Assembly (NCBI GenBank): GCA_029778945.1
Contig: JAKPBN010000382.1
Coordinates: 764 to 64,763, forward strand
Length of the DNA stretch: 64,000 nucleotides
Source of the DNA: Spirochaetota bacterium
Lineage (GTDB): Bacteria > Spirochaetota > Spirochaetia > Treponematales > Rectinemataceae
Direction: 5' to 3'
Shown here: piece by piece, positions 1-64,000 of the stretch
Layout of the letters: every line of letters starts with the position of its first letter
Numbering within the stretch: position 1 is the first letter of the stretch
Translations under genes and position numbers: made by a program
Notes under the pieces: model-generated
Database searches by the model: none
What the model saw: only the letters and a program-made list of their open reading frames with translations
What the model was told of the DNA's origin: nothing

Positions 1-852
1 GTCGCCGCTGTCCGTCGCGGTGATCGTGCCCACGGTCGCCCCCGACCCGGTGGCGCTAAGGTTAGCTTCAACGGCCGCGGCATCCAGGGTTGCGCTGCTC
101 TCGCCAAAGGCCACCGTATAGTAGCCGGTCCCACCCTTCTGCACGGCCGTCAGGCTCGTCGTCCCGCCGCTCGCCGTGAAGGGGCCGGTGATCGTGACCG
201 ACGGCGCCGTATTGTCAACGCTAAACGTCGACCCCGAGTCCTTCAGCGCCGAGGTGTTGCCCGCCACGTCCTGTACCGCTCCGGCGGCCACCCTGATCCC
301 GATGGTCCCCTCGGCGCTCGTCCCGCTCGCAGGCACCGCGATGTACCAGGTCAAGCCGTCCCCGCTGTCCGTCGCGCTGATCGTCCCCGCGCTGGCTGTC
401 GTCACTTGGGCCGTGATTTTCGAGGCCACCCCCGATGCGGTCAGGGTGGCGGCGCTTTCGCTAAAGACCACCGTGTAGTAGCCCGTCCCGCCCTTCTTCA
501 CGGCCGCCAGGCTCGTCGTCCCCCCGCTCGTCGTGAAGGGGCCTGTCACCGCCACCGTCGGCGCCGTGTTGTCCACGTTGATGGCCGAAGCCGAGTCCTT
601 CAGCGCCGAGGTGTTGCCCGCCACATCTTGCACCGCTCCGGCGGCCACCCTGATCCCCACCGTCCCCTCGGCGCTGCTCGCGCCTATGGGCACAGCTATG
701 TACCAGGTCAGGCCGTCCCCGCTGTCCGTCGCGCTGATCGTCCCTGCGCTGGCCCCCGACACCTGGGCCGTGATTTTCGAGGCCACCCCCGATGCGGTCA
801 GGGTGGCGCTGCTCTCCCCGAACGCCACCGTGTAGTAGCCCGTCCCGCCCTT
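1..852 (-). other. In-frame continuation of the Ig-like repeat coding sequence downstream of the TAG at 853-855 (possible pseudogene tail, nonsense allele, or sequencing error; gene may extend beyond the window).
   Basis: Repeat units are 357 nt and keep the reading frame. The stop codon corresponds to an AAG (Lys) codon in the paralogous repeat copies (cttcttcac vs cttctacac). Confidence 0.45.
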
Positions 853-1242
853 CTACACGGCCGTCAGGCTCGTCGTACCGCCGCTCGTCGGGAAGGGGCC
901 GGTCATCGCCACCGTCGGCGCCGTGTTGTCCACGCTGAACGTCGACGCCGAGTCCTTCTGCGCCGAGGTGTTTCCGGCTACATCCTGCACCGCGCCTGCG
1001 GCCACCCGGATCCCCACCGTCCCCTCGGCGCTGCTCGCGCCTATGGGCACGGCGATGTTCCAGGTCAGCCCCGATCCGCTCGCGCTTATCGTCCCGACTG
1101 TCGCCGTAGGCGCTATCGCGCTGATCTTCGCGGCCACGCTTACCCCAGTCAGGGCCGCGCTGCTCTCGCCGAACACGACCTTGTAGTAGCCGGTATCGCC
1201 CTTCTTCAGCGCGGTCAGGCTCGTCGACCCACCGCTCGTCGT
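1..1242. repeat. Tandem direct repeats of ~351-357 bp (units approx 178-534, 535-891, 892-1242, plus a more divergent partial unit 1-177). Coding, one Ig-like domain per unit on the minus strand.
   Basis: Near-identical unit starts (minus-strand sense of gaaggggcc...gtcaccg...) recur at 178, 535, 892 and 1243. Unit lengths are multiples of 3. The plus-strand mirror ORFs at 176-478, 533-835 and 923-1186 are near-identical to each other. Confidence 0.85.
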
Positions 1243-2955
1243 GAAGGGGCCCGTGATCGTCACCGTCGGCGGCGTGCCATCAGCGACTGCCACCTTGGTC
1301 ACCGCTGTGGGCTGGATATTGCCGATCTCGTCCTGGGTCGTCACGGAGAAGGTATAGCTTCCGTCCACCAGGACTCCAGAAGTGAAGGTGGTGAGGGGAT
1401 AGGCGGCGGTGGCGCTGCCCGTGTGGGTCCCGCCATCGGTCCAGGAGATATTGGCCTGGGCGTAGTCCGGGTCGCCCGGGTTGGTCCAGCTCAGGGTGAC
1501 AGTGCCGCCGGAATTCGGCGTGGCAGATAGGCCGGTCACAGTCGCGGGAGGATTGCTGTCCGTGGTCTTTGTCCCCGAGGCTGTCGACGACTCATTCCCG
1601 GCAGTGTCCACGCTGCGCACGCTGAAGGTATAGGAGCCATCGGTGAGGACGGGAGTCGTGTAGGTCGAGGTCGGGCTTACGACAGTCGTCGAGCCAGGAT
1701 GGCTGGAGTCCGCCCAGGACCAGGACAGCTTGGCGGAATAGTAGTCGCTGTCGCCAGGATTGGACCAGTCCAACCTGACCTTGCCGCCGGCCAGGGCCGT
1801 CAGGCTCAGCCCAGAGACGGCCGCGGGCGGCATGGTGTCGTAATTGATCGTGGCGACTCCGGCGGCCCCGATGTCGGTGATGTTGCCGTTTCCATCGGTC
1901 GCCTGGATCTTTATCGTCCTCAAGCCCTGGCCCTCAGCGGTCGCGATGGGATAGGGGATGTTTTCCTCGGCGTAAGTGATCTTGTAGCCCTTATAGCCCC
2001 CGACGGCCCCGTCATCGTAATGCTCGGCGTCGGCCTCGTCGTAGTTGACCACCTGGGACCCGCCTATCCATTCGGTCACGGTGATTGAGGCCACATTGCC
2101 GTCGATGTTGTCCGCGGCGTCGACGGAGAGATAGGCGATATTCGAGCCGGTGGCCATGCTCGAGGAGGTTGAGGAGGTATCCGAGACGAGTCGACGGACA
2201 TAGACGCTGTTGACCGCCGGGGCGATCTCATCGATCCCGGTCCCTGTCTTGAAGACCTGGGCATCAAAGCGCTCCATCGGGACTTGGTACTTGTCCTTGA
2301 TCGACGTGGGAATGAGGGTAACCTTGTAGTTGTAGTTCTGCTTGAGTCTCTGTCCGGATTTGTAGACCAGATAGTAGCCGACGTTGCCCGCCAGGGGGAC
2401 GATCTTCTCGAAATAGGTGGAGGTGACATCGGTAAAGACCGTAGCCGTCCCGCTTTTCTCGAGCACCGACACATTGCCCAGGATGACCGTATCTGGATCC
2501 ATTTCCTGGCTAAAATCCAGGGTGATCTTCTTGTTGATCAGCACCCCCGTGTCTTTCGATGGGTCTACGGTGACGGTAGGCTTGTTGTAGTAATTGGCCT
2601 GGATCACGATAGGATCGGCGGCGCTCGTGGGGCCCGCCTTGACAGTAACCTTGGTCGAGGCCGAGGTCGTGGAGGTGAACAGGACAGTGCCACTGCCGGA
2701 TACCGTCCAATTCTTGAAGGCGTAGGCCGAGAACACCGTGGTGGACAGAGGGAATTCGACCCCGATCTTCTCGTCCACCTCTCCGCTGAGGGAGGGGGAG
2801 CCACCGGGATTGTTGGGATCCGGCTGGACAGTGATCTTGACCGGCTTGGCATTCGCCTCCCCGACCGCATCCTGGACTTTTTCCTTGAGGCTATCCCCGG
2901 TGATCAGGTTGGAGCAGGCCCCAAGCAGGAGGGTGGCCATGACGAGGGAAGCCAT
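853..2955 (-). CDS. Surface lipoprotein with N-terminal FN3-like domains and C-terminal tandem Ig-like repeats (lipobox LLGAC). The ORF ends at an in-frame TAG at 853-855 while homologous in-frame repeats continue to the window start.
   Basis: ATG at 2953-2955 gives MASLVMATLLLGAC (signal peptide plus lipobox). FN3 hallmarks are present (W...NPGD.DY...SW). Repeated TAPTVT(I/M)TGPF-T-SGG-TSLTA modules recur at ~119-aa period. The start overlaps the upstream gene stop (3047-3054). Confidence 0.7.
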   Translation of the reverse strand: MASLVMATLLLGACSNLITGDSLKEKVQDAVGEANAKPVKITVQPDPNNPGGSPSLSGEVDEKIGVEFPLSTTVFSAYAFKNWTVSGSGTVLFTSTTSASTKVTVKAGPTSAADPIVIQANYYNKPTVTVDPSKDTGVLINKKITLDFSQEMDPDTVILGNVSVLEKSGTATVFTDVTSTYFEKIVPLAGNVGYYLVYKSGQRLKQNYNYKVTLIPTSIKDKYQVPMERFDAQVFKTGTGIDEIAPAVNSVYVRRLVSDTSSTSSSMATGSNIAYLSVDAADNIDGNVASITVTEWIGGSQVVNYDEADAEHYDDGAVGGYKGYKITYAEENIPYPIATAEGQGLRTIKIQATDGNGNITDIGAAGVATINYDTMPPAAVSGLSLTALAGGKVRLDWSNPGDSDYYSAKLSWSWADSSHPGSTTVVSPTSTYTTPVLTDGSYTFSVRSVDTAGNESSTASGTKTTDSNPPATVTGLSATPNSGGTVTLSWTNPGDPDYAQANISWTDGGTHTGSATAAYPLTTFTSGVLVDGSYTFSVTTQDEIGNIQPTAVTKVAVADGTPPTVTITGPFTTSGGSTSLTALKKGDTGYYKVVFGESSAALTGVSVAAKISAIAPTATVGTISASGSGLTWNIAVPIGASSAEGTVGIRVAAGAVQDVAGNTSAQKDSASTFSVDNTAPTVAMTGPFPTSGGTTSLTAV

Positions 2956-3046
2956 CGACCGGCGCCGGGCGAAGTCCCGTTTCCTGGGAGTGGAAGGGGC
3001 ATTGCCCGCCATGTCGGATACCTGTCCTCTGTTCATGGGAAACCGC

Positions 3047-6000
3047 CTACTCATTGAGTTCTTCTGCCATGAAGGATTCGAATTCCGCCTTGTCCAAGGC
3101 GCGCAGGACTACATAGTCCCCGCCGGCAAGGCCCGCAAGGCCTGATTTCTCGAGCCTCAGCTGGCCATTGATCAGGACACGCACCGTGCCGGTCGAAGGC
3201 TGGACCTCGATCTGTATCTCGTTCCGGTCGTAGATCGACTCGGGGACAACCAGGTCCTCTATGGGAAAGAGCTGGGTGTCATAGTCCGAGCGGTAGAGCT
3301 GGAGATGGGTCGCGGCGCTGCCCAGGTGGGTCGGATCGCTCGTGAGCCAGACGAGCCAGGAGCGGCCCTCGCCATAGCCCTTGTGGGTCAGGGCGCCGGA
3401 GGCCGCGAAATGGAGGCCAAAGCCAACCCAGGCCCAGCCGGTGGACTTGGCGGTAAAGGTGTAGCGCGAGGGGCCCTTGGGGAGGCCTAGAGGGAGGATC
3501 ATCTTGGCAAAGTACTCGGTCGGCTCGAGGTGGACGGCCAGGACATCCCCGAGCTTCCAGGTGCCTACGACGGGCTTGAAGCCCCTGAAGCCCTCGGCGA
3601 GGGGGAAGGACCGGGCCAGGGCCACCGGAAGGCTGGCCGGGGCGAGGGCGGGGACTATCGGCGCCGCCTCGACTGGCCGGGCTTCCTCGGAAGCCTTGGC
3701 GACTTCGGCGACAGGCGCGAGCTGGACCGCTTCGGGAGCTGCGGGCTCCACGGCCGCGACAACTATTGGCTCCGGGACGGCGACGGGCTCTGCGATAGCG
3801 GCGGGGTCTGCGACGGCGACAGGCTCTGCCGCAGCGACGGGCTCCGCTACAGCGACGGGCTCTGCGACGGCGACAGGCTCAGTGACGGCGATGGGCTCTG
3901 TGACGGCGACAGGCTCAGTGACGGCGACAGGCTCTGCGACAGCGGCGGGGTCTGCGGCGGCGACAGGCTCAGTGACGGCGACAGGCTCTGCTGAAGCCAC
4001 AGGCTCCGCTGCGGCGACGGGCTCTTCTGCGGCCACGGGCTCCACGGCCCTTGCGACCTCAGCCAACCTGGCAGCCTCGGCTTCCTCAGCGGCTTTGGCG
4101 GCCATGGCGGCGGCTTGGGTTTCGGCGGCCTTCTGCTGCTCGGCGAGGCGCTTGGCATCGGCCGTCCTCTGGGCAGCCTCAAGGGCCGCGGCCTCGGCGG
4201 CGGCTATCTCCTCGGCGCTTGGTCCGGAATTGGCCTCGGCCGCCTGGAGGGCCGCAGCTAGGTCCTTGTCCTCCGGAACAGAGGCCAGGATGGCGGGAGG
4301 AAGGCTCGGGCCAGCCTCGGCAGGCTCGGGGCCGAGGGCGAGCGCAGTAGGCTCAGGCGGCGTTGCAGGCTCGGGCGCGGCCGCAAGCTCGGCGGGCAGG
4401 CTTGCCTCCGGCGCGGCTACAGGCTCAGCCACGGGCTCGGCCACCGGAGAGGCCGCGGGCTCGGCCACAGGCACAGGCACCGGAGAGGCCGCCGGGAGGG
4501 CTTCCTCCATCGGCTTGAGGGCTAGCCGTGCCTGGGCCCTTGGATCGGCCCAGATCGTCGTGTTCATGCGGTCGGCGAAGGACCAGGCCCGGCCCTCGCT
4601 TCCCAGCATGGAAGCCAGGTAGCCAAAGTTGGCGGCAAGCTCGGGGTTCCTCTGGGAGAGGAGCTCGTAGTCCGCATCGGACTCGCTAAAGCGCTCGAGC
4701 TCGTAGGCCGAACGCGCCCGCCCCAGGAGGGCGGTGTCCCTGGTAGGGGCAAGCTTGAAGACGTAGTCGAAGTAATTGCGGGAAAGCTCAAAATCCCGCC
4801 TCAGGAAGGCGACGTTGGCCAGGTTCGTCCAGGCATCCAGGTCCCCGGCCTTCGCGGCCAGGGAAAAGTGGGTCCAGGCCTCCTTGAGCATGCCGCTGCG
4901 GCCATAGACCATGCCCAGCTGGTTCTCGATCTCCGGGCTCTGGGGCTTGCGGGGATCCAGGGCGAGGGCCCGGATCTGGGGATCTATCTCCCGGACCACA
5001 TAGCGGTCCAGGGCCGAGTCAAAGGCCTGCATGAGCATGGCCTCCGGGGGCATGTCAAAGCGAGCGACCGAGCCGGGAATGCCCACGGAGGGGTAGAGCT
5101 TCCAGGCCTCCCTGATGGGGTAGAGCTTGGCGTCTCCCTTCTTTTCGTTGTCCGTCCACTCCTTGGCTCCGATCCGCCAGGCCTTGGCAAAGCCATCCTT
5201 GATCATGGTGATCTCTAGGGGAACCCAGACCTTGCCGTCCTGCTTGATCAGGAGGCTCTGGTCATAGAACTGCTCCTTGGCTTCCTCTTGGCTAAGCTCG
5301 AGGCGGAAGGCCATGTAGATATGCCCCGGGATGGTGATAAACGCGCATTCCACGCCCAGGGACTGGAGGAGGGAGCACATGAGGATAGACAGGTCATCGC
5401 AGTCCCCGCCCCGGAAGGTCAGGGTCTGGAAGGGGTACTGGAGGAAGTCCACCGAGCTCTCGGATGAGGTCTTGTCCACATACGAGGAGGCGGGATCCAC
5501 GACATAGTTGATGCCAAAGAGGCGCTCGGCCTCAAAGAGGCCCATGCCCAGCTGGAGGTTCCTGGAGACCCCGGGGCGGAGCCTGTCCGTCACGGTGGAC
5601 GCCACGGACTTGGCGAACCAGAGGGCCGCAGGATCGGTGGGGGAGACAAAGGCCGCCGCATGGCGGTCATCGGACCAGTTCATGGAGTTCCGATGGTAGA
5701 GCTCCAGCTCCAGGGGGAGGGAGACCGAGCGGTCGGCCCCAAAGAGGCGGTACTCGACCTTGACCGTGCCTTGGAGCTTGGCCGTGGAGGTTACGGAGAG
5801 GATGTCCTCCCCAAAGAGGGCAAGGAGGGAGACTTCCTTCTTGGCCCCGGCGGCCAAAGTGTCGAGGGTGGCGCAGACCTTGGGCTGGGACATGTACTGG
5901 GAGGAGACAAAGCTGACCTTGACGTCGTGGATGGCCTTTTCCTCGCCATTGGTCAGGACTATCGTCCCAAAGGGATTGGAGTCGTAGTAGGAATAGAAGA

Positions 6001-6646
6001 CCGGAAAGACGGGCTTGATCTCCTTGGCCTTGATGCTGAGCCGGGTCGCCGTGGGCTTGGCCATGGCCGGGATCAGGCGAAGGGCCAAGCCGGCCCTGAC
6101 CCTGGAGGCCAGGGAGACCTCTGAGGTATAGGAGCCCCGGAGATCCACGATAATCGAGGGGGAAAAGCGGAAGCCCAGGGCCAGGCCCGCGCTCCAGGTG
6201 GCTAGGCCCGCCTGGCCGAGGCTGGACGAGCCCGCGATGGCCCCGCCGCCGGAAAGCTCGAGGCCCAGACTCAGGTTTTCCGTGAGGCCCAGGCCAAGGG
6301 CCAGGCCGAGCTTGGCGTCAAAGATGCTCAGGGGATAGCGGATCGTGGAGCCGCCTGAGGACAGGAGGGCCATGGAGCCGTAGTCGAGGCTTAGGAAGGG
6401 CCTGAGCCAAGGGAGGACGGTGTAGCCCACGGAGAGGGATAGGTCGTAGCCCGTGGACAGCAGGCTCGCGGAGTCCCCAAAGGGGATCGAGGCGGCCCCG
6501 GAGATGCCGAGGGAGAGGCCCTCCCCCTTCGCCGCCGGGGAAAGAGAAGCCCCCTCGGGGGCCGCGGAGGCGCCGAGGGGGATAAGGAAGATTAGGCTGG
6601 CGAGGGCCAGGAGGCCCGGCCTGGACCTCATGGCTCGAGGTCCCAC
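3047..6646 (-). CDS. Secreted 1199-aa protein: signal peptide, Gly/Ser/Leu-rich beta-barrel-like N-domain, transglutaminase-like Cys-His core (GGDCDDLSILMCSLL...PGHIYMAF), TPR repeats, long Ala/Pro/Glu/Val low-complexity EPVAV repeat tract, conserved C-terminal domain.
   Basis: ORF translation. N-terminal MGPRAMRSRPGLLALASLIFLIPLGASA signal peptide. TGase-like motif and TPR-like helices read directly. It overlaps the upstream paralog stop (6628-6646), consistent with an operon. Confidence 0.8.
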   Translation of the reverse strand: MGPRAMRSRPGLLALASLIFLIPLGASAAPEGASLSPAAKGEGLSLGISGAASIPFGDSASLLSTGYDLSLSVGYTVLPWLRPFLSLDYGSMALLSSGGSTIRYPLSIFDAKLGLALGLGLTENLSLGLELSGGGAIAGSSSLGQAGLATWSAGLALGFRFSPSIIVDLRGSYTSEVSLASRVRAGLALRLIPAMAKPTATRLSIKAKEIKPVFPVFYSYYDSNPFGTIVLTNGEEKAIHDVKVSFVSSQYMSQPKVCATLDTLAAGAKKEVSLLALFGEDILSVTSTAKLQGTVKVEYRLFGADRSVSLPLELELYHRNSMNWSDDRHAAAFVSPTDPAALWFAKSVASTVTDRLRPGVSRNLQLGMGLFEAERLFGINYVVDPASSYVDKTSSESSVDFLQYPFQTLTFRGGDCDDLSILMCSLLQSLGVECAFITIPGHIYMAFRLELSQEEAKEQFYDQSLLIKQDGKVWVPLEITMIKDGFAKAWRIGAKEWTDNEKKGDAKLYPIREAWKLYPSVGIPGSVARFDMPPEAMLMQAFDSALDRYVVREIDPQIRALALDPRKPQSPEIENQLGMVYGRSGMLKEAWTHFSLAAKAGDLDAWTNLANVAFLRRDFELSRNYFDYVFKLAPTRDTALLGRARSAYELERFSESDADYELLSQRNPELAANFGYLASMLGSEGRAWSFADRMNTTIWADPRAQARLALKPMEEALPAASPVPVPVAEPAASPVAEPVAEPVAAPEASLPAELAAAPEPATPPEPTALALGPEPAEAGPSLPPAILASVPEDKDLAAALQAAEANSGPSAEEIAAAEAAALEAAQRTADAKRLAEQQKAAETQAAAMAAKAAEEAEAARLAEVARAVEPVAAEEPVAAAEPVASAEPVAVTEPVAAADPAAVAEPVAVTEPVAVTEPIAVTEPVAVAEPVAVAEPVAAAEPVAVADPAAIAEPVAVPEPIVVAAVEPAAPEAVQLAPVAEVAKASEEARPVEAAPIVPALAPASLPVALARSFPLAEGFRGFKPVVGTWKLGDVLAVHLEPTEYFAKMILPLGLPKGPSRYTFTAKSTGWAWVGFGLHFAASGALTHKGYGEGRSWLVWLTSDPTHLGSAATHLQLYRSDYDTQLFPIEDLVVPESIYDRNEIQIEVQPSTGTVRVLINGQLRLEKSGLAGLAGGDYVVLRALDKAEFESFMAEELNE

Positions 6647-8682
6647 TCGGTGGCGCCGCCGCGGTCGGCCGCGGCGGAGGAAGCCCTGGAGGTGGAGGCG
6701 TCGACCTTTGAGGAGAGGTAGGCATAGCGGGCCGCCAGGCCCGGGTCGGCGCTCACGACCCGGCTATAGAGGCTATCGGCCTCGGCATAGGCGTCAATCT
6801 CGTACTTGGCCTTGGCCAGGCCTATCGTGGCGATCATGTTCTCCGGGTTGAGCTTGAGGGCGGCCTCAAAGAAGGTGATCGCCACCTCGTAGTCCTTCTG
6901 CAGGTAGGCCACGTTGGCCACATTGGTCAGGGCCGGGGCAAAGTCGAGCTGGGAGGCCTTCAGGAAGGCCTCCCGGGCCTTCTGGAGGAGGCCATAGCGG
7001 GCGTAGAGCACCCCGAGGCTGTTGTACTGCCTGCCCGTCCCCGCCTGGCCCATGTCGGCCAGGAGCTTCTCGGCCCTTGGCTCGAGCTCCTTGGCCACGA
7101 AGCGGCCCATGAGATTCTCGAAGGCCAGGCTAAGCGCGGCTTCCGTGGGCTTGTAGGGCTTGAACTCGAGGCCGGCCAGGCCCACGTCCTTGTGCGTCTG
7201 CCAGGCCTGGGCCAGGTCGATAAAGGTCGGAGCCCCCTGGGCCACGGCCTTCTGCCATGAGGTCGAGCCCGAGGCCCAGGCGCTCAGGAAACCCTCCCGG
7301 AGCTTGGACATCTGGAGGGGCAGCCAGACGGCGCCGTTCCGGTAGATCAGCTCATTGGGCTTGAGGAACTCGGCCCGGGCCTGGGCCTCGCCGATGGCCA
7401 GCTTGAAGGCCACCACCACATCGTCATCCAGGAGGACGAGGGCGGCCGGCACGTCGATGGAGACCAGGGTTGTCGCGAAGAGGACGCCCAGCTCGTCCGA
7501 GTCCCCGCCCTTGTAGGCCAGGGTCTGGTAGGGGTACTGGAGGTAGTCGATCTTGCTCGGATCCCGGTGGAAGCTGGCGTAGGGGGTGGAGGGATCGGGG
7601 GCGTATTTCAGGCCCAGGAGGCGCAGGGACTCAAAGAGGCCCATGCCGAACTGCAGGTTCTTGTCCAGGTCGGGCCTAAGCTTTTCCCGAATAAGGCCTA
7701 CGGCGAACTTGGAGAGGTCGAGGACCGAGGGGTCGCTCGGGGAGATAAAGGCCGCGACCAGGCTGGGGTCAGCCCAGGTCAGGGCGTTTCGGTGGAGGAT
7801 TGTCACGGGCTCGGCCCGGGTAAGCGACTGGGCGGCCCCGAGCAGCTCATAGCCTATCTTCAGGCTGCCCTGGACCTTGGTGGTCTCCGTGATGCCCAGG
7901 ATATTGTTGCCCAGGATGGCGTAGAGAGGCACCTCCGCGGACGCCCCCTTGGCCATATAGGGTATTGTCGCGCAGACGATCGACTCGGAGCTGTAATCGC
8001 CGACAAAGAAGCTCACCTTGACGTTCCTGATCTCGGCCTGCTCGGTGTTGGTTATGGTCACGCTGCCAATAGAGCGGGTGGAATAAGTCTCGTACTCGAC
8101 GGGAAAGAAGGAGTCCTTGGGCGCTCCCAGGACCTTGACCCCGGCTCCGCGCTTTCCCAGGTTGATATCCGCAAGGATGCCTAGGCCAAGAGAAGAAACC
8201 CAGGGTTCATAATACTGGAGATAATTGATATATGATGCATTTACAAGAAGGCTAAAGGATGGGGAAAGGCGATAGCCCGCGCCAAGGCTCCCCTTCCAGT
8301 AATAATCCGTGCGGCTCGAGCCGTCAAAGCTGCCCAGATAGAGGCCCCCCGAGACGGCGGCGGACAGCTTGATCCTGGGCACGGGGTAGGCATAGACCCC
8401 GAGGCCACCGCCACCGTTGAAGAACATGAGGCTTTTGCTGCTGTTGAGTATGGGCGTTACCCCGATGCCGCCTTCGACAAAGGGCGTCAGGAAATTGAAA
8501 AGGCCAAGATTTGCGGAGAATTCCGCGCCAAAGCCCGTGCTGTAGCTCGACGCGTCCCCGGGCACCAGGGCATCAACGGCCGAATGAAGGGTAAAGTCTA
8601 GAGCCCAGCCCCCGGCGCTTCCGAGCAGGAGAACCAGCGTCAGCAGGACGGCTCCAGGCCTGGAGCTTGTGCGCACCCTCAT
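6628..8682 (-). CDS. Paralog of the 3047-6646 protein: signal peptide, beta-barrel-like N-domain, transglutaminase-like fold with catalytic positions substituted (GGDSDELGVL; DDVVVAF), TPR repeats.
   Basis: ATG at 8680-8682 (MRVRTSSRPGAVLLTLVLLLGSAGG signal peptide). Domain order is shared with the downstream paralog. In the aligned motif Cys becomes Ser, His becomes Asp, and Glu becomes Gln. Confidence 0.75.
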   Translation of the reverse strand: MRVRTSSRPGAVLLTLVLLLGSAGGWALDFTLHSAVDALVPGDASSYSTGFGAEFSANLGLFNFLTPFVEGGIGVTPILNSSKSLMFFNGGGGLGVYAYPVPRIKLSAAVSGGLYLGSFDGSSRTDYYWKGSLGAGYRLSPSFSLLVNASYINYLQYYEPWVSSLGLGILADINLGKRGAGVKVLGAPKDSFFPVEYETYSTRSIGSVTITNTEQAEIRNVKVSFFVGDYSSESIVCATIPYMAKGASAEVPLYAILGNNILGITETTKVQGSLKIGYELLGAAQSLTRAEPVTILHRNALTWADPSLVAAFISPSDPSVLDLSKFAVGLIREKLRPDLDKNLQFGMGLFESLRLLGLKYAPDPSTPYASFHRDPSKIDYLQYPYQTLAYKGGDSDELGVLFATTLVSIDVPAALVLLDDDVVVAFKLAIGEAQARAEFLKPNELIYRNGAVWLPLQMSKLREGFLSAWASGSTSWQKAVAQGAPTFIDLAQAWQTHKDVGLAGLEFKPYKPTEAALSLAFENLMGRFVAKELEPRAEKLLADMGQAGTGRQYNSLGVLYARYGLLQKAREAFLKASQLDFAPALTNVANVAYLQKDYEVAITFFEAALKLNPENMIATIGLAKAKYEIDAYAEADSLYSRVVSADPGLAARYAYLSSKVDASTSRASSAAADRGGATEWDLEP

Positions 8683-8825
8683 GGCTATTCCTTCGTTCGG
8701 GAGGACCCACCGAGACCCTCGTGGATCCCGAAAAAACACTTCTCCCTCACTGACCCATACAATGCCATAAAGCACACATAGAATCGTCTTGTTTTCGGAA
8801 TTATTATGAATAAAAAGACGATGCT

Positions 8826-8853
8826 AAAAAGGCGCCCCCCGCAGGGAGCGCCT
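8826..8853 (-). terminator. Rho-independent terminator after the rplQ/small-ORF transcription unit.
   Basis: Minus-strand hairpin AGGCGC(U)CCC-loop-GGGGGCGCCU followed by UUUUU (plus strand aaaaaggcgccccccgcagggagcgcct). Confidence 0.6.
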
Positions 8854-8902
8854 CTCATGCCTGGGGTCGGCGCAGTCCGCGCTTCCCCCAATCAGGGCTG
8901 TG

Positions 8903-9073
8903 TTACTTCTTGTTCGCTATTGTGGCTTTGCACGTCTTGCAGATCTTGGCCTTCTTGCCGTCGATCTCCTGCTCGTAGACGACCTTAACGCCCTCGCGCT
9001 TGCATACCGGGCAGGTGCCCCGGCCATGGCTGGCAGTGGCGATCAAGCCCTTTCCTCGGTGAGCCTTGGACAT
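8903..9073 (-). CDS. Small 56-aa zinc-ribbon protein (MSKAHRGKGLIATASHGRGTCPVCKREGVKVVYEQEIDGKKAKICKTCKATIANKK), co-transcribed immediately downstream of rplQ. Below the 60-aa cutoff of the ORF track.
   Basis: A perfect SD AGGAGGA lies 5 nt upstream of ATG (9071-9073), 9 nt after the rplQ stop. It has CPVC...CKTC four-Cys spacing and is followed by the terminator at 8826-8853. Confidence 0.6.
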   Translation of the reverse strand: MSKAHRGKGLIATASHGRGTCPVCKREGVKVVYEQEIDGKKAKICKTCKATIANKK

Positions 9074-9082
9074 TCTATCCTC

Positions 9083-9529
9083 CTACGCCTTGTCGGCGGC
9101 AGCGGCCTTGGACTTCGCCTTGGCCTTCTTTTCCGCCCGGCGCTTCTCGCGCTCGGCCTTCTTGCCGTCTTCGGCGTGGTCGACCAGCTCGAGGACGACC
9201 ATGTCCGCCGCGTCCTGCTTCCTCATGCCGATGCGCATGATGCGGGTATAGCCGCCATTGCGCTCCTTCATGCGGGGGCCGATCACGGTAAAGAGCTTGG
9301 CGAGGATAGCCTCGTCGGTGATGCTCTTGGCGATCTCGCGCCGGTTGTGGACCGAGTCCTCCTTGGCCCTGGTGATCATCTTCTCCGCCTCGCGGCGGCA
9401 CTCGACGGCCTTGGCCCGGGTGGTCACGATGCGCTCGTGCTTGAAGAGCACGGTCGCCATGTTGCGGAGCATGGCCTTGCGGTGGGCCGGAGTCCGGTTG
9501 AGCTTGTTGAATCCGATCTTATGCTTCAT
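9083..9529 (-). CDS. rplQ: 50S ribosomal protein L17 (with Lys/Ala-rich C-terminal tail).
   Basis: Translation [25 protein letters not shown]... matches the L17 family. Follows rpoA as in the alpha operon. Confidence 0.95.
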
Positions 9530-10574
9530 CGGTCTCTTCCTTCTTCATGGACAGTTTCAGGTAGTTCCGCAGGGCGGAGTAGTCCGTCATGCCGAGGCCC
9601 AGGTTCCACTCCTTGAGCTTGTCCTTGATCTCCTGGAGTGACTTCTTGCCGAAGTTCCTGGTCTTCGCGATATCGTCCTCGGTCTTCCTCGTAAGATCGC
9701 CTATCGTCTTGATATTGGCGTTCTTCAGGCAGTTCGACGACCGGACGGAGAGCTCGAGCTCCTCCACGGGCGTGTTGAGGATCTGCCTGATCCGTTCCTC
9801 GATCTCGTCGTTTTCCTCATCGCCGTCGGACTCGCCCTCGTCAAAGTTGACGAAAATGGCGAAATGGTCCTTGGCTATCTTGGCGGCCTCGGCAAGGGCG
9901 TCCTCGGGCCGGACCGAACCGTCCGTCCAGATCTCCATCACGAGCTTGTCGTAATCGGAGCGCTGGCCGACCCGGGTGGGCTCGACCGAGTACTTCACCT
10001 TGCGCACGGGGGAGAAGATCGCGTCCATCGGTATGGTCCCGACGACCTCGACATACTTCTCGTTCACCTCGGAGGGCACATAGCCCCGGCCAAGGTCCAC
10101 CTGGATCTCCACGTCGATGCGGGCGTCGTCCATCAGGGTCGCGATCTTGATCCCGGGGTTCTGGACCTCGAGGGGCTTGTCCTTGCCGAACACGGACCCG
10201 TCTATGTCCAGGGGGCCCTTGAGCTCGTAGAGGAAGGTGGCCTGCTCCTCGTCATCCGGAAGCTTGAGCCTGAGCTGCTTCAGGTTGTTGAGCACCTCGA
10301 TGGTGTCCTCGACGATCCCGGGGATGGTCTCGAACTCGCTCGTGACGATGTGCTGGGCCCCATCCGCGTCATAGCGAACTATCCGGACCGCGGTTACCGC
10401 GTAACCCTGGATCGAAGAAAGGAGGATTCGGCGCAGCGTGTTGCCGACGGTCGTACCGTAGCCCGGCTCGAAGGGGTAAGCGAGGAACTTGCCATAGTCC
10501 TGGCTCGATTCGCTCTGCTCATACGTGATGCCCTTCGGCCTCTTGAAACCCTTGAGTAGGTTCTTCCGCGCCAT
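9519..10574 (-). CDS. rpoA: DNA-directed RNA polymerase subunit alpha.
   Basis: 351-aa translation with RpoA N- and C-terminal domain motifs. Sits between rpsD and rplQ. Confidence 0.95.
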
Positions 10575-10583
10575 TTCAGCTCC

Positions 10584-11219
10584 TTACTTCGAATAGAGCT
10601 CGACGACGAGCTGCTCGCGGATATCGGCCATGTCGGTGATATCCTGGCGGTGCGGGAGCGAGTTGAACTTGCCCGCCATGTTGTCGGGATCGACGGAGAG
10701 CCAGGGCATGACACCCGAGCGCCCGATCTCCTGGAGAGAGTCCTTCACGGAGAGCATCTTCTTCCCGGAGGCGAGGACGGTCACGTCGTCACCCGGCTTC
10801 ACGAGGAAGGAGGGGACGTTGACCCGCTTGCCATTCACGGCGATATGGCCGTGGAGGACAATCTGGCGCGCCTGGGCGCGGCTTGCGGCAAAGCGCATCC
10901 TGTACACGACGGTGTCGAGGCGCCTCTCAAGGAGGATGAAGAGGTTCTCGCCGGTCTTGCCGGGCATGCGGAGGGCCTTCTCAAAGGTGTTGTGGAACTG
11001 GGTCTCCATGAGACCGTAGCTCCTCTTGAGCCTCTGCTTCTCACGCAGCTGGATCGCGTACTCGGACTGCTTGGCAGGCCGGGACTTGGGGGCCTTTCCC
11101 GGAGGGAGGGCCTTGCGGTTGATCGGGCACTTGTCGCTCTTGCAGCGGCTGCCCTTGAGGAAAAGCTTCTTCTGTTCGGTTCTGCAGAGCCTGCAGCTCG
11201 GACCGGTATAACGTGCCAT
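10584..11219 (-). CDS. rpsD: 30S ribosomal protein S4.
   Basis: [23 protein letters not shown]... matches the S4 family. Confidence 0.95.
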
Positions 11220-11239
11220 CTTGTGTTATTCCCCCTTCC

Positions 11240-11620
11240 TCAGATACGCCGGACTTTGCGGGGCCGGCAGCCGTTGTGGGGAATGGGCGTCACATCGTTG
11301 ATGCTGCGGACCTTGAGCCCAAGGGCACCGAGCTGGCGGATAGCCGATTCACGCCCGACTCCGGGACCCTTCACGTAGACATGGACCTCGCGGAGGCCCA
11401 CATTGAGAGCCTTGTTGACCGCGGTCTCAGTGACTGTCTGGGCGGCGAAGGGGGTGGATTTCTTCGCGCCGCGGAAGCCAAGGCCGCCAGAGGAGGCCCA
11501 GGAGATCGCGTTGCCGTTGAGGTCAGTGATGGTGATGATCGTATTGTTGAAGGTCGCCTGGATGTAGACGTTGCCCTCATATACGCTCTTTTTCTCTTTC
11601 TTCTTCTTAGCGACAGCCAT
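11240..11620 (-). CDS. rpsK: 30S ribosomal protein S11.
   Basis: Translation matches the S11 family (...[17 protein letters not shown]...). Confidence 0.95.
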
Positions 11621-11638
11621 GCTAGCGGTCCTCCCTCA

Positions 11639-12010
11639 TCAAACGGCTTTCTTCTTGTTAGCCACGGTCTTGCGCTTGCCCTTGCGGGTACGGGCGTTCG
11701 TCCGTGTCCTCTGGCCGTTGACGGGCAGGCCCCTGCGGTGGCGCAGGCCCCTGTAGCAGCCAATGTCCATCAGGCGCTTGATGTTGAGCGCCGTCTCGGA
11801 CCTAAGACGTCCCTCGACCTTGTAGTCATTCTCGATGACCTTGCGGAGCTCGTTGATCTCCTCGTTGGAAAGATCGTTGATCTTCTTGGCGGGGTCGATC
11901 TTGGTGCTCTCGCAGATCTTCCTGGCGCTCGTCCGGCCCAGGCCGAAGATGTAGGTGAGCGCGATCTCTACGTGCTTGTTCGGGAGGTCTACTCCCGCGA
12001 TACGTGCCAT
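11639..12010 (-). CDS. rpsM: 30S ribosomal protein S13.
   Basis: [23 protein letters not shown]... matches S13. SD GAGGAGG upstream. Confidence 0.95.
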
Positions 12011-12026
12011 GAGTTTCCTCCTCCCC

Positions 12027-12140
12027 TCAGCCTTGCTTCTGCTTGTGCTTGGGATTCTCGCAGATGATCCTGACGATCCCGTTCCGCTTAATCACCTTGC
12101 ACTTGTCGCATATCTTCTTGACACTCGTTCTGACTTTCAC
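12027..12140 (-). CDS. rpmJ: 50S ribosomal protein L36 (37 aa, GTG start; not in the ORF track).
   Basis: Minus-strand translation [37 protein letters not shown] is a classic zinc-binding L36. Positioned between secY and rpsM. Confidence 0.9.
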
Positions 12141-12252
12141 GGGTTCCCCCTGCGGTTCCATGCCGCTGTGCGGCCTCTCGCCGCTCGTATTGACGGACTA
12201 GCCGTCAGAATCGCGGCCAAGCCGCAATTAAACACCATTTCCACGACTTTTT

Positions 12253-13572
12253 CTACAGGTTCCTCGAGCGTATGTGTCCCTTCCGTACCAGGCCGTCATG
12301 GTGGTGCATCTTGAGAAGAGCCTCGATCTGGCTCATGGTGTCCAGGTCGACGCCCACGAGGATCAGGAGGGAGGTTCCGCCCAGGAGGTAGGCCAGCTGG
12401 CTCGGGAACTTGAAGACGGCCATGACAACCGTCGGAAGGAGGGCGATAAAGCCCAGGTAGAGAGAGCCCGGGAGGATGATCCTGTTGAGGATCCTCGTGA
12501 GGTGCTCCTCCATCTTGTCGCTCCTGATGCCCGGGATGGAGCCGCCGTTCTCGCGGATGTTCTTGGAGATCTCCTGCGGGTTCAGCGTGACCTGGGTGTA
12601 GAAGTAGGCGAAGAAGATGATGAAGACCACATAAAGGGCGTTGTAGAGCCAGCCCGAGGGCGAAAGGTAGAAGGCCAGGTCACGCAGCCACTTCACGTTC
12701 ACCCCGAGACTCTGGGCGATCTGGAGGGGGAAGGTGAGGATGGAGGAGGCGAAGATGACCGGGATTACGCCCGAAGGGTTGATCTTGAAGGGGATGTAGG
12801 TGTTCTGGGCACCGTACATCTTCCTGCCGACGACCCGCTTGGCGTAGTTGACCGGGATCTTCCTCTGCCCCTGCTGCTCGAAGACGACCAGGGACACGAC
12901 AGCCACAAAGAGGGCCATCACGACGATGGCGTAGATCGGGTTGATGTCCCCGACCGCGATCTTCTGGCCAAGCTCGATGAGGGCGTGGGGCAACCGGGCC
13001 ACGATGCCCGCGAAGATCAGGAGGGAGACGCCGTTGCCGATGCCCCTCTTCGTGATCTGCTCACCGACCCAGACCAGGAACATCGAGCCCGTCGTCACCG
13101 TGAGGATGGCAAGGATCGTGTAGGGCGTCCTTCCCATGGTGATGGCGTTCGGGATGCGGTCGGCCCAGACGGTGACGGCATAGCCCTGGATGAAGCAGAC
13201 CACAACCGACCCGAGGCGGGTCCAAAGCTGGATCTTCTTGCGTCCACCCTCCTCCTCGGCGATCTTCTTCAGCTTGGGGACCACGATGAGCAGGAGCTGC
13301 ATGATGATCTGGGTGCTGATGTAGGGCATGACGCCCAGCATGAAGAGGGAGAAGTTCTTGAAGGCTCCGCCCGCGAAGAAGTCGAGGTAGTCCGTCACCC
13401 CGTTTCCGCCGCCCGCCGTGCCCTCGAAATAGATGCGGAGGGCCTGGGCATTGATGCCGGGGATGGGGATATAGACTCCGAGCCGGAAAATCATGAGCCA
13501 GAAGAGCGTATAGAGTATCCGTTCCCGGAGTTCCTTGACGCGGAACATGTCCGCTAGCGCATTGCCTGCCAT
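12253..13572 (-). CDS. secY: Preprotein translocase subunit SecY.
   Basis: 439-aa multi-TM translation matching SecY, in conserved position after rplO. No infA, adk or map between secY and rpmJ. Confidence 0.95.
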   Translation of the reverse strand: MAGNALADMFRVKELRERILYTLFWLMIFRLGVYIPIPGINAQALRIYFEGTAGGGNGVTDYLDFFAGGAFKNFSLFMLGVMPYISTQIIMQLLLIVVPKLKKIAEEEGGRKKIQLWTRLGSVVVCFIQGYAVTVWADRIPNAITMGRTPYTILAILTVTTGSMFLVWVGEQITKRGIGNGVSLLIFAGIVARLPHALIELGQKIAVGDINPIYAIVVMALFVAVVSLVVFEQQGQRKIPVNYAKRVVGRKMYGAQNTYIPFKINPSGVIPVIFASSILTFPLQIAQSLGVNVKWLRDLAFYLSPSGWLYNALYVVFIIFFAYFYTQVTLNPQEISKNIRENGGSIPGIRSDKMEEHLTRILNRIILPGSLYLGFIALLPTVVMAVFKFPSQLAYLLGGTSLLILVGVDLDTMSQIEALLKMHHHDGLVRKGHIRSRNL

Positions 13573-13599
13573 GATGCCCTGCCTGTATATAGGCGCCGG

Positions 13600-14079
13600 T
13601 TAGGCGCCGGCCTTGTCGTCCGTGGACGCCGGAGCGAGACGCTCCTCGACCGTGCCGCCGGCCTTGACAATCTTCGCCTTCGCCGAGGCCGAGACCTTGT
13701 CGACGGAGAAGCTGAGGGCCTTGGTGATATCCCCGTCGCCGAGGATCTTGACGAGCTTGTCGGCCTTCTTCACGAGGCCGCGCGCCTGGAGGGAGGCTCC
13801 GTCCACGAGCTCGCCCTTCTCAAAGCGGGTCTCGATGTCCGAGAGGTTCACCACCTGCCATTCCTTGCGGAAGATGTTGGTGAATCCGCGGTGGGGAAGG
13901 CGCCTGTAGAGGGGCATCTGGCCGCCCTCAAAGCCGGGGTAGGTCTTGCCGCCCGAGCGGGACTGCTGGCCCTTGTTACCCCGGCCGGCCGTGGTTCCGC
14001 GGCCGGAGCCCTGGCCACGACCGACAATCCTCTTCTTCTTGGTGGCGCCAACGGGCGCATGCAGATTGTAGTCGGACAT
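13600..14079 (-). CDS. rplO: 50S ribosomal protein L15.
   Basis: Starts [26 protein letters not shown]... with Gly-rich L15 hallmarks. ATGA overlap with the rpmD stop at 14077-14081. Confidence 0.9.
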
Positions 14080-14261
14080 CACGCGATCTCCTTCACGGAC
14101 AGGAGGTGCCGGATTGACGAGCACATGCCGAGTATGGCAGGGGTCGCTTCCTTGACGGTCTTGGAGCTTACCTTGCGGAGGCCAAGGCAACGAACTGTCG
14201 CCCTGGTGGCAGGGAGCTCACCAATGATGCTCTTGACGAGCGTAATCTCTATCTTGGCCAT
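14079..14261 (-). CDS. rpmD: 50S ribosomal protein L30.
   Basis: [31 protein letters not shown]... matches the L30 family. Confidence 0.9.
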
Positions 14262-14265
14262 GGCA

Positions 14266-14784
14266 TTAACCCCACAGATCCTTGATCGTCTTCCCGCGGT
14301 TCTTGGCAACGGTCTTCGCGTCCATCAGGTTGTCCACGCCGGCAAAGACGGCGCGCACGATGTTCACGGAAGACCTGGAGCCAACGGCCTTGGAAAGGAC
14401 GTCGGTGACGCCGCCGGCCTCCATGATGGCGCGCACTGGGCCGCCGGCGATGATGCCGGAACCGGGGCAGGCGGGCTTCATGTAGATCTTGGTGGCCTTG
14501 TATTCTCCGACGACGTCGTGGGGGATGGTCCCGTTCTTCGTCGGGAAGCGCACCATCGAGTGGCGCGCCCTGTCGATGCTCTTGCGGATCGCCTCGGAGA
14601 CGTCATTCGCCTTGCCGAAGCCGAAGCCGACGTTGCCGGCGCGGTCGCCGACGACGGTGAGAGCGGAGAAGGAGAAGCGGCGTCCGCCCTTGACTACCTT
14701 GGCGGTGCGGTTGAGCTTGACGAGCTTCTCGAGGTAGTTGTCGCGCGGCCCATCGTCGCGCCTATTCCTGTCGTTTCTTTCCAC
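14266..14784 (-). CDS. rpsE: 30S ribosomal protein S5.
   Basis: Translation matches S5 (...KVVKGGRRFSFSALTVVGD...). Confidence 0.95.
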   Translation of the reverse strand: MERNDRNRRDDGPRDNYLEKLVKLNRTAKVVKGGRRFSFSALTVVGDRAGNVGFGFGKANDVSEAIRKSIDRARHSMVRFPTKNGTIPHDVVGEYKATKIYMKPACPGSGIIAGGPVRAIMEAGGVTDVLSKAVGSRSSVNIVRAVFAGVDNLMDAKTVAKNRGKTIKDLWG

Positions 14785-14793
14785 GCCTTCCCC

Positions 14794-15159
14794 CTAGAAT
14801 GCGATCCCGGCTTTGCGGGCGCCGTCGGCTATGGCCTTGACGATACCGTGGTACTTGTAGCCGTTCCTGTCAAAGACGACCGTAGCCACGTTCTTTTCCT
14901 TGAGCCTCTTGCCGATCTCCTCACCGAGCTTGCCGGCTCCCTCGACATTCCGCTTGATGCCCTTGAGGGACTCCTCGAGGGTGGAGGCGGAGACCAGGGT
15001 GGTGCCTGCGGCATCATCGATCACCTGGACATAGAGGTAGCGGTTCGACTTGAAGATGGTCATCCTCGGCTTCGCAGGGGAGCCCTCGATGTTCTTCCGG
15101 ACGTGAGTCCTGCGCTGTTCGCGCTTGCGCAGCTTGTCGCTGAATTCCTTAACGCTCAT
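14794..15159 (-). CDS. rplR: 50S ribosomal protein L18.
   Basis: Translation matches the L18 family. Confidence 0.95.
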   Translation of the reverse strand: MSVKEFSDKLRKREQRRTHVRKNIEGSPAKPRMTIFKSNRYLYVQVIDDAAGTTLVSASTLEESLKGIKRNVEGAGKLGEEIGKRLKEKNVATVVFDRNGYKYHGIVKAIADGARKAGIAF

Positions 15160-15169
15160 GGTTCACGCC

Positions 15170-15712
15170 TCACTTCACGCCGGTCTTGCCGACCTTCTTG
15201 CGGATCTTCTCGTCCTCGTACCTGATGCCCTTGCCCTTGTAGGGCTCGGGAAGGCGGAGGCCCCGGACCTCGCTCGCGAACTTGCCAACCAGCCAACGAT
15301 CCGAACCGGAGATCACAACCTTCTGGTTGTTCGCCTCGGTGGTGGCGGTGAGGCCCTCGGGGACGGCCACCGCGAAGTCGGTGGAGTAGCCGAGGCTAAG
15401 AACGAGGAGCTTGCCCTGCACTTCGGCACGGTAGCCGACGCCGTTGATCACGAGGGTCTTCTTGAAGCCCTCGGAGACGCCTACGACCATGTTGGAGATG
15501 AGCTTGCGGTAAAGTCCATGGAAGGACCTGGCCTGCTTGGAGTCATTCTTCCGCGCAACATGGACAGCGTTGTCCTTGACGGCGATCTCGACTAGAGGAT
15601 CGTAGCTCTGGGAGAGCTTTCCCTTGGGCCCTTCTACGTTCACCTGGGTGGGGGTGATGCTCACCTTCACGCCCTGGGGGACAAGGACCGGCCGTATTCC
15701 GATTCTCGACAT
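15170..15712 (-). CDS. rplF: 50S ribosomal protein L6.
   Basis: [19 protein letters not shown]... matches L6. Confidence 0.95.
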
Positions 15713-15727
15713 TGCATTCCCCTTCGC

Positions 15728-16126
15728 TTACCAGACGGTGCAGATGAGCTCGCCGCCCACCTTTTTCTCGACGGCCTTCCTGCCGGTCGTCACGCCCTCA
15801 GAGGTCGAGACGATCAGCGTTCCGTAGCCGTTGAACACGCGCGGAAGCTCCTTGTATCCAGAATAGACGCGGCGCCCGGGCCTGGAGACCTTCTCCACTC
15901 CGTGGAGGATCGGGTCATTCGCGTCGTCGTACTTCAGGAAGATGCGGATGACATTGGAGCCTTCCGACTGGATCTTCTTGAAGTTCTTTATAAAACCCTC
16001 GGTCTTGAGGATCTTCACGATCTCGAGCTTGAGCTTGGAGGTGGGAATATCCACCTTCTCATGCCGGGCGGAGCTCGCGTTGCGGATCTTGGTCAGCATA
16101 TCCGCGATGGGATCAGAAACGCTCAT
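15728..16126 (-). CDS. rpsH: 30S ribosomal protein S8.
   Basis: ATG at 16124-16126 with [27 protein letters not shown]... matches S8. Confidence 0.92.
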
Positions 16127-16137
16127 CGCTTGCCCTC

Positions 16138-16323
16138 CTACCAGCTCGACTTGGTGACGCCAGGGATAAGACCGTCGGAAGCGTACTTCCGGAAGCAAAC
16201 CCTGCACATCGCAAACTTGCCCATGTAACCCCGTGCCCTTCCGCAGACCTTGCAGCGGCGGACGAGCCTCGTGGTGTACTTCGGCTTTTTCTCAGACTTA
16301 AGAATCATCGCCTTGCGCGCCAT
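16138..16323 (-). CDS. rpsN: 30S ribosomal protein S14 type Z (zinc-binding, 61 aa).
   Basis: [21 protein letters not shown] four-Cys motif typical of short S14. Confidence 0.92.
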
Positions 16324-16335
16324 TGACTACCTTCC

Positions 16336-17001
16336 TTACTTCCGAAAGGGCATGCCCATCTTGGCAAGCAGGCTTTTGGCCTCCTTGTCAGTCCTCGCGG
16401 TCGTGACGATCGCGATGTTGAGGCCCATGATCTTCTCGATCTTGTCGAAGTCGATCTCCGGGAAGATTATCTGCTCGGTCAGACCGAGGGAATAGTTCCC
16501 GTGCCCGTCGAAGGCGTTCGCATTGACGCCCCTGAAGTCCTTTACACGGGGGAGGGCCGAGTTCATCAGCCGGTCCAGGAACTCCCACATGTAGCTGCCG
16601 CGGAGGGTGACCTTGCAGCCGATCTCCTGGCCCTGGCGGATCTTGAACGTGGCGATGGACTTCTTCGCCTTGGTCTTGACCGCATGCTGGCCGGTGATCT
16701 GCGAAAGGTCCTCGACGGCCGCGTCCAGGATCTTCTTGTTCTCCTTCGCCTCGCCTACACCCATGGACACGATGACCTTGACGATCCTGGGGATCTGCAT
16801 CGTGGAGGTGTAGCTGAACTCCTTCATGAGCTCAGGGGCGACGGACTCGCGGTACTTCTTCTTCATGTTGGGGACATAGCCCTTGGGCAGGGGGGCGGAT
16901 TCGCCCTTCTTGTCCTCGGCGGCGGCCTTCTTCCTGGCGGCGGCCTCAGCGGCCTTTGCCTTCTTCTCAGCCGCGAGATCGGCGTTCTTGTTCTCGGCCA
17001 T
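16336..17001 (-). CDS. rplE: 50S ribosomal protein L5 with ~40-aa Lys/Ala-rich N-terminal extension.
   Basis: The L5 core is recognisable after an N-terminal [32 protein letters not shown] extension. Confidence 0.9.
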
Positions 17002-17319
17002 TTACAGGGCCCCCCCGCACTTGCGGCAGACGCGGACCTTCTTGTCACCATCGATCTTGTAACCCAGGCGGACAGGTCCGCACTTGGGGCACACCATCAT
17101 GACATTGGAGATCGCGAAGGCGGCTTCGATCTCTACGATCCCGCCGCGATCCGTCTGCTTGCGCTTCTTCATGGCCTTCTTGACCATGTTGACACCGGTT
17201 ACCATGACGCGGCCCTTGGTGGCGTTGATCTGGATGATCTTGCCCTTCTTGCCCTTGTCCTTCCCGGCTATGACCTCGACGAGGTCGTCCTTTCGGAGCT
17301 TGTACTTGATTTCTGCCAT
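17002..17319 (-). CDS. rplX: 50S ribosomal protein L24 with C-terminal CxxC...CxxC zinc ribbon.
   Basis: KOW region ([17 protein letters not shown]) followed by CPKCGPV...CRKCGG. Confidence 0.9.
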
Positions 17320-17329
17320 CCGCTCCTCC

Positions 17330-17698
17330 TTACAGGACCTCGGGCGCCAACGAGATGATCTTCATGAAATCCCTCTCGCGGAGCTCTCGAGCGACGGGCC
17401 CGAAGATGCGCTTGCCCTTCGGGTTCTTGTTGGCGTCGATGATGACGCAGGCGTTGTCGTCGAAGCGGATGTAGGTTCCATCCGGCCGGCGATACTCCTT
17501 GTGCGTCCTCACGACCACGGCCTTCTCGATCGTACCCTTCTTGATCGCCGAGTTCGGGATGGTCGACTTGACGGCCACCACCACGAGATCGCCGATGCCG
17601 GCATACCTGCGGTGGGTGCCACCAAGAACCTTGATGACCTGCACGATCTTGGCGCCGGAATTGTCGGCCACGTTCAGCTTGCTTTCAACTTGGACCAT
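17330..17698 (-). CDS. rplN: 50S ribosomal protein L14.
   Basis: [17 protein letters not shown]... matches L14. Confidence 0.95.
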
Positions 17699-17716
17699 TG
17701 CTATATCCCCGTTGTC

Positions 17717-17983
17717 CTATTTCGCTTTTTCGAGGATTTCCGCCAGCCGCCAGCACTTGTCTTTGCTGACGGGACGGGCCTCGATCACGCGGACGGTATC
17801 CCCGACGTGTGCATCATTGTTCTCGTCGTGCGCTTTGATCCTCTTGGACCTAGTCACGTACTTCTTGTACAGAGGATGCAGCTTCCTCATCGTTATTTCG
17901 ACAACGATGGTCTTGGCCATCTTGTCGCTCACCACGATGCCGGTGAGGGTCTGCTTGTTCGCCTTGTGCTCGGCAGTTTCCAC
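17717..17983 (-). CDS. rpsQ: 30S ribosomal protein S17.
   Basis: Translation matches S17. Confidence 0.93.
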
Positions 17984-18001
17984 TTTCCTCTCCTCGGTCG
18001 T

Positions 18002-18202
18002 TTAGCGAGTCTGCCCGGCGCCGTCATGGAGCCGGATCAGGGTCTCGAGCCGCGCGATCTGGCGGCGGAGGTTGCGCTTCTCGAGGGGATTCTCGAGGTG
18101 CCCTACCACGGCCTGAAAGCGGACGTCGAAGTATTTCTTCCTGAGCTCGGTCCTCTTGGAGACCAGCTCCTCGTACTTGAGCTCTTTGAACGAGTTCTTC
18201 AT
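18002..18202 (-). CDS. rpmC: 50S ribosomal protein L29.
   Basis: [30 protein letters not shown]... matches L29. Confidence 0.93.
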
Positions 18203-18206
18203 CTTC

Positions 18207-18623
18207 CTACTCCGTATCCGCGCGCAGCGTGAACCTGGTCTTCACGGGCAGCTTGGAGCCGGCGAGGCGCATGGCCTCCTCGGCTATCTTGGGCTCCACG
18301 CCGGCGAGCTCGAACAGGACGGTGCCGGGGCGGACCACGGCGACCCACTGCTCGGGGGCTCCCTTGCCTTTTCCCATGCGCACCTCAAGGGGCTTCTTGG
18401 AGATCGGCTTGTCCGGGAAGATCCGGATCCAGAGCTTTCCGCCGCGCTTGATGTAGCGATTGAGGGCGATACGGGCCGCCTCGATCTGGCGTCCGGTGAG
18501 CCACTCAGGCTCGAGGCAGACGAGGCCGTACTCGCCAAAGGCGATGGTGTTGCCCGTATGGGCCACACCATGTACCCGGCCGCGCTGCTGCTTCCGGTAC
18601 TTGACTCTCTTGGGACTCAGCAT
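18207..18623 (-). CDS. rplP: 50S ribosomal protein L16.
   Basis: [16 protein letters not shown]... matches L16. Confidence 0.95.
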
Positions 18624-18626
18624 AGC

Positions 18627-19421
18627 TTAGCTCCTCGCCTCGGGCCTGGGCGCGCTCTCGCGGGCCGGGCGCTCGCCACGGGAATCGCCCCGGGGGGGGC
18701 GGTCATGGCGCTCAGGGCGGTCGTGGCGCTCCTCGCCGAAGGGGCGGGGCTTGCGCACAAGCTGGCCGGCGTCCTCCTGCTTGTCAGAGCGGTAGACCAT
18801 GCCCTGGTAGATCCACACCTTGACGCCGATCTTGCCAAAGGTCGTCAAGGACTCGGCAAAGCCGTAGTCGATGTCGGCGCGGAGGGTATGGAGGGGAACG
18901 CGTCCGTCCTTGTGCTGCTCGGTCCGGCTCATGTCGGCGCCGCCGAGGCGGCCGGAGACCCGGATCTTGCAACCCTGGGCCCCGCCCTTCATGGCATTCG
19001 ACACGGCCATCTTGATCGCCTTGCGGAAAGAACCGCGGCTCTCAAGCTGGCGGGCGATGCTCTGGGCGACGACCTGGGCGTTCGTGTCCGTCTTCTTGAT
19101 TTCCTTGATCTTGATGTTGACCTTCTTGGTCGCCACCTTCTGGAGCTGGAGTCCGATCTGCTCGATGTTCGCGCCCTTGACGCCGATGAGGACGCCAGGC
19201 CGCGCGGTGTGGATCACCACGGTCACGCGCTGGGGATGGCGGACAATCTCGATCAGGGAGATCTCGGAGCCCTTGGTCTCCGGCAGCTCGTAGACCCTGC
19301 GGCGGATGGCCAGATCCTCATGGAGGGTCTTGGCGTAGTCGCGGGGATCCACGTACCAGCGGGACTTCCAGTCCTTGTTGATTCCCAGGCGCAGTCCGAT
19401 GGGACTTACTTTGTTACCCAC
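18627..19421 (-). CDS. rpsC: 30S ribosomal protein S3 (GTG start) with Arg/Glu/Asp/Pro-rich C-terminal extension ([16 protein letters not shown]...).
   Basis: GTG at 19419-21 preceded by AGGTGGAGG, 2 nt after the rplV stop. [13 protein letters not shown]... matches S3. Confidence 0.9.
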
Positions 19422-19423
19422 AG

Positions 19424-19789
19424 TTAAGCCTCCACCTTTCCGATCTCTTCGACCACGCAGGAGATATGGCACATGCGCTTGATGAGCATGTCGGCCCGGC
19501 CACGCGCCCGGAACCACACCCGCCTCATGCGGGGACCCTCGTCGATGCGGATCTCCTTGATGTAGAGCATCCCCTCGTCGAGCTTGCGGTTCTGGTCGAG
19601 AGCGTTGGCGGCGGCGGACTTGATCACCTTAAGGATGAGGCCCGCGCCCTTGTTCGGAGTATTCTCGAGAATTGCGACGGCCGCGGCATAGGGCTTCTGC
19701 TTCACAAGGTCGGCCACGGGCCTGACCTTGGTCGGAGAAGCGATAAGCCATTTCGCGGTCGCACGGTAACCAGTCTTCTTGGCAGCCAT
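19424..19789 (-). CDS. rplV: 50S ribosomal protein L22.
   Basis: ATG at 19787-89. [24 protein letters not shown]... matches L22. Confidence 0.9.
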
Positions 19790-19800
19790 GGTTGCGGGCC

Positions 19801-20082
19801 TCACTTCTTCTCGGCTTTCTTGTCGCTCCCGGCGTGTCCACGGAAGACACGGGTCGGGGCGAACTCGCCGAGCTTGTGGCCGACGAGGTTCTCGGTCACA
19901 TAGACCGGCACCCACGTCTTGCCGTTATACACCGAGATGGTCATCCCGACCATCTCCGGGATGATCGTGGACGTGCGGGAGAACGTCTTCATCATCTTCT
20001 TGTCCCCCGCCTTGCTCATCTCGATGACCTTTTTGTACAGGCTCTTCTCAATGAAGGGCCCTTTCTTTACGGACCTGGACAC
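19801..20082 (-). CDS. rpsS: 30S ribosomal protein S19.
   Basis: Translation matches S19. Confidence 0.95.
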
Positions 20083-20096
20083 TTCGGGCTCCTCCC

Positions 20097-20927
20097 TTAC
20101 TTCCGGCGCTTCACGATGAAGCGGCTGGACGGCTTGTGCGGATCGCGCGTCTTATAACCCTTGGCAGGCTGACCCCAGGGCGACACGGGCTGCTTATAGC
20201 CCTTGCCGCGGCCTTCGCCACCTCCATGAGGGTGGTCGACCGGGTTCATGACCGTGCCACGGACCGTGGGGCGGATACCGAGCCAGCGCGTCCTGCCGGC
20301 CTTTCCGAGGCGCTCGTTCATGTGTTCATCGTTGCCCACAGAGCCGATCGTCGCGGAGCACTTCTTGAAGACCATGCGAAGCTCGCCCGAGGGGAGCTTG
20401 AGGACGACGTAGTCGCCCTCGCGCGCCACGATGAGGGCCGAGGCCCCCGCGGAGCGGGCGAGCTGTCCGCCCTTGCCGAGGGTGAGCTCGACGTTGTGGA
20501 CCGTGATGCCGACGGGAATGTTCTCCAGGGGGAGGGAGTTGCCCACCTCGATGGAAGCCGTGGGGCTGGCGACGACCGACTGGCCGGCGACAAGGCCCTT
20601 GGGGCTGATGATGTAGCGCTTCTCGCCGTCCGCATACTTGATGAGGGCGATGTTCGAGGAGCGGTTCGGGTCGTACTCGATCGAGGCCACCGTGCCGGGG
20701 ACGCCGATCTTGTCGCGGAGGAAGTCAATGTCCCGGTAGCGCTGCTTGTGGCCGCCGCCCTGGTGGCGGACGGAGATGCGGCCATTGGCGGCGCGTCCGC
20801 CGTGTGACTTCTTACCCTTCGTAAGGGACTTCTCGGGATTGCTCTTGTTGGTGGTGATCTCGTTGTTCACCACCTGCACGCGGTGCCGCAGCCCCGGCGT
20901 GATAGGCCTGAAAGTCTTGATACCCAT
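20097..20927 (-). CDS. rplB: 50S ribosomal protein L2.
   Basis: 276-aa translation matches L2. Confidence 0.95.
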
Positions 20928-20943
20928 AATTTCCCCTTACGCT

Positions 20944-21228
20944 TTAGGCGCCCTCGAAAACCGAGATCGTCTCGCCTGCGGCCAGGCGCACGATGGCCTT
21001 CTTCCAGGTGGCGGTCTTGCCGGGCCGGCCCCGGAGGCGCTTCGGCTTCGACTTCACGTTGATGATGTTGCAATCGAGGGGATGGACATTGAACATGCGG
21101 CGCACGGCCTCCATGACCAAGGTCTTGTTGGCCCTCGGGTCAACGCGGAAGACATAGCGGTTCTCCTCGCGCATGACATTGCTCTTCTCAGTGAGCACGG
21201 GCTCGATCAGGATCGATTCGTATTCCAT
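20944..21228 (-). CDS. rplW: 50S ribosomal protein L23.
   Basis: Translation matches L23. Confidence 0.93.
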   Translation of the reverse strand: MEYESILIEPVLTEKSNVMREENRYVFRVDPRANKTLVMEAVRRMFNVHPLDCNIINVKSKPKRLRGRPGKTATWKKAIVRLAAGETISVFEGA

Positions 21229-21239
21229 TCTCGGGCTCC

Positions 21240-21875
21240 TTACTTGTCCGCGTAGAACTCGTTCAGTCCCTTGATGGCGGACTCGAGAACGAGGACTTTC
21301 CGGCCGTAGAAGAGGTCATGGGCGCGGAGGCGGTTGAACGAGAGGAAGCTGAGCCAGGGCAGGTTCCTGCCGGCGCGCTTCACGTCGGCGTCGTCGCCCG
21401 CGAGGACGATGACGGTCCGGGTGGCTTCCTTGTCGGATGCGAGGGCCTCGAGCTTCTGGACGAGGTCCTTGGTCTTTCCGCTCTCGACGGTGAAATCCTC
21501 AACGACAGAGAGGGTGCCATTCTGGGCCTTGAGGCTCAGGATGGTCTTGAGCGCGAGCCTCTTCACCTTCTTGGGGAGGGTGTAGGAGTAGTCCCGGGGA
21601 TGGGGCCCGAACACCGTGCCGCCGCCGACGAAGATCGGGGACTTGTTGTCGCCCTGGCGGGCGCGGCCCGTACCCTTCTGGGCGTAGGGACGGCGGTTCG
21701 TGCCATGGACATCCGAGCGGGTCTTCGTGTCGGCGGTGCCGAGGCGGAGATTCGCGAGCTCGTTGTTGATAGCGTAATAGATGACGTCCTCGTTGATGGG
21801 TAGGCCGAAGACCGAGTCGGAGAGCTCGACGCTTCGGAGTTCCTTACCCTGCAAGGAAACGACTTTCCTTTCCAT
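21240..21875 (-). CDS. rplD: 50S ribosomal protein L4.
   Basis: Translation matches L4. Confidence 0.95.
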
Positions 21876-21889
21876 TTCTGGTCCTCCGC

Positions 21890-22516
21890 CTACTTCGACT
21901 TCTTGACCGCGCTGCGGACGACCACAGTGCAGTTGCGCGGACCGGGAACGGCGCCACGAACGAGGATGAACCCGCCCTCAGCGTCGACACGGACGACCTT
22001 GAGGTTCTGGGCAGTGACGGTCTCGCGGCCCATGCGGCCGGGGAGCTTCACATTCTTGAAGGTCTTGTGGGGCCAGGTGGACTGGCCGGTGGAACCGGGC
22101 TCCCGGTGGAACTTCGATCCGTGGGTGTTGCGCCCGCCACCGAAACCCCAGCGCTTGACGACACCCTGGAAGCCCTTGCCCTTGGAGGTGGCCTGGACAT
22201 CCACGAAGCGCAGGCCCTCGAGGGCTCCGGCTCCGAGGCTCTCGCCTACGGCAGGGTCCTTACCAAAGTCGCGGATCTCCCGGAGGATCTTGGTGGGGGC
22301 TATGCCTTCTGGGAATTGGCCCGCAAAGGGCTTGGAGACGTGGCTCTTCTTCTTCTCGTCGACCCCAAGGAGGACGGCGGAATAGCCATCCTTCTCGACG
22401 GTCTTCTTGGCGACGACGACGTTGGAGTGGATCTCGATGACCGTCACGGGCACGAGCCTTCCAGTCGCGTCGAAGATCTGAGTCATCCCGATCTTCTTGC
22501 CGATTAGTCCGAACAT
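21890..22516 (-). CDS. rplC: 50S ribosomal protein L3.
   Basis: MFGLIGKKIGMTQIFD... matches L3. Confidence 0.95.
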   Translation of the reverse strand: MFGLIGKKIGMTQIFDATGRLVPVTVIEIHSNVVVAKKTVEKDGYSAVLLGVDEKKKSHVSKPFAGQFPEGIAPTKILREIRDFGKDPAVGESLGAGALEGLRFVDVQATSKGKGFQGVVKRWGFGGGRNTHGSKFHREPGSTGQSTWPHKTFKNVKLPGRMGRETVTAQNLKVVRVDAEGGFILVRGAVPGPRNCTVVVRSAVKKSK

Positions 22517-22595
22517 GACAAACTCCTAGCGTTGAACGCTTCCGGCACAAAGCCGGGCGTTTACAGCTGGACTATAAGGGAACCAGGCCCTTACT

Positions 22596-22901
22596 TTACT
22601 GCTTGATCTCCACATCGACGCCGGCGGGCAGCTCAAGCTTCATGAGCGCGTCCATGACGTCGGGGGTAGGATCGATGATGTCGATCAGCCTCTTGTGGGT
22701 CCTCATCTCGAACTGCTCCCGGGATTTCTTGTGTACGTGGGGAGAGCGCAAGACCGTGAACTTATTGATGCGCGTCGGAAGGGGAATGGGGCCTGCCACC
22801 TTGGCGCCGGCCTTCTGCACCGTCTGAACGATGCCCCTGGCGCTGTCGTCAATAAGACGCACGTCGAAGCCTCTAAGCCTGACTCGGATCCTGTCCTTCA
22901 T
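22596..22901 (-). CDS. rpsJ: 30S ribosomal protein S10.
   Basis: [19 protein letters not shown]... matches S10. The ATG at 22899-22901 is preferred over the upstream GTG. Confidence 0.9.
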
Positions 22902-23135
22902 ACTTCCTCCAAAGATCACTTGCGCACGTCCCTGGTTGGCCGTACCCTGGCGGGCGAGCCATCCGAGCGTATCGCGGCAGGGTCGGGGAACCCTGCAAAA
23001 TCAGGAGCTGCGTCCCAACGGACGGCCGACTCCCGTAGTGAGCTACTGTAACCGTTCTTGGGAGCTTCATCAAGCCCCAGCTTGAACGATGCCCGGACAG
23101 CCCTAATCGAGCCGCCCGGGTCTCATAAATGAGAG

Positions 23136-23159
23136 GCGGAAGGCCCTAGGACCTTCCGC
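23136..23159 (-). terminator. Hairpin (GCGGAAGG / CCTTCCGC stem around a palindromic loop) ~10 nt downstream of the tuf stop. Possible partial terminator or attenuator before the S10 operon.
   Basis: Inverted repeat read directly. The downstream U-tract is weak (UCAUUUAU). Confidence 0.4.
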
Positions 23160-23168
23160 ATTTCATTA

Positions 23169-24359
23169 TCAGGAAACGACTTCGATAACCTGGCCGGAAG
23201 CGACCGTGTGGCCGCCCTCACGGATGGCGAACTTGAGCCCCTTCTCCATGGCGATCGGGTAGATGAGCTCGACGTTGATCTCCGTGTTGTCCCCGGGCAT
23301 GACCATCTCGCGGCCCTCAGGGAGGGTCACGGTGCCGGTGATGTCCGTGGTGCGGAAGTAGAACTGGGGGCGATAGCCGGAGAAGAAGGGGGAGTGGCGG
23401 CCGCCCTCGGCCTGGTTCAGGACGTAGACCTGACCCTTGAACTTCGTGTGGGGGGTGATGGAGCCGGGCTTGGCGAGAACCTGGCCGCGCTCGACTTCCT
23501 TCTTGTCCACGCCGCGGAGGAGGGTACCGACGTTGTCGCCGGCCTGGCCCTCATCGAGGAGCTTGTTGAACATCTCAATGCCGGTGACGACGGTGTTCTT
23601 CGTGGGCTTGATGCCGACGATCTCGACGGTCTCGTTGAGCTTGATGATTCCGCGCTCGACACGGCCGGTGACGACCGTTCCGCGGCCGGAGATCGAGAAC
23701 ACGTCCTCGATGGGCATCAGGAAGGGCTTGTCGGTGATGCGCTCGGGATCGGGGAAGAAGGAGTCCATGGCGTCCAGGAGGTCCTGGATGCACTTGGTGG
23801 CGGTGGCATTGTCGGGCTCGGAGAGAGCCTTGAAGGCGGAACCCTTGATGATGGGGGTGGTGGCTCCGGGGAACTTGTAGAAGTTCAGGAGGTCGCGGAC
23901 CTCCTCCTCGACAAGCTCGAGAAGCTCAGGATCGTCCACGAGGTCGACCTTGTTGAGGAAGACGAGGATGGAGGGGACACCGACCTGGCGGGCAAGGAGG
24001 ACGTGCTCGCGGGTCTGGGGCATGACAGAGTCGGGGGCGGACACGACGACGATGGCGCCGTCCATCTGGGCGGCTCCGGTGATCATGTTCTTGATGTAGT
24101 CGGCGTGGCCGGGGCAGTCGATGTGGGCGTAGTGCCTCTTCTCGGACTGGTACTCGAGGTGCCGGGTGTTGATCGTGATACCGCGGGCCTTCTCTTCCGG
24201 CGCGTTGTCGATATCGTCGAACTTCATGGCCTTGTCGCCGTACTTGCGGGCGCAGTACTGGGTGATGGCAGCGGACAGGGTCGTCTTGCCATGGTCAATG
24301 TGACCGATCGTACCGACGTTCATATGGGGTTTGGTACGCTCGAACTTCTCTTTAGCCAT
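23169..24359 (-). CDS. tuf: Elongation factor Tu.
   Basis: 396-aa translation with [13 protein letters not shown] and NKVD G-motifs. SD GGAGGAG upstream. Confidence 0.97.
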
Positions 24360-24472
24360 ATGTCACTCCTCCTTGGCTTCAAGCGCCAATAGTTTCCTAC
24401 ACGGGTTTTCGGAGTATACAGAAAGGATCAAGACTGTGCAAGTGGCCTGGAAGCGGGGCTGGGGGCGCGGCT

Positions 24473-26518
24473 TTAGCGCAAGGGCTCATAGCGGAGGAAT
24501 TTAGCCTGGTAGGCCGCCCTCCCCTTCGTGGCCGACCGGAGCTCCGAGGCCAGGCCGAAAAGGAGGCGCAGGGGGGCCGCCGCCTCGAGGTATTTCTCGC
24601 CCCCCACGTCGTCGACGGACTCTATCCGCCCTCCCCGGGCCCCCAGGACGGCGACGGCCTGGCCCAGGCAGTCCTCGGGACAGCCCAGCTCCACCCGCAT
24701 CCAGGGCTCGAGGACCTGGGTCCCGGCCCTGGCCAGGGCATCCCGGGCGGCCAGGGAGGAGGCTATCTCCAGCACGAGGGCATCCTGGCGCCCTCCGGGC
24801 AGGGAAAAGCCCAGCAGCTTGGCTTCCCAATCCTCCACTGGCCAGCCTCCGGCCGGGCCGGCGGAAAGGCTCGCCTCCACCCCGCGGGTAAAGGCCTCTA
24901 TATAGGAGGCACTGGCCCGGAGGCCTGGCCCCAGGCCCAGGCGGTGGCCCCCGCCCCTAGGAAGGGGAGCCAGGGAGAGGTCGAGGCTGGCCCGAAGCCT
25001 CTCTCCGTTCATGGAGCGATCCAGGTCGCAATGACCATCCGCTGAATGAAGGAGGGTCTCCCGGTAGGAGACCTGGGGCGCCCCGGCCCGGAGCTTGATC
25101 CCCCGCTCGACCCGGAGCCTCTCCAGGGCAACCTCAAGGTGGAGCTCCCCCATGCCGGAGAGTATGAGACGGCCCGTCTCCCCGTCCTCCCGGAGCCTCA
25201 GGGAGGGATCCTCCTCGAGGAGGCTGGCCAGGGCCTCGGCCAGGGCGGCCCCCTCGGCCCGGCCGGGGCTTTCCAGGGCGAGAGAGACCACGGGCTCGTC
25301 AAAGCCCAAGGCCTCGTAGACCAGGAGGTGGCCGGGGCTGGAGAGGCTCGAGCCCGTCGAGCCGGGGTTGCCCTTGTTGGAGGCCGCCCCAAAGGAGAGG
25401 GCCGCTATGTCCCCGGCCCGGATGGACGGAAGGTCCTCCAGGGCCGAGGCCTGGATGGAGAAGATCTTCTGGACCCGCAGGGCCTGGTCCCTTCCGGCGT
25501 CTATCACCCTGTCTCCGGGCGCAAGGCTTCCCGACCAGACCCTCACCCAGGAAAGGCGGCCAAAGGAGGGATCGGCCTGGGTCTTGAAGACAAAGGCCGA
25601 GAAGGCCCCGGCCTCTTCGCAGGCGGCCCGGGCCGGGGCCCCGGTGGCGGGATCCAGGCCCTCGGGGCAGGGCCTGTCCCCGGGACTGGGCAGGTAATCC
25701 ACGATCCCGTCCAGGAGGAGGGCCACCGAGGCATCGGAGAAAGCCGAGCCGCAGAGGAGGGGAACCAGGCGGCCCGAGACCGTCGCCGCCCGCAGGCTCG
25801 CCCGCAGGGCCTCGGCCCCGACCTCCTGGCCTGCGGCGTAGAGGGCCAGGATAGCCTCGTCGGTCTCGGCCACGGCCTCGACCAGGGCCTCCCGGCCGGC
25901 CAGGGCCACAGGAAGGAAGTCCGGAGGAATGGGGAGGGCCCCGCCCCCGGAGGGCCGGGCCTGGAGCTCGACTAGGTCTAGGACGCCCTGGAAGTCCTGG
26001 CCCTCCCCCCAGGGCAGGCAGAGGGGGATGAGGCCGGGGACGAGGGCCTTGAGCTCCCCGGCGGCCTCGAGAAAGGAGGAGCCCCTCCGGTCAAGCTTGT
26101 TGATAAAGGCCAGGCGGGGCAGGTCCCTGCGGGCGGCGGCCCGGAGGACGGCCTCGGTCCGGGATTGGACCCCGGCCACGGCGCAGAGGACAATCACCGC
26201 GGAGTCCAGGACCCGGAGGCTGCGCTCCACCTCGGAGCCAAAGTCGATGTGGCCCGGGGTGTCGATAAGGTTGATCCCCCGGCCCTTCCATTCCAGGCGG
26301 ACGCAGGCGGCCTTTACCGTGATGCCCCGCTCCCGCTCCACGGGCAGGAAGTCCGTGGCGGTGGTCCCGGAGTCGACCGAGCCTGGGGCCCTGAGCCTCC
26401 CCGCCAGGAAGAGGATGCGTTCGGTGAGGCTGGTCTTGCCCGCGTCGATGTGGGCAAAGATGCCCAGGTTGCGGAGGATGCCTGAATCGCTGCCCATGAC
26501 CAGTACATTATAGTGCAT
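24473..26518 (-). CDS. Translational GTPase of the EF-G / ribosomal-protection (TetM/TetO-like) family, ~681 aa, in the position normally held by fusA.
   Basis: AHIDAGKT, DTPGH and NKLD motifs. The G2 region GSVDSGTTATDFLPVERERGITV resembles TetM-type GSVD.GTT.TD more than EF-G GEVHDGAATMDW. ATG chosen at 26516-18 (MHYNVLVMG). Confidence 0.75.
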   Translation of the reverse strand: MHYNVLVMGSDSGILRNLGIFAHIDAGKTSLTERILFLAGRLRAPGSVDSGTTATDFLPVERERGITVKAACVRLEWKGRGINLIDTPGHIDFGSEVERSLRVLDSAVIVLCAVAGVQSRTEAVLRAAARRDLPRLAFINKLDRRGSSFLEAAGELKALVPGLIPLCLPWGEGQDFQGVLDLVELQARPSGGGALPIPPDFLPVALAGREALVEAVAETDEAILALYAAGQEVGAEALRASLRAATVSGRLVPLLCGSAFSDASVALLLDGIVDYLPSPGDRPCPEGLDPATGAPARAACEEAGAFSAFVFKTQADPSFGRLSWVRVWSGSLAPGDRVIDAGRDQALRVQKIFSIQASALEDLPSIRAGDIAALSFGAASNKGNPGSTGSSLSSPGHLLVYEALGFDEPVVSLALESPGRAEGAALAEALASLLEEDPSLRLREDGETGRLILSGMGELHLEVALERLRVERGIKLRAGAPQVSYRETLLHSADGHCDLDRSMNGERLRASLDLSLAPLPRGGGHRLGLGPGLRASASYIEAFTRGVEASLSAGPAGGWPVEDWEAKLLGFSLPGGRQDALVLEIASSLAARDALARAGTQVLEPWMRVELGCPEDCLGQAVAVLGARGGRIESVDDVGGEKYLEAAAPLRLLFGLASELRSATKGRAAYQAKFLRYEPLR

Positions 26519-26583
26519 AGTCGCCCCGGCTTTGATATAGTATCGGGGTGGCGCCCGATGAGGGGCGGGCAAGGAGCGTCAAG

Positions 26584-27180
26584 ATGAAGGAACTGGCCAA
26601 TCTCGGATCCATGCCCCTGGAGGCCCTTAGGGAGCAGGTCCTGGACGACCTTGTCCAGCGCTATTCCCAGGAAGGGGTCACGATGGAGGACTTCGAGCGC
26701 CGGACCGGCCTCGCGACCCGGGCCCTCACCAAGTCCGAGCTCCTGGGGGCCATCGAGGGCCTCCCCGGCGAGGCTCCCGCCTATCCCAGCCCGGCCCCCC
26801 GGGCCTCGGCCACGCCCTCGACCTGGCGCTACAACGACAACCCCAGCCCCCGCCAGTCGGCCATGGCCATCTTTGGCGGCTTTGAGCGCAAGGGCGTCTG
26901 GAAGGCCCCCCGCCGGATGGAGAGCCTCTGCGTCTTTGGCGGAGGGGAGATAGATCTGCGGAGGGTCGCCATTCCCCGGGAGGGCCTCACGATCTCCACC
27001 TTGGCCGTCTTTGGCGGGGTGGATGTGGTCATCCCCCCGGACATGAGGATAGAGGTGGCGGGGATGGGCATCTTCGGGGGCTTTGACCACAAGCAGACCG
27101 ATGCCGACGATTCCGCCCCCCTGGTCCGCATCGAGGGCCTGGCGATCTTTGGGGGCGTAGGGATCAAGATCCGCGACTAG
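26584..27180 (+). CDS. DUF1707-like N-terminal domain plus C-terminal LiaF-like repeated FGG domain protein.
   Basis: SD AAGGAG 7 nt upstream of ATG 26584. C-terminus carries repeated (A/G)IFGG(F/V) motifs (MAIFGGFE, CVFGGGE, LAVFGGVD, MGIFGGFD, LAIFGGVG). Confidence 0.6.
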   Translation: MKELANLGSMPLEALREQVLDDLVQRYSQEGVTMEDFERRTGLATRALTKSELLGAIEGLPGEAPAYPSPAPRASATPSTWRYNDNPSPRQSAMAIFGGFERKGVWKAPRRMESLCVFGGGEIDLRRVAIPREGLTISTLAVFGGVDVVIPPDMRIEVAGMGIFGGFDHKQTDADDSAPLVRIEGLAIFGGVGIKIRD

Positions 27181-27200
27181 GACCCTCACGAGGAGGCGCC

Positions 27201-28016
27201 ATGGACCGGAAGATCGACATACTCGTCCTCGACGACAAGGAGGAGGCCCAACTCCAGGTCCGGGCCGCCCTCGACCTCGCCGGGGGCTACGAGGCGAAGA
27301 TCGACTGGGTGGCCCGGGGCGCCGACCTCGCTGGCCTGGGGGACAAGCGCTACGACCTGGCCTTCGTGGATTGGTTCCTGGACAAAGACAGGGCCTACGG
27401 AGTCGATTTCCTGGACCGCATCATCGCCGACTGGGTCGTGGGCTTTTCCTCGAACATCACCGCCTCGGAGCTCATCGAGAAGGCGGCCAAGACCCGGGGC
27501 TTCCGAGGCACCGCCTCGGTGGCCAAGCTCAAGGACGACAGGCAGAACCCCATGCTCGAGGCTTTTTTCCGGGCCCTCCCCGAGGGCAGGCCCGGCAACA
27601 AGCCCCTCTGGCTCTACCGCCAGTCCGGGGTCCTCCCCTTCCGCCGGGAGGCCGGGGGCCTCTCCCTCGTCCTCGTCACCTCCCGCAAGGACGGGGAATG
27701 GATCCTCCCCAAGGGGGTGGTCGAGCGGGGCGTGAGCCCCGCCGACTCGGCCCTCAAGGAGGCCCGGGAGGAGGCCGGCATCCTGGGGCGGATCGCGGGC
27801 CCCGAACTGGGGCGCTACCGCTATCCAAAATGGGAGGGAATCTGTACGGTGATCCTCTATCCCATGGAGGTCCTCCGGGTCCTGGACTCCTGGGACGAGA
27901 GGCTCCAGCGGAGCCGGGCCTTCCTCCCCCCGGAAGAGGCCCTCAAGGCGATAACGAACCCCGATATCCGAAACCTGGTGGCCCGCTTCCTGGAGGGGGG
28001 CCTAGCCCCAAGCTAG
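27201..28016 (+). CDS. Receiver (REC-like) domain fused to a Nudix hydrolase domain.
   Basis: N-terminus ILVLDDKEEAQ...YDLAFVDWFL is receiver-like. Nudix box PKGVVERGVSPADSALKEAREEAGI. SD AGGAGG upstream. Confidence 0.7.
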   Translation: MDRKIDILVLDDKEEAQLQVRAALDLAGGYEAKIDWVARGADLAGLGDKRYDLAFVDWFLDKDRAYGVDFLDRIIADWVVGFSSNITASELIEKAAKTRGFRGTASVAKLKDDRQNPMLEAFFRALPEGRPGNKPLWLYRQSGVLPFRREAGGLSLVLVTSRKDGEWILPKGVVERGVSPADSALKEAREEAGILGRIAGPELGRYRYPKWEGICTVILYPMEVLRVLDSWDERLQRSRAFLPPEEALKAITNPDIRNLVARFLEGGLAPS

Positions 28017-28031
28017 AGCGAGGTAAGAGCG

Positions 28032-28826
28032 ATGCAGGATTTTTTGGCCGGTGATTCCTATGAGACCGCCGAGGGAAGGCCCCAGGCCCTGTCGGAGACC
28101 CTCCTCCTCCACTCCCGCTGGAGCGTCTATTCCCATTTCTTCGCCACGATCATCCGGAGCCGCGCCCTGGCCCTGAAGGGCCTGTATGGCGACGAGGCCT
28201 GGTCGGACTCCTCGGTGGAGATCACGAACAACCTGGAGCGCTGCGGGGCCCGCTTCCACATCAAGGGGATGGAGGGGGTCAGGGCCGTCCAGGGCCCCCT
28301 CGTCTTTGTGGCCAACCACATGTCGACCCTGGAGACCCTCGTCCTCCCGGGCCTCATCAGGCCCCTCAAGCCCGTGACCTTTGTGGTCAAGGAAAAGCTC
28401 CTCAAGGGCTTCATCTGGGGCCCCATCATGAGGTCGAGGAATCCCATAGCCGTCACCCGCCGGGATCCCCGGGCCGACCTGGAGACGGTGCTGCGGGAGG
28501 GCCAGGAGCGCCTCGCCTCGGGCATCTCCGTGATCATCTTCCCCCAGGGCACCCGGACCGAGGCCTGGAGGCGGGAGGGCTTCAACAGCCTGGGCGTCAA
28601 GCTGGCGGCCAAGGCCGGGGTCCCGGTCATGCCCGTGGCGCTCAAGACTGACTACTGGGGCTCCAGCGGCCTCTTCCGCGGCTTTGGCCCTGTCCATCGG
28701 GAAAGGCCGGTCGAGCTGGAATTCGGGCCTGCCCTGGCTATCAACGGCCGGGGCAAGGCCGAGCACGAGGCCTGCCTGGACTTTATCGAGACCAGGCTCA
28801 AGGCCTGGGGCGGCAAGATGGCCTAG
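28032..28826 (+). CDS. 1-acyl-sn-glycerol-3-phosphate acyltransferase-like (PlsC family).
   Basis: NHMSTLE (HX4D/E-type) and FPQGTRT motifs. Confidence 0.7.
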   Translation: MQDFLAGDSYETAEGRPQALSETLLLHSRWSVYSHFFATIIRSRALALKGLYGDEAWSDSSVEITNNLERCGARFHIKGMEGVRAVQGPLVFVANHMSTLETLVLPGLIRPLKPVTFVVKEKLLKGFIWGPIMRSRNPIAVTRRDPRADLETVLREGQERLASGISVIIFPQGTRTEAWRREGFNSLGVKLAAKAGVPVMPVALKTDYWGSSGLFRGFGPVHRERPVELEFGPALAINGRGKAEHEACLDFIETRLKAWGGKMA

Positions 28827-28846
28827 GCCGCAGGGCAATAAAAAGC

Positions 28847-28875
28847 TTGCGCGTCCCTGGGGAGTCCCGTATCAT
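28847..28875 (+). promoter_or_regulatory. Sigma70-like promoter (-35 TTGCGC, 17-nt spacer, -10 TATCAT) placing the TSS at or near ATG 28882 (leaderless).
   Basis: Hexamers and spacing read directly from the sequence. Confidence 0.4.
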
Positions 28876-28881
28876 GGGGCC

Positions 28882-29094
28882 ATGTTGAAAAGTAAGGGTC
28901 TTGAAAGCAAGCCGGATCTGCCCCCTCCCTCGTCGGCCACCCCAGGGGCCTGCGCGTCCTGCCAGCAGTTTGACTATCGGGTCTGCCATAGGGGAAAAAG
29001 CCTGACCGACCCTGCCTCGACCTGCACCGCCTGGGAGGCCAGGAAGGAGAGGGAAGGCATGACAATCTGGGAAATCCTTACCCGGGAAGGCTGA
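28882..29094 (+). CDS. Hypothetical small Cys-containing protein (~70 aa, MLKSKGLESKPD...CASCQQFDYRVCHRG...C). Possibly leaderless.
   Basis: C-terminal part of track ORF 28684-29094 beyond the plsC stop. Unsupported by homology. Confidence 0.25.
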   Translation: MLKSKGLESKPDLPPPSSATPGACASCQQFDYRVCHRGKSLTDPASTCTAWEARKEREGMTIWEILTREG

Positions 29095-29107
29095 TCCAGT
29101 TCCACCC

Positions 29108-29728
29108 ATGAGCATCCTTCCTATCCAGGGTCTTGGGGTCGAGGTCTACGGGGAAAACGAGCTCGTGGCCCGGCTCATGACCGGGGAAGCCCACTATCGC
29201 GCCTGCATCTCCATCGGCAACCCCCGCCCCCTGCTGCGGGCCCCCTCCCCGGGCGAGGCCCTCCACCCCCTGATCAAGGGCTCCTTTGACCGGATCCTCC
29301 GCCTCTCCTTCTACGACCTGGAGGAGGTGGTCGAGCTTCCCGACCGGACTAGGCTCTCGCGCATCCCCTCCCACCGGGACGCCCTCAGGGTCCTGCGCTT
29401 CTACGAGGCCACCAAGGGCCAGACCGACGGCTGGACCGTCCACTGCTGGGCCGGCATCTCCCGCTCGACCGCCGTGGCCCTGGCCCTCCTGTATCGCATA
29501 ACCGGCGATGAGGCCGAGGCCGCGCGGCGCCTCGTGGCCATCCGCCCCGAGGCCATGCCCAACCACCGCCTTGTGAGGGCCGTCGACGCCCTTTTGGGCT
29601 CGAACCGGTCAGGCGTCCTCGAGGCCGTCTACCGGGACAGGCAGGACGCCCTGCGGGAGGAGCTGGACCGGGAGCTTGAGGAGCTGGACGAGGCCCCTGA
29701 GGAGCCGTCCGGGGATGGAAGGGCCTAG
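29108..29728 (+). CDS. Protein-tyrosine/dual-specificity phosphatase-like protein with CX5R P-loop (VHCWAGISRS). Paralog of 35844-36443.
   Basis: HCxxGxxRS signature. ~45% identity to the second copy over the full length, and a shared N-terminus (VEVYGE.EL..RL..GEAH...ISIGNPR). Confidence 0.7.
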   Translation: MSILPIQGLGVEVYGENELVARLMTGEAHYRACISIGNPRPLLRAPSPGEALHPLIKGSFDRILRLSFYDLEEVVELPDRTRLSRIPSHRDALRVLRFYEATKGQTDGWTVHCWAGISRSTAVALALLYRITGDEAEAARRLVAIRPEAMPNHRLVRAVDALLGSNRSGVLEAVYRDRQDALREELDRELEELDEAPEEPSGDGRA

Positions 29729-29784
29729 TCCGGGGAGTCGAGCTCATCGAGGCTGGCGTCGATCACCGGCCCGCCCCAAAAGCC

Positions 29785-30369
29785 CTAGGCCGAGGGGCCC
29801 CTGCCCGGATTGGCCAGAACCATGTTGCAGAAGAGGGCCCCCTGCTCGATCGCGTCGTCCAGGGCCCGGTGGGTGTGGGGAAGGTCGTCGAGCCAAGCCG
29901 GGGGCAGGCGGCCCTTGCCGCAGTCCCCGTAGCCCTGGCCCAGGAGCGCCATCGCATAACTTCTCATATCCACCCCGTTGTGCCCAAAGGGCGAATGCCC
30001 CAGGAAGCGGTGGCAGTACCAGTAGACGAAGGTAAAGTCAAAGCCCAGGGGCCAGGCCACGAAGACCGGCCGGCCCGGGAGGCCGGCGAGCCAGGCTTCA
30101 TAGTCGGCCATGGCCTTGAGCGGGGGCCGGGGATCCCGGTGGCACTCGGCCCAGGCCTCAGGCTGGCCCGCCCACCAGGCCAGGGTGTCCGGGTGGCCAG
30201 AAGCCCCGGGCAGGGGCTCGAGGTTGGCCTCGAAGGTGGAGACGAGGATTTTCCCGCCCCCGCTAAGCCCATAGGCCGCCGAGGCCAGGCTGAGCATGGA
30301 GTGAGGCCCGGGGATGGGGCCGTCGGTCTCCACATCGGTGCTCACATAGAGCTCGGCCTCGAGGCTCAT
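29785..30369 (-). CDS. DEDDh-type 3'-5' exonuclease (DnaQ/oligoribonuclease-like).
   Basis: Exo I motif [10 protein letters not shown] and Exo III motif HRALDDA. ATGA overlap with the upstream nitroreductase stop. Confidence 0.65.
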
Positions 30370-30935
30370 GGGAGGAAGAGCTCCTCCAGGGGCTTGCGGG
30401 TCCGGGGGGCCTCCTCCCGGGCCCTAAGCTTTTCCGGCAGGTCCTCGGGCCTACCCAGGCGGCCCACGGCCACCATGGTCACGGCCTCAAAGTCGGGAGG
30501 CAGGCTAAAGAGCTCCTGGGCCTTCTCGGCCTCAAAGCCGGCCATGTTGTGGACATAGAGGCCCATCGAGGTGGCCTGGCAGGTCAGATTGCCCATGGCC
30601 AGGCCCAGGTCGTAGCGGGCCCAAGGGTGAGGGGCCCCGTCCCGCTCCCGGGTCGTCCTGACCACGGTGAGGATGAGGAGGGGGGCCTTGGGCGCCCAGA
30701 GGTCGTTCCCGGGCTTGAGGCAGGAGACGAGGCGGGCGTGGCGCTCGCCCCCGTCCCTCTCGGCCCAGGCAAAACGCCAGGGCTGGCCATTGTTGGCCGA
30801 GGCCGCCCACCGGGCCGCCTCAAAGAGGGAGAGGACGGTTTCCCGGCCCAGGAGGGCCTCGTCAAAGGCCAGGGGGCTCCAGCGCCTCTGGATAAACTCA
30901 TGGACGGGATGGTCAAAGCTGGGTATCGGTTTCAT
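30366..30935 (-). CDS. Nitroreductase family protein.
   Basis: ...[34 protein letters not shown]... matches a nitroreductase fold. Confidence 0.65.
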
Positions 30936-30943
30936 AGGCTTAA

Positions 30944-31432
30944 CTATCGTCCTTCCGGCCCGGCCGGCAAGGCCCAGCTGGGCCAGGGATGCTTGGCTAG
31001 CTGGGAATTGAAATAGCGCCGGTCGTCGGACACCTCCTTGAGGATCCAAGGCGGAAGGTCCACCACGGCGTCCGCCGACTCGAGCTCCAGCTCGGCCAAG
31101 ACAAGGCCCTCGTTGGCCCCGTGGAAGATGTCGACCTCCCAGGTCTGGCCGGCGTAGGGCACGAGGCAGCGGGTCTTGTCCACAAAGGGCCGCTCGCAGA
31201 GGGTGTCGAGGATCTCCCGGGCATCCGCCACGGGGATGGGGTACTCGTATTCCGCCCGGGAGAGGCCGTCGTTGGCGCCCTTGATGGTGATCCGGGCCTC
31301 GTCCCCGATCAGGCGGATCCGCACAACCCGCTCCTTGGCCGAGGAGAGGTAGCCCTGGACTATGGCCTTGCCGGGGCCCTGGGGCCTCCAGTCCGGGATG
31401 ACCAGGAATTTGCGCTCGATCTCAGTGCCCAC
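30944..31432 (-). CDS. CYTH-domain protein (triphosphate tunnel metalloenzyme; CyaB/thiamine-triphosphatase-like).
   Basis: N-terminal EIERKFLV signature and overall CYTH length (162 aa). Confidence 0.7.
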   Translation of the reverse strand: MGTEIERKFLVIPDWRPQGPGKAIVQGYLSSAKERVVRIRLIGDEARITIKGANDGLSRAEYEYPIPVADAREILDTLCERPFVDKTRCLVPYAGQTWEVDIFHGANEGLVLAELELESADAVVDLPPWILKEVSDDRRYFNSQLAKHPWPSWALPAGPEGR

Positions 31433-31453
31433 GGTATGCCTCCAAAGTCGCCA

Positions 31454-32548
31454 TCATACCCCGACCTCCCCCTTCCCGAGGAGGGCCTGTCCAAGGGTCT
31501 CGAGGAGGGGCTCGAGGGCGGCCATGAGGCGGGAGTCCTCACCGTAGACCGAGAGGCGGGCCCCGTTAAGGACCTTGGAGGCCGCGTCCGCCAGGAGGGG
31601 CCGTTGCTCCAGGGGCAGCATCTCCAGGGCCAGGCCGTGCTCGGCCCGCTTGGAGGCAAAGTCCCGCTCGACCTCGAGGCGGCTCTTCTCGGCCTCGAGG
31701 CCCAGCTCCTCCAGGGTAGCCCGGAGGGCCGCGAGGGCCGCCTCGTGCCGGAGGCGCGCCACCGGGGCCTCGGCCTCCAGGGCCTCCCGCTCGGCGGCGA
31801 CCCGGAGCTCGAGCTTGCCCCGCTCGACCTCGGCCTTGGTGCGCTCGGTCTCCAGGGACTCCCGCTCCTTCCTCCTCTGGATCGAGGCCGCCAGGGCGAG
31901 CTTCTCCTCCTCCAGGGCGGCCTTCTGCCGCTCGGTCTCCAGGGCTTCCCGCTGGATGCGCCGCTCGGAGTTGATCACCGCGAGCTTGACCGTCTCCTCC
32001 GCCTGGAGCTCGGCCCGCTCGCTCGTCACCTTGATCTCGTTCCTCGTGCCCGCCTCGAGCTGGAGCCTAAGGCCCGAGTCGACGATGTAGACCTGGGCGA
32101 CCTGGACCACCTCGATGGAGATGCCCCAGCCCTCCCCTCCCTGGCCCACGAGGGCCTCGAGGGCGGCCTTGACGGCCCCGGTCATCGTGGTCTTGCGCTG
32201 CTCGATGCACTCGAGCATGGTCATCCGGGACACGAGGTCCCGCAGCTCCCCCAGGCTGGACTGGGTGAGGAGGGCCGAGATGGCGGAAGCGCCCTCGCCA
32301 CGGGAAAAGTCAAAGAGGGTGGCGGCCACCTCGGGCCTCACGATCCGCCAGATCACGATGCCCTTGAAGCGCAGGGGGATCCCGTCCTTGGTCTCCTGGG
32401 TCATCTCAAAGGCCGACTCAAGCTGGGTGCCCGGGACCTTTACCCAGGCCGTCCCCGGCAGGAGGTGGGCGTTGGCCGCCTCCCCCCGATTCACAAGGTG
32501 CCCTCGGCGGGCTACGACGAGATACTCTCCTGGCTTGGTCCTTGGCAT
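31454..32548 (-). CDS. SPFH (band-7/flotillin-like) domain protein with long Glu/Ala/Leu/Arg-rich coiled-coil tail.
   Basis: ATG 32546-48 with SD AGGAGG. SPFH-like N-domain, then EA-rich heptads. Confidence 0.65.
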   Translation of the reverse strand: MPRTKPGEYLVVARRGHLVNRGEAANAHLLPGTAWVKVPGTQLESAFEMTQETKDGIPLRFKGIVIWRIVRPEVAATLFDFSRGEGASAISALLTQSSLGELRDLVSRMTMLECIEQRKTTMTGAVKAALEALVGQGGEGWGISIEVVQVAQVYIVDSGLRLQLEAGTRNEIKVTSERAELQAEETVKLAVINSERRIQREALETERQKAALEEEKLALAASIQRRKERESLETERTKAEVERGKLELRVAAEREALEAEAPVARLRHEAALAALRATLEELGLEAEKSRLEVERDFASKRAEHGLALEMLPLEQRPLLADAASKVLNGARLSVYGEDSRLMAALEPLLETLGQALLGKGEVGV

Positions 32549-32606
32549 GGTGGCCTCCTGTTGGTCTGGCCCTAGGATGGCCCGAGAAGCACACATAAGT
32601 AAAATC

Positions 32607-32625
32607 GATTGTTTTTATGACAATC
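32607..32625. promoter_or_regulatory. Perfect inverted repeat GATTGT-N7-ACAATC (LysR-type T-N11-A-like box) in the AT-rich divergent intergenic region between the LysR gene and the flotillin-CYTH operon.
   Basis: Palindrome read directly. Position is typical for LysR autoregulation and target control. Confidence 0.5.
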
Positions 32626-32663
32626 ATCATTTATTCTGATGCTACATCAAGGAGGGGGTGACG

Positions 32664-33533
32664 ATGGACCTCTTTGGATTGCGCTGCTTTGTGGAGATCG
32701 TCCGGGCCGGGGGCTTTACCCGGGCGGCCGAGGCCCTGGGCCGGACCCAGCCCGCGGTCAGCGCCCAGGTCAAGCGGCTCGAGGAAAGCCTGGGCGGTCC
32801 CCTCATAGACCGCTCGGCCCCGGGCCTTGTGCTCACCGAACTGGGCAGGCAGCTCCTGCCCCGGGCCGAGGGCCTCCTGGAAGGAATCGACGACCTGGAG
32901 AGGGAAATGCTCGCCGGGGATGGCCAGGCCCGAGGCCGGGTGACTATCGCCACAGGCCTCTCGGTGATCGAGGGCCTCCTGCCCGCCATCCTGGGCAGCT
33001 TCCGGGCCCGCCACCCTTTAGTGCGCATAACCCTCCTCAACCGTCCCGGGGAGGGCATCTACCGGGCCTTGCTGGACGCCCGGGCCGACCTGGGCCTGGG
33101 CTGGCTCCTTGGGCAGAGGCCGCGGATCCAGGCCGAGGCCATAGGGGAAGTCCGCTTCTACCTGGCCAGGAGAAAGACCCGCCAGGCCCGGGGCCAAGGC
33201 CGGCTCGAGGACCTCCTCGCGGGCCCCCTCCTGGCCTTCGAGAAGGGCATCGATCTGCGGAACTATGCCGAGGGAAGGCTCGGCCCCCTCGAGGCTTTTC
33301 TTGAACTGCCCAGCGTCGAGGCCCTCCTCCGCTATGCCGAGAGGGGCTTTGGGACCGCCCTCGTCCCCCTCCTCTCGGGGGTCCGCCAAAGCCCGGCCCT
33401 GGAATGGCTGGACCTTTCGGACACCGTGCCGCCCCTTGCCCTCGAACTCTACCGCCGGGAAGGTGCGCCCGGCTCGGCAGCCCAGGCCCTCCTCGTCGAG
33501 GCGATCCGACAGGGCCGGGACACCGGAGACTAA
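32664..33533 (+). CDS. LysR-family transcriptional regulator.
   Basis: N-terminal HTH (LRCFVEIVRAGGFTRAAEALGRTQPAVSAQVKRLEESLG). SD GGAGGGGG before ATG 32664. Confidence 0.85.
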   Translation: MDLFGLRCFVEIVRAGGFTRAAEALGRTQPAVSAQVKRLEESLGGPLIDRSAPGLVLTELGRQLLPRAEGLLEGIDDLEREMLAGDGQARGRVTIATGLSVIEGLLPAILGSFRARHPLVRITLLNRPGEGIYRALLDARADLGLGWLLGQRPRIQAEAIGEVRFYLARRKTRQARGQGRLEDLLAGPLLAFEKGIDLRNYAEGRLGPLEAFLELPSVEALLRYAERGFGTALVPLLSGVRQSPALEWLDLSDTVPPLALELYRREGAPGSAAQALLVEAIRQGRDTGD

Positions 33534-33550
33534 AGGAGCGTCGATAGGCC

Positions 33551-33578
33551 TTGACCTGCCCCCCACAGGATGTACTAT
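33551..33578 (+). promoter_or_regulatory. Sigma70-like promoter (-35 TTGACC, 16-nt spacer, -10 TACTAT) upstream of the M50 protease gene.
   Basis: Hexamers read directly. An AT-rich leader with AAAGGAA lies before ATG 33626. Confidence 0.45.
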
Positions 33579-33625
33579 GGAAAAGGTCTGGATCATCAAT
33601 AGAATAAAATTCAAAAAGGAACACC

Positions 33626-34981
33626 ATGAAAGCTAAAAAAACGGTGACCGACGCCAACCTGGACCAGATCGTGGATATTGAGAATTTCCTGATCCCCGAG
33701 ATGTCCAAGCGCGAGGCCGCCAAGGGCACGGCCAACTCCCTTGCCATCCTCCTGACCACCATTGTGCTTTTCTTTTCCACCAAGCTCGTCTCCTTCAAGG
33801 TCGCTGACATAGTCATCCTCATCCTCGTGCTGCTCTTTCACGAGACCGGGCATTGGCTGATGATGAAGGCCTTTGGCTATCGAGACGTGAAGATGTTCTT
33901 TATCCCCTTCTTTGGAGCGGCGGTCAGCGGGAAAGGCCGGAAGGAAAGCGCGGTCAAACGCTGCCTAGTCTCCCTCGCAGGACCCTTGCCGGGCATCCTC
34001 CTGGCCCTACTTCTCTACTGGCTTTTTAGCTTGACCAAGGATTTCCTCCTGCTCAAGACGGCAAAGGTCCTCCTGGCCCTGAACCTGTTCAACTTCCTTC
34101 CCCTGATGCCCATGGATGGAGGCAGGTATGTCGATGCCCTCTTCATGGAGCGGCGGGGCTTCCGCCTATTCTTCTCTAGCCTGGGCATCTTGGCCTTCCT
34201 CGCGTTTGGCGCGGTCAACCTAGACATCATCCTCGTCCTCGTGGGTCTCGCAACTCTCATTTCGGCAATTGGCGAATTCCGGCTGGGCGGCCTGACCCGG
34301 CGCCTCGCGGCCGAGGGGATCAGGCCTAGTTCCATCGCTGCCCTCCTGGAGGATCGGCCAAGCCTCCGGAGGACCCTCGTGGGACTCTACTCGACCACTC
34401 CCCGGGCCTTTGAGCCCGAGCCCATTGCCGCTAAAATCCACAATGGTCTTGTGTCGGTGGTGGACAACCTGAGGATTAAACCCGCCAGGGCCGCGGCCAA
34501 AGTAAGTCTCCTTGGCCTCTACCTCATCCTCCTCCTAGGCGCATCGGTCGCTACCTTCATCCTCATCGCCGCGGATCTCCAGGAAACCATGGTTACCCGC
34601 CAGATAGAGGGCCAGGCCGTCAATTTCTCCCAGCGCAGTCTTTTCAGGGAGCTGGCCTCCGAGATCCCCCTGGACGAAAAAGACCTCTACCATGGGAGAG
34701 GCCTGACCTTTTACGATGGGAAGACCGAACTGGTCGCGGAGGAGTTCTGGTACGACCATGGGATACGGGTGGGCACCTGGACGGATTTCAGCCGCCAGGG
34801 GCTGGCTACTCGTATGGAGCATTACTCCCAAGGGAGGCTCACATCCTTGGAGTCCATCGAGGACGGGGTCTGGAAAACCATGGCCGCCGGAGAACTCGGC
34901 TTTGGCCCACGACTAGAAGAGTGGATTCTAAGCCATGCCCGGCCACGGAAATCCCTTTACCAGGAATTCGCACAGAACTAA
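33626..34981 (+). CDS. Membrane zinc metalloprotease of the M50 (site-2 protease) type with C-terminal MORN-like repeat region.
   Basis: HExxH in a hydrophobic segment (LLFHETGHWLMMKAFG), multiple TM helices, and a C-terminal YDHGIRVGTWTDF...G repeat motif. Confidence 0.65.
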   Translation: MKAKKTVTDANLDQIVDIENFLIPEMSKREAAKGTANSLAILLTTIVLFFSTKLVSFKVADIVILILVLLFHETGHWLMMKAFGYRDVKMFFIPFFGAAVSGKGRKESAVKRCLVSLAGPLPGILLALLLYWLFSLTKDFLLLKTAKVLLALNLFNFLPLMPMDGGRYVDALFMERRGFRLFFSSLGILAFLAFGAVNLDIILVLVGLATLISAIGEFRLGGLTRRLAAEGIRPSSIAALLEDRPSLRRTLVGLYSTTPRAFEPEPIAAKIHNGLVSVVDNLRIKPARAAAKVSLLGLYLILLLGASVATFILIAADLQETMVTRQIEGQAVNFSQRSLFRELASEIPLDEKDLYHGRGLTFYDGKTELVAEEFWYDHGIRVGTWTDFSRQGLATRMEHYSQGRLTSLESIEDGVWKTMAAGELGFGPRLEEWILSHARPRKSLYQEFAQN

Positions 34982-34995
34982 GCCCTGGGGCCAGG

Positions 34996-35793
34996 CTAGT
35001 GCCCTTGCCTGCTACAGTTGTCCAGGTAGAAGGCTGCGGCTCCGTCCTCGGGGAGGATCTCTAGGACAAGCTTAAAGAAGTAGCTCGCCCCGCCGAAATC
35101 CTTCTGGTAATACGCGAGCATTCCCTGCTCAAACAGGCTACCAGCTCTCTGCTTGCGCTCGAAAAGCTCGGGAGAGACCCCGTCGAAAATCTCAAAAACG
35201 GAGACCGGGGCTTCCTTGCCTTCTATCTTAACCTTGCCAAGGAAACGGTACTTGTAGTCCGCCGGGGCGGCAAGCGTCTTGAAGGCCTCCTCCCCGAGAA
35301 GGAGGGGGGAAACAAATGACTTGGCGGCTTGCATTAGGCGAAAGGCCAGATCCACCGGAGGCCCGAGGGAAAGGCTGGCCCCAAGGCCGGCTAGGCCCGG
35401 CGGCAGCATGAGGCAGGGGCCGGTGTCGATCCCAAAGCGAGGCTCAAGAGCCTCCTTGCCTTGCGCCTTCCTCTCCTCATTAAGCGCCACCATGGAAGAC
35501 TGGACTTCGATCCCTGCGCCCACGGCGGTGTCCGTGCACTCTGGCCCCTCGAAGATCGCCTTGATGGTCTCCCCGGCCAGGCTCTCGATCCGGCCCCCGG
35601 CTCGAAGTATTGGCGGGCAAGCCCGGGCCAGCCAAGACTCGAGCAAGGCCGCTCGCTCACTGAGCGAGAGGCCCTGGCAGACTCCCATAGAGTCCGTGAG
35701 GGCCAGGAAAAGCACCGCAACCCTTCTCTCGCCCGGCTCGGCCGGGGGCAGGGGCTTTTCTGCATCTTTCAGCGACCGCCTGCTGAATTGCAT
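34996..35793 (-). CDS. Degenerate class-III adenylate/guanylate cyclase-like (CHD) domain protein with C-terminal TPR-like tail.
   Basis: RRVAVLFLALTDSMG, GRIESLAGETIKAIFEG, RFGIDTGPCL and LGKVKIEGKEAPVSVFEI align to CHD core blocks, but a metal-binding Asp is replaced (GE instead of GD). SD GGAGGA upstream of ATG 35793. Confidence 0.5.
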   Translation of the reverse strand: MQFSRRSLKDAEKPLPPAEPGERRVAVLFLALTDSMGVCQGLSLSERAALLESWLARACPPILRAGGRIESLAGETIKAIFEGPECTDTAVGAGIEVQSSMVALNEERKAQGKEALEPRFGIDTGPCLMLPPGLAGLGASLSLGPPVDLAFRLMQAAKSFVSPLLLGEEAFKTLAAPADYKYRFLGKVKIEGKEAPVSVFEIFDGVSPELFERKQRAGSLFEQGMLAYYQKDFGGASYFFKLVLEILPEDGAAAFYLDNCSRQGH

Positions 35794-35843
35794 GAGTCCT
35801 CCAAGCGCCCCATTCTGGGGCCAGGAACCGGGCCTGGGCAAGC

Positions 35844-36443
35844 TTACTCGTCGAACGGCTCGAGCTCCTCGAGGAGATCGTCCGCCGAAAGGTCGAGCTC
35901 GGCCTTCATCTCCTCGATGCGTTCCGCCCGGATGCGGTCATTGACCTCACTGAGGCGGGAGCCCAGGATTTCATCAAAGAGGCCCACCACGAGTTGGAGG
36001 GGCCGGGCTATGGGCCGGATACGCCGGAGCTCCCGGCCGGCCTCCTCCTCGTCCCCATGGATGAGGTAGAGGAGTCCCAGGGCCACCGCAGGGGAACGGG
36101 AGAGGCCGCCCCAGCAATGGACGGTCCAGCCATCGGCGCGGCCCCGGGTCTCCTCGTAGAAGCGCACAACTTTCTCTATATCCTTCCTGAGGGCGATGCG
36201 CCGGGGTCGCATGTGGACCAGCTGGGCCTTGGTGTCCGCGTCAAAAAAGCCGAGACGCAAAACGTCGGGGAAGCTGGCCCTGAAGGCGGGCGGCACAAAG
36301 GTCCCTGGAGGCGTTCGGCCAAGGGGATAGCGTGGATTGCCAATGGAGACGAGGGCCGAGGTGTGGGCCTCCCCCCGGGCCAGGCGCTCCTGGAGCTCGG
36401 TCTCCCCATAGACCTCGACCCGGGGCCGGTCTGGGGCCTTCAT
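35844..36443 (-). CDS. CX5R phosphatase-like protein (VHCWGGLSRS), second paralog. Translationally coupled by an ATGA overlap to the upstream STAS gene.
   Basis: P-loop signature. ATG at 36441-43 overlaps the TGA of the 36440-37000 ORF. Confidence 0.7.
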   Translation of the reverse strand: MKAPDRPRVEVYGETELQERLARGEAHTSALVSIGNPRYPLGRTPPGTFVPPAFRASFPDVLRLGFFDADTKAQLVHMRPRRIALRKDIEKVVRFYEETRGRADGWTVHCWGGLSRSPAVALGLLYLIHGDEEEAGRELRRIRPIARPLQLVVGLFDEILGSRLSEVNDRIRAERIEEMKAELDLSADDLLEELEPFDE

Positions 36444-37000
36444 GCGAGGAAAACCTCCCCCTTCGCGCTTATGGACAAGGCAGTCTTGCACTCGGCGCAG
36501 GTCGCCCGGCCAGGCTTCGCGACCCGCCAGCGCCGATCGCAGATGGGGCAGGCAAAGGCATAGGGAAAGTTGACCGGGCCTGGGATAGGGTCGGGCTCCT
36601 TGAGCGCGGCAATGGCCTGGGCTGGGGTATCGGTGACCTTAAAGAACTGGCTGAAGCCTAGGAGCTGGAATATCTCAAAGACCGGTGGCGGTACGGAGCA
36701 GAGGGCCATGTCCCCGCCTCTCTCCCTCAGGCGCTTATAGATGGCGATGAGGGACCCAAGGCCAGGGGAGCCATCGTACTTCAGGCCGGAGAGATCGAGG
36801 ACGAGGCGGATAAAGCCAACCTCGATCGCCAGCCCGACCTGAACCATGAAGCGCTCGGCGGCAGGGGATGACATAAGGCCCTCTACCCTGAGGAGAAGGC
36901 CTCCCTCGAGTTCCTCGATCCTGCCCAGCCCCACCTGGACCCCGGTCCCGGCAATCGCGTCAAAGCCCGGAACGATGTCATCGTTCCCCATCGCTAGCAT
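36440..37000 (-). CDS. STAS (anti-sigma-factor-antagonist-like) domain fused to C-terminal zinc ribbon, copy 3 (phospho-site region degenerate: DGSPGLG).
   Basis: N-terminus MGNDDIVPGFDA. STAS core, then CPICDRRW...CAEC. Confidence 0.7.
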   Translation of the reverse strand: MLAMGNDDIVPGFDAIAGTGVQVGLGRIEELEGGLLLRVEGLMSSPAAERFMVQVGLAIEVGFIRLVLDLSGLKYDGSPGLGSLIAIYKRLRERGGDMALCSVPPPVFEIFQLLGFSQFFKVTDTPAQAIAALKEPDPIPGPVNFPYAFACPICDRRWRVAKPGRATCAECKTALSISAKGEVFLA

Positions 37001-37021
37001 GGCCCTCGGTTGGGGCAGGCC

Positions 37022-37573
37022 CTAGCCAAGGTGGACCTCTCCGGCCTCGCCGATGATGAGGCGGGTATTGCAGTCCGGGCAGCAGAAGGGCCCCGGGGCC
37101 GAGGCGCTATGGGGGAGGTTGCAGATGGGACAGCTAAAGCGCCGAGGAAATGCGGGTACCTGCTCCTCGGCCCGGACCCTGAGAAAATGGGCCTTGGCGT
37201 CCTCGAGGGAATCCACAAAGGCAAAGAACTGCCCGAAGCCCATCATCTCCACGGTCGCCAGGGGCTTGGGATGGCAATTGAGGATCACCATGTCCCCGGA
37301 GAGGGGCCTCACCTTCTTGAGTATGGCCGAGAGGCTTCCTATGCCGGTGCTGCTGATGTATTCCAAGCCGGGGCACTCGAGGACAACCCGGCGAAAGCCC
37401 GCATCGATGGCCAGGATGACCTTGCGCAGGAAGGCAGGAGAGGTCTGGGTATCAAGATAGCCCTTGAGGCCTATGACGAGGCCAGCCTCCAGCCCCTCAA
37501 GGGACCGCAGGCTGAGCTCGATCCCAAAGCAAACCTCGTCGTCAAAGCCGGGAACCAGGTCATTATTATTCAT
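37022..37573 (-). CDS. STAS domain plus C-terminal zinc ribbon, copy 2 (ISSTGIG phospho-site-like motif).
   Basis: ATG 37571-73 (MNNNDLVPGFDD) with GGAG SD. C-terminus CPICN...CCPDC. Confidence 0.7.
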   Translation of the reverse strand: MNNNDLVPGFDDEVCFGIELSLRSLEGLEAGLVIGLKGYLDTQTSPAFLRKVILAIDAGFRRVVLECPGLEYISSTGIGSLSAILKKVRPLSGDMVILNCHPKPLATVEMMGFGQFFAFVDSLEDAKAHFLRVRAEEQVPAFPRRFSCPICNLPHSASAPGPFCCPDCNTRLIIGEAGEVHLG

Positions 37574-37598
37574 AGTTGCCCCTTTTAATCTCCGTATC

Positions 37599-38150
37599 TC
37601 ATTGGACAAAGACCTCGCCCTTTTCCGTGACCAGGAAGGAGGTCCTGCACTTTGTGCACCGGTAGAGGCCTGGGGATCTCACAAGGAGAGGGTGGGCGCA
37701 CAGGGGGCAGGGGAAATGCTTAGGGAAGGCCTGGGCGTCGCCGGAGGCTCCAGGGGACATAAAATGGTCCCGGGCCTCCGCCAGAGTAGCGGCAAAGTTA
37801 AAGTACTGGCTAAAGCCGATGAGGTCCAGGGTGGCCTTGGCCTTTGGGGCGCAGTCCAGAATGACAAGGTCGCCACCCAGGGGCTTGAGCCGCTTGCTCA
37901 GGGCGGTGAGGCAGCCGATCCCAGAGCTGGAGACAAAGCCCAGGCCGGCGGCGCCGAGGATGAGATTCCGGTAGCCGCCCTCGATGGCCTTCATGGCCCG
38001 GCCTTGGAGCGAAGCCGAGGTGTGGGCGTCCAAGTCGCCCACAAGCTCGATGAGGAGGCATCCCTCCAGGCCCGCGACAAGCTCGAGCCTCAGGGAAAGG
38101 CCGTCCCGCAGCTCGTCGTCAAAACCGGGCACAATGTCGTTGTTCGCCAT
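37599..38150 (-). CDS. STAS domain plus C-terminal zinc ribbon, copy 1 (VSSSGIG motif).
   Basis: ATG 38148-50 (MANNDIVPGFDD). C-terminus CPLCAH...CTKC. Confidence 0.7.
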   Translation of the reverse strand: MANNDIVPGFDDELRDGLSLRLELVAGLEGCLLIELVGDLDAHTSASLQGRAMKAIEGGYRNLILGAAGLGFVSSSGIGCLTALSKRLKPLGGDLVILDCAPKAKATLDLIGFSQYFNFAATLAEARDHFMSPGASGDAQAFPKHFPCPLCAHPLLVRSPGLYRCTKCRTSFLVTEKGEVFVQ

Positions 38151-38342
38151 GGCAATCCTTCCTTGCGTCCCGGGACCAGTCATAAAGCCCAAGCCTGGGC
38201 TCGCTCCGAAAGAAAGGATAGTGCAGGATCGTTGAATCGGCCATAGCAATTGAGAACCGGGCAGCAGGGAAGAGTAAGCCGCTTCCGAGCCGTCGTTGAA
38301 GCGAAAGTCCCGAAAATCCCAGAGGGGCAGGAGGGTCGGGAA

Positions 38343-40013
38343 CTAGTCCATTCTTTTAGGGAAACCCAGGGTCGCCATCGTTCCCGGCGCGGACCCAAAA
38401 GCGAGGCGGCCCCGGGCGCCGGAAAGAATCGTCTGTACCAGGGAAAGGCCCGAGAAGTCACCGGGAGGCTCATGTCCTGGGCCGTAGGGTCCAGGCAGGG
38501 CTCCGGGGGCTATCCCCGGGCCATCATCAGCTACCACGAGCTCGAGGTCGCCCTCGACCTCCCTGAGGGACACCCTTATCTCCCCGGCCCTGCCCTCGGG
38601 ATAGGCATGGCGGGCGCTATTGGAGACAAGTTCGGTCAGGGCGAACAAGAGGATCTGCTCGTACCAAGGATCGAAATCGCCCTGCAGCGTGGCGGCATAG
38701 TCGAGCCTGGCCTCGCTGTTCCAGATGGACAGGACTTCCCGAGCCAGGGCCCCCATCCTTGCCCCAAGGTCGGGGCTGGCCCAGGGGTGGAGCAGCCTAT
38801 CCATCAGGCATATCCCGGCCTCAAGAAAGGCGGTCTGCCTGCAGTGGGCGGTCCGCACCGCATCCCGGGCCTTCTCGGAGTCCAGGCCGGCCAGGGCGGA
38901 TGCGCAGAGCCGCTTGAGGAGGGCCTGGTCGGCGACGAGGGCCTCCCTGTACTTGACCAAGTCGGCTAGGCCGGCCTGGTTCATCCCGAAGCGGTTGGGC
39001 CAGTCCACATAGGCTTTGAGGATCTCTTCTGTAGAGGGAGGGAATACCATCCCGACCCCGGAGCGAGTGAGGGTCTCGACCAGCTTGGCTCTCTGTCCCT
39101 CCTCCCCACGCAGAGCCAGGACAAGACTATCCAGGCCCTGGCCCTCGATTGGGGGGATAGGCCCATACGACGGGGCATCCCAGGTCCAGGAGGACACTGC
39201 CCACGGGAAGACTACCCGTACCGAGCCATCCTCACCGGCTTCAAGCCGCGCGCCAAAGCCCTCCGCAAGGACGGCCGCCACCGAGCCCTTCCTTAGGGCG
39301 GCCGGGCACGGGGCACCAAGCCGGAGTTCCCCTCCTCCAGGTGTCCTTAGCACGATGAGGGGGATGGTCTTTTCCGGAGGGGAGCATTGTAGGATCTCCG
39401 CCAGGAGGGGGCCAAAGAGAAGGCATAGCTGTCTTGTGGCCGAAGGCCCTAGGGCAAGGTCCCCGAGCTCATACCTGATGGGCCTCTCTCTGCCTTCAAG
39501 GAAACCGGTCACGCTGGCTTCCACGGATTCCAGGAGATCCTGGAGCCTTATTGGGCGCCCGCCGAAGAGGGAGCCGAAGGAGTGGCGCTCCGCCTCCACC
39601 ATACCCATCAACGACGCCAGGAAGGGCAGGAGGGAGGACAGCTCGGGCTCAAGGCGCGTACTTGAGCCCTGGAGGGACAGGATCGACTGCCTAAGGGCAA
39701 TCTGGTTCTTAGCCCGGTGGCCCAGCTCGCGGGTGAGCATGTGCCTCTCCCGGATTCGTTCCTCATCAAAGCTGAAGGCTCCCTGCCTCCGGGCCAGAAG
39801 GAAGACTTGGCAGATGGTGAGATCCAGAACCTGACCCTCCTGAAGGGCAAGCTCGAGATCGACAAGGGCGAGGCCCTCCCGTCCAAGGGCTTCCCGGGCC
39901 GAACCTACAGCCACGAGCTCGAGGCCAGCCCCCTCAAGCAGGTCCCTGAGCCAGATCCGGTCTTTCTGCTCGGGCAAGAAGAGAAAAGCCTTGAGACCCT
40001 CGTTTTTTTCCAT
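38343..40013 (-). CDS. Hybrid signal-transduction histidine kinase (REC-like N-domain, HisKA_2-type H-box ELGHRAKNQ, C-terminal HATPase_c with N and G boxes).
   Basis: Motifs HMLTRELGHRAKNQIALRQ and ELVSNSARHA...DDGPGI...GLSLVQ. The first gene of the minus-strand operon ahead of the STAS triplet. Confidence 0.7.
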   Translation of the reverse strand: MEKNEGLKAFLFLPEQKDRIWLRDLLEGAGLELVAVGSAREALGREGLALVDLELALQEGQVLDLTICQVFLLARRQGAFSFDEERIRERHMLTRELGHRAKNQIALRQSILSLQGSSTRLEPELSSLLPFLASLMGMVEAERHSFGSLFGGRPIRLQDLLESVEASVTGFLEGRERPIRYELGDLALGPSATRQLCLLFGPLLAEILQCSPPEKTIPLIVLRTPGGGELRLGAPCPAALRKGSVAAVLAEGFGARLEAGEDGSVRVVFPWAVSSWTWDAPSYGPIPPIEGQGLDSLVLALRGEEGQRAKLVETLTRSGVGMVFPPSTEEILKAYVDWPNRFGMNQAGLADLVKYREALVADQALLKRLCASALAGLDSEKARDAVRTAHCRQTAFLEAGICLMDRLLHPWASPDLGARMGALAREVLSIWNSEARLDYAATLQGDFDPWYEQILLFALTELVSNSARHAYPEGRAGEIRVSLREVEGDLELVVADDGPGIAPGALPGPYGPGHEPPGDFSGLSLVQTILSGARGRLAFGSAPGTMATLGFPKRMD

Positions 40014-40061
40014 GCCCGCAAGTCTAGGCCTTGGCCCCGCCGGCCGCAAGGCTAATCTGCC

Positions 40062-40090
40062 TTGACGAACTCGCCATAGTGTATTATAAA
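40062..40090 (+). promoter_or_regulatory. Strong sigma70-like promoter (-35 TTGACG, 17-nt spacer, -10 TATAAA) with inverted repeat AGTGT-N7-ACACT overlapping the -10. Candidate operator.
   Basis: Read directly. Followed by SD GAAGGAGGG and ATG 40122. Confidence 0.55.
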
Positions 40091-40121
40091 CACTTTGTAG
40101 ACAAAATGCGAAGGAGGGTCC

Positions 40122-40940
40122 ATGCTAGGAGCGATCGTAGGGGACACCATTGGCAGCACCCGGGAATTCGATCCCATCAGGACTACGGACTTCGAGCTCT
40201 ACCCCAGGGGCTCAAGCTACACCGATGATACGGTGATGACCTGCGCGATCGCCGACGCCCTTTTGGGGCCAGGCGACTTTGGCCCCGCCATGCGAAGACT
40301 AGGCCGTCACTACATGGGCTCAGGCTATGGCGGACGCTTTTACCGCTGGATGGACGGCACCATCGAGGGTCCCTACAATAGCTTCGGCAACGGCTCGGCC
40401 ATGCGGGTGAGCCCCGTGGCCTGGGCTTTCGAGACCGAGACGGCCGTCCTGGCCGCCGCCCGGGCCACGGCTCTGCCCACCCACGACCATCCGGAAGGGG
40501 TCAAAGGCGCCGAGGCCACGGCCCTGGCCATTTTTCTGGCCAGGAAGGGTGTAGGCAAGACCGAGATCAAGGCCAGGATCGAGGAGTACTTTGGCTACAA
40601 TCTCTCCCGGTCCTTGGCCGCCATCAGGCCGGGCTATGGCTTCGATGAGACCTGCCCAAAGACCGTCCCGGAGGCGATCACTTCCTTCCTGGAAGCCGAC
40701 AGCTTCGAGGCCACGATCCGGAACGCCATATCTCTAGGGGGTGACGCCGATACCCTCGCGGCTATCGCCGGCTCCATCGCCGAGGCCTTCTGGGGCGGCG
40801 TGCCCGACGGCCTCCTTGGCCCGGCGATCGCGGGCCTGGACGAGAGGTTATACGGCATAGCCATGGCCTTCTGCGCCCGCTGGAGGCCCGAGGAGGCGGC
40901 CCGGCTCGCCAGGTTCCGGCCCGCGACGGACGGGAGCTAA
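40122..40940 (+). CDS. ADP-ribosylglycohydrolase family protein (DraG/ARH-like).
   Basis: N-terminus [17 protein letters not shown]... and TDDTVMT are typical ARH motifs. Confidence 0.75.
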
Positions 40941-40950
40941 GGAGGCGCTC

Positions 40951-41637
40951 ATGTACAGCTACAAATACCCCCACCCGGCGGTGACCGTGGACTGCGCCGT
41001 CTTTGGCCTCGACGATGGGGACCTCAAGGTCCTCCTCATCCAGCGGGACCTCGAGCCCTTCGCCGGCTCCTGGGCCCTGCCCGGAGGCTTTGTCAAGCTC
41101 GAGGAGGATCTCGAGGCCTCGGCCCGGCGGGAGCTCGAGGAGGAGACCGGAGTGACGGACCTCTACCTCGAGCAGCTGGCGACCTTTGGGGCCCCCGACC
41201 GGGATCCCCGGGAGAGGGTGATCACCGTGGCCTACCTCTCCATCGTCAACCTCTTTGACCACCCGGTCACGGCGGCCACCGATGCCCGCAAGGCCGCCTG
41301 GTTCCCTGTGGACGCCCTGCCCCGCCTGGCCTTTGACCACGAGGACATCCTGGACCTGGCCCTGGCCAGGCTCCGGTCCAAGCTTCGCTGGCAGCCCCTG
41401 GGCTTCGAGTTCCTGCCGGAGAAATTCACCCTCACCCAGGTCCAGCGCCTCTACGAGACTATCCTGGGTGAAGCCCTGGACAAGCGCAACTTCCGCAAGA
41501 AGATCCTCTCCACGGGCCTTCTTGTCCCCCTGGAGGAGGTCGAGACCGATGTCGCCCATCGCGCCGCCCAACTCTACCGCTTTGACCGCAAGGAATACGC
41601 CCGGCTCCAGAAGAAGGGCTACGGCTTCGAGATCTAG
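40951..41637 (+). CDS. Nudix-domain protein with C-terminal helical/winged-helix-like extension (NrtR-like architecture).
   Basis: Nudix box [24 protein letters not shown]. ~90-aa C-terminal domain after the Nudix fold. 11-nt gap to the ARH gene. Confidence 0.6.
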
Positions 41638-41664
41638 GATCAGCCCCTGCAGGAGTGCGACCAA

Positions 41665-42642
41665 ATGTTCAAGCTTCCGTTTTTCGAGGAGCTCGAGGGC
41701 TCACGCAGGATCCTCCTGGCCGGCTGTGGCGGGGGCTTCGACGTCTTTGGGGCCCTGCCCCTCTACTTCGCCCTCAAGGCCGAGGGCAAGGAAGTCCACC
41801 TCGCGAGCCTCTCCTTCTCCTTTCCCGACCTGGCCCTGCCCATCCTCTCCCTTCAGCCCGGCTGGAAGGGGCGGATCCTCACGCCCAACCTTGTCCGGGT
41901 GGACGCCGACACGCCGGAGTTCGCCCCCTACTTCCCCGAGCTCTTCCTCTCCCGCTGGTTCCGCTCCCGGGGCGAGGACGTCCCCCTCTGGTGCTTCCCC
42001 GTGAGCGGCGCCCGGCCCCTCGCCGCCTCCTACGGCCTCCTCTCGGAGAGGCTTGGCCTCGACGCCGTGGTCCTCGTGGACGGCGGAAGCGACAGCCTCA
42101 TGCGGGGCGACGAGGCCGACCTCGGCACCCCCTCGGAGGACGTGGCCTCCATGATCGCGGTCGACTCCCTCGACCTTCCAGTCAAGCTCCTGGCCTGCAT
42201 CGGCTTTGGCGCAGACTGGTTCCATGGCATCTCCCATGGCCGGGCCTTGGAGGCCACGGCCGCCCTCGCGGCCGCGGGGGGCTACCTCGGGCTCTTCTCC
42301 CTCCTCGACACCATGCCCGAGGCCAGGCTCTACCGGGAGGCCTGCGCCTATGTCTTCGAGCGCATGCCCGGCAGCGAGAGCATCGTCAACACCTCGATCC
42401 TCTCCGCTCTCGAGGGTCACTTTGGGGACTACCATGCCCTGAAGCGCACCAGCAAGGGCGGGCTCTGGATCAGCCCCCTCATGTCCGCCTACTGGTGCTA
42501 CAGGCTGTCCGCCGTCACGGGCCGCATGGCCTATCCTCGGGACAGCCTAGCCGAGACTGAGGGGATCATGGACCTCACGAGGATAATCATCGAGACCAAC
42601 CGCTCGGGGCCGAGACGGCCCCGGGTCGAGATACCCATCTAG
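41665..42642 (+). CDS. Conserved hypothetical protein (Gly-rich N-terminal LLAGCGGGFDVFGALPLY motif). Third gene of the ARH-Nudix operon.
   Basis: ORF only. No family assigned with confidence (possibly DUF1152-like). Confidence 0.5.
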   Translation: MFKLPFFEELEGSRRILLAGCGGGFDVFGALPLYFALKAEGKEVHLASLSFSFPDLALPILSLQPGWKGRILTPNLVRVDADTPEFAPYFPELFLSRWFRSRGEDVPLWCFPVSGARPLAASYGLLSERLGLDAVVLVDGGSDSLMRGDEADLGTPSEDVASMIAVDSLDLPVKLLACIGFGADWFHGISHGRALEATAALAAAGGYLGLFSLLDTMPEARLYREACAYVFERMPGSESIVNTSILSALEGHFGDYHALKRTSKGGLWISPLMSAYWCYRLSAVTGRMAYPRDSLAETEGIMDLTRIIIETNRSGPRRPRVEIPI

Positions 42643-43724
42643 GGCTGCAGGGCCGCGGCGATCGCCGGATGTGGGTTGGACAGGGCATGGACAAGGGCCG
42701 ACCTTCCGCCCTGGTCGACGGCGTTCAAATCAGCCCCGGCGGCCAGCAGGACACGAACAAGCTCGGGGTCGGAGCTAAAGGCGGCGGCGTGCATGAGGGG
42801 GGTCTTGCCGCTGGGACTTCGCTGATCGACCTCGGCTCCCGCCCTGAGGATTTCCCGGACCTCCCCCGGGCCGCCATTGCGGCAGGCCTGATAGAGGCCG
42901 CTTGCATCCCAGACCGCCCTTCCTGTTTTCCTCTTGGAAAGGACTAGCCTGAGCCTGGCTATGAGCTCGCGTTCGTTAAAAGGCTTGCAGATAAAGTCCG
43001 AAGGCCTGGTGAGGGCAGCCCGCCCCAAAGTCTTGCCATCGATATAGCTAGTGAGGTAGGCCAGGGCCGGCGCAAGAAACTTACCCATCTCCAAGGCGCA
43101 GTCAATCCCGTCCAAACCAGAGCCAGAGCCAAGATCGATGCCGGTGATCACGAGGGAGGGCCGCAGGCGCCGGGCCATGGAGAGGGCCTCCCAGGAGTCG
43201 GCGGCGATCCCGACCACCGGAAAGCCCAGCCTCTCGAGGCGCCGTTGAAGGTCTAGGGCTATAATTTTCTCGTCCTCGACGATCAGGACCTCGTTAGTCT
43301 CGACATCCGACTCCTGGCTGGCCGCGGATCCCCAGGACCGGGACTCCAGGGCCAAGAAAAGGCTCGAGCGTAAATCGCCCTCCTTGAAGGGCTTGAGCAA
43401 CAGGGCCGAAGGCCCGAAGGCGATGGCCCGGTCCAAGGTCGCGCTATCCGAAAATGAGGACAGGAGTATGACCGGGATCCCCAGGGCATCGCGAACCTCA
43501 TCGGCTGCCCGGATCCCGTCCCCTCCCCCGGCCAGCCGAGCCTCGGAGAGGATAAGATCGGGCCTCAGTTCCCGGGCCTTGTAGAGGACCCCCTCCGCGT
43601 AGGCCACCAGGCCGGCAAGCTCATAGCCAAAGCGCTCGAGCCTGCGCCCCAGGTCCAGGGCGATTCGCTCATCCGGCTCCGCGACGAGGATCCGCTTTTT
43701 CCTGACCAACTCCTGCTCAGACAC
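42639..43724 (-). CDS. Tandem receiver (REC-REC) domain protein with C-terminal ankyrin repeats.
   Basis: Two CheY-like folds (ILVAEPDE..., VLIVEDEKII...), then ANK repeats (GKTPLMHAAAFS...LLAAGADLNAVDQGGRSAL). Probable GTG start ~43724, just after the radical SAM stop. The first REC has Ser-Glu where the phospho-Asp is expected. Confidence 0.6.
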   Translation of the reverse strand: MSEQELVRKKRILVAEPDERIALDLGRRLERFGYELAGLVAYAEGVLYKARELRPDLILSEARLAGGGDGIRAADEVRDALGIPVILLSSFSDSATLDRAIAFGPSALLLKPFKEGDLRSSLFLALESRSWGSAASQESDVETNEVLIVEDEKIIALDLQRRLERLGFPVVGIAADSWEALSMARRLRPSLVITGIDLGSGSGLDGIDCALEMGKFLAPALAYLTSYIDGKTLGRAALTRPSDFICKPFNERELIARLRLVLSKRKTGRAVWDASGLYQACRNGGPGEVREILRAGAEVDQRSPSGKTPLMHAAAFSSDPELVRVLLAAGADLNAVDQGGRSALVHALSNPHPAIAAALQP

Positions 43725-45033
43725 GGTGGCCCCCGTCTTTAAGGTGGCCCGTGATCGCCGCCACCTCGCGGTTGATCCGCGCGACCGCCTCCCCGTCCCC
43801 AGCCTCAACCCCAGCCTCGTGCATCCGCTGGGCGACCATGGTCGTAAAGGCGCGCAGGGAGCAGGGATGGATACAGGTCGTGCCGAAGACCTCAGGATCG
43901 ACCAGGGGCAGGTAGTCGGCGATCCGACCCTCGGCATGGAGGCGATAGATAAAGGCATCCTGCATATGGTTGAGAATATCCACCATGGGCCGGAGGTGGA
44001 AATTGCCGTAGCCCTCCCCGCCCTGGGCTATCCGGCAGGTGGAGAGCTCGCCATTAGCCTTGAGGGTAAGGTGGGGATAGGGCCGATAAAAGGCCTTGCA
44101 GCGCAGGATCTCCGCGGGGAAAGCATCGAGGCTGTAGCCGATGCCACCGCCTTTGCGGGCCCCGTTTCCAATGTCTATAAAGTTGCTCACGATGTTTGTC
44201 TCGTCGGCGCAGAATCGCTCCATCGCGCCGTCGCTCTGCCCATAGAGCAGGGGAGCGAGGTCCAGCACGAGGCGAGCAAGCTCATCCTTCGGTCCCGACC
44301 TGGCGAGGAGAGACAGCCTCGGCTCAAGACTGGCTTCGCGCACCCTCCCCAGGCCCCCGACAACCCGGGCATAGAGTCCGGGCGAGCCCCGGGACCGGTC
44401 ATGGACGGCCTCGGGCCCATCGATACTAAAGACGACATGGCTTACCCCATGGTCGCGGAGGTCGTCGAGGTAAGCCCGATCATCCCGGTACCGTCTGCCT
44501 GCGGCCTCGAAGTCCTTCTCGCCCAGGAACCAGCCGTTGCTCAACACGCTGATGGTCTGGGCGCCGCGAGCCCTGATGCTGCGGGCCAGGCCGAGCCAGC
44601 CTGAGCCGAACTTCGACACCTCGCCGCCGGTAAAGGAATAGTTCGGGATGGCCATGTCGGCGAAGACGGCGGTCGCCGCGTCGAGGGCGGCCAGGTCGTT
44701 CTCGGTGCGCAGGCCTACCCCGGCGTTGTAGCAATGCTCGCAGGAGAGATTGCAGCACGTGGTGAATTCCACCACGACCTTTATCACGTTCTCAAGGGGA
44801 TTGCGCCGGTAGCGGAGGGCGATCGCGGCCTCGTCCACGGGCTCCTCGACGGCCTCGACCCAGGCCCGGGCCATGAGGTCTCTCTGGGCCCGACTGCCCT
44901 GCCAGGGCTCGTGGCCCCGCCCAAGGAGGGCGACCAGGGCCTCGTCGAGTCCGGGCAGGGGCGCACGTCCAGGCTCTTTTCTATCGACGGCGAGGGCCCG
45001 CCTGTGGCCGACATTGGTCAGGGCTAACTGCAT
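43717..45033 (-). CDS. Radical SAM domain protein (CNLSCEHC = CX3CX2C) with additional C-terminal Cys clusters.
   Basis: ATG 45031-33 with SD GGGGAGAA. Canonical radical-SAM cysteine triad. Confidence 0.65.
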   Translation of the reverse strand: MQLALTNVGHRRALAVDRKEPGRAPLPGLDEALVALLGRGHEPWQGSRAQRDLMARAWVEAVEEPVDEAAIALRYRRNPLENVIKVVVEFTTCCNLSCEHCYNAGVGLRTENDLAALDAATAVFADMAIPNYSFTGGEVSKFGSGWLGLARSIRARGAQTISVLSNGWFLGEKDFEAAGRRYRDDRAYLDDLRDHGVSHVVFSIDGPEAVHDRSRGSPGLYARVVGGLGRVREASLEPRLSLLARSGPKDELARLVLDLAPLLYGQSDGAMERFCADETNIVSNFIDIGNGARKGGGIGYSLDAFPAEILRCKAFYRPYPHLTLKANGELSTCRIAQGGEGYGNFHLRPMVDILNHMQDAFIYRLHAEGRIADYLPLVDPEVFGTTCIHPCSLRAFTTMVAQRMHEAGVEAGDGEAVARINREVAAITGHLKDGGHRV

Positions 45034-45171
45034 TTTGTTATTCTCCCCACGGAATCGAGGTCCGCAGGACAAAGCATATCCCCCCGGGAGGAGAGGCCGC
45101 AAGCGCATATCCGGCAATCCTTGTTCCCGCGACCTTGGCGCGATACAGTGGACTGTGGGGGAAAAATACAT

Positions 45172-46377
45172 ATGAAAACATCCGAGTACGATTCACCAGA
45201 AGAGGTCGAGTACGTGGACTATGTGGAGAGGAGGAAAAAGCTCCACGGGGCACTGTTCGAGACCGCCCTGCCCAATGAGTACCTCGTCGAGATCGGGCGC
45301 AAGAAAGTGGCTTTCCAGCTTGGAGGCCGGCGCTTCCGCCTTTTCCGGAAATTCATCCGCGTGCCCGCCTCGGTCCAGACCCTGCGCTTCGCCACGGACA
45401 ACGCCAACCAGGACTACCAGGGCATAGGCATCTCGGGCTTCGCCAACTGGCGCATCGACCCCGAGCATCCCGAGGTGGCGATCCGCACCCTCGACTTCTT
45501 TGACGAGAATGATCCCATGGCCCGCACCAACTCCGGCCTCAAGACCATCTGCGTCGAGGCGGTCCGCCATGTGATCTCCAACATGGACATCGACGATGCC
45601 CTCAAGAAGAAGGACGAGATCGCGGAGCGCCTCCGCATCCAACTCCAGGACGTCGAGAGGAAATGGGGCATCATCTTTGACCAGGTGGGCATCGAGAAGG
45701 TCCACATCATGTCCTCCCATCTCTTCGAGCAGCTCCAGTCCCAGTTCCGGGACGGCCTCCGCCTCGAGGTTGAGCGCAAGCGCATCGCGACCGACCGAGA
45801 GATCAGCCGGGAGGCCAATGCGGTAAGGGAGCTCACCGGCCTGGAAAAGCAGCAGACCTATGAGAAGCTCAGCCTCGCCCAGGTGGAGAGCCGGTCCCGG
45901 GTCGCCGAGACCCAGATCTCCGAGAAGCACCGGATAGGCCAGAGGCAGCGCGAGATCAATGGCGAGGCGATGCGGAGCGAGGCCGTCCTCCGGGAGGAGA
46001 AGCTCCGGAAGGAGAGCGAGCTGCGCGAGGTGGCCAATCGCCTGGCCCTGGAGCTCGCCGCGACAGAGTCGGCCAAGCTCGAGGCCCAGGCCCTTGTCGC
46101 CAAGCTCCGGGCGGCCCTTGAGGCCGAGCGCTTGGGTTCGGTCCGCCTGGAGCGGGAGGTCAACCAGACCTGGTCCCGGGAAGAGCTCGTCAGCGAGCTG
46201 ATCCGCCGCCTCCCCGAGACCTTCGCGGCCCTCAAGATCGACTCCTACAACGTCCTCTCCTCCGGCCAGGGCCAGGGAAGCCCCGTGGCCAGCCTCCTCA
46301 TGGAGATCGCCTCGGTCCTCAAGACCGTCGACCTTGGAGAGATCCTGGGCAAGGGCCAGGACAAGGAAAAGGCCTAG
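45172..46377 (+). CDS. SPFH/flotillin-like protein with long coiled-coil (second paralog).
   Basis: ATG 45172 with G-rich SD. Architecture is similar to 31454-32548. Confidence 0.6.
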   Translation: MKTSEYDSPEEVEYVDYVERRKKLHGALFETALPNEYLVEIGRKKVAFQLGGRRFRLFRKFIRVPASVQTLRFATDNANQDYQGIGISGFANWRIDPEHPEVAIRTLDFFDENDPMARTNSGLKTICVEAVRHVISNMDIDDALKKKDEIAERLRIQLQDVERKWGIIFDQVGIEKVHIMSSHLFEQLQSQFRDGLRLEVERKRIATDREISREANAVRELTGLEKQQTYEKLSLAQVESRSRVAETQISEKHRIGQRQREINGEAMRSEAVLREEKLRKESELREVANRLALELAATESAKLEAQALVAKLRAALEAERLGSVRLEREVNQTWSREELVSELIRRLPETFAALKIDSYNVLSSGQGQGSPVASLLMEIASVLKTVDLGEILGKGQDKEKA

Positions 46378-46379
46378 GC

Positions 46380-47867
46380 ATGGGCGAGAGCCAGGAATTC
46401 CTCAGGGTAGGCGCCATAGTCGGCCAGGACAACTGGGACTTGATCCATAGGGTGGCCCTCGAGGCACCTCGGTTCCCGGGCTTGCCAGGGGCAGGCTCCC
46501 TTGTCAGGCTCGAGGCCGAGGGCGAAGTCCCTCCGGAGATCGAGACCCTTGTCGTAGACCTCCATGCCTACCGCGACCTGGTCCATCTAGCCAAGCACTA
46601 CCGTCATTACCGCAAGCGGATCCTCTTCGTGGCCCAGACGCCCCAGGAGGAGCTGGGCCTCCTGGAGCTGATCGACCCCTGGGATGACATCGTCCGGGCC
46701 GATGCCTTGGAGGGCCAGCTGGTCCTCCGGATCGAGCGCCTATTGGCTGGGCCCTTTATGACCCGCGTAGACGTCCTCACCGGCCTATCCAACCGTAAGG
46801 TAGTCTTCGATATGGCCAAGATGGCCATAGAGGAAGGGGTCGATCCCGACCGGCCCCTCTCGGTCATCATGGTCGACCTGGACCACTTCAAGCGCATAAA
46901 CGACAGCTGGGGCCATGCGACCGGCGACGCCGTGCTCAAGGCGGCCAGCCGGGCCCTCGAGGCAGGCGCTCCGGACGCCGAGTGCGTGGCCCGGATCGGC
47001 GGGGAGGAATTCCTTGTCTTGCTGCGGGCCGACAGGGCCCATGCGAGATCAAGGGCCGAGGATCTTAGGGCCCAGATAGTCGGTCTTGCCATCGAGCCAG
47101 AGCTCCGCTTTACCGCCAGCTTCGGCGTCGCGACCGTGACCGCCCCTCCCAAGGACCTCGAGGAGCTCATCCTCGCGGCCGATCGCTGCCTCTACCAAGC
47201 CAAGCAATCCGGCCGGAACCGCGTTGTGGACGAGGCCGACTTCAACCGCAACGCCGAGGCAAAGGACGAGGACCCGGCGATCATCGACTTTGACAATCGG
47301 GTCAGGGTCCTTACGGACCGCCTCGCGGAATACCTCTCCCAGAAAGGAAGGGCCCTCGCCCGGGGTTACCAGGATGAGGCCGAGCTCGATGGCCTTACGG
47401 GCATCTACAACCGCCGCTATTTTGACCGGCGCCTCCCCCGGGAGCTCGAGCTCGCCCACAAGCCTGACCGGCCCCTCTCCCTCCTGTTTTTCGATATCGA
47501 TGATTTCGGGGCGGTCAACCGGAACTATGGTTTCCCGGCGGGAGACCGCTGCCTCAAGGCCGTCACCTCGGCCATGGCCAAGTCGGTCCGGGCCACGGAC
47601 TGGGTGGCCCGCTATGGCGGGGAGGAACTCTGCGCGATCCTGCCCGACACTCCCCTCGACGAGGCCGTGCCTATCGCCGAGCGGGTCCTCGAGGCTATCC
47701 GGGCCCTGGAGACGACGGCCGTGGATGGCCGTCGCTTTAAGGTCACCGCAAGCTGCGGGATAGTGGAAACCCGGGGCCAGGATGCAGGGGTGCCCGAGTT
47801 TGTCCAGCGCGCCTCCGACAAGGTCAGGGCCGCCAAGAAGGCCGGGAAAAACCGGGCGGTATCCTAA
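46380..47867 (+). CDS. Diguanylate-cyclase-like protein with two tandem GGDEF domains (GGEEF and GGEEL) and a degenerate N-terminal receiver-like region.
   Basis: RIGGEEFLVLL and RYGGEELCAIL motifs. 3-nt gap after the flotillin gene. Confidence 0.75.
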   Translation: MGESQEFLRVGAIVGQDNWDLIHRVALEAPRFPGLPGAGSLVRLEAEGEVPPEIETLVVDLHAYRDLVHLAKHYRHYRKRILFVAQTPQEELGLLELIDPWDDIVRADALEGQLVLRIERLLAGPFMTRVDVLTGLSNRKVVFDMAKMAIEEGVDPDRPLSVIMVDLDHFKRINDSWGHATGDAVLKAASRALEAGAPDAECVARIGGEEFLVLLRADRAHARSRAEDLRAQIVGLAIEPELRFTASFGVATVTAPPKDLEELILAADRCLYQAKQSGRNRVVDEADFNRNAEAKDEDPAIIDFDNRVRVLTDRLAEYLSQKGRALARGYQDEAELDGLTGIYNRRYFDRRLPRELELAHKPDRPLSLLFFDIDDFGAVNRNYGFPAGDRCLKAVTSAMAKSVRATDWVARYGGEELCAILPDTPLDEAVPIAERVLEAIRALETTAVDGRRFKVTASCGIVETRGQDAGVPEFVQRASDKVRAAKKAGKNRAVS

Positions 47868-47914
47868 AGACAAGCAAAGCCACGATATCCAATAAGGCTT
47901 TTGCGCCATAAATG

Positions 47915-47943
47915 AAAAAGCCGGCTTGCGCCGGCCTTTTCTT
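47915..47943. terminator. Bidirectional rho-independent terminator (AAAAA-GCCGGC-TTGC-GCCGGC-CTTTTCTT) between convergent GGDEF and rpsG units.
   Basis: Perfect 6-bp GC stem flanked by an A-run and a T-run. Confidence 0.7.
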
Positions 47944-47999
47944 AACAAGAGTCGCTGCTTACCAGCGATAGTGAGCGAAGAAACCTCTCACTAGTCAAC

Positions 48000-48027
48000 G
48001 CGATCCTTCGCTCTGGCGAAGGATCGC
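48000..48027. repeat. Perfect 12-bp-stem hairpin (GCGATCCTTCGC-TCTG-GCGAAGGATCGC) in the rpsG 3' intergenic region.
   Basis: Read directly. Confidence 0.6.
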
Positions 48028-48053
48028 TATGGCGAACAAAGCCTTTGCCCTGC

Positions 48054-48088
48054 AAATAAAAAAGCAAGGCCGGCAAAGCCGGCCTTGC
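48054..48088 (-). terminator. Rho-independent terminator of rpsG (11-bp stem GCAAGGCCGGC / GCCGGCCTTGC followed by UUUUUUAUUU on the minus strand).
   Basis: Read directly, 22 nt downstream of the rpsG stop. Confidence 0.75.
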
Positions 48089-48110
48089 CTGTACATCCAA
48101 GAGGTGAAAA

Positions 48111-48581
48111 CTACCAGCGGTAGTGGGCAAAGGCCTTGTTCGCCTCGGCCATCTTGTGCGTATCTTCCTTCTTCTTCACGGCCGAGCCGGTGTTGTTGAA
48201 GGCGTCGACAAGCTCGTCGGCGAGCTTGTCGGCCATCGCCTTGCCGGAGCGGGAGCGGGCGGCGTTGATCAGCCAGCGCATGGCTAGGGCCTCGCGCCGG
48301 GTGTCGCGGATCTCGACGGGCACCTGGTAGGTCGCGCCGCCGACGCGGCGGGACTTGACCTCAACCAGGGGCTTCGAGTTCTCGATGGCCTTGTTGAAGA
48401 CGTCCAGGGCAGGAACCCCGGCCTTCTTCTCCATGGCCTCCATCGCATCATACACAATGCGGGTGCAGATGGACTTCTTGCCCTGCCACATCAGGCGGCA
48501 CACGAACTTCGTGAGGGTGATGGAATTGTACTTCGGATCCGGGAGATGCCCCCGGTCGATTGTCTTCTTTTTGCGTCCCAT
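48111..48581 (-). CDS. rpsG: 30S ribosomal protein S7.
   Basis: 156-aa translation matches S7. Confidence 0.95.
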
Positions 48582-48593
48582 GGTTCTGCCCCC

Positions 48594-48968
48594 TTACGCC
48601 TTCGGCCGCTTGGCGCCGTACTTGGACCGGGCCTTCTTGCGGTCTTCGACGCCGAGGGTATCCTTGGCACCGCGGACGATGTGGTAGCGCACGCCGGGGA
48701 GGTCCTTTACACGGCCTCCACGGATGAGTACCACCGAGTGCTCCTGAAGGTTGTGGCCAACGCCGGGGATGTAGGCGGTGACTTCAATACCATTCGTGAG
48801 CCTTACACGAGCGACCTTCCGGAGGGCCGAATTCGGCTTCTTCGGGGTTACGGTCATAACGCGGGTGCAAACACCCCGCCGCTGAGGGCACTCTTGGAGT
48901 GCCGGGGCCTTGGTGCGCCAGGTGTTTACCTTGCGCCCGAGGCGGATTAGCTGGTTGATCGTCGGCAT
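48594..48968 (-). CDS. rpsL: 30S ribosomal protein S12.
   Basis: [13 protein letters not shown]...[10 protein letters not shown]... matches S12. Confidence 0.97.
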
Positions 48969-49084
48969 TCTATGCTCTCGACTCCCTTTGTGTGCCAGGC
49001 TTCAGCATCGCCATGGCGAATTAGTGAAAAAACCCTATGCAAACCCCCAAACCAAGCCCCTAAAGACCCAATTCAGAGACGATA

Positions 49085-49114
49085 ACCTTACAGCCCCCTG
49101 ACCGTCTTCGTCAA
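49085..49114 (-). promoter_or_regulatory. Candidate promoter for rpsL-rpsG (-35 TTGACG at 49109-14, 18-nt spacer, -10 TAAGGT at 49085-90), just after the rpoC stop.
   Basis: Hexamer inspection only. Confidence 0.3.
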
Positions 49115-49119
49115 GCTGG

Positions 49120-53484
<4,365 letters not shown>

Positions 53485-53533
53485 ATCAGTCCCCCCTCAT
53501 CGAGTCGACTTGGGCAAAATGTACCTTGTTATC

Positions 53534-53714
53534 AATCACCACGGAGATCAGGGATGGAAGACGGAGATCACGGAGACTTCGCAGGGAAAGGCGGTTCGAG
53601 AAGGAAACTACGTTCATGATTCCCTTCTTCCTTTCTCCCACTCTTGTCTTCCTCCGTGATCTCCGTGTCGACCGGCCCAAAACGGGCCGGTCCTCCGTGG
53701 CTCCGTGGTGAATC
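53534..53714 (-). promoter_or_regulatory. Structured rpoB-rpoC intercistronic spacer: CACGGAG motifs (53540, 53569; ACGGAG 53561) on the left and four CTCCGTG motifs (53652, 53661, 53693, 53701) on the right, able to form long-range duplexes.
   Basis: Motif positions read directly. The spacer is 243 nt, unusually long for rpoB-rpoC. Confidence 0.45.
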
Positions 53715-53727
53715 GTATAGATGCCTT

Positions 53728-57219
<3,492 letters not shown>

Positions 57220-57354
57220 CCGTTACCCCCTCGCTGCGCGCCATGCGGACGCGCGGATCGGTCCGGTTATCAACTCGCGCGATCTATCTTCAAAGCCGCC
57301 CGGCTTCCCGGAAGGCGTAGCCTGCTCGCCTATGGTTGAAAAATCCCTTATGAC

Positions 57355-57376
57355 GCAAAAACGGCCCCTCGGGGGC
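57355..57376 (-). terminator. Candidate rplL-rpoB attenuator: GC hairpin (GCCCC-CGA-GGGGC) followed by CGUUUUUGCG. Two more GCCCCUC-type hairpins lie nearby (57392-57414, 57421-57431).
   Basis: Read directly. The position is analogous to the known rplL-rpoB attenuator in other bacteria. Confidence 0.4.
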
Positions 57377-57493
57377 GCGGCCTCCCTTCCGGAAGGCCCC
57401 TCACCCCTGAGGGAACCCTGGCCCCTCGGGCCCGCTCATGCGGAGCGGACACCCTTGGAGCCTGAGAACTTCGAACTATGACCGTTCGGCGTC

Positions 57494-57874
57494 TTACTTG
57501 ACGTCAACGGCGCCGCCCGCATCGGTGATCTGCTTCTTGATCTTCTCGGCCTCATCCTTGGAGACGTTCTCCTTGAGGGGCTTGTCGCCGGCCTCGACGA
57601 GATCCTTGGCCTCCTTAAGGCCGAGGCCCGTGATGGCGCGGACTTCCTTGATGATGGAGATCTTCTTGTCCGCGGGCACACCAGCCTTGAGGATGACGGT
57701 GAACTCGGTCTTCTCCTCGGCGGCGGCGGCGGCGGGACCGGCGGCGGCGGCGGCGACGGGAGCCGCGGCGGTGACGCCAAACTTCTCTTCCATGGCCTTG
57801 ATGAGGTCGGCGATCTCGGTGATCTTCATCTCGGCGATGGCGTCGAGGATCTGCTCGTGGGTGATGGCTGCCAT
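57494..57874 (-). CDS. rplL: 50S ribosomal protein L7/L12.
   Basis: 126-aa translation matches L7/L12. SD AGGAGAAG. Confidence 0.95.
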
Positions 57875-57896
57875 ATTATCTTCTCCTACTCGGGTC

Positions 57897-57920
57897 TGGC
57901 CGGCTCATGCGAGCCGGCCT
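57897..57920 (-). promoter_or_regulatory. 9-bp GC hairpin (GGCCGGCUC-AUGC-GAGCCGGCC) in the rplJ-rplL spacer, just upstream of the rplL SD.
   Basis: Read directly. Confidence 0.3.
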
Positions 57921-57993
57921 TGTGCGGGCCGCGGGGCCCGCGAAGGCAAACAGGAACGGCAGCTACTCCGAAGCCTGGATGCCGTTGAAAGAC

Positions 57994-58584
57994 TTAGGCC
58001 TGGGCCTCTGCCGCGGGGGCAGGGGCGGGCTCGGCCGCGGGTGCGGCCTCCGCAGCGGGCGCGGCCGCCTCGGAAGCGCCGCCGCCCAGCTTCTCCTGGT
58101 ACGCCACGAGGGTGTACACGAGCTTCTGGACCGGGCTCTTGAGGGCGCCCATGAACATGGAGATAAGGACATTCTTGGAGGGCAGCTTCGAGAGGACCTC
58201 GAGGCCGGCCGCGTTCATGAAGCCCTTGTCCACAAGTCCACCCTTGACCTTGAGGGCGGGGACTTCCTTGGAGAAGTCCATGAGGATCTTGGCGACCTCG
58301 TTGGCCTCTCCGGAGGTGAAGGCCACGCCGGTGGGGCCGAGGAGGACGGGCTCGATCTCCTTGGGGAAGCCGAGCTCCTCGAAGGCGATGCGGGCGAAAT
58401 TGTTCTTGATGACGTGGAACTGGGTGTTCTTCTCCCTGAGCTGCTTCCTGAGGGCGGAGATCTGCTCCACCGTCATGCCGCGGTACTCGGCGAAGATGAA
58501 ATCCTTGTTCGCGTTGATCTGGGTCTTGAGATCCCCGATGGCGTCTGCCTTGACGGGTTGGATCTTGGTTGCTCTCATGGCCAT
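57994..58584 (-). CDS. rplJ: 50S ribosomal protein L10.
   Basis: Translation matches L10. Only 3 nt after the rplA stop (no long L10 leader). Confidence 0.9.
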   Translation of the reverse strand: MAMRATKIQPVKADAIGDLKTQINANKDFIFAEYRGMTVEQISALRKQLREKNTQFHVIKNNFARIAFEELGFPKEIEPVLLGPTGVAFTSGEANEVAKILMDFSKEVPALKVKGGLVDKGFMNAAGLEVLSKLPSKNVLISMFMGALKSPVQKLVYTLVAYQEKLGGGASEAAAPAAEAAPAAEPAPAPAAEAQA

Positions 58585-58587
58585 GGC

Positions 58588-59271
58588 TTACCTCTCGTTC
58601 TTGGTCAGCGCGACGCGGACGCCGGGACCCATGGTCGAGGTGATAAACACGGAGGTGACGAATTCACCCTTCGCGTCTGCTGGGCGCTTGCGCTGGACTT
58701 CGGTGAGGAGGGTCCCGACATTCTCGGCGACCTGGCCGGCATCCATGGAGACCTTGCCGATGGCGAGGTGGATGATGCCGGACTTGTCGGTGCGGAATTC
58801 GGTGCGGCCCTTCTTCAACTCGGCCACAGCGGCCTTGATATCGTGGGTGACGGTGCCGGTCTTCGGGTTAGGCATGAGGCCCTTGCGGCCCAGGACCATA
58901 CCGAGCTTTCCGACATCCTTCATCATGTCCGGGGTGGCGACGGCGACATCGAAGTCAAGCCAGCCGCCCTTGATCTTCTCGATGAGCTCGTCGGCGCCCG
59001 CGAAGGCGGCTCCGGCCTCGAGGGCTTCCTTCTCTTTCTCGCCCTTGCAGAACACGAGGATCTTCTTCTCGCCCCGGAACTGGTGGGGGAGGACGACCGT
59101 GTCACGCACGGACTGGCTCTTCTTGAGGTTGAGCCTGACGTGGATCTCGACGGTCTCGTCGAACTTCGCGTAGTGGGCGTCCTTTATGAGGGCGCAGGCG
59201 GCGGACAGGTCATAGGAGAGGGCGCGGTCGACCTTCTTGGCGACCTCGTTGTACTTCTTGCCGTGCTTCAT
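58588..59271 (-). CDS. rplA: 50S ribosomal protein L1.
   Basis: 227-aa translation matches L1. Confidence 0.95.
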
Positions 59272-59705
59272 TTCGAGTACTCCGTCAGGACGCCCATGGA
59301 ACGGGCGGTGCCGGCGACGATCCGCTTGGCGGCCTCGAGGTCATTGGCGTTGAGGTCGGGCATCTTCTGCTTGGCGATGGCCTCAAGCTTGTCCTTGGGC
59401 AGGGTTCCCACCTTGGTCTTGTGGGGGATGCCAGAACCCTTCTCGAGGCCCATGGCCTTCTTGATCAGCACGGAGGCCGGGGGGGTCTTCGTGATGAAGG
59501 TGAAGGACTTGTCCTTGTAGACGGTGATGATGCAGGGGATCGTGAGACCCGCCTCCATGCCCTTGGTCCTGTCGTTGAACTGCTGGCAGAACTGGGGAGC
59601 CGAGACGCCATGCGGTCCGAGGGCAGGGCCCACGGGCGGCGCGGGAGTCGCCTTCCCGGCGGGGCACTGCAGTTTGATGACCGCGGTGACTACTTTCTTC
59701 GCCAT
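59268..59705 (-). CDS. rplK: 50S ribosomal protein L11.
   Basis: [34 protein letters not shown]... matches L11. Confidence 0.95.
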
Positions 59706-59779
59706 TCCATTCTCCTTTCGTGGTGTACCCGGCGCAGGCTTCGTCCGCGGCCGTGAAGCTTCCTTCGCGGCTCGGATAA

Positions 59780-59835
59780 AGACTCAGCAGACCCGGGGTA
59801 GCGTGCGGGTTAAGGCCCGCACTCCCATCTGTTGG
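59780..59835 (-). promoter_or_regulatory. Structured leader upstream of rplK containing a GGGAGUGCGGGCC-UUAA-CCCGCAC stem-loop. Candidate L1-binding autoregulatory leader.
   Basis: 7-bp stem GTGCGGG/CCCGCAC flanked by GGGA...UACCC read directly. Placement matches the L1-regulated L11 operon leader in other bacteria. Confidence 0.35.
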
Positions 59836-59945
59836 AGGTAACACCCCTCTATGAGAAGCACCGCATTCCGGCCAGGAGGCCAACCGCGGCGCCGCTGTAC
59901 TAAAGAACCCTGGAGACACCCGGCGCTCTTCGCGCCGCTGCTTCC

Positions 59946-60503
59946 TTATAGCTTTTCCACCTGGAGCATATCGACCTCGACCGGGGTGGCCCGGCCAAAG
60001 ATGCCCACCATGACCTTGAGCTTCGCCTTCTCGGCGTTGACTTCCTCGATGGCCCCGGTAAAGGACTCGAAGGGCCCCTCGATGATCTTGACCTGCTCGC
60101 CCACCACAAAGGACTGGCGGTTGCGCGCGGCGCGCTCGCCTTTGATCTCGCCGGCCCGCTGCAGGACGCCCCTCGCCTCCTCCTGGGAGATGGGAAGGGG
60201 CTTGTTGTGCTGGGTCGCGCCCACAAAGCCGGTGACGCCGGTGATCTTCTTGATGCCGGAGCAGGTGGCCTTCCAGCTGTTCTCGGGCAGGTCCATCTCG
60301 ACGAGGATGTAGCCGGGGAGGATCTTGCGGGAGGAGGAGCGGCGCTTGCCGTCCTTCACGTCCACGACTTCCTCGCTCGGCACCTTGACGTCGGTGACGA
60401 TATCCTTGGAGAGGTCTCCGTTGTCCACCATCATCCTGATGGTGCGCTCTATCTTGTTCTCATATCCGGAGTAGACATGGAGAACGTACCAGGCCTTAGC
60501 CAT
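59946..60503 (-). CDS. nusG: Transcription termination/antitermination factor NusG.
   Basis: NGN domain (AWYVLHVYSGYENK) and KOW (FVVGEQVKIIEGPF). Confidence 0.95.
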   Translation of the reverse strand: MAKAWYVLHVYSGYENKIERTIRMMVDNGDLSKDIVTDVKVPSEEVVDVKDGKRRSSSRKILPGYILVEMDLPENSWKATCSGIKKITGVTGFVGATQHNKPLPISQEEARGVLQRAGEIKGERAARNRQSFVVGEQVKIIEGPFESFTGAIEEVNAEKAKLKVMVGIFGRATPVEVDMLQVEKL

Positions 60504-60517
60504 GCGGCCTTCTCCCG

Positions 60518-60700
60518 TTATCTGAAGATGAAATCAATGCCGGCGACGAAGATGAAATCAAGAAAGCCAAGGACCGCCGACATCACAAGGGTGGAGACGA
60601 CGACAACCTTCACGGAGGCCAGGACGTCATCCTTGGTCGGCCAGACGACCTTCCTGAGCTCGGCGACGCAATCCTTAAAGAACTGGACGATCTTCTTCAC
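60518..60700 (-). CDS. secE: Preprotein translocase subunit SecE (60 aa, GTG start).
   Basis: GTG 60698-700 preceded by AAAAGGAG. Single-TM protein VKKIVQFFKDCVAELRKVVWPTKDDVL... Confidence 0.8.
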   Translation of the reverse strand: MKKIVQFFKDCVAELRKVVWPTKDDVLASVKVVVVSTLVMSAVLGFLDFIFVAGIDFIFR

Positions 60701-60808
60701 AAGCGGCTCCTTTTGTCGCGGACAGCACCACAGGAAGGCACTGCCCCAGGATCGGCAGGCGGCCAAGATCGGCGGGCCGATCTTCTGTGCCATCGGCCGC
60801 AGCTATAA

Positions 60809-60881
60809 CAGGCCAGGAAGGACTCGAACCCTCAACATCCGGTTTTGGAGACCGGCGCTCTACCATTAGAGCTACTGGCCT
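60809..60881 (-). tRNA. tRNA-Trp (anticodon CCA).
   Basis: Cloverleaf folded by hand: acceptor AGGCCAG/CTGGCCT, anticodon loop CUCCAAA, T-loop TTCGAGT. Sits in the conserved position before secE. Confidence 0.9.
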
Positions 60882-60883
60882 TC

Positions 60884-60946
60884 GTGAAGCGGCAAGACTT
60901 TTCGAAGTCTTTCCGCTTCACGACGCAAATCCGCGAGCGGATTTGC
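60884..60946 (-). other. Two strong hairpins (60884-60921 with 17-bp stem and TTCG loop; 60925-60946 with 9-bp stem) abutting the 5' side of tRNA-Trp.
   Basis: Inverted repeats read directly. The first hairpin ends 2 nt before the tRNA 5' end. Confidence 0.5.
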
Positions 60947-61042
60947 GAATGCTCCCGGGCCAGCTCTCCGGTCATCGATCCTATCGGCAGTAGCATAACC
61001 CATGCCGAAACGAAGCGCAAACCGGAAAATTACCCCAGGCTC

Positions 61043-61075
61043 AGAAACAAAGGATGCGGGGCAATGCTACCCCGC
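61043..61075 (-). terminator. Rho-independent terminator after rpmG (GCGGGG-loop-CCCCGC followed by AUCCUUUGUUUCU).
   Basis: Read directly. Confidence 0.55.
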
Positions 61076-61122
61076 TCCCTGGAACCACCGTCAGGCCAGC
61101 CAGAGGGGCCGCCCGACCTGCA

Positions 61123-61296
61123 TCACTTGACCTTGGTTTCCTTGTGAAGAGTGTGCTTGCGATCCCACTTGCAGTACTTCATGAGCTCCAGCTTTTCCTG
61201 CTGGGTCTTGCGGTTCTTGGTCGTGGTATAGTTCCTGCGCTTGCACTCGGAGCACGCAAGGGCGATGATCTCTACGGTCTGTTTCTTGGCGGCCAT
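61123..61296 (-). CDS. rpmG: 50S ribosomal protein L33 (57 aa; not in the ORF track).
   Basis: Translation [57 protein letters not shown]. Zinc-ribbon L33. SD GAAAGGAA. Confidence 0.88.
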
Positions 61297-61423
61297 GCTT
61301 CATTCCTTTCAGCGGAACTTCGGCGCGGAAAACCGCTCCGACCCGGGATTTCATTAACCCTTAGGGCAGGAGACGACAAGCATCCCGGCCCCTACGTTTG
61401 GATCCGTATCGCTACGGACAGCG

Positions 61424-61496
61424 AGCCCTCGAACGGAATCGAACCGTTGACCTTATCCTTACCATGGATATGCTCTGCCAACTGAGCTACAAGGGC
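61424..61496 (-). tRNA. tRNA-Thr (anticodon GGU).
   Basis: Cloverleaf folded by hand: acceptor GCCCTTG/CGAGGGC, D-arm GCTC/GAGC, anticodon stem TATCC/GGATA with loop AUGGUAA, T-arm AACGG-TTCGATT-CCGTT. Confidence 0.88.
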
Positions 61497-61514
61497 GTTC
61501 AAAGAAGTGACCGA

Positions 61515-61544
61515 ACCATAGCACCGGGCCAAAGGCCTTGTCAA
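61515..61544 (-). promoter_or_regulatory. Sigma70-like promoter for the tRNA-Thr-rpmG-tRNA-Trp-secE-nusG unit (-35 TTGACA, 18-nt spacer, -10 TATGGT). The tRNA begins ~19 nt downstream.
   Basis: Consensus -35 and near-consensus -10 read directly on the minus strand. Confidence 0.55.
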
Positions 61545-61650
61545 TCCCTGGGGATTGCCCAATCCACCCGATCTAGGCACGGATCTTGCTTACTAGGCCC
61601 GGGGAGTTTATCCCTTGCGGGGCCGGCGCGCAAGCCCCCCTGCCGGGCTT

Positions 61651-63240
61651 TTAGGCCTTTTTCCCGCCTCCCCGGCGCTTGAAAGCCCCCACCACGGCCA
61701 GGGCCATCGAGTCTCGGCTCAGGGCCAGGAGTCCTATCCCGATGGCTCCAAAGACCAGGGCCGTGGCGACCAGGGACAATCCTGAGCCCAGGCTGTCCCC
61801 CAGGCCCCGCAAGGCCGCGGCCAGGAGGGGCCGCAGGAAATAGACCGGGACCCCCGCCAGGACCGAAAAGCCCAGGAGCTTGAGAAAATAGGCCCCGGCC
61901 CTGGCCAGGGTGGCCCCGGCCCCGGGGATCCCCGAGCGCCAATAGGCCCCAAAGAGAATCAAGGTGTTGACCGCCGAGGCCCCCGACAAGGCCAGGGCGA
62001 TCCCGGGGGCCTTGAGGGGGCCTACCAGGAAAAAGGCCAGGAGGACATTGATGGGCACCGATATGAGGCCCGCCCAGGTCGGGGTCTTGGTGTCCGAGCG
62101 GGCATAGAAGGCCGGAGCCATGACCCGATTCATCGCGATAAACGCCAGGCCGGACATGTGCCAGAAGAACACCTGGGTGGTGAGGCGCACCGACTCCTCC
62201 CCGAACTCGGCCCTCCGGTAAAGCAGGGTGACGATATCCCGGCCCACCAGCATGGAATAGACGGCCACCGGCACGGTGACGAGGAGCATGGCCTGGAGGC
62301 CCCTGCCCAGGCTGGCCTCGAAGGCCTTCCAGTCCTCGGAGCGCGCCGAGCCCGAGAGGTCCGGGAGCAGGACCGTTCCCAGGGAGACCACAAAGACCCC
62401 AAGGACAAATTCCTGGAGCCGCAGGGAGTATTGGAGGGCCGAGACCCCGCCGGTGCCGGATCCGGCGGCCAGGAAGGTCGAGGCCAGGATATTGATCTGA
62501 TAGGCGGCGATCCCCAGGATTGTCGGGGCGATGAGGGCAAAGACCTTCCTCATCCCGGGATTGCGGAAGGCTTTCCGGAGACTGACAAAGCCAAAGCGGT
62601 AGCCTGCCTTGAGGACGGCCGGGAGCTGGCAGAAGGCCTGGGCCAGGCCCCCTATCAGGACTCCCACGGCCATGGCCCGGGCGGGATTGCCCAGGAGGTT
62701 CCCGAGAATGTAGGGCACGGCTATCCAGCAGACATTGAAGAGGATGGGGGAGATCCCCGTGGGGGTAAAGATTCCGACCGAGTTGAGGATGCCCTGAAAC
62801 AGGGCGGCCAGGGCCACCAGGGCCAGGAAGGGGAACATTATCTGGGTGAGGAGGCTGGTCTCCCCGTGGTCGGTGGGAAAGAGCCTGACGATCCAGGGGG
62901 CCAGGGAGATGCCGAGGGCCACCGTGATGCCCACAAGAAAGAGGAGGACTGTAAGGGTGGCGGAGAGGAAGTCCCGGGTCTCCTCCACGTCCCCCGCCCG
63001 GTTTATGCCCGTAAAGGTGGGGATAAAGGCCGCGGTCATCGAGTTTTCCGCAAAGAGGCGGCGGAAGAAATTGGGCAGGGTAAAGGCTACATTGTAGGCG
63101 TCGGCCAGGGAGCCCGTGCCCATAAAGGCGGCCATGGTCATCTGTCTGACCAGGCCCAGGACCCGGGACAGGAAGGTGAGAAGGGAAAGCTTTCCCCCTT
63201 CCTTGAGCATGCGGGACGACGATTCTTCGGCTGAGGCCAT
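61651..63240 (-). CDS. murJ: Lipid II flippase MurJ (MviN family).
   Basis: 529-aa multi-TM translation with an N-terminus typical of MurJ (LSRVLGLVRQMTMAAFMGTGSLADAYNVAFTLPN). Confidence 0.9.
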   Translation of the reverse strand: MASAEESSSRMLKEGGKLSLLTFLSRVLGLVRQMTMAAFMGTGSLADAYNVAFTLPNFFRRLFAENSMTAAFIPTFTGINRAGDVEETRDFLSATLTVLLFLVGITVALGISLAPWIVRLFPTDHGETSLLTQIMFPFLALVALAALFQGILNSVGIFTPTGISPILFNVCWIAVPYILGNLLGNPARAMAVGVLIGGLAQAFCQLPAVLKAGYRFGFVSLRKAFRNPGMRKVFALIAPTILGIAAYQINILASTFLAAGSGTGGVSALQYSLRLQEFVLGVFVVSLGTVLLPDLSGSARSEDWKAFEASLGRGLQAMLLVTVPVAVYSMLVGRDIVTLLYRRAEFGEESVRLTTQVFFWHMSGLAFIAMNRVMAPAFYARSDTKTPTWAGLISVPINVLLAFFLVGPLKAPGIALALSGASAVNTLILFGAYWRSGIPGAGATLARAGAYFLKLLGFSVLAGVPVYFLRPLLAAALRGLGDSLGSGLSLVATALVFGAIGIGLLALSRDSMALAVVGAFKRRGGGKKA

Positions 63241-63352
63241 GCCCAGAGGCTACCTCGAAAGCCAAGGCCTTAACAAGAACGTGGACAGCGCCTGCGGCGC
63301 AGGCGGCCCGGCCCCCCTCGACCCTCGGCCCCGGATGGCACTATAAAAGTCC

Positions 63353-64000
63353 ATGCCCATCAAGCTCATAGCCTGCGACCTCGACGACACCCTCCTCAGG
63401 GAAGACCTCAGCATATCCAGCCGCAACCGCGAGGCCCTGGCCCAGGCAGCGGCCCGGGGGATCCGGATAGTCCTGGCCTCGGGCCGCAACATCCACAGCA
63501 TGGGGCGCTACGCCCGGGAGCTCGGACTCGAGGGGCCCGGGGAATACATGATCTGCACCAACGGGGCGGAGATCCTCGAGACGGCCACGGGACGGAGGAT
63601 CCACGAGAGCCGGATCGAGGGCGGCCTCTGCCTCGAGATCGTCGCGGCGATCGAGGAGCGGGGCCTGCCCTGGCAGGTCTACGAGGACGGCTACATCTGG
63701 GTCTCGGCCCCCAACCCCTGGGCCGAGCTCGACCAGAGGCTCACGGGCCAGGTCGTGCGGCCCATAGCCCCCGAGGAGAGGCAGGCCTTCCTGGCCCGGG
63801 GCCAGGTCAAGTTTGTCGTCCCCGCCCAGCCTGAGAGGATCGCCGAGGTCCTCCCGGAGCTCCAGGCCCACTTTGCGGGCCGGGCCGAGGTCCTCATCTC
63901 CAAGCCCTATTTCCTCGAGGTCCTCCCCCTGGGGGTGGACAAGGGCGAGGCCCTCAGGCTCCTCTGCGGGATCCTGGGCATAGGCCTCGAGGATGTCCTG
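63353..64000 (+). CDS. HAD-superfamily Cof-type (IIB) hydrolase, partial at the window end.
   Basis: IKLIACDLDDTLL motif I and ASGRNIHSM motif II. Continues past 64000. Confidence 0.8.
   Translation, partial: MPIKLIACDLDDTLLREDLSISSRNREALAQAAARGIRIVLASGRNIHSMGRYARELGLEGPGEYMICTNGAEILETATGRRIHESRIEGGLCLEIVAAIEERGLPWQVYEDGYIWVSAPNPWAELDQRLTGQVVRPIAPEERQAFLARGQVKFVVPAQPERIAEVLPELQAHFAGRAEVLISKPYFLEVLPLGVDKGEALRLLCGILGIGLEDVL

Follow-up and report, generated by a model that had tools for sequence, protein, structure and literature searches.

A surface-lipoprotein gene at the edge of the 64-kb stretch of DNA analysed here (64,000 nucleotides; hereafter the window) is interrupted by an in-frame TAG at 853-855 on the minus strand (CTA on the plus strand). 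We consider a recent, genuine single-base nonsense substitution to be the best explanation, with a probability of roughly 0.7, and an error in the base itself to be less likely. The TAG is the 26th codon of the second of four tandem repeat units, which we designate U1 to U4 in the direction of translation. An earlier note on this DNA had offered three readings of the stop, namely a nonsense allele, a phase-variable truncation and an assembly or consensus error in a collapsed repeat, and of these the nonsense allele fits best. Its suspicion that the real protein is much longer is supported by 284 further codons in the window, by about 330 more in a related contig and by a distant ortholog that is uninterrupted.

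The ORF that ends at the TAG starts with an ATG at 3054 (3054..853, minus strand) and encodes 733 amino acids from this first ATG, and the protein on record for the locus (P0001, NCBI source, on a contig of 68,814 bp) has 727 amino acids, starting at Met7 and ending at the same TAG 853-855. The called CDS (853..3054, minus) encodes a signal peptide and a conserved N-terminal module, then two FN3-like domains and U1, and it breaks off after 25 residues of U2. When the translation was inspected by eye, its N-terminus (...RRRSMASLVMATLLLGAC-SN) was that of a lipoprotein, with a positive n-region, a hydrophobic core and a lipobox containing Cys47. The lipobox, L44-G45-A46-C47 (2914..2925, minus), is preceded by the n-region RRR and the hydrophobic stretch MASLVMATLLL, and the segment RRR-S-MASLVMATLLL-GAC conforms to the pattern [LVI][ASTVIGM][GAS]C. 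In the ortholog P0002, described below, L-M-S-C aligns with the lipobox of the window protein. The two FN3-like or DUF4959-like domains, found with Pfam, lie at residues of about 412-590 (1285..1821, minus), the FN3-like matches covering about 412-570; fn3 scored 28.1 bits on the window protein against a Pfam cut-off of 25, with no single stretch passing alone, and the Pfam matches of DUF4998 and DUF4959 to this region were near threshold. No NCBIfam family matched the lipoprotein, the C-terminal module or the product of the gene downstream of it.

The first 8 nt of the lipoprotein gene (3047-3054) are also the last 8 nt of the upstream gene, its stop included, and that gene (3047-6646, minus; 1,199 amino acids with a weak transglutaminase-like core) in turn overlaps the gene for a TPR protein (6628-8775) by 19 nt (6628-6646). 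Because of these overlaps of 19 and 8 nt, the minus-strand trio of the TPR gene (8775..6628), the transglutaminase-like gene (6646..3047) and the lipoprotein gene (3054..853) suggests one translationally coupled operon. The 1,199-amino acid protein also contains Pro/Ala/Glu-rich repeats of the (A/V)EPVA type, which are encoded by an 18/54-nt tandem repeat (12.4 and 4.1 copies, respectively) at 3768-3991 within its gene (minus). Both proteins upstream of the lipoprotein gave very weak matches to the N-terminal region of the NCBIfam family 'anti-phage protein ProA' (scores of 29 and 21 bits, where the cut-off is 1500).

Tandem Repeats Finder (TRF) reported an array with a period of 357 at 85-1276, comprising 3.4 copies with 83% matches and no indels. 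We set the boundaries of the units by a recurring protein motif, 'D-N/G-T-A/P-P', which upheld the earlier description of three full units of 351-357 bp and a partial one running to the window edge. All are on the minus strand: U1 (931-1281; 351 nt, 117 amino acids), the most divergent unit, lies upstream of the stop; U2 (574-930; 357 nt) carries it; U3 (217-573; 357 nt, 119 amino acids) lies downstream of it, intact and in frame; and U4 (1-216) is represented by its first 72 codons, being cut at the window edge and completed in the related contig L001. The units had been described as near-identical, at about 90%, which proved too high: their pairwise DNA identity is 72-87%, with 87% for U2 and U3 and 72-80% for the other pairs. 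Between units, dS is 0.3-0.8 and dN/dS about 0.3 for all pairs, those with U3 and U4 included. The longest exact repeats shared by units are 41-50 nt and none reaches 51 nt; around the TAG site, U2 matches U4 exactly over the 21 nt to the left and U3 over the 30 nt to the right. The units form a mosaic: over the first 100 nt U2 is 92-94% identical to U3, whereas at nt 256-306 it is 92% identical to U1, a pattern that indicates past gene conversion between units. Four plus-strand ORFs over the repeats (176-478, 406-1530, 533-835 and 923-1186) were rejected as antisense artefacts of a high-GC coding region, because the homologs, the domain matches and a GC3 of 0.89 all belong to the minus-strand frame.

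An AlphaFold2 model of U3, for which the four units were aligned with nine repeats of distant homologs, was all-beta and confident (pLDDT 94.4, pTM 0.88). The model supports an Ig-like beta-sandwich at the level of the fold, in agreement with the earlier designation of the unit as an Ig-like module, although the curated Big families were not reached: Big_12 scored 24.6 and 17.7 bits and Big_3_3 about 20 bits, in each case against a Pfam cut-off of 27. A search of PDB sequences with a profile of the units returned only low-complexity 'Pizza' designed proteins and weak matches to R28 and GspB, and the fold comparison was more informative about the unit than the PDB sequence search.

At the position of the TAG, the sister units have AAG (U1), AAG (U3) and CAG (U4), so that the AAG which the earlier note ascribed to the sister repeats is found in U1 and U3 but not in U4. 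The single-nucleotide difference that it saw holds for all three: a single transversion turns AAG into TAG, and a single C>T transition does the same to CAG. The variant base is the A at plus-strand position 855, where the sisters have T, T and G, and none of the sister units (A, A and C on the coding strand) has a T at the first position of this codon. About 2.6% of the possible single-base changes in the ORF create a stop, so either origin of the TAG, mutation or error, would be a rare event. Beyond it, the same frame can be read through another 284 codons (1..852, minus) as far as window position 1, with no stop or frameshift, and the downstream units are in frame as had been noticed before. 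GC3 is 0.89 in this part and 0.81 upstream. By itself the open frame is weak evidence at 67% GC, since the antisense frame shows no stop either, and neither do 12 of 5000 mononucleotide shuffles. The 284 codons include no Met codon and contain no signal peptide, so a product expressed independently from them would not reach the surface. We found no terminator-like hairpin after the TAG on the coding strand, which argues that the stop is not a designed gene end.

The remainder of the gene was recovered from relatives. With the 284 post-TAG residues as a protein query, we found P0009, an N-terminally partial protein of 419 amino acids encoded at 2-1261 of L001, a JGI metagenome contig of 1,601 bp (sample 3300009648). 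Nucleotides 1-268 of L001 are 96.6% identical (9 differences) to window positions 1-268 on the reverse strand, and the L001 ORF extends beyond the window edge for about 330 codons before it reaches a natural stop, completing U4 and then encoding another Ig-like domain and a Pro/Ala-rich tail with the ending ...STWREEEPGRDES. An exhaustive representative search revealed a second lineage with the C-terminal module, P0013 (L003 9-1145), which is 44% identical to residues 97-416 of P0009. The only full-length ortholog found, P0002 (881 amino acids, 35% identical; ENA contig L002 448-3093), is one uninterrupted ORF that includes both modules: its residues 26-565 are colinear with residues 37-595 of the window protein (P0001), and the post-repeat module of P0009 finds its counterpart in residues 539-782 (E 8e-10). 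Its neighbours correspond as well, the upstream one being 44% identical to the C-terminus of the 1,199-amino acid protein of the window and the downstream one 52% identical to the protein of the downstream gene of L001; in L003 the gene after P0013 is again this downstream gene, at 67% identity. The C-terminal module is thus conserved in three lineages (P0009/L001, P0013/L003 and P0002/L002). The motifs of the conserved tail are FY(Y/F)VM.DAAGN, SSFYG.STQA, NASLSRT..ARLP, VVYRPE and a terminal STW(R/K)EEE, the last four of which recur across lineages, and no curated family matched the module. The gene directly downstream in all three related contigs (L001 1351-1599, L002 3090-3350 and L003 1220-1993; 52-67% identity) encodes a small protein with a signal peptide (MKRLFALF...IPLTVTWIDGKVE.QKGSAW) and has no match in Pfam or NCBIfam.

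Because the parts on either side of the TAG both align with the single ORF of P0002, and because the neighbouring genes are conserved, the two halves belong to one ancestral gene. The TAG itself is one base from the sense codons at the homologous positions of the sister units, and the relatives found do not reach that codon. Adding up the pieces (733 + 1 + 284 + 330), we reconstruct a gene of 1,348 codons from the first ATG, or 1,342 from Met7, so that the ancestral product would have had about 1,342-1,348 amino acids as compared with the 727 on record, and the nonsense stop removes about 45% of the protein. The predicted ancestral order is the lipobox, the conserved N-terminal module, two FN3-like domains, four Ig-like units, a terminal Ig-like domain and the Pro/Ala-rich tail. 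Since P0002 lacks the four 119-amino acid units, the four-unit array is, as judged from the alignments, a lineage-specific expansion of the stalk. Protein searches with the post-TAG part and with the part beyond the window edge gave P0009 as the only close relative; a protein scan of metagenome contigs (metagenome_contigs) for relatives covering U2 gave 188 pattern matches, none of them confirmed, in a collection that probably lacks the sample of L001; and a degenerate DNA pattern across the TAG site had no match in the metagenome collection, which did not return L001 either. For the source contig itself, an exact 41-mer scan of genome contigs (genome_contigs) and a protein-guided scan with the sequence from beyond the edge gave no match.

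Over the 89 codons shared with L001, the window differs by 8 synonymous changes, at third positions, and 1 nonsynonymous change. With 73% of sites nonsynonymous, the probability of at most one nonsynonymous change among nine is about 2e-4 under neutrality, and it is about 0.07-0.12 if only the window branch has been neutral since the split from L001. Because of this 8:1 ratio, together with the dN/dS of about 0.3 between units, it is clear that the post-TAG region evolved as coding sequence. The same substitution pattern (P of about 2e-4, or 0.07-0.12 for a neutral window branch) implies that the TAG is probably younger than the 3.4% divergence from L001. The alternatives to a young TAG are a base error or a region that is still translated, and the clean downstream part, with its one nonsynonymous change in nine, would also fit a sequencing error or continued translation.

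We then consider whether TAG is read as a stop in this genome. In about 60 crude but conservative gene calls of the window, the stops were TAG in 25, TAA in 25 and TGA in 10; such usage, with only 10 TGA, is unusual for a genome of about 64% GC. The genes ending in TAG include secY, rpoC and NUDIX, NrtR and histidine-kinase genes, whose Pfam domains run to completion a few residues short of the TAG. TAG is thus an ordinary stop here, and genome-wide reassignment of TAG is excluded. As candidates for systematic recoding, we examined two pairs of same-frame ORFs separated by a TAG (27201-28016/28032-28826 and 40951-41637/41665-42642) and rejected them as separate genes with complete domains. No other in-frame TAG of this kind was found in the genes of the window, and the only tRNAs encoded in its 64 kb are tRNA-Trp and tRNA-Thr, with no CUA anticodon, suppressor tRNA or pyl genes.

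The main competitor of a genuine substitution is a sequencing or consensus error in the base, in which case the organism has CAG or AAG and makes a full-length protein of about 1,345 amino acids. We regard this as unlikely. In its favour, the downstream ORF is flawless and under strong purifying selection relative to L001, and a tandem repeat is where polishing is least reliable. No database protein was found for the window's own post-TAG part, and the missing record is compatible with a contig end in or near the array, where assemblies are weakest. However, mixing of reads across units cannot give a T, as the sisters have A, A and C. Given a divergence of 13-28% between units and the lack of a shared exact tract as long as 51 nt, we judge that short-read assemblers would resolve the array; the absence of a sister T and the shortness of the exact repeats also make an artefact of a collapsed repeat, as the earlier note had envisaged, unlikely. 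Moreover, rpoB, rpoC, secY, rpoA, tuf, fusA, rpsL and rpsG were all full length on checking and the uL2 gene matched PDB chains end to end, and conserved genes of full length across the 64-kb window imply a low per-base error rate. We infer from these considerations that the T is real in the organism's DNA, with the qualification that the consensus, apparently that of one 68.8-kb contig and possibly from a metagenome-assembled genome, may represent one allele of a mixed population. Phase variation in its usual sense, the other option raised by the earlier note, finds no foothold: positions 1-3300 contain no simple-sequence tract (homopolymers do not exceed 6 nt, and units of 2-7 nt are never repeated four or more times), and the locus thus offers no substrate for classical slipped-strand variation.

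The remaining readings would give the stop a role or a long history. Conversion from U3 or U4, or unequal crossing-over, could conjecturally remove the TAG and restore a full-length protein with the same or a smaller number of units. The units, at 351 or 357 nt, are multiples of 3 nt and would keep an unequal crossover in frame, the mosaic array indicates that conversion has occurred in the past, and P0002, without a four-unit array, indicates that stalk length varies between lineages; but there is no simple-sequence tract, an identity of 72-87% with exact tracts below 51 nt means low rates of homologous recombination, and a deletion would be irreversible and hence not true phase variation. 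Such a repeat-mediated switch is improbable in our view. Programmed or tolerated decoding of the TAG, by a suppressor tRNA, pyrrolysine or near-cognate insertion of Gln, Lys or Tyr, would produce mostly a short form and, to a lesser extent, a long one. It could draw on the intact downstream region with its purifying selection relative to L001, on the sister residues Lys and Gln, which are frequent near-cognate insertions at UAG, and on the base after the stop, which is A; an A in this position is not the strongest termination context. Nevertheless, TAG ends about 40% of the window genes, essential ones included, which is hard to square with its efficient decoding genome-wide; the tRNAs of the window are tRNA-Trp and tRNA-Thr only; and no further gene of the window has an in-frame TAG. 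Nothing we observed supports low-level near-cognate read-through at this codon, and we hold decoding of the TAG to be very improbable. If read-through or recombination between units did maintain the TAG, giving a short anchored form and a rare full-length form with the C-terminal module, the locus would act as an on/off or length switch of a spirochaete surface protein, based on a substitution and buffered by the repeats, and the purifying selection downstream (8:1 relative to L001) would mean ongoing function; the odds of this are slim. Least probable of all is a long-established, authentic stop, with a functional 727-amino acid protein and an old, decaying remnant of 3′ units. The protein on record is indeed the 727-amino acid product ending at the TAG, yet the supposed remnant is not decaying (284 open codons, GC3 of 0.89, dN/dS of about 0.3 and the 8:1 ratio), its C-terminal module is conserved in three lineages and forms one ORF with the N-terminal module in P0002, and the TAG is not followed by a terminator.

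Under the preferred reading, a recent nonsense substitution, a change of CAG or AAG to TAG would have struck codon 26 in the second of the four Ig-like stalk units of 117-119 amino acids. Translation would begin at the lipoprotein signal, with the product presumably lipidated at Cys47, and, since TAG normally elicits RF1-type termination in this genome, ribosomes would end at the TAG in U2, giving a lipoprotein of 727-733 amino acids. This shorter product, which we infer to be made and stable, would keep the lipid anchor, the N-terminal module, the two FN3-like domains and one complete stalk unit, and would end about 2.8 units short of the complete array, without the terminal Ig-like domain or the conserved tail. 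The 3′ part would then be a remnant that has not yet decayed, untranslated or rarely translated.

Among known systems, the closest parallel to the window gene is ligC of Leptospira, an Ig-like-repeat lipoprotein gene that is a pseudogene with a premature stop in strain Fiocruz L1-130 and intact in other strains (PMC13081718). Both encode a spirochaete-type surface lipoprotein in which tandem Ig-like modules precede a non-repeat C-terminal domain, and both would have a strain-specific premature stop inside an otherwise intact ORF. Lig proteins, however, have arrays of Big_2 (PF02368) domains of about 90 amino acids, whereas the window units have 117-119 amino acids and no Big_2 match at E <=0.01, and the window protein, having no detectable sequence homology to Lig proteins, is not a member of the Lig family. 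Compared with the stalk adhesins and S-layer proteins that have Ig-like domains, such as BspA of the AgI/II family, PrgB and SbsC, it would be anchored by an N-terminal lipid rather than by LPXTG, an autotransporter or a T1SS, and it has only four units and no identified ligand-binding tip domain. As in genes decoded with pyrrolysine or suppressor tRNAs, an in-frame UAG is followed by an open frame; unlike in those, TAG is a frequent genuine stop, the window has no CUA tRNA and the gene does not encode a methylamine methyltransferase. As at contingency loci, a surface-protein gene is truncated or turned off by a small mutation, but the lesion here is a base substitution and not a change in the length of a tract, and no such tract is present.

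The locus is, in short, probably an ordinary nonsense-interrupted surface-protein gene involving no new mechanism, and the nonsense allele has no bearing on open questions in genetics or translation. For annotation, the 727-amino acid protein on record is best described as the truncated form encoded by a nonsense-interrupted gene of about 1,345 codons. The comparison also defines a small, uncharacterised family of surface lipoproteins in which a variable Ig/FN3 stalk separates a conserved N-terminal module from a terminal domain and tail that are also conserved; module and tail alike were seen in only three or four metagenomic lineages, and the genes sit between the transglutaminase-like/TPR gene pair and the gene for a small secreted protein. 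A genuine allele would amount to a natural knock-out of the C-terminal module, from which a function for that module could perhaps be assigned.

Some features of the rest of the window are worth recording. The best PDB match of uL2 (20097-20927) was 8fmw_AD, with 374 bits as compared with about 348 for the next chain; 8fmw is the ribosome of Borreliella burgdorferi, which makes a high-GC spirochaete the probable source of the window. An EF-G-like gene and tuf, assigned by Pfam domains only and with no EFG_IV match, lie at 26572..23169 and are followed by apparent ribosomal-protein operons, of which uL2, S4, rpoA and secY were checked. The genes rpoB-rpoC-rpsL-rpsG lie at 57219..48111 (minus), and between the two groups are about 21.5 kb of unrelated genes on both strands (26572-48111), including those for GGDEF, histidine kinase, NrtR/NUDIX, Band 7, M50 peptidase and acyltransferase proteins. 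The usual str operon is split in this window.

Follow-up and report, generated by a model that had tools for sequence, protein, structure and literature searches.

What separates the two halves of the str operon in this spirochaete, and what kind of GTPase is encoded in the position of fusA? The window, a stretch of 64,000 nucleotides from a Rectinemataceae-type genome of the Treponematales, holds rpoB-rpoC-rpsL-rpsG (57.2–48.1 kb) and a gene for an EF-G-like protein followed by tuf and rpsJ (26.5–22.6 kb), all on the minus strand. Between rpsG, the final gene of the upstream transcription unit, and the EF-G-like gene lie 21.5 kb with 23 genes on both strands (Table 1). The str operon is thus split, with the gene order and coordinates given in a preliminary description of the locus. 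That description saw the GTPase as TetM-like and as occupying the slot of fusA. The identity of rpoB is supported by RNA_pol_Rpb2 domains in the orthologues of relatives, where its position is conserved.

Table 1. Features of the split str operon and of the intervening block, in window coordinates.
Feature	Position	Strand	Evidence or remark
rpoB	53728..57219	-	1163-aa ORF
rpoC	49120..53484	-	1454-aa ORF; 85–92% identity to relatives' rpoC
rpsL (S12)	48594..48968	-	Pfam Ribosom_S12_S23, 142 bits
rpsG (S7)	48111..48581	-	From translation; 87–92% identity to relatives' S7
Two tandem "rpsG 3′ end + terminator" modules	47868..48145	-	Sequence comparison
Genuine rpsG end	48143-48111	-	Within tandem-module array
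Predicted intrinsic terminator of rpsG	48090..48062	-	13-bp stem + T-run
Inverted copy of ANKAFA codons	48048-48032		Within tandem-module array
HYRW* pseudo-copy	47973-47959		Within tandem-module array
Second GC hairpin with T-runs	47920-47935		Serves convergent GGDEF gene
Second inverted copy	47904-47888		Within tandem-module array
Tandem-GGDEF diguanylate cyclase-like	46380..47867	+	PF00990, 264 bits, 2 stretches; convergent with rpsG
SPFH/Band 7 protein	45121..46377	+	PF01145, 56.5 bits
Radical SAM protein	43717..45171	-	PF04055; weak NCBIfam rSAM/SPASM matches
REC-REC-ankyrin response regulator	42639..43958	-	PF00072, 85.7 bits; Ank repeats
DUF1152	41665-42642	+	Pfam; 72% (fragment) identical in L102
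NrtR Nudix/wHTH regulator	40951-41637	+	Pfam; 82% identical in L102
ADP-ribosylglycohydrolase	40122-40940	+	Pfam; 71% identical in L102
HATPase_c kinase	38343-40049	-	Pfam
Three paralogous STAS proteins	37599-38249, 37022-37609, 36440-37000	-	Pfam; paralogy, 577–582-nt spacing
DSP-like phosphatase	35844-36491	-	Pfam
Class III nucleotidyl-cyclase-like protein	34996-35841	-	PADLOC PycC 42.7 bits; PDB CyaB 3r5g E=7.6e-9
M50 membrane metalloprotease	33626..34981	+	PF02163
LysR-type regulator	32658..33533	+	PF00126, PF03466; 57–60% identical orthologue at locus in L089 and L091
SPFH/Band 7	31454-32596	-	Domain match
CYTH	30944-31432	-	70% identical in L102
Nitroreductase	30366-31049	-	81% identical in L102
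194-aa protein	29785-30369	-	Matches PADLOC "exonuclease effector" profile
DSP-like phosphatase	29108-29728	+	Pfam
PlsC-type acyltransferase	28032-28826	+	Pfam; 75% identical in L102
NUDIX	27201-28016	+	Pfam
LiaF-like/DUF1707 protein	26584..27180	+	Divergent from EF-G gene
TATAAT, predicted -10 box	26507..26512	-	9 nt upstream of in-frame ATG 26497
EF-G paralogue, fusA position	24473..26518 (ORF to 26572)	-	681 aa from ATG 26518 (P0001)
Promoter-like site TGCACA-16-TATACT	24413..24440	-	EF-G/tuf spacer
tuf (EF-Tu)	23169..24359	-	NCBIfam EF-Tu, 740 bits
rpsJ (S10), opens S10 operon	22596..22919	-	PF00338, 129.6 bits

The GTPase in the fusA position

In two related genomes (L002 and L103) rpsG and tuf are the immediate neighbours of the gene, and about 75 homologues with 45–63% identity form one clade, a few members of which are labelled Rectinemataceae in their source records. 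In neighbor-joining (NJ) trees the core family was recovered in 200/200 bootstraps without the outlier P0076 and in 195/200 with it. The best profile match of the protein was EF-G (TIGR00484, 519 bits; EF-G2-like, 329 bits), although it scored below all curated EF-G cut-offs, that of TIGR00484 included. Among PDB sequences the EF-G of T. thermophilus ranked first (451 bits), ahead of mtEFG2 (345) and mtEFG1 (322), and it was also the top fold match (TM 0.82) of an AF2 model with a pLDDT of 84. We conclude with high confidence that the GTPase is the positional orthologue of fusA, not a foreign gene in its slot, and that it is neither TetM-like nor a canonical translocase.

The departure from canonical EF-G is clearest at the tip of domain IV. 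In all family members aligned, loop 1 (KQSGGRGQYG) is replaced by FDRD(L/M)(G/N)GER and loop 2 (SYH(D/E)VDSS) by S.P..., while the GTPase motifs AHIDAGKT, DTPGH and NKxD are retained. Judged from the alignment, neither of the tip loops that serve translocation survives. Gone with them is the His of HxVDS, present in one form or another in 75 of 79 sampled EF-Gs. Human mtEFG2 (LDRTLGDKR) and the Treponema protein L083 show both losses too, as do three EF-Gs of MAGs assigned to proteobacteria and Desulfobacterota. A point against a purely recycling role is that part of the family, the GGER members, retains both loop-1 glycines, which are required for translocation and dispensable for ribosome splitting (10.1101/2020.12.20.423689).

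The gene also evolves quickly. Across the same genome pairs tuf is 89–96% and rpsL 94–98% identical, the EF-G paralogue only 50–63%; its dN is 4–10 times that of tuf, and the median distance within the clade (0.69) exceeds that among canonical EF-Gs of different phyla (0.55). As dN/dS is 0.09–0.14 in the closest pairs, we regard the gene as functional yet fast-evolving. Its codon usage is that of an ordinary gene and not of the ribosomal type (codon-choice log-ratio -0.097, against -0.01 to -0.13 for block genes, 0 to +0.11 for r-proteins and +0.114 for tuf), and its tetranucleotide profile correlates with that of the block (r = 0.82) rather than that of tuf (0.24). These features bear out the suspicion of a non-canonical EF-G, and of the readings first offered they make a housekeeping fusA elsewhere, with an EF-G2-type paralogue here, the likelier.

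In spirochaetes the functions of EF-G are shared out between spdEFG1 and spdEFG2 (PMC3150367, PMC4342817, PMC9067457). The family protein resembles the recycling-specialised EF-G2 forms, spdEFG2 and mtEFG2; with mtEFG2 it has the loop-1 replacement (F/L)DRx(L/M)(G/N)(G/D)(E/K)R in common. The NJ phylogeny did not place the family with spdEFG2/mtEFG2 (1/200 bootstraps with mtEFG2, 3/200 with L083), and domain IV by itself matched T. thermophilus EF-G best (52 bits; mtEFG2, 28 bits). It is conceivable, if rather unlikely, that the protein arose independently in situ from a canonical fusA and serves a function other than recycling, for instance as a ribosome factor linked to stress or signalling and associated with the neighbouring c-di-GMP and partner-switch genes. 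Besides the unsupported sister relations, this would fit the outlier P0076, which is 50–52% identical to canonical EF-Gs versus 45% to the rest of the family, the location of the other sampled loop-less EF-Gs outside the str operon, and two genomes (L087 and L104) in which a SiaABCD-like cassette of the same orientation ends 11–34 nt before the gene. Against it stand the shared loop-1 motif and the variable adjacency to signalling genes, of which L002 and L103 have none. Moreover, recycling is the only experimentally shown function of loop-altered paralogues, in spirochaetes as in mitochondria.

We consider it improbable that the protein is the only EF-G of the lineage, highly divergent and active in both translocation and recycling. 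The position of the gene, the EF-G matches, the intact GTPase, the complete set of five domains and the purifying selection all agree with such a role; the loss of both decoding-centre loops does not, and the rate and codon usage would be unexpected for a sole translocase. Where a genome has a single EF-G it is always a canonical EFG I, whereas spirochaetes have both spdEFG1 and spdEFG2 (PMC3150367). Treponema, of the same order, has abundant spdEFG1. Our last homologue search returned Treponema spdEFG1 only and no second EF-G gene of a Rectinemataceae genome, an outcome that tells against the two-factor reading.

The TetM-like assignment rested on the switch-I motif GSVDSGTTATDFLPVERERGITV, which is present in the GTPase. 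Its GSVDSGTTATD resembles GSVDKGTTRTD of TetM, with 15 of 23 positions matching as counted from the alignment. It does not point to TetM, because the pattern recurs in mtEFG2 and in Chloroflexi EF-Gs that have the loops; the human mtEFG2 and one of the latter, P0077, match equally well (15/23). In the NJ trees a weak split (124/200 bootstraps) set TetM and all loop-less proteins apart from the rest, which may be a product of long-branch attraction. That fusA was displaced by a ribosomal protection protein of the TetM/TetO type, or by a direct relative of one, is hardly credible given the vertical inheritance of the GTPase in the fusA position, its scores (tet_protect 317 bits, cut-off 775; Tet(M) model 161, cut-off 1420; TetM structure 181), its NJ distance (1.84 to TetM versus 1.0–1.2 to EF-G), the grouping with TetM in just 13/200 bootstraps, a top 50 of fold matches free of Tet structures, and S.P.. 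where TetM has YYSPVS in the loop-2 region.

The block between rpsG and the EF-G gene

The block genes (26.58–47.87 kb; 11 on the plus and 12 on the minus strand) mostly encode domains typical of signalling or of nucleotide metabolism: tandem GGDEF, REC-REC-ankyrin, three STAS, a HATPase kinase, DSP-like phosphatases, a class III cyclase-like protein, CYTH, two NUDIX, NrtR, ADP-ribosylglycohydrolase, LysR, M50, two SPFH and a LiaF-like protein. Six genes form a minus-strand cluster (34996..40049). The response regulator ORF overlaps the radical SAM gene, so its true start is probably further downstream. For the LiaF-like gene we took ATG 26584, with AAGGAG 8 nt upstream, as the start.

We compared the gap from rpsG to the EF-G gene in 12 genomes, the present window included. 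It is 0.2 kb in the intact pair L002 and L103; the other 10 are interrupted by inserts of 3 to 21.5 kb. Two of these inserts have SiaABCD-like content and measure 4.2 kb, three hold acyltransferase and LiaF-like genes within 3.0–5.3 kb, four span from 7 to more than 12 kb, and that of the window has 21.5 kb. Insert content is nested and partly colinear. The window shares with L102 a colinear set of LiaF-like, acyltransferase, DSP, nitroreductase, CYTH, ADP-ribosylglycohydrolase, NrtR and DUF1152 genes, the last three in unchanged order, and L089 and L091 have a 65% identical orthologue of the tandem-GGDEF protein at the same locus. The LiaF-like gene is shared more widely than any other gene of the block, with orthologues at the locus in L085, L089–L091 and L102 (57–59% identical) and a 99.5% identical protein in L095; in L105–L107 a LiaF-like_C/DUF1707 gene occupies the equivalent position and adjoins the acyltransferase.

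A genomic or defence island acquired recently by horizontal transfer is very improbable. The block is missing from L002 and L103, the content of the site is highly variable, and PADLOC gave a few matches, to the exonuclease effector-like and PycC-like proteins of the window and, in relatives, to SIR2 and Apyc1-like genes. However, no complete known defence system was detected, and searches for transposase and integrase domains, for tRNA genes at the flanks and for direct (att) repeats around the block gave nothing; the lack of a mobility gene had been remarked on before. At least eight genes are colinear with L102 and others common to L089 and L091, at 57–82% amino-acid identity. In these genomes tuf is 94–96% identical, so that the block genes lie far lower, at the level expected for ordinary co-diverging genes. 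Composition is native: the tetranucleotide profile (r = 0.83–0.86) and codon signatures equal those of the window's other non-ribosomal genes. Its native composition and the lack of integrase, tRNA and att repeats set the block apart from mobile islands; with nested, partly colinear inserts in 10 of 12 genomes, it is an old region enlarged by accretion. The idea of an old, domesticated insertion has held up. What the preliminary description had named as its refutation is half borne out: the EF-G is an orthologue by position, and the block is ancestral in part. That the region is variable yet vertically inherited we consider very likely.

Both edges of the block carry predicted transcription signals, all of them sequence predictions. 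The rpsG side has five terminator-like sites against 1.7 expected, among them the strong terminator and the hairpin of Table 1, in agreement with the hairpin cluster described earlier; the rpsG terminator is also present in the intact relatives. RNAalifold predicted a 15-bp stem in which rpsG codons pair with a downstream copy, with both-side changes at 5/15 pairs. A scan for consensus promoters gave no hit ahead of the EF-G gene. Eight of 12 related genomes have TATACT or TATTAT 6–9 nt before an in-frame start codon that lies 13–15 codons ahead of AHIDAGKT. The protein probably starts at ATG 26497 (674 aa), a putative leaderless start.

A proposed specialised EF-G beside a probably accreted region

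Taken together, we think it likely that an old accreted block adjoins a recycling-specialised EF-G paralogue in the fusA position. The rpsG terminator and a promoter of the EF-G gene's own, with its -10 box 6–9 nt before the start codon of a leaderless mRNA, would leave a short, transcriptionally neutral gap, so that genes could accumulate there. The smallest original insert was likely either the acyltransferase with the LiaF-like gene or a SiaABCD-like cassette. In the lineage of the window, accretion and rearrangement, in an order that we infer, would have led to 23 genes, among which those for signalling by partner switching and nucleotide second messengers dominate and NAD/ADP-ribose enzymes also occur.

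The EF-G gene, orthologous to fusA by position, would have become a specialised paralogue. With its five-domain fold and GTPase motifs it is expected to bind ribosomes and hydrolyze GTP, and the missing loops are those that would enter the decoding centre. The loop loss, a rate several times that of its neighbours and the lack of codon optimisation suggest that bulk translocation is not its task. Most likely it would split post-termination ribosomes with RRF, like spdEFG2 of Borrelia and mtEFG2, a specific function to which we give somewhat better than even chances, and a separate spdEFG1-type translocase is presumed to be encoded elsewhere in the genome.

The GTPase gene at the fusA position

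The str operon of the window is split, as the preliminary description had claimed, and the split was confirmed by ORF listing, translations, Pfam and NCBIfam. In the following, the mixed-strand genes between rpsG and the EF-G-family gene are called the block, and the GTPase gene adjoining tuf is called the EF-G paralogue. Its ∼75 closest homologues (45–63% identity) form one clade, the family, whose core was recovered in 200/200 bootstraps, or 195/200 when the outlier member P0076 was added. The source names of family members include a few Rectinemataceae (Spirochaetota, Treponematales) and one Treponema sp. The gene adjoins tuf in the window, and in two relatives, L002 and L103, it lies between rpsG and tuf in the order L7/L12-rpoB-rpoC-rpsL-rpsG-[EF-G paralogue]-tuf-rpsJ. 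As the orthologue sits exactly at the fusA site in these genomes, the EF-G paralogue is, by position, the clade's own fusA orthologue and no intruder.

Coordinates of features in the window and, where a locus is named, in related genomes
Feature	Position	Strand	Remarks
rpoB	53728-57219	-	
rpoC	49120-53484	-	
rpsL	48594-48968	-	
rpsG	48111-48581	-	
Tandem module array at rpsG 3′ end	47868-48145	-	also L087:5785-6058, L089:1-560, L090:2740-3340, L103:9762-9900
ADP-ribosylglycohydrolase, NrtR (Nudix/wHTH NAD regulator), DUF1152	40122-42642	+	conserved trio; L102:2423-4461, 71-82% identical
Six-gene same-strand cluster	34996-40049	-	568-aa HATPase_c kinase, three tandem paralogous STAS, DSP-like phosphatase, class III nucleotidyl-cyclase-like protein
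194-aa protein	29785-30369	-	PADLOC "Effector/Exonuclease" profile, full length, 88.6 bits
EF-G-family gene (EF-G paralogue)	24473-26518/26572	-	21.5 kb beyond rpsG
tuf	23169-24359	-	
rpsJ	22596-22919	-	followed by S10/spc genes
SiaABCD-like cassette	L087:6059-9989, L104:6033-9966, L102:1-2238		co-oriented, between rpsG terminator and EF-G gene

The EF-G paralogue is not a canonical EF-G (EFG I, fusA, TIGR00484), although canonical EF-G is its best match by HMM, sequence and fold. Pfam recognizes GTP_EFTU, EF-G_D2, EFG_III, EFG_IV (weak, 30.7 bits) and EFG_C, the G1, G3 and G4 motifs are intact (AHIDAGKT, DTPGH and NKLD, the last being NKxD across the family), and an AlphaFold model (pLDDT 84) superposes on T. 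thermophilus EF-G with a TM score of 0.82, all in keeping with a five-domain EF-G. However, every curated EF-G cut-off is missed, including that of the TIGR00484 equivalog (519.1 bits, cut-off 659.4), and both decoding-centre loops at the domain IV tip have been lost. Across all aligned family members, loop 1, canonically KQ(S/T)GGxGQ(Y/F)G, is replaced by FDRD(L/M/I)(G/N)GER, and loop 2, canonically SYH(D/E)VDSS, by S.P... The HxVDS motif persists in 74 of the 79 EF-Gs that were drawn from random phyla, with HEIDS in one more, and likewise in human mtEFG1 and Treponema spdEFG1. It is missing from human mtEFG2, from a Treponema protein and from three proteobacterial/Desulfobacterota MAG proteins. 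The canonical sample was drawn from a scan of genome contigs with the family alignment and the peptides AHIDAGKT and IDTPGHVD, which returned 80 generic EF-G loci and none from Rectinemataceae.

The gene also evolves fast. Between the same genome pairs, identity is 50–63% for the EF-G paralogue versus 89–96% for tuf, 94–98% for rpsL and 85–92% for rpoC, and its dN is 4–10 times that of tuf. Members of this one clade are further apart (median distance 0.69) than canonical EF-Gs drawn from different phyla (0.55). A dN/dS of 0.09–0.14 in the closest pairs indicates that the gene is still under selection. Its codon choice is that of an ordinary gene and lacks ribosomal-type bias (log-ratio −0.097; tuf +0.114; ribosomal proteins 0 to +0.11), and its tetranucleotide composition correlates with the block at r = 0.82 and with tuf at r = 0.24. 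The earlier proposal of a non-canonical EF-G paralogue in the fusA slot thus stands, refined by the missed cut-offs, the lost loops, the fast rate and the ordinary codons.

Function and kinship of the loop-less EF-G

During translocation the glycines of loop 1 enter the decoding centre, and loop-1 mutations cripple elongation while barely changing ribosome splitting; mtEFG2, in which loop 1 is altered, is a recycling-only factor (10.1101/2020.12.20.423689; PMC9067457). The family sequence FDRD(L/M)(G/N)GER resembles the corresponding LDRTLGDKR of mtEFG2, and the GTPase motifs are kept. From this mtEFG2-like replacement, together with the lack of a KDG insert in switch I, we infer that the EF-G paralogue would bind the ribosome without driving bulk translocation, in which case a separate translocase would be encoded elsewhere in the genome. 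By analogy, we lean slightly towards a role in RRF-dependent recycling.

Spirochaetes reportedly lack canonical EFG I and share the EF-G functions between spdEFG1, which carries the KDG insert, and spdEFG2 (PMC3150367, PMC4342817). The family resembles spdEFG2 (Borrelia burgdorferi EF-G2) and mtEFG2 (GFM2) in its full EF-G architecture, intact GTPase and absent KDG insert, in the loss of GGxGQ and HxVDS with a similar DRxLG(D/G)(K/E)R replacement, and in a VDxGxTxTD-type switch I; like spdEFG2 it comes from a spirochaete lineage. It differs from both in occupying the str-operon fusA slot, in its much faster evolution and in the lack of specific grouping: the NJ trees joined the family neither with mtEFG2 nor with the Treponema protein from L083. 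Bootstrapped NJ analysis recovered no sister group of the family, whether or not Dayhoff-6 recoding was applied; the positive control, spdEFG1 with mtEFG1, was recovered in 200/200 bootstraps. A split of the loop-less proteins plus TetM from the rest reached 124/200, which is weak and prone to long-branch attraction. When domain IV alone was compared with the PDB, the best match was T. thermophilus EF-G and not mtEFG2, so this simple test gives spdEFG2 membership no support. A homologue search from P0076, seeking a link to spdEFG2, returned only canonical EF-Gs at 47–52% identity. Independent specialization of the family in situ is a live alternative.

EF-G paralogues without both domain IV loops also occur outside the clade, in a Treponema MAG (L083:9908-12037) and in three proteobacterial/Desulfobacterota MAGs (L010, L019 and L020). 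These proteins are presumably of the spdEFG2 type, and none of their genes adjoins rpsG or tuf. In 65 of the 79 sampled loci rpsG adjoins EF-G, and all 65 have canonical-type loops. As the sampled loop-less EF-Gs lie outside the str operon and the rpsG-adjacent ones bear loops, the fusA slot is an unusual place for an EF-G of the loop-less kind.

The mark of spdEFG1 and mtEFG1 is a three-residue KDG insertion in switch I (PMC3150367). It is visible in Treponema spdEFG1 and mtEFG1 of our alignment and absent from the family. A homologue search for the clade's presumed translocating EF-G, with an approximate spdEFG1-like query, returned Treponema spdEFG1 alone.

The preliminary description had called the GTPase TetM-like on the strength of its switch-I stretch GSVDSGTTATDFLPVERERGITV. 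This stretch is present as claimed and, counted from the alignment, matches TetM at 15 of 23 positions, but it is equally like human mtEFG2 (15/23) and P0077, a Chloroflexi EF-G with all canonical loops. Whole-protein evidence rejects the assignment. The NCBIfam EF-G model scores 519 bits and the tet models all fall below their cut-offs (tet_protect 317, cut-off 775; tet_protect_M_W 200, cut-off 1100; Tet(M) 161, cut-off 1420); in the PDB, T. thermophilus EF-G scores 451 bits versus 181 for TetM. The NJ distance is 1.0–1.2 to canonical EF-Gs and 1.84 to TetM, the family grouped with TetM in only 13/200 bootstraps, and the 50 best fold matches of the AlphaFold model include no Tet structure. 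The human mtEFG1, mtEFG2 and TetM references used were each identical to their PDB chain. Thus, what the family has in common with the ribosomal protection proteins (RPPs) Tet(M) and Tet(O) is membership of the EF-G superfamily of translational GTPases and a similar short switch-I motif, whereas its sequence is very distant and its domain IV loops are different; RPP genes are transposon-borne, while the EF-G paralogue gene is vertically inherited at a core locus. EFG II (T. thermophilus EF-G-2 type) is dismissed by scores of 329 bits for NF009377 (cut-off 890) and 271 bits for PDB 1wdt.

The block and its site across relatives

Twelve genomes of the clade, the window included, were compared for the interval that separates the EF-G gene from rpsG; a metagenome scan gave only three relevant loci.

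Interval between rpsG and the EF-G gene in the 12 genomes
Genome	Gap	Content
L002, L103	0.2 kb	none
L105	3.0 kb	acyltransferase + LiaF-like core, one extra gene
L106	3.6 kb	acyltransferase + LiaF-like core, two extra genes
L087, L104	4.2 kb	co-oriented HAMP-SpoIIE / DUF6272 / SiaC / GGDEF (SiaABCD-like) cassette, ending 11-34 nt before EF-G gene
L107	5.3 kb	acyltransferase + LiaF-like core, four extra genes
L090	7.2 kb	larger set including LiaF-like gene
L089	about 10 kb	LysR, radical SAM, tandem GGDEF, M3 peptidase, SIR2, LiaF-like, Na/H exchanger
L085	>10 kb	larger set; rpsG beyond flank
L102	>12 kb	SiaABCD-like cassette + set colinear with window
Window	21.5 kb	23 genes; largest version seen among the 12 genomes

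The block is an old, fixed-site region that was inherited vertically and grew by accretion, and no recent mobile island. It is colinear in part with L102, with which it shares LiaF-like, acyltransferase, DSP, nitroreductase, CYTH, ARH, NrtR and DUF1152 genes at 57–82% identity, and its LysR and tandem GGDEF genes are common to L089 and L091; L002 and L103 carry no insert. The composition of 26.5–47.9 kb is native, with a tetranucleotide correlation of r = 0.83–0.86 to the other non-ribosomal DNA of the window, and codon usage is ordinary. An integrase-borne genomic island is contradicted by the lack of any integrase or transposase domain in the block (Pfam/NCBIfam), of foreign composition, of direct repeats connecting the two borders and of border tRNAs, the only tRNAs of the window lying at 60.8 and 61.4 kb. 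A defence island was dropped as well, since PADLOC gave isolated matches and no system among 20 block proteins. The earlier suspicion of an old, domesticated insertion is supported, with the refinement that relatives share part of it colinearly. The site recalls the variable "hot spots" between core genes, as opposed to integrase-borne islands, in that content differs at one site between highly conserved flanks in the 12 genomes; unlike these, it lies inside the normally invariant rpsL-rpsG-fusA-tuf cluster and is marked by tandem copies of the rpsG 3′ end and terminator.

In L105, the genome encoding family member P0074, a 481-aa beta-propeller-like gene lies on the opposite strand between rpoC and rpsL (L105:4499-5944), making a second junction of the conserved cluster permissive in this clade.

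With the exception of L087 and L104, every genome examined has a strong predicted intrinsic terminator behind rpsG, both genomes with intact order included. In 8 of the 12 genomes (the window and, just upstream of position 10001, L103, L102, L107, L085, L089, L090 and L104), a -10 box (TATACT, TATAAT or TATTAT) precedes by 6–9 nt an in-frame start codon that lies 13–15 codons ahead of AHIDAGKT; in the window these are TATAAT at 26512-26507 and ATG at 26497. No Shine-Dalgarno sequence was found at this start in the eight genomes. This arrangement suggests a leaderless mRNA that begins at Met8, in which case the annotated start at 26518 would be seven codons too far upstream. The layout emerged from the genome comparison; a consensus promoter scan gave a promoter-like site for tuf itself but none ahead of the EF-G gene. 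Together, the rpsG terminator, the EF-G promoter layout and the tuf site suggest that rpoBC-rpsL-rpsG and EF-G-tuf were separate units before the insertion, which would have made the intervening gap permissive.

The hairpin cluster described earlier on the rpsG side is present, and is more precisely an array of tandem modules, with two copies in the window; L087, L089 and L090 have two or three. Each module combines the last ∼35 nt of rpsG and a GC-rich intrinsic terminator with the ANKAFA codons in inverted copy, and this copy changes from genome to genome in step with the synonymous codons used in rpsG. In the RNAalifold prediction, a 15-bp stem encloses the stop codon plus the terminator, with compensatory changes on both sides at 5 of the 15 pairs; no Rfam family was found in the junctions, these modules included. 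The module could be a processing site, a stabilizing or insulating 3′-end element, or a recombination scar.

Signalling genes of the block

The 23 genes lie on both strands within 26.58–47.87 kb. They encode a tandem GGDEF protein, two SPFH proteins, a radical SAM protein, a REC-REC-ankyrin regulator, an M50 protease, LysR, CYTH, nitroreductase, acyltransferase, NUDIX and LiaF-like proteins and a second DSP-like phosphatase, besides the ARH-NrtR-DUF1152 trio and the six-gene cluster. The small 194-aa protein matching the exonuclease effector profile has no Pfam or NCBIfam match, and its gene is downstream of SPFH, CYTH and nitroreductase genes. NAD/ADP-ribose enzymes are enriched at this locus: the window has two more NUDIX/CYTH genes in addition to the trio, and L085 and L089 have SIR2.

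In L087, L104 and L102, the order HAMP-SpoIIE phosphatase, DUF6272, SiaC-family, GGDEF is that of the c-di-GMP partner switch SiaABCD of Pseudomonas aeruginosa (PMC7647112, PMC8457831). In intact genomes a TATACT promoter drives the EF-G gene, and the cassette appears to have entered downstream of it. The window has no SiaA-C homologues, GGDEF-domain similarity being all that was seen. Its six-gene cluster, in which the cyclase-like protein matches PADLOC PycC and PDB CyaB, looks like an analogous partner-switch module with cyclase output, but uses STAS proteins, a DSP-like phosphatase and a class III cyclase-like protein; if so, it would be a non-orthologous analogue of the relatives' cassette at the same locus.

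A broader reading, which we consider improbable, is that the ancestral str-operon fusA itself, rather than a relocated duplicate, became a non-translocating EF-G whose leaderless promoter region repeatedly captured second-messenger/partner-switch cassettes, wiring a recycling or ribosome-state factor together with tuf to c-di-GMP/partner-switch signalling. It is just as doubtful that the captured cassettes would be the co-oriented, immediately upstream SiaABCD-like genes in some genomes and the kinase-STAS-phosphatase-cyclase cluster with tandem GGDEF in the window. In a more extreme version, the lineage would have no EF-G besides this loop-less protein.

In annotation, the family should inherit neither the name "elongation factor G" nor a "TetM-like" label derived from a motif. 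The order rpsL-rpsG-fusA-tuf is among the most conserved in bacteria, and one clade tolerates 3–21.5 kb of unrelated genes inside it, for which a pre-existing terminator-promoter gap may be the reason. In this clade it was the copy remaining in the str operon whose translocation loops disappeared and whose evolution sped up. This is positional evidence on the origin of EF-G paralogues, and bears on how spirochaetes and mitochondria came by their recycling-only EF-G2 forms.

Follow-up and report, generated by a model that had tools for sequence, protein, structure and literature searches.

The characterised phosphatases that reset switches of the STAS anti-sigma-antagonist type are all metal-dependent PP2C enzymes, and a review of STAS domains mentions only serine/threonine phosphatases of this PP2C type, and neither zinc nor tyrosine (PMC8256260). 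[quoted passage not shown] COG5350, a group of bacterial phosphatases, bears only the label "predicted protein tyrosine phosphatase" in a published listing (PMC2887360). Literature searches on DSPs with STAS domains or partner switching, on COG5350 and on spirochaete partner switching returned nothing describing the phosphatase family discussed here.

We analysed a stretch of 64,000 nucleotides from a Spirochaetota contig (hereafter the window), which encodes two paralogous phosphatases, PTP1 on the minus strand and PTP2 on the plus strand (Table 1). What would be new, at the level of their family, is a proposed cysteine phosphatase in the slot that PP2C enzymes occupy in STAS switches. PTP2 itself represents a more modest result, an ordinary-looking paralog of considerable age whose conserved partner is another protein.

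Table 1. Features of the two phosphatase loci, with positions in the window
Feature	Position	Strand	Remarks
DUF1707 (SHOCT-like) + LiaF_C-like protein, soluble	26548..27180	+	sub-threshold Pfam matches; likely start ATG 26584
Nudix hydrolase with weak receiver-like N-terminus	27201..28016	+	271 aa; Pfam NUDIX E 3.9e-10; Response_reg E 0.068
PlsC-type acyltransferase	28032..28826	+	264 aa; Pfam Acyltransferase E 5e-16
Small 4-Cys ORF	28882..29094	+	70 aa; CxxC-x7-C-x13-C; conserved C-terminus ...TIWEILTREG before the stop
PTP2, DSP-fold cysteine phosphatase	29108..29728	+	206 aa; ATG start
Asp70 codon of PTP2	29315-29317	+	invariant residue
P-loop HCWAGISRS of PTP2	29441-29467	+	by translation
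Cys113 codon of PTP2	29444-29446	+	
Nucleotide-cyclase-like gene	34996..35841	-	last of operon, immediately downstream of PTP1; PADLOC PycC
PTP1, paralogous phosphatase	35844..36443	-	199 aa, from Met17 of the ORF reaching 36491
Three tandem STAS genes with C-terminal CxxC...CxxC Zn ribbon (STAS-ZnR)	36440..38249	-	Pfam STAS E 1e-15 to 1e-16
Individual STAS-ZnR genes	36440-37000, 37022-37609, 37599-38249	-	STAS and ZnR profiles
GHKL kinase	38343..40049	-	first gene of operon; HATPase_c/HATPase_c_2; HisKA_2/HWE-like H-box (HRAKN)

PTP2 has an intact CX5R active site within the HCX5R(S/T) P-loop of the cysteine-based PTP superfamily, and D70, H112, C113, G116, R119 and S120 are invariant across 36 relatives, D70 also in distant ones. 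An AF2 model built on these 36 relatives (mean pLDDT 92) is a single compact alpha/beta domain of the DSP kind, in which the catalytic cysteine ends the central strand and is followed by the P-loop and a helix. Its first half consists of strand 11-15, helix 16-24, strand 32-37, helix 54-59 and strand 62-67; then come helix 89-102, strand 109-113 ending in His-Cys, the P-loop, helices 119-132, 135-145 and 153-163, and a long helix 167-194 before an acidic C-terminal tail (...RELEELDEAPEE...). The model aligns over 130–145 residues with DSP catalytic domains of 142–167 residues, with protein DSPs as its best structural matches, while PDB chain sequences match residues ∼80–157 only. D70 follows strand 62-67 and lies 43 residues before the cysteine owing to an insert, a position that would correspond topologically to the DSP general acid, as in VHR and the MKPs. 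The curated Pfam model DSPc (PF00782) scores 24.5 bits for PTP2 and 19.3 bits for PTP1, both below its gathering score of 33.5, so that DSP membership is based on fold and motif. NCBIfam models did not match the window phosphatases, and neither Pfam nor NCBIfam detected a PP2C/SpoIIE domain in PTP2. Judging from the model, PTP2 is most likely a cysteine-based phosphatase of the VH1-like dual-specificity fold, predicted to be catalytically competent and cytoplasmic, and it is under purifying selection (dN/dS 0.29 against the related locus L084). In established phosphatases of lipids and inositols, PTEN and PTPMT1 among them, variable P-loop positions carry Lys or Arg. The X5 segment of PTP2 is WAGIS and the family consensus W-x-G-I-S, with neither Lys nor Arg at the positions that vary across the family (W, A/G/Q, G, I/V/L, S). 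A PTPMT1- or PTEN-like lipid phosphatase, as the adjacent PlsC gene might suggest, was rejected because WAGIS is not basic and PlsC is missing between the LiaF-like gene and the phosphatase in L085/L177 and L176.

The initial annotation had set a distinctive N-terminal module apart from the phosphatase loop as a possible recognition domain for STAS-like substrates, and this did not hold. Residues 11–67 supply the first three strands and the accompanying helices of the single DSP fold; the region is common to COG5350-like phosphatases of Alphaproteobacteria, including the invariant V13, L64 and D70; and a profile search saw no protein with this half alone joined to other domains.

The two copies are divergent paralogs, with 95 of 193 residues identical (49%, slightly above the ∼45% first estimated; E 7e-53) in a BLASTP comparison of PTP2 with the minus-strand ORF 35844..36491. 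Both contain the motifs VEVYGE, GEAH, (I/V)SIGNPR and VHCW(A/G)G(I/L)SRS, and they face opposite ways with 6.1 kb between them (29728 to 35844), as had been described. The earlier view of them as old duplicates is likewise borne out: PTP1 and PTP2 fall in separate clades of a neighbour-joining (NJ) tree without support values, each clade with orthologs in other Spirochaetota MAGs. PTP1 shares 66–69% identity with the genes of L001–L003 from such MAGs and PTP2 shares 83, 65 and 62% with those of L084, L006 and L085, while identity across the copy-1 and copy-2 clades is 46–50%, a pattern that suffices to indicate an ancient duplication even without tree support values. A recent or IS-mediated duplication was rejected in view of the 49% identity and of the separate clades of orthologs. 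The tree contains a third clade marked by an upstream metallophosphoesterase gene, and two or three paralogs occur per contig or MAG in L081, L083, L091 and MAG CALMRC (L002 and L007).

The family is small, uncharacterised and mostly spirochaetal. Only about 38 close homologs were found among 5.8 billion clustered proteins, and a family profile run against 1.84 billion representatives gave 91 matches below 1e-30 and 4461 below 1e-3. Among species-representative genomes, the close family is confined to Spirochaetota MAGs (L001–L007, L009), with no cultured host seen, and the distant matches are mostly from Alphaproteobacteria. Several close relatives are named 'tyrosine phosphatase family protein' or 'predicted protein tyrosine phosphatase' by JGI, and NCBI sequences with the former name match PTP2 at E 1e-6 to 1e-4.

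PTP2 ends a tightly spaced plus-strand unit of five genes (gaps of 20, 15, 55 and 13 nt from the LiaF-like gene to PTP2). This unit, proposed by the initial annotation, is real, and its five-gene form is conserved only in the lineage of the window and L084, whose contig carries all five genes in unchanged order. Between the two, PTP2 and the 4-Cys ORF are 83 and 84% identical and the other genes 94–97%, with dN/dS values of 0.29 for PTP2, 0.32 for the 4-Cys ORF and 0.08–0.12 for their operon neighbours; these values mark PTP2 and the 4-Cys ORF as genuine genes whose evolution is quicker than that of the other operon members. The stop codon of the 4-Cys ORF is conserved in L084 and L002, and homologs lie divergently beside copy-1-clade phosphatases in L002 (43%) and L083 (41%). 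Only one called homolog of this ORF was found among 5.8 billion proteins, the other copies having been located by tblastn on fetched loci. The second gene, previously read as a receiver-Nudix fusion, has a clear Nudix domain and a weak receiver part, and it occurs in this operon in the window and L084 only. PlsC follows the LiaF-like gene in L084, L006 and L175 as well. The Nudix gene and the 4-Cys ORF are thus lineage-specific additions, and PlsC is older, though not universal. A scan of 26–31 kb for promoters and terminators was uninformative, and Rfam returned only two distant tRNAs.

The LiaF-like protein is the constant partner and most conserved neighbour of the copy-2 clade, often together with a sensor kinase. 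Its gene adjoins or lies near copy-2-clade genes in L084, L006, L085/L177, L178, L176 and L175. Deeper in this clade the gene order differs from the five-gene form. In L177, L178 and L176, a divergent EF-G paralog is followed by a REC-GAF/PAS-HisKA_2-HATPase kinase, the DUF1707/LiaF-like gene and the phosphatase, and L085, L176 and L177 have neither PlsC nor Nudix between the LiaF-like gene and the phosphatase. The order in L006 is LiaF-like gene, PlsC and phosphatase, with a tandem-STAS gene convergent downstream, while L175 starts with kinase, LiaF-like gene and PlsC; next come a tandem-STAS gene, Band_7 and LysR, followed by a truncated metallophosphoesterase and then the phosphatase.

The PTP1 operon runs from the kinase through three STAS-ZnR genes to PTP1 and the cyclase-like gene. 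The PTP1 start codon overlaps the stop codon of STAS1 (ATGA), and PTP1 is translationally coupled to this last of the three STAS-ZnR genes. In the identical contig L170, gene calling gives 183 aa for each of the three. By gene arrangement, PTP1 is the putative operon-encoded partner of the three STAS-ZnR proteins. The cyclase-like gene matches the Pycsar-type cyclase model PycC of PADLOC (42.7 bits, E 1.1e-11) and, besides one spurious match, no Pfam family at E ≤ 0.01. PADLOC gave no match for the phosphatases or for the STAS, kinase, LiaF-like, Nudix, PlsC or Band_7 proteins; an anti-phage defence system was rejected, as the cyclase-like gene was the only one matched.

At the level of the family, the proposed link to STAS proteins proved stronger than the initial annotation could know, and it is not the logic of PTP2's own operon, which lacks STAS and kinase genes and lies 6.7 kb from the nearest STAS gene. 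At least 10 of the 151 family members scoring at least 100 bits, from several clades, are fused to STAS or STAS-ZnR. Fusions account for many of the long members. The architectures are STAS-ZnR-phosphatase (P0067, P0076, P0081, P0090, P0091, P0097) and STAS-phosphatase (P0066, P0096, P0099, P0105), besides ZnR-phosphatase (P0109, P0190) and a degenerate STAS-phosphatase-ZnR (P0080). Fusions occupy at least three places in the NJ tree, which has no support values; P0090 is a single ORF in two independent assemblies, and the contigs of the fused proteins measure 1.3–1.8 kb, too short for a neighbourhood. The Zn ribbon FPxxxxCPxC...P....C..C is common to the fusions and the C-termini of the three window STAS proteins. 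At the canonical phosphoserine column, which we take to be that of SpoIIAA Ser58 and RsbV Ser56 in the Bacillus reference sequences, all three window STAS-ZnR proteins and six of the ten fusions have Ser, the remaining four having it at position -1.

Co-occurrence with STAS-ZnR genes, which the annotation had proposed to check, is seen in fusions, and STAS genes lie 0.1–4.2 kb from standalone family members (L004, L006, L007, L083, L084, L175). Standalone STAS-ZnR proteins occur widely in Spirochaetia and Treponema, but at three independent loci encoding them (L165, L167, L169) there was no such phosphatase within 7 kb, which makes the link one-sided. STAS or ZnR profile matches were found in 0 of 144 distant, mostly alphaproteobacterial loci, a weak control since the profiles were trained on spirochaetes. 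Of 118 standalone members, 71 carry an acidic LLEELP tail at the C-terminus, against 0 of 11 STAS/ZnR-fused ones (Fisher p 8.6e-5, uncorrected for phylogeny), a distribution consistent with a tail needed only for partner binding in trans. Other recurrent neighbours are an IU-nucleoside hydrolase, an ADP-ribosylglycohydrolase, Nudix and CYTH genes, and a metallophosphoesterase that adjoins family members in five loci and is fused to one in P0083.

The fold, catalytic motifs, paralogy, fusions and neighbourhoods observed here suggest a substrate, a direction of regulation and roles for single residues as follows. A GHKL/HisKA_2 kinase would phosphorylate a small adaptor. For most of the family this would be a STAS-ZnR protein, modified on its conserved loop serine; for the copy-2 clade, the DUF1707/LiaF-like protein may take its place. 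The phosphatase would then reset the adaptor by the standard thiophosphate mechanism, with Cys113 attacking the phosphoester, Arg119 binding the phosphate and Asp70 acting as general acid, so that the family enzyme would fill the role of the PP2C phosphatases RsbU and SpoIIE in known STAS systems. A point against this reading is that DSP enzymes are typically less efficient on phosphoserine than on phosphotyrosine. Since relatives of PTP2 are repeatedly fused to STAS domains, removal of phosphate from STAS domains is the favoured function of the family; for PTP2, the target is most likely the LiaF-like protein or else, in trans, the STAS-ZnR pool that PTP1 would serve. That the family as a whole consists of cysteine-based phosphatases resetting a phospho-adaptor in partner-switching-type kinase/adaptor/phosphatase cassettes, in the place of PP2C, is in our judgement plausible, if short of probable.

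The fusions prove functional coupling and not that STAS is the substrate, and the STAS domain could instead be regulatory. It would then, with or without its Zn ribbon, act as a sensor module gating the phosphatase, whose substrate would be another phosphoprotein, such as the LiaF-like protein, the sensor kinase or a receiver domain. We regard this as unlikely, although STAS-ZnR lies N-terminal to the catalytic domain in fusions, the usual order of sensor and enzyme, although L176 and L177 of the copy-2 clade keep kinase, LiaF-like gene and phosphatase without STAS, and although four of ten fused STAS domains lack the canonical-column serine. The canonical serine is nonetheless kept in most STAS domains, the window operon includes a GHKL kinase, and enzyme and substrate in one chain have a precedent in multidomain partner-switch proteins, among them Rv1364c of M. 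tuberculosis, where an enzyme is fused to its substrate.

Rather improbable, in our view, is a substrate other than protein, be it a nucleotide, an ADP-ribose derivative, a cyclic-nucleotide intermediate or, with the adjacent PlsC in mind, a phospholipid. Such a substrate would parallel PTPMT1, RNA 5'-phosphatases and glucan phosphatases, which have the same fold. A metallophosphoesterase, a nucleoside hydrolase, ADP-ribosyl-GH, Nudix and CYTH recur as neighbours and, together with the Metallophos fusion in P0083, hint at small molecules, but their presence varies between clades (L085, L176 and L177 have neither PlsC nor Nudix between the LiaF-like gene and the phosphatase), and the repeated STAS fusions would be left unexplained. 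Basic residues of the kind found in lipid and inositol phosphatases are also absent from the P-loop of PTP2, and this neutral loop and the protein DSPs as structural neighbours favour a phosphoprotein. It is quite improbable that PTP2 is a redundant or decaying duplicate without a distinct role. Against 0.08–0.12 for its operon neighbours, its dN/dS is about threefold higher, and in the close relative L084 only decayed fragments of PTP1 are left, so family copies can be dispensable; however, all catalytic and invariant residues of PTP2 are intact, its dN/dS is well below 1, and orthologs of its clade persist to about 55% identity with the linkage to the LiaF-like gene kept.

Resetting of a phospho-adaptor, the reading we prefer, can be extended only tentatively. 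The family may represent an unrecognised class of partner-switching phosphatases that replaces PP2C on STAS-Zn-ribbon adaptors, with the LEEL tail docking in trans and being dispensable when the two are fused, and the cassette might control a nucleotide-cyclase-like output and not a sigma factor. As a specialised paralog, PTP2 would apply this chemistry to a soluble LiaF-like adaptor that serves a HisKA_2 sensor kinase. If true, a cysteine-based, redox-sensitive DSP would add thiol oxidation as a new input to partner switching, the function of an unannotated protein family would be explained, and the widespread, unstudied spirochaetal STAS-Zn-ribbon proteins would gain a testable role. The window is a compact and complete test set for this, with a kinase, three STAS-ZnR proteins, two phosphatases, a LiaF-like protein and a cyclase-like output.

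Compared with VH1-like DSPs (atypical DUSPs and MKP catalytic domains such as DUSP10/MKP-5, DUSP28, Slingshot-2 and STYX), PTP2 shows only 14–23% identity, and its family is distinguished by inserts at about residues 38–53 and 72–85 and by a long C-terminal helix and a LEEL tail of acidic character. Its members are bacterial and are found next to STAS, LiaF-like and kinase genes, whereas VH1-like DSPs have MAPK-binding domains. The uncharacterised COG5350-type phosphatases (∼170 aa, mostly from Alphaproteobacteria) are homologous over the whole PTP2 catalytic domain, including its N-terminal half, and share V13, L64, D70, HCWAGISRSTA and P147-A149-P151. Identity is only 24–30%, and the alphaproteobacterial proteins lack the two inserts, the C-terminal helix and the tail. 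By this sequence comparison, the PTP2 family is a divergent branch of the COG5350-type bacterial phosphatases.

As for regulatory systems, CapK/CapS shows that coupling STAS to an output domain at the C-terminus, controlled by a GHKL kinase, is a general design, with a wHTH as output domain in CapS and a Zn ribbon in the window STAS proteins. Linkage of STAS, a phosphorylatable serine and a GHKL kinase is seen in the PTP1 operon and the family fusions, and not in the PTP2 operon. Unlike in PP2C systems, no sigma or anti-sigma factor was identified here, and the STAS proteins end in a Zn ribbon. The operon logic of kinase, STAS and phosphatase is nevertheless common to PP2C partner-switching systems and the copy-1 operon, and the proposed role resembles that of the PP2C (PPM) phosphatases RsbU, RsbP and SpoIIE, namely resetting a phosphoserine STAS protein phosphorylated by a GHKL kinase. 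PP2C enzymes use a binuclear metal centre, whereas the PTP2 family would proceed through a cysteine thiophosphate intermediate in an unrelated fold, and it would therefore be a functional analogue of the PP2C partner-switching phosphatases and not a homolog.

The acidic LLEELP-type tail of the 206-aa cysteine phosphatase PTP2 was present in most standalone members of its family and in none of the 11 members fused to STAS or Zn-ribbon (ZnR) domains. The tail, as seen in the family alignment (A1), may act as a peptide for docking in trans.

A conserved ORF for a small four-Cys protein (CxxC-x7-C-x13-C, with C-terminus TxWE(I/V)(I/L)xREG) adjoined phosphatase genes from two separate clades; it is almost never called in public gene sets, with one homolog among 5.8 billion proteins. 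Directly upstream of the phosphatase we also found a gene for a ~256-aa metallophosphoesterase, overlapping the phosphatase gene in several loci across clades. The metallophosphoesterase gene carried an internal deletion in locus L175, and protein P0083 was a fusion of the two enzymes. Another domain combination was a metagenomic phosphatase-phosphatase tandem (P0086, 339 aa), with two family domains in one protein. Genes for cNMP-binding and Apyc1-like MBL proteins occurred near the phosphatases of locus L083.

At the loci of the PTP2 clade with upstream sequence (the window, its close relative L084, L006, L085/L177, and L176), an EF-G-like paralog divergently adjoined the LiaF-like gene or its preceding sensor kinase. 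On the other side of PTP2, the 194-aa ORF had no match in Pfam or NCBIfam; in L006, a tandem-STAS gene occupied the equivalent position.

Table. Coordinates of the features discussed (window positions unless a locus is named).
Feature	Position	Strand	Remarks
EF-G-like GTPase paralog	24473-26572	-	Divergent from LiaF-like gene; at edge of ribosomal-protein/EF-Tu cluster
Four-Cys ORF	28882-29094	+
Four-Cys ORF	L084 4866-5075
Four-Cys ORF	L002 2087-2233	-
Four-Cys ORF	L083 14712-14873	-
Acidic tail of PTP2	~29660-29710		Residues ~185-200; conserved C-terminus
194-aa ORF	29785-30369	-	Convergent with PTP2; DEDDh-exonuclease-like motifs, spotted by eye
PycC-like gene	34996-35841	-	Directly after PTP1; scores 42.7 bits (E 1.1e-11) with the PycC (Pycsar-cyclase) models of PADLOC
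Putative His or Ser kinase	38343-40049	-	HisKA_2/HWE-type H-box, HRAKN, residues ~108-127
ADP-ribosylglycohydrolase, NrtR-like Nudix regulator	40122-40940, 40951-41637	+, +	Divergent from kinase-STAS-PTP1 operon
Copy-1 phosphatase remnant	L084 7169-8028	-	Frameshifted fragments, directly 3' of one STAS-ZnR gene
Metallophosphoesterase + phosphatase	L083 7234-8600; L007 9216-10555; L081 7231-8582; L091 3362-4773; L175 4818-5863

The cassette with the paralogous copy-1 phosphatase, PTP1, is evolutionarily labile. In L084, where neighbour genes were 89-97% identical to those of the window, the phosphatase persisted as a remnant and the window's Band_7/LysR/M50/cyclase-like block was not present. 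The ADP-ribosylglycohydrolase and NrtR-like regulator pair, inferred for the window from the identical contig L170 and agreeing ORF lengths, also lay near the STAS gene in L084.

In the kinase heading the copy-1 operon, about 340 residues separated the H-box from the HATPase_c domain, which also matched RsbW-like HATPase_c_2. The gene following PTP1 matched no family in Pfam; given its match to Pycsar-cyclase models, the copy-1 operon may end in a nucleotide-cyclase-like output.

Follow-up and report, generated by a model that had tools for sequence, protein, structure and literature searches.

A probable mosaic operon behind a divergent LysR/SPFH cassette in an uncultured Spirochaetota bacterium

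Gene order and packing of the cluster

The window analyzed here, a 64,000-nt stretch of a Spirochaetota bacterium (Rectinemataceae; GCA_029778945.1, contig JAKPBN010000382.1, positions 764-64,763, forward strand), carries four consecutive minus-strand genes for which open reading frame and domain analysis gives the order SPFH protein, CYTH enzyme, nitroreductase and DEDDh exonuclease, with a lysR gene diverging from them on the plus strand (Table 1). These identities had been proposed in an earlier note on the same DNA and are confirmed by Pfam matches to Band_7, PF01928, PF00881 and HTH_1/LysR_substrate, as well as by the match to 7T2S for the exonuclease, for which a Pfam search returned nothing above threshold.

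Table 1. Coordinates of the genes and control elements of the cluster within the window
Feature	Position	Strand	Basis
LysR-type transcriptional regulator, 289 aa	32664..33533	+	Pfam HTH_1 1.9e-21, LysR_substrate 4.9e-26
Conserved LysR-type dyad ATCA-N7-TGAT, T-N11-A core	32626..32640		Alignment of six intergenic regions
Palindrome GATTGT-N7-ACAATC	32607..32625		Unique in window
Invariant block ATAnAAACAATCrATTTyAC	32599..32618	-	Common to all six LysR/SPFH intergenic regions
SPFH/Band-7 protein, 364 aa	31454..32548	-	Pfam Band_7 9e-10
CYTH/triphosphate-tunnel metalloenzyme, NeuTTM-like, 162 aa	30944..31432	-	PF01928 2e-13
Nitroreductase-family flavoprotein, 189 aa	30366..30935	-	PF00881 3.6e-16
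DEDDh 3'-5' exonuclease, 194 aa	29785..30369	-	PDB 7T2S (E. coli Cap18) 7e-15

The first junction, between the SPFH and CYTH genes, is 21 nt long (not 22, as previously given) and contains nothing but a GGAGG ribosome-binding site, while the 8-nt CYTH/nitroreductase gap and the ATGA overlap (-4 nt) of the nitroreductase and exonuclease genes are as first described. Consensus scans detect promoter-like sites inside the cluster in numbers not above those of shuffled sequences and three terminator-like sites against 2.9 expected; minus-strand terminator-like matches number two, both weak and within coding sequence, and a hairpin of this kind was sought at the SPFH/CYTH junction and not found. The cluster thereby presents the features of an operon (a single strand, junctions that are short or overlap, and no terminators in between), and its same-strand packing is compatible with the co-transcription suggested earlier, with gaps of at most 21 nt and internal promoter- and terminator-like sites at chance level. 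Because the genes are so closely spaced, have ribosome-binding sites and lack a convincing internal promoter or terminator, they probably share one transcript, which, judged from spacing only, would be LysR-controlled in the source organism. The leading alternative holds that the genes are merely adjacent and have separate promoters, so that LysR controls the SPFH gene alone and transcription ends after it. It draws on the LysR/SPFH pair being the only conserved one, on the different genes that lie upstream of CYTH in relatives, where CYTH must hence have its own expression signals, and on the ability of non-canonical promoters to escape consensus scans. We nonetheless regard it as distinctly unlikely, given an SPFH/CYTH gap filled by a ribosome-binding site and lacking a terminator-like hairpin, two further junctions that leave no room for a promoter outside coding sequence, and terminator-like matches that do not exceed the shuffle expectation.

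Predicted functions of the four proteins

The SPFH reading frame starts at ATG 32548, preceded by AGGAGG, and its length agrees with that of its orthologues; the product scores 39 bits against the Band_7 cut-off of 23.6 and has 396 homologues at E<=1e-5. Its AlphaFold2 model (pLDDT 80) comprises an SPFH domain (residues 1-157), a single long coiled-coil helix (158-309, pLDDT about 90) and C-terminal helices, and retrieves stomatin, flotillin, erlin, HflK/C and vault as top Foldseek matches (probability 1.0), while identity to solved SPFH structures is only 16-23%. The protein thus has the domain, the very long helix and the short C-terminal helical region of SPFH cage formers (stomatin, flotillin, HflK/C, erlin, prohibitin and the major vault protein shoulder), but it differs from them in lacking an N-terminal transmembrane helix or hairpin and in having neither an NfeD nor an FtsH partner gene nearby. 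Its N-terminus is polar and no transmembrane segment is predicted (maximum 19-residue Kyte-Doolittle mean 1.18); of the previously proposed membrane scaffold, the SPFH domain is supported and the membrane part is not.

The CYTH protein initiates at a GTG and begins MGTEIERKFLV, with the EXEXK motif present as EIERK at residues 4-8. In phmmer searches it matches PDB entries 3TYP (7.5e-18) and 2FBL (1.4e-17), both Nitrosomonas europaea NE1496, with which it shares size (about 155-160 aa) and aligned EXEXK and basic tunnel residues; this enzyme, NeuTTM, is a specific inorganic triphosphatase and not an adenylate cyclase (PMC3440374). By homology to NE1496, the window protein is a putative inorganic triphosphatase of this type. 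Homologues number more than 7,000, with 51-60% identity across phyla. Many database entries label such CYTH proteins 'adenylate cyclase', a label that is probably wrong for the NeuTTM-like subfamily. The adjoining nitroreductase matches, over its full length, both the 2FRE-type NAD(P)H-flavin oxidoreductases (1e-28) and the nitroreductase part of a Bcp-nitroreductase fusion from Thermotoga maritima (4EO3, 3.5e-25), from which it differs in having no peroxiredoxin partner; orthologues with 81-94% identity lie beside or near CYTH in the relatives L220, L010 and L005.

The exonuclease has an invariant DEDDh pentad in the alignment (D12, E14, D111, H167, D172) and matches the PADLOC model PDLC00753, 'Effector / Exonuclease', at 1e-25. 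With the Cap18/CBASS Exo enzymes (E. coli upec-117 7T2S and those of V. cholerae and S. marcescens) it has in common the DEDDh fold, the pentad, small size and detectable homology, but identity is only 29-34%, clade-specific insertions are present and no CD-NTase adjoins the gene. Where Cap18 has the Exo-II motif NA(S/P)FD, whose Asn contacts ribose (bioRxiv 10.1101/2025.03.04.641389), the window clade has (Y/W)P(A/L)GFD (WPLGFD or YPAGFD), so that this substrate-pocket residue is absent. It has more than 7,600 homologues, most of them 62-70% identical across phyla. The clade, 60-70% identical between Planctomycetota, Verrucomicrobiota, Bacteroidota, Pseudomonadota and Spirochaetota and present in jumbo phages too, consists of genes that stand alone and share no regular neighbor (best neighbor cluster 8/80). 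True CBASS-embedded homologues, about 33% identical and with a different Exo-II motif, form a separate clade; one, on a P. syringae plasmid, adjoins SAVED, nucleotidyltransferase, ThiF and JAB genes, in contrast to the window locus, where neither a CD-NTase nor a known effector turned up among the 25 neighboring and island genes scanned, and hence no operon of the Cap18 type. By sequence comparison, the exonuclease is a member of a large stand-alone sister clade of CBASS-associated Cap18.

The LysR/SPFH pair and its control region

The regulator has both an N-terminal HTH_1 and a C-terminal substrate-binding domain and is thus of LysR type; ATG 32664 has the better ribosome-binding-site spacing, with GTG 32658, the start assumed in the earlier note, as the alternative. 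NCBIfam gives only sub-threshold matches to many subfamilies, the best reaching 98 bits where 250 are required. Its orthologues (60-91% identical) are found divergently beside SPFH orthologues in five further Spirochaetota genomes, where the pair is the only conserved part of the cluster and SPFH identity is 90% in L220, 73% in L225, 72% in L221, 68% in L226 and 65% in L222/L223. The proposed link between the divergent regulator and the first gene is thereby upheld, as is the AT-rich character of the region between them (109 nt, 46% GC vs. ~64% for the window).

A gapless alignment of the six LysR/SPFH intergenic regions reveals a conserved dyad, read as ATCA-N7-TGAT in the window and L220, as ATCAA-N5-TTGAT in L225 and as ATAAG-N5-CTTAT in L226 and L222, where the change is compensatory (C:G to A:T); the L221 dyad has one mismatch. 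The distance of the dyad from an invariant 20-bp block is constant across the six regions, while that to the SPFH ATG varies from 63 to 129 nt. We take this dyad to be the likely, predicted recognition site of the LysR protein. The neighboring GATTGT-N7-ACAATC, singled out previously as a perfect T-N11-A box, is indeed present, fits that pattern and has no second match in the window even when one mismatch is allowed, but only its ACAATC arm is conserved: the left arm reads GATCAG, CGAGCC, CGCGAT, AGGGGC or GATAAC in relatives and differs already in the one whose SPFH protein is 90% identical. Inverted repeats with perfect 6+6 arms set 7 nt apart arise in 3% of dinucleotide shuffles of the 109-nt region, and in 20% when spacers of 3-11 nt are admitted; the palindrome is therefore only modestly above chance.

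The invariant block probably holds promoter and activation-site elements. A sigma-70-like lysR promoter can be predicted on the plus strand (TTGTTT 32609-32614, 17-nt spacer, TATTCT 32632-32637), its -10 element falling inside the dyad, and a conserved gATnnT on the minus strand (CATCCT, 32579-32574) is a possible SPFH -10, which would place the dyad center near -66. The arrangement thus resembles that of classical LysR-type regulators with a divergent target (CbbR, BenM, CynR) in domain content, in divergent layout about a short, AT-rich shared control region, and in a T-N11-A dyad that overlies the likely lysR -10, as in autoregulation, and precedes the likely start of the target by ~65 nt. 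It departs from this paradigm in that an SPFH protein takes the place of a typical metabolic gene as the conserved target, the subfamily is not assignable and binding is at the level of prediction.

Neighborhoods in relatives and origin of the cluster

Beyond the LysR/SPFH pair, gene content changes from relative to relative. Downstream of the SPFH gene lie CYTH and nitroreductase in L220 and a STAS protein gene in L225; in L222 and L226 no gene on that strand follows. L220 retains SPFH, CYTH and nitroreductase genes intact and 90-94% identical to those of the window, and an internal deletion has reduced its exonuclease gene to ~20 nt of the start and ~45 nt of the end; the other genes can therefore do without the exonuclease. 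Without SPFH, CYTH follows a receiver-domain gene and precedes the nitroreductase in L010, is separated from the nitroreductase by an Apyc1-like gene in L005, and stands alone in L008 and L012. In wider sampling by tblastn, with which profile HMM searches agree, none of 80 genomes from many phyla showed SPFH within 10 kb of the CYTH orthologue, and none of 129 loci showed CYTH, SPFH, nitroreductase or LysR near the exonuclease orthologue; a nitroreductase within 10 kb of CYTH was found, among the 80 genomes, only in the Spirochaetaceae relative L011 (same contig as L005). The full gene set occurs at neither the 80 CYTH-anchored nor the 129 exonuclease-anchored loci, so the association does not recur in independent lineages, and one relative of 90% identity (L220) has the set minus the exonuclease; SPFH-anchored sampling comprised seven loci only. 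The SPFH-CYTH-nitroreductase order, with the exonuclease or its remnants, is common to two strains and must therefore have persisted for some time, so that selection for co-expression is possible. The cluster is situated in a variable island of roughly 21 kb, flanked by rpsG and fusA, which is hypervariable between relatives and encodes mostly partner-switching and second-messenger signaling proteins.

Together, these data lead us to consider it likely that the cluster is a lineage-specific mosaic operon of an uncultured high-GC Spirochaetota bacterium and not a dedicated multi-protein system: a probable operon, but an ordinary one, patched together locally from unrelated and individually common genes. 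Its sole evolutionarily coherent unit is the cassette of LysR and the divergent, transmembrane-less SPFH protein with their shared operator/promoter region. In an ancestor of the strain, this cassette would have come to sit directly upstream of CYTH, a resident gene of the chromosomal region, and its frequent companion nitroreductase, with a stand-alone Cap18-like exonuclease gene behind them. The resulting LysR-controlled transcript would yield four products most likely acting independently: an SPFH scaffold or cage, presumably oligomeric; a CYTH enzyme that may hydrolyze tripolyphosphate or a related triphosphate; a putative NAD(P)H-flavin oxidoreductase; and an exonuclease that could trim short oligonucleotides, possibly 2'-5'-linked.

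The earlier note had instead envisaged a small-molecule (triphosphate or nucleotide) signaling or stress module under LysR; CYTH and the exonuclease would then share a nucleotide-derived signal, with the SPFH protein organizing them. Tight packing on one strand and the retention of SPFH-CYTH-nitroreductase in L220 are in keeping with such a module, as is an island rich in nucleotide-signaling genes (a PycC-like cyclase, NUDIX proteins, NrtR and GGDEF), and a chemical link is imaginable between a triphosphate-acting CYTH and Cap18-family enzymes that cleave 5'-ppp-dinucleotide intermediates (bioRxiv 10.1101/2025.03.04.641389). The gene-neighborhood comparison that the note itself called for, with an unconserved gene order as grounds for rejection, gives the opposite picture: co-localization is absent from the 80 and 129 loci, the combination of genes changes with each of the nearer relatives, L220 has deleted the exonuclease and kept the other genes intact, two others (L008 and L225) carry the exonuclease beside SIR2 instead, and the genes all come from large families whose members usually occur alone. 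Because gene order is not conserved, we consider this module largely refuted and highly improbable. Least credible of all is an uncharacterized CBASS- or Pycsar-related anti-phage system, comprising the cluster or its island with the exonuclease as regulator, to which the PADLOC exonuclease match, a further one to PycC (281-aa gene, 34996-35841, 1e-11), the SIR2 and Apyc1-like neighbors in relatives and the island's hypervariability might point, but against which stand the absence of CD-NTase, SAVED, Cap2 and Cap3 (0 matches in 25 neighboring or island genes, 26.5-47.9 kb minus two short stretches), of TIR and of any known effector from the scanned island genes, the island's dominance by signaling proteins, the distinct clade and Exo-II motif of CBASS-embedded homologues, and the solitary, widely conserved nature of the window clade, which looks like housekeeping and not defense.

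Within the mosaic operon, a more specific role for the exonuclease can be conceived. CBASS Exo enzymes are reported to be phosphodiesterases selective for 2'-5' bonds, with the linear dinucleotide intermediate formed by cGAS-like enzymes as substrate (bioRxiv 10.1101/2025.03.04.641389), and the CBASS-independent sister clade might keep this activity and serve as a general eraser, cellular or phage-borne, of 2'-5'-linked oligonucleotide signals, here under control of the LysR/SPFH operon and beside a triphosphatase that could strip these molecules of their 5'-triphosphate, a proposal we think unlikely. Separately, in three deltaproteobacterial genomes a divergent lysR gene lies upstream of a two-gene operon that ends in CYTH and begins with a different gene, a layout that may point to repeated control of CYTH by LysR regulators.

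Gene order of the cluster and its relatives

ORF and domain reading bears out the arrangement described in the earlier note for 29785-33533, with four packed minus-strand genes (SPFH, CYTH, nitroreductase and exonuclease) and a divergent plus-strand LysR gene (see table); the 8-nt junction and the ATGA overlap stand as described, and the first junction measures 21 nt rather than 22. Neither room nor signal for termination or re-initiation is found between the genes, so that transcription from the SPFH promoter would continue through CYTH, nitroreductase and, in the window strain, the exonuclease, and in the closest relative, L220 (Logan SRR29400112), through CYTH and nitroreductase. Independent transcription of the genes is unlikely given this packing. 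No terminator follows the exonuclease (folding z-score -0.28). The probable reading, which we favor, is a conserved LysR/SPFH cassette heading a mosaic operon, in which the products most likely act separately. Every component comes from a known family, and the arrangement is a strain-level mosaic.

The exact five-gene layout is found only in short metagenome contigs of identical sequence and therefore of the same organism. L220, at 90-95% identity per gene, carries LysR, divergent SPFH-CYTH-nitroreductase genes whose junctions match the window's at 21 nt and 8 nt, and then a DSP-like gene, with no exonuclease gene. What is left of the latter at L220:4079-4212 is about 20 nt of the 5' end (ATGAGCGTCGAGG...) and about 45 nt of the 3' end (...GACGCGATCGGGCAGGGAGCCCTCTTC...), on either side of an internal deletion that leaves a 25-codon ORF. 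L220 is in effect a naturally occurring knockout of this gene. The remnants therefore place the exonuclease in the common ancestor, with a loss that left its neighbors undisturbed; its recent insertion in the window was rejected on the same ground.

Other relatives with similar CYTH proteins pair the gene with an upstream receiver-domain gene and a nitroreductase (L010, CYTH 79% identical), with an opposite-strand Apyc1-like gene and then a nitroreductase (L005, 71%), with ABC transporter genes followed by exonuclease-SIR2-nucleoside hydrolase (L008, 72%), or directly with an acyltransferase (L012, 66%). Among loci with similar SPFH proteins, L225 (73%) has SIR2-exonuclease and, further on, LysR with divergent SPFH-STAS; L221, L222/L223 and L226 (65-72%) keep LysR with SPFH divergent from it but have no comparable genes downstream; and L224 (50%) has SPFH without LysR. 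Across these loci the only conserved unit is LysR plus the divergent SPFH gene, with CYTH, often plus nitroreductase, a resident of this chromosomal region and the exonuclease an independent, dispensable gene. The exonuclease orthologue adjoining SIR2 in L008:11380-13857 and L225:61-1441 is 70-73% identical to the window's, and the L008 locus also carries an inosine-uridine nucleoside hydrolase, an association unlike that in the window.

Wider sampling gave the same picture. When the window's proteins were compared by tblastn with the surroundings of CYTH (at most 10 kb to either side) in 80 genomes, each from a different species, SPFH was found in 0/80 and the exonuclease in none, and a nitroreductase only in the Spirochaetaceae relative L011, on the same contig as L005. 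Around the exonuclease, in 80 loci from metagenomes and 49 from viruses that together span 1.3 Mb, CYTH, SPFH, nitroreductase and LysR were absent from all 129. Profile HMMs built from the family alignments agree: SPFH matched 0/209 loci, CYTH 0/129 exonuclease loci, and the exonuclease one of the 80 CYTH loci, as a distant DEDDh match 8 kb away. The conserved gene order proposed in the earlier note as a check on a dedicated small-molecule signaling or stress module of the four proteins was thus not found, and such a module is very unlikely; on these comparisons the CYTH/nuclease/SPFH association is a local accident of a variable island. As a candidate new signaling system the cluster is of small importance, and it shows instead, by example, that genes packed as closely as in an operon, even together with a perfect palindrome, need not mean a functional module.

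De novo neighbor clustering yielded no recurrent exonuclease partner, the best cluster (8/80 loci) being a shadow ORF. The commonest CYTH neighbor, a ~205-aa protein without Pfam domain, occurs in 16-17 of 80 loci (L019, L037, L039, L049, L054, L056, L065, L066, L068, L073, L080-L084, L086, L088), usually directly upstream on the same strand, and is absent from the window; in L068, L080 and L088 the pair is accompanied by a divergent LysR gene. In two deltaproteobacterial-type genomes (L022, L076) a NUDIX gene lies 12-18 nt downstream of CYTH, its product 43-48% identical to the window's receiver-NUDIX protein. The CYTH protein belongs to a family with more than 7,000 matched homologues, whose orthologues in cyanobacteria, proteobacteria, acidobacteria, planctomycetes and other groups share 51-60% identity with it. 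Among solved structures it is closest to 3TYP and 2FBL (Nitrosomonas europaea NE1496, E about 1e-17); NE1496 is NeuTTM, which acts specifically as an inorganic triphosphatase rather than as an adenylate cyclase (PMC3440374).

Features of the cluster, its control region and the surrounding island (window coordinates)
Feature	Position	Strand	Remarks
tuf	23169-24362	-	flank
fusA	24473-26578	-	flank
Receiver-NUDIX protein	27201-28016		271 aa
DSP-like paralogue 1	29108-29728	+	dual-specificity phosphatase fold, sub-threshold Pfam
Exonuclease	29785-30369	-	194 aa; DVET...FD...H-x4-D motifs
Nitroreductase	30366-30935	-	closest to 2FRE and nitroreductase half of 4EO3 (PDB comparison)
CYTH	30944-31432	-	GTG start after GGAGG; N-terminus MGTEIERKFLV
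SPFH/Band-7	31454-32548	-	ATG after AGGAGG; 364 aa, as called in identical metagenome contigs
Predicted SPFH -10	32579-32574	-	CATCCT
Invariant block	32618-32599	-	ATAnAAACAATCrATTTyAC
Palindrome	32607-32625		GATTGT-N7-ACAATC
Plausible lysR promoter	32609-32637	+	TTGTTT, 17-nt spacer, TATTCT
Dyad	32626-32640		ATCA-N7-TGAT
LysR regulator	from 32664	+	most probable start ATG, 8 nt after GGAGG; 289 aa, as called in L001-L003
M50-family intramembrane metalloprotease	33626-34981	+	GC about 60%, GC3 0.75
PycC-like protein	34996-35841	-	281 aa; PADLOC Pycsar cyclase PycC models 1e-11 and 3e-7
DSP-like paralogue 2	35844-36491	-	dual-specificity phosphatase fold, sub-threshold Pfam
Three tandem STAS paralogues, then HATPase_c kinase-like protein	36440-40124	-	kinase-like protein 593 aa
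NrtR	40861-41637
DUF1152	41638-42642
Radical-SAM protein	43717-45192
Second SPFH protein	45028-46377	+	unrelated; about 25% identical to first
GGDEF diguanylate cyclase	46122-47867	+	after second SPFH
rpsG	48111-48593	-	flank
rpsL	48594-49001	-	flank

The LysR/SPFH control region

The 109-nt intergenic region (46% GC) does carry the GATTGT-N7-ACAATC palindrome that the earlier note took for the regulator's perfect T-N11-A box. A perfect 6+6 inverted repeat with a 7-nt spacer arises in 3% of dinucleotide shuffles of this region, and in 20% when spacers of 3-11 nt are allowed; taken alone, the palindrome is weak evidence. Aligned without gaps, six intergenic regions between LysR and SPFH share an invariant block that includes the right arm of the palindrome. 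The left arm differs in every relative, L220 included, and the palindrome was rejected as primary LysR operator for this lack of conservation. Immediately beside the block, at a fixed distance, lies a 15-bp dyad that reads ATCA-N7-TGAT in the window and L220, ATCAA-N5-TTGAT in L225 and ATAAG-N5-CTTAT in L226 and L222, the last with a compensatory C:G to A:T change, and that has one mismatch in L221. Its T-N11-A core is what a site recognized by LysR should show.

The putative -10 of the plausible lysR promoter, TATTCT, would fall inside the dyad, the classical arrangement for autorepression. On the opposite strand a conserved gATnnT is the predicted -10 of the SPFH gene, which would center the dyad near -66 and place the invariant block over the -35/activation-site region. 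Depending on the region, these elements lie 63 to 129 nt from the SPFH ATG, yet their mutual spacing is constant, as would fit a promoter-proximal function. A generic promoter scan found nothing in the control region, as expected for an activator-dependent promoter, and no Rfam gathering-score match occurs in 24-50 kb, control region included. We predict that LysR binds the dyad and represses its own promoter, and that together with a co-inducer it activates that of the SPFH gene.

The model of the SPFH protein is confident (pLDDT 80) and consists of an SPFH domain, one long helix of ~150 residues and further helices at the C-terminus; structure comparison relates it to stomatin, flotillin, erlin, HflK/C and vault structures. 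Hydropathy of the whole protein reveals no hydrophobic segment, and the label of membrane scaffold is therefore not borne out. With its transmembrane-less SPFH protein and phylogenetically footprinted operator, the cassette offers a defined handle on what regulates a bacterial SPFH protein.

A Cap18-like exonuclease

The exonuclease has no above-threshold Pfam match, and it matches PDB 7T2S (7e-15), described in published papers as E. coli Cap18, a CBASS-associated 3'-5' exonuclease, as well as the PADLOC CBASS exonuclease model (1e-25); the DEDDh pentad D12, E14, D111, H167 and D172 is invariant in the alignment. CBASS-associated Exo proteins are reported to be selective 2'-5' phosphodiesterases that break down the linear dinucleotide which cGAS-like enzymes form as an intermediate (preprint 10.1101/2025.03.04.641389). 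The window's protein lies outside the CBASS-associated clade. Its identity is only 29-34% both to Cap18 and to a homologue on a P. syringae plasmid, which, unlike it, adjoins SAVED, nucleotidyltransferase, ThiF and JAB genes, and it has (Y/W)P(A/L)GFD where CBASS Exo/Cap18 has NA(S/P)FD. With thousands of solitary genes across many phyla it shares 62-73% identity. CBASS or Pycsar membership was rejected: PADLOC and Pfam on 25 neighboring and island genes returned the exonuclease model and a weak PycC-like cyclase only, with no CD-NTase or effector among them, which leaves a defense system highly improbable.

Homologues, up to 60% identical, occur in the jumbo phages Phosso and Atu_ph07 (phage records PV764938.1 and MF403008.1) and on 49 IMG/VR contigs (L171-L219), many of them 100-500 kb; an ATP-grasp (R2K) gene follows in 15/49. 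That this stand-alone clade is a CBASS-independent 2'-5' phosphodiesterase is unlikely; the clade is an evident place to ask whether such activity exists outside CBASS.

A variable island in the str operon

The cluster lies within an island, about 21 kb long (26.6-48.1 kb; 26536-48111), that interrupts the rpsL-rpsG-fusA-tuf (str) operon, to our knowledge otherwise universal. The flanks, rpsL-rpsG and fusA-tuf-rpsJ, were recognized by 56-99% identity to annotated genes of the Spirochaetota relatives L005 and L008, which have islands of different content at the same site; LiaF-C-like, NUDIX and acyltransferase genes adjoin fusA in all compared islands. A mobile-element signature was looked for and rejected: no tRNA is present in the island, and its only notable repeat (I1) stems from the two DSP-like paralogues. 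The M50 gene, whose GC and GC3 are below those of its neighbors, has no tblastn match beside LysR in L220, and these two features suggest its separate acquisition.

Signaling genes abound in the island, where Pfam and PADLOC place three STAS paralogues, a HATPase kinase, two DSP-like phosphatase paralogues and a PycC-like cyclase, along with NrtR, a radical-SAM protein, a second SPFH protein and a GGDEF protein. The DSP-like paralogues, 49% identical and inverted, bracket the stretch that runs from the exonuclease gene to the cyclase-like one, and in L222 and L225 LysR/SPFH is likewise accompanied by DSP-like genes. The PycC-like gene, whose product lacks any significant Pfam domain, comes immediately downstream of the second paralogue, and the gene between CYTH and nitroreductase in L005 is Anti-Pycsar Apyc1-like. 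At least one STAS paralogue has a zinc-ribbon-like tail, and the STAS/HATPase_c set looks like a partner-switching module.
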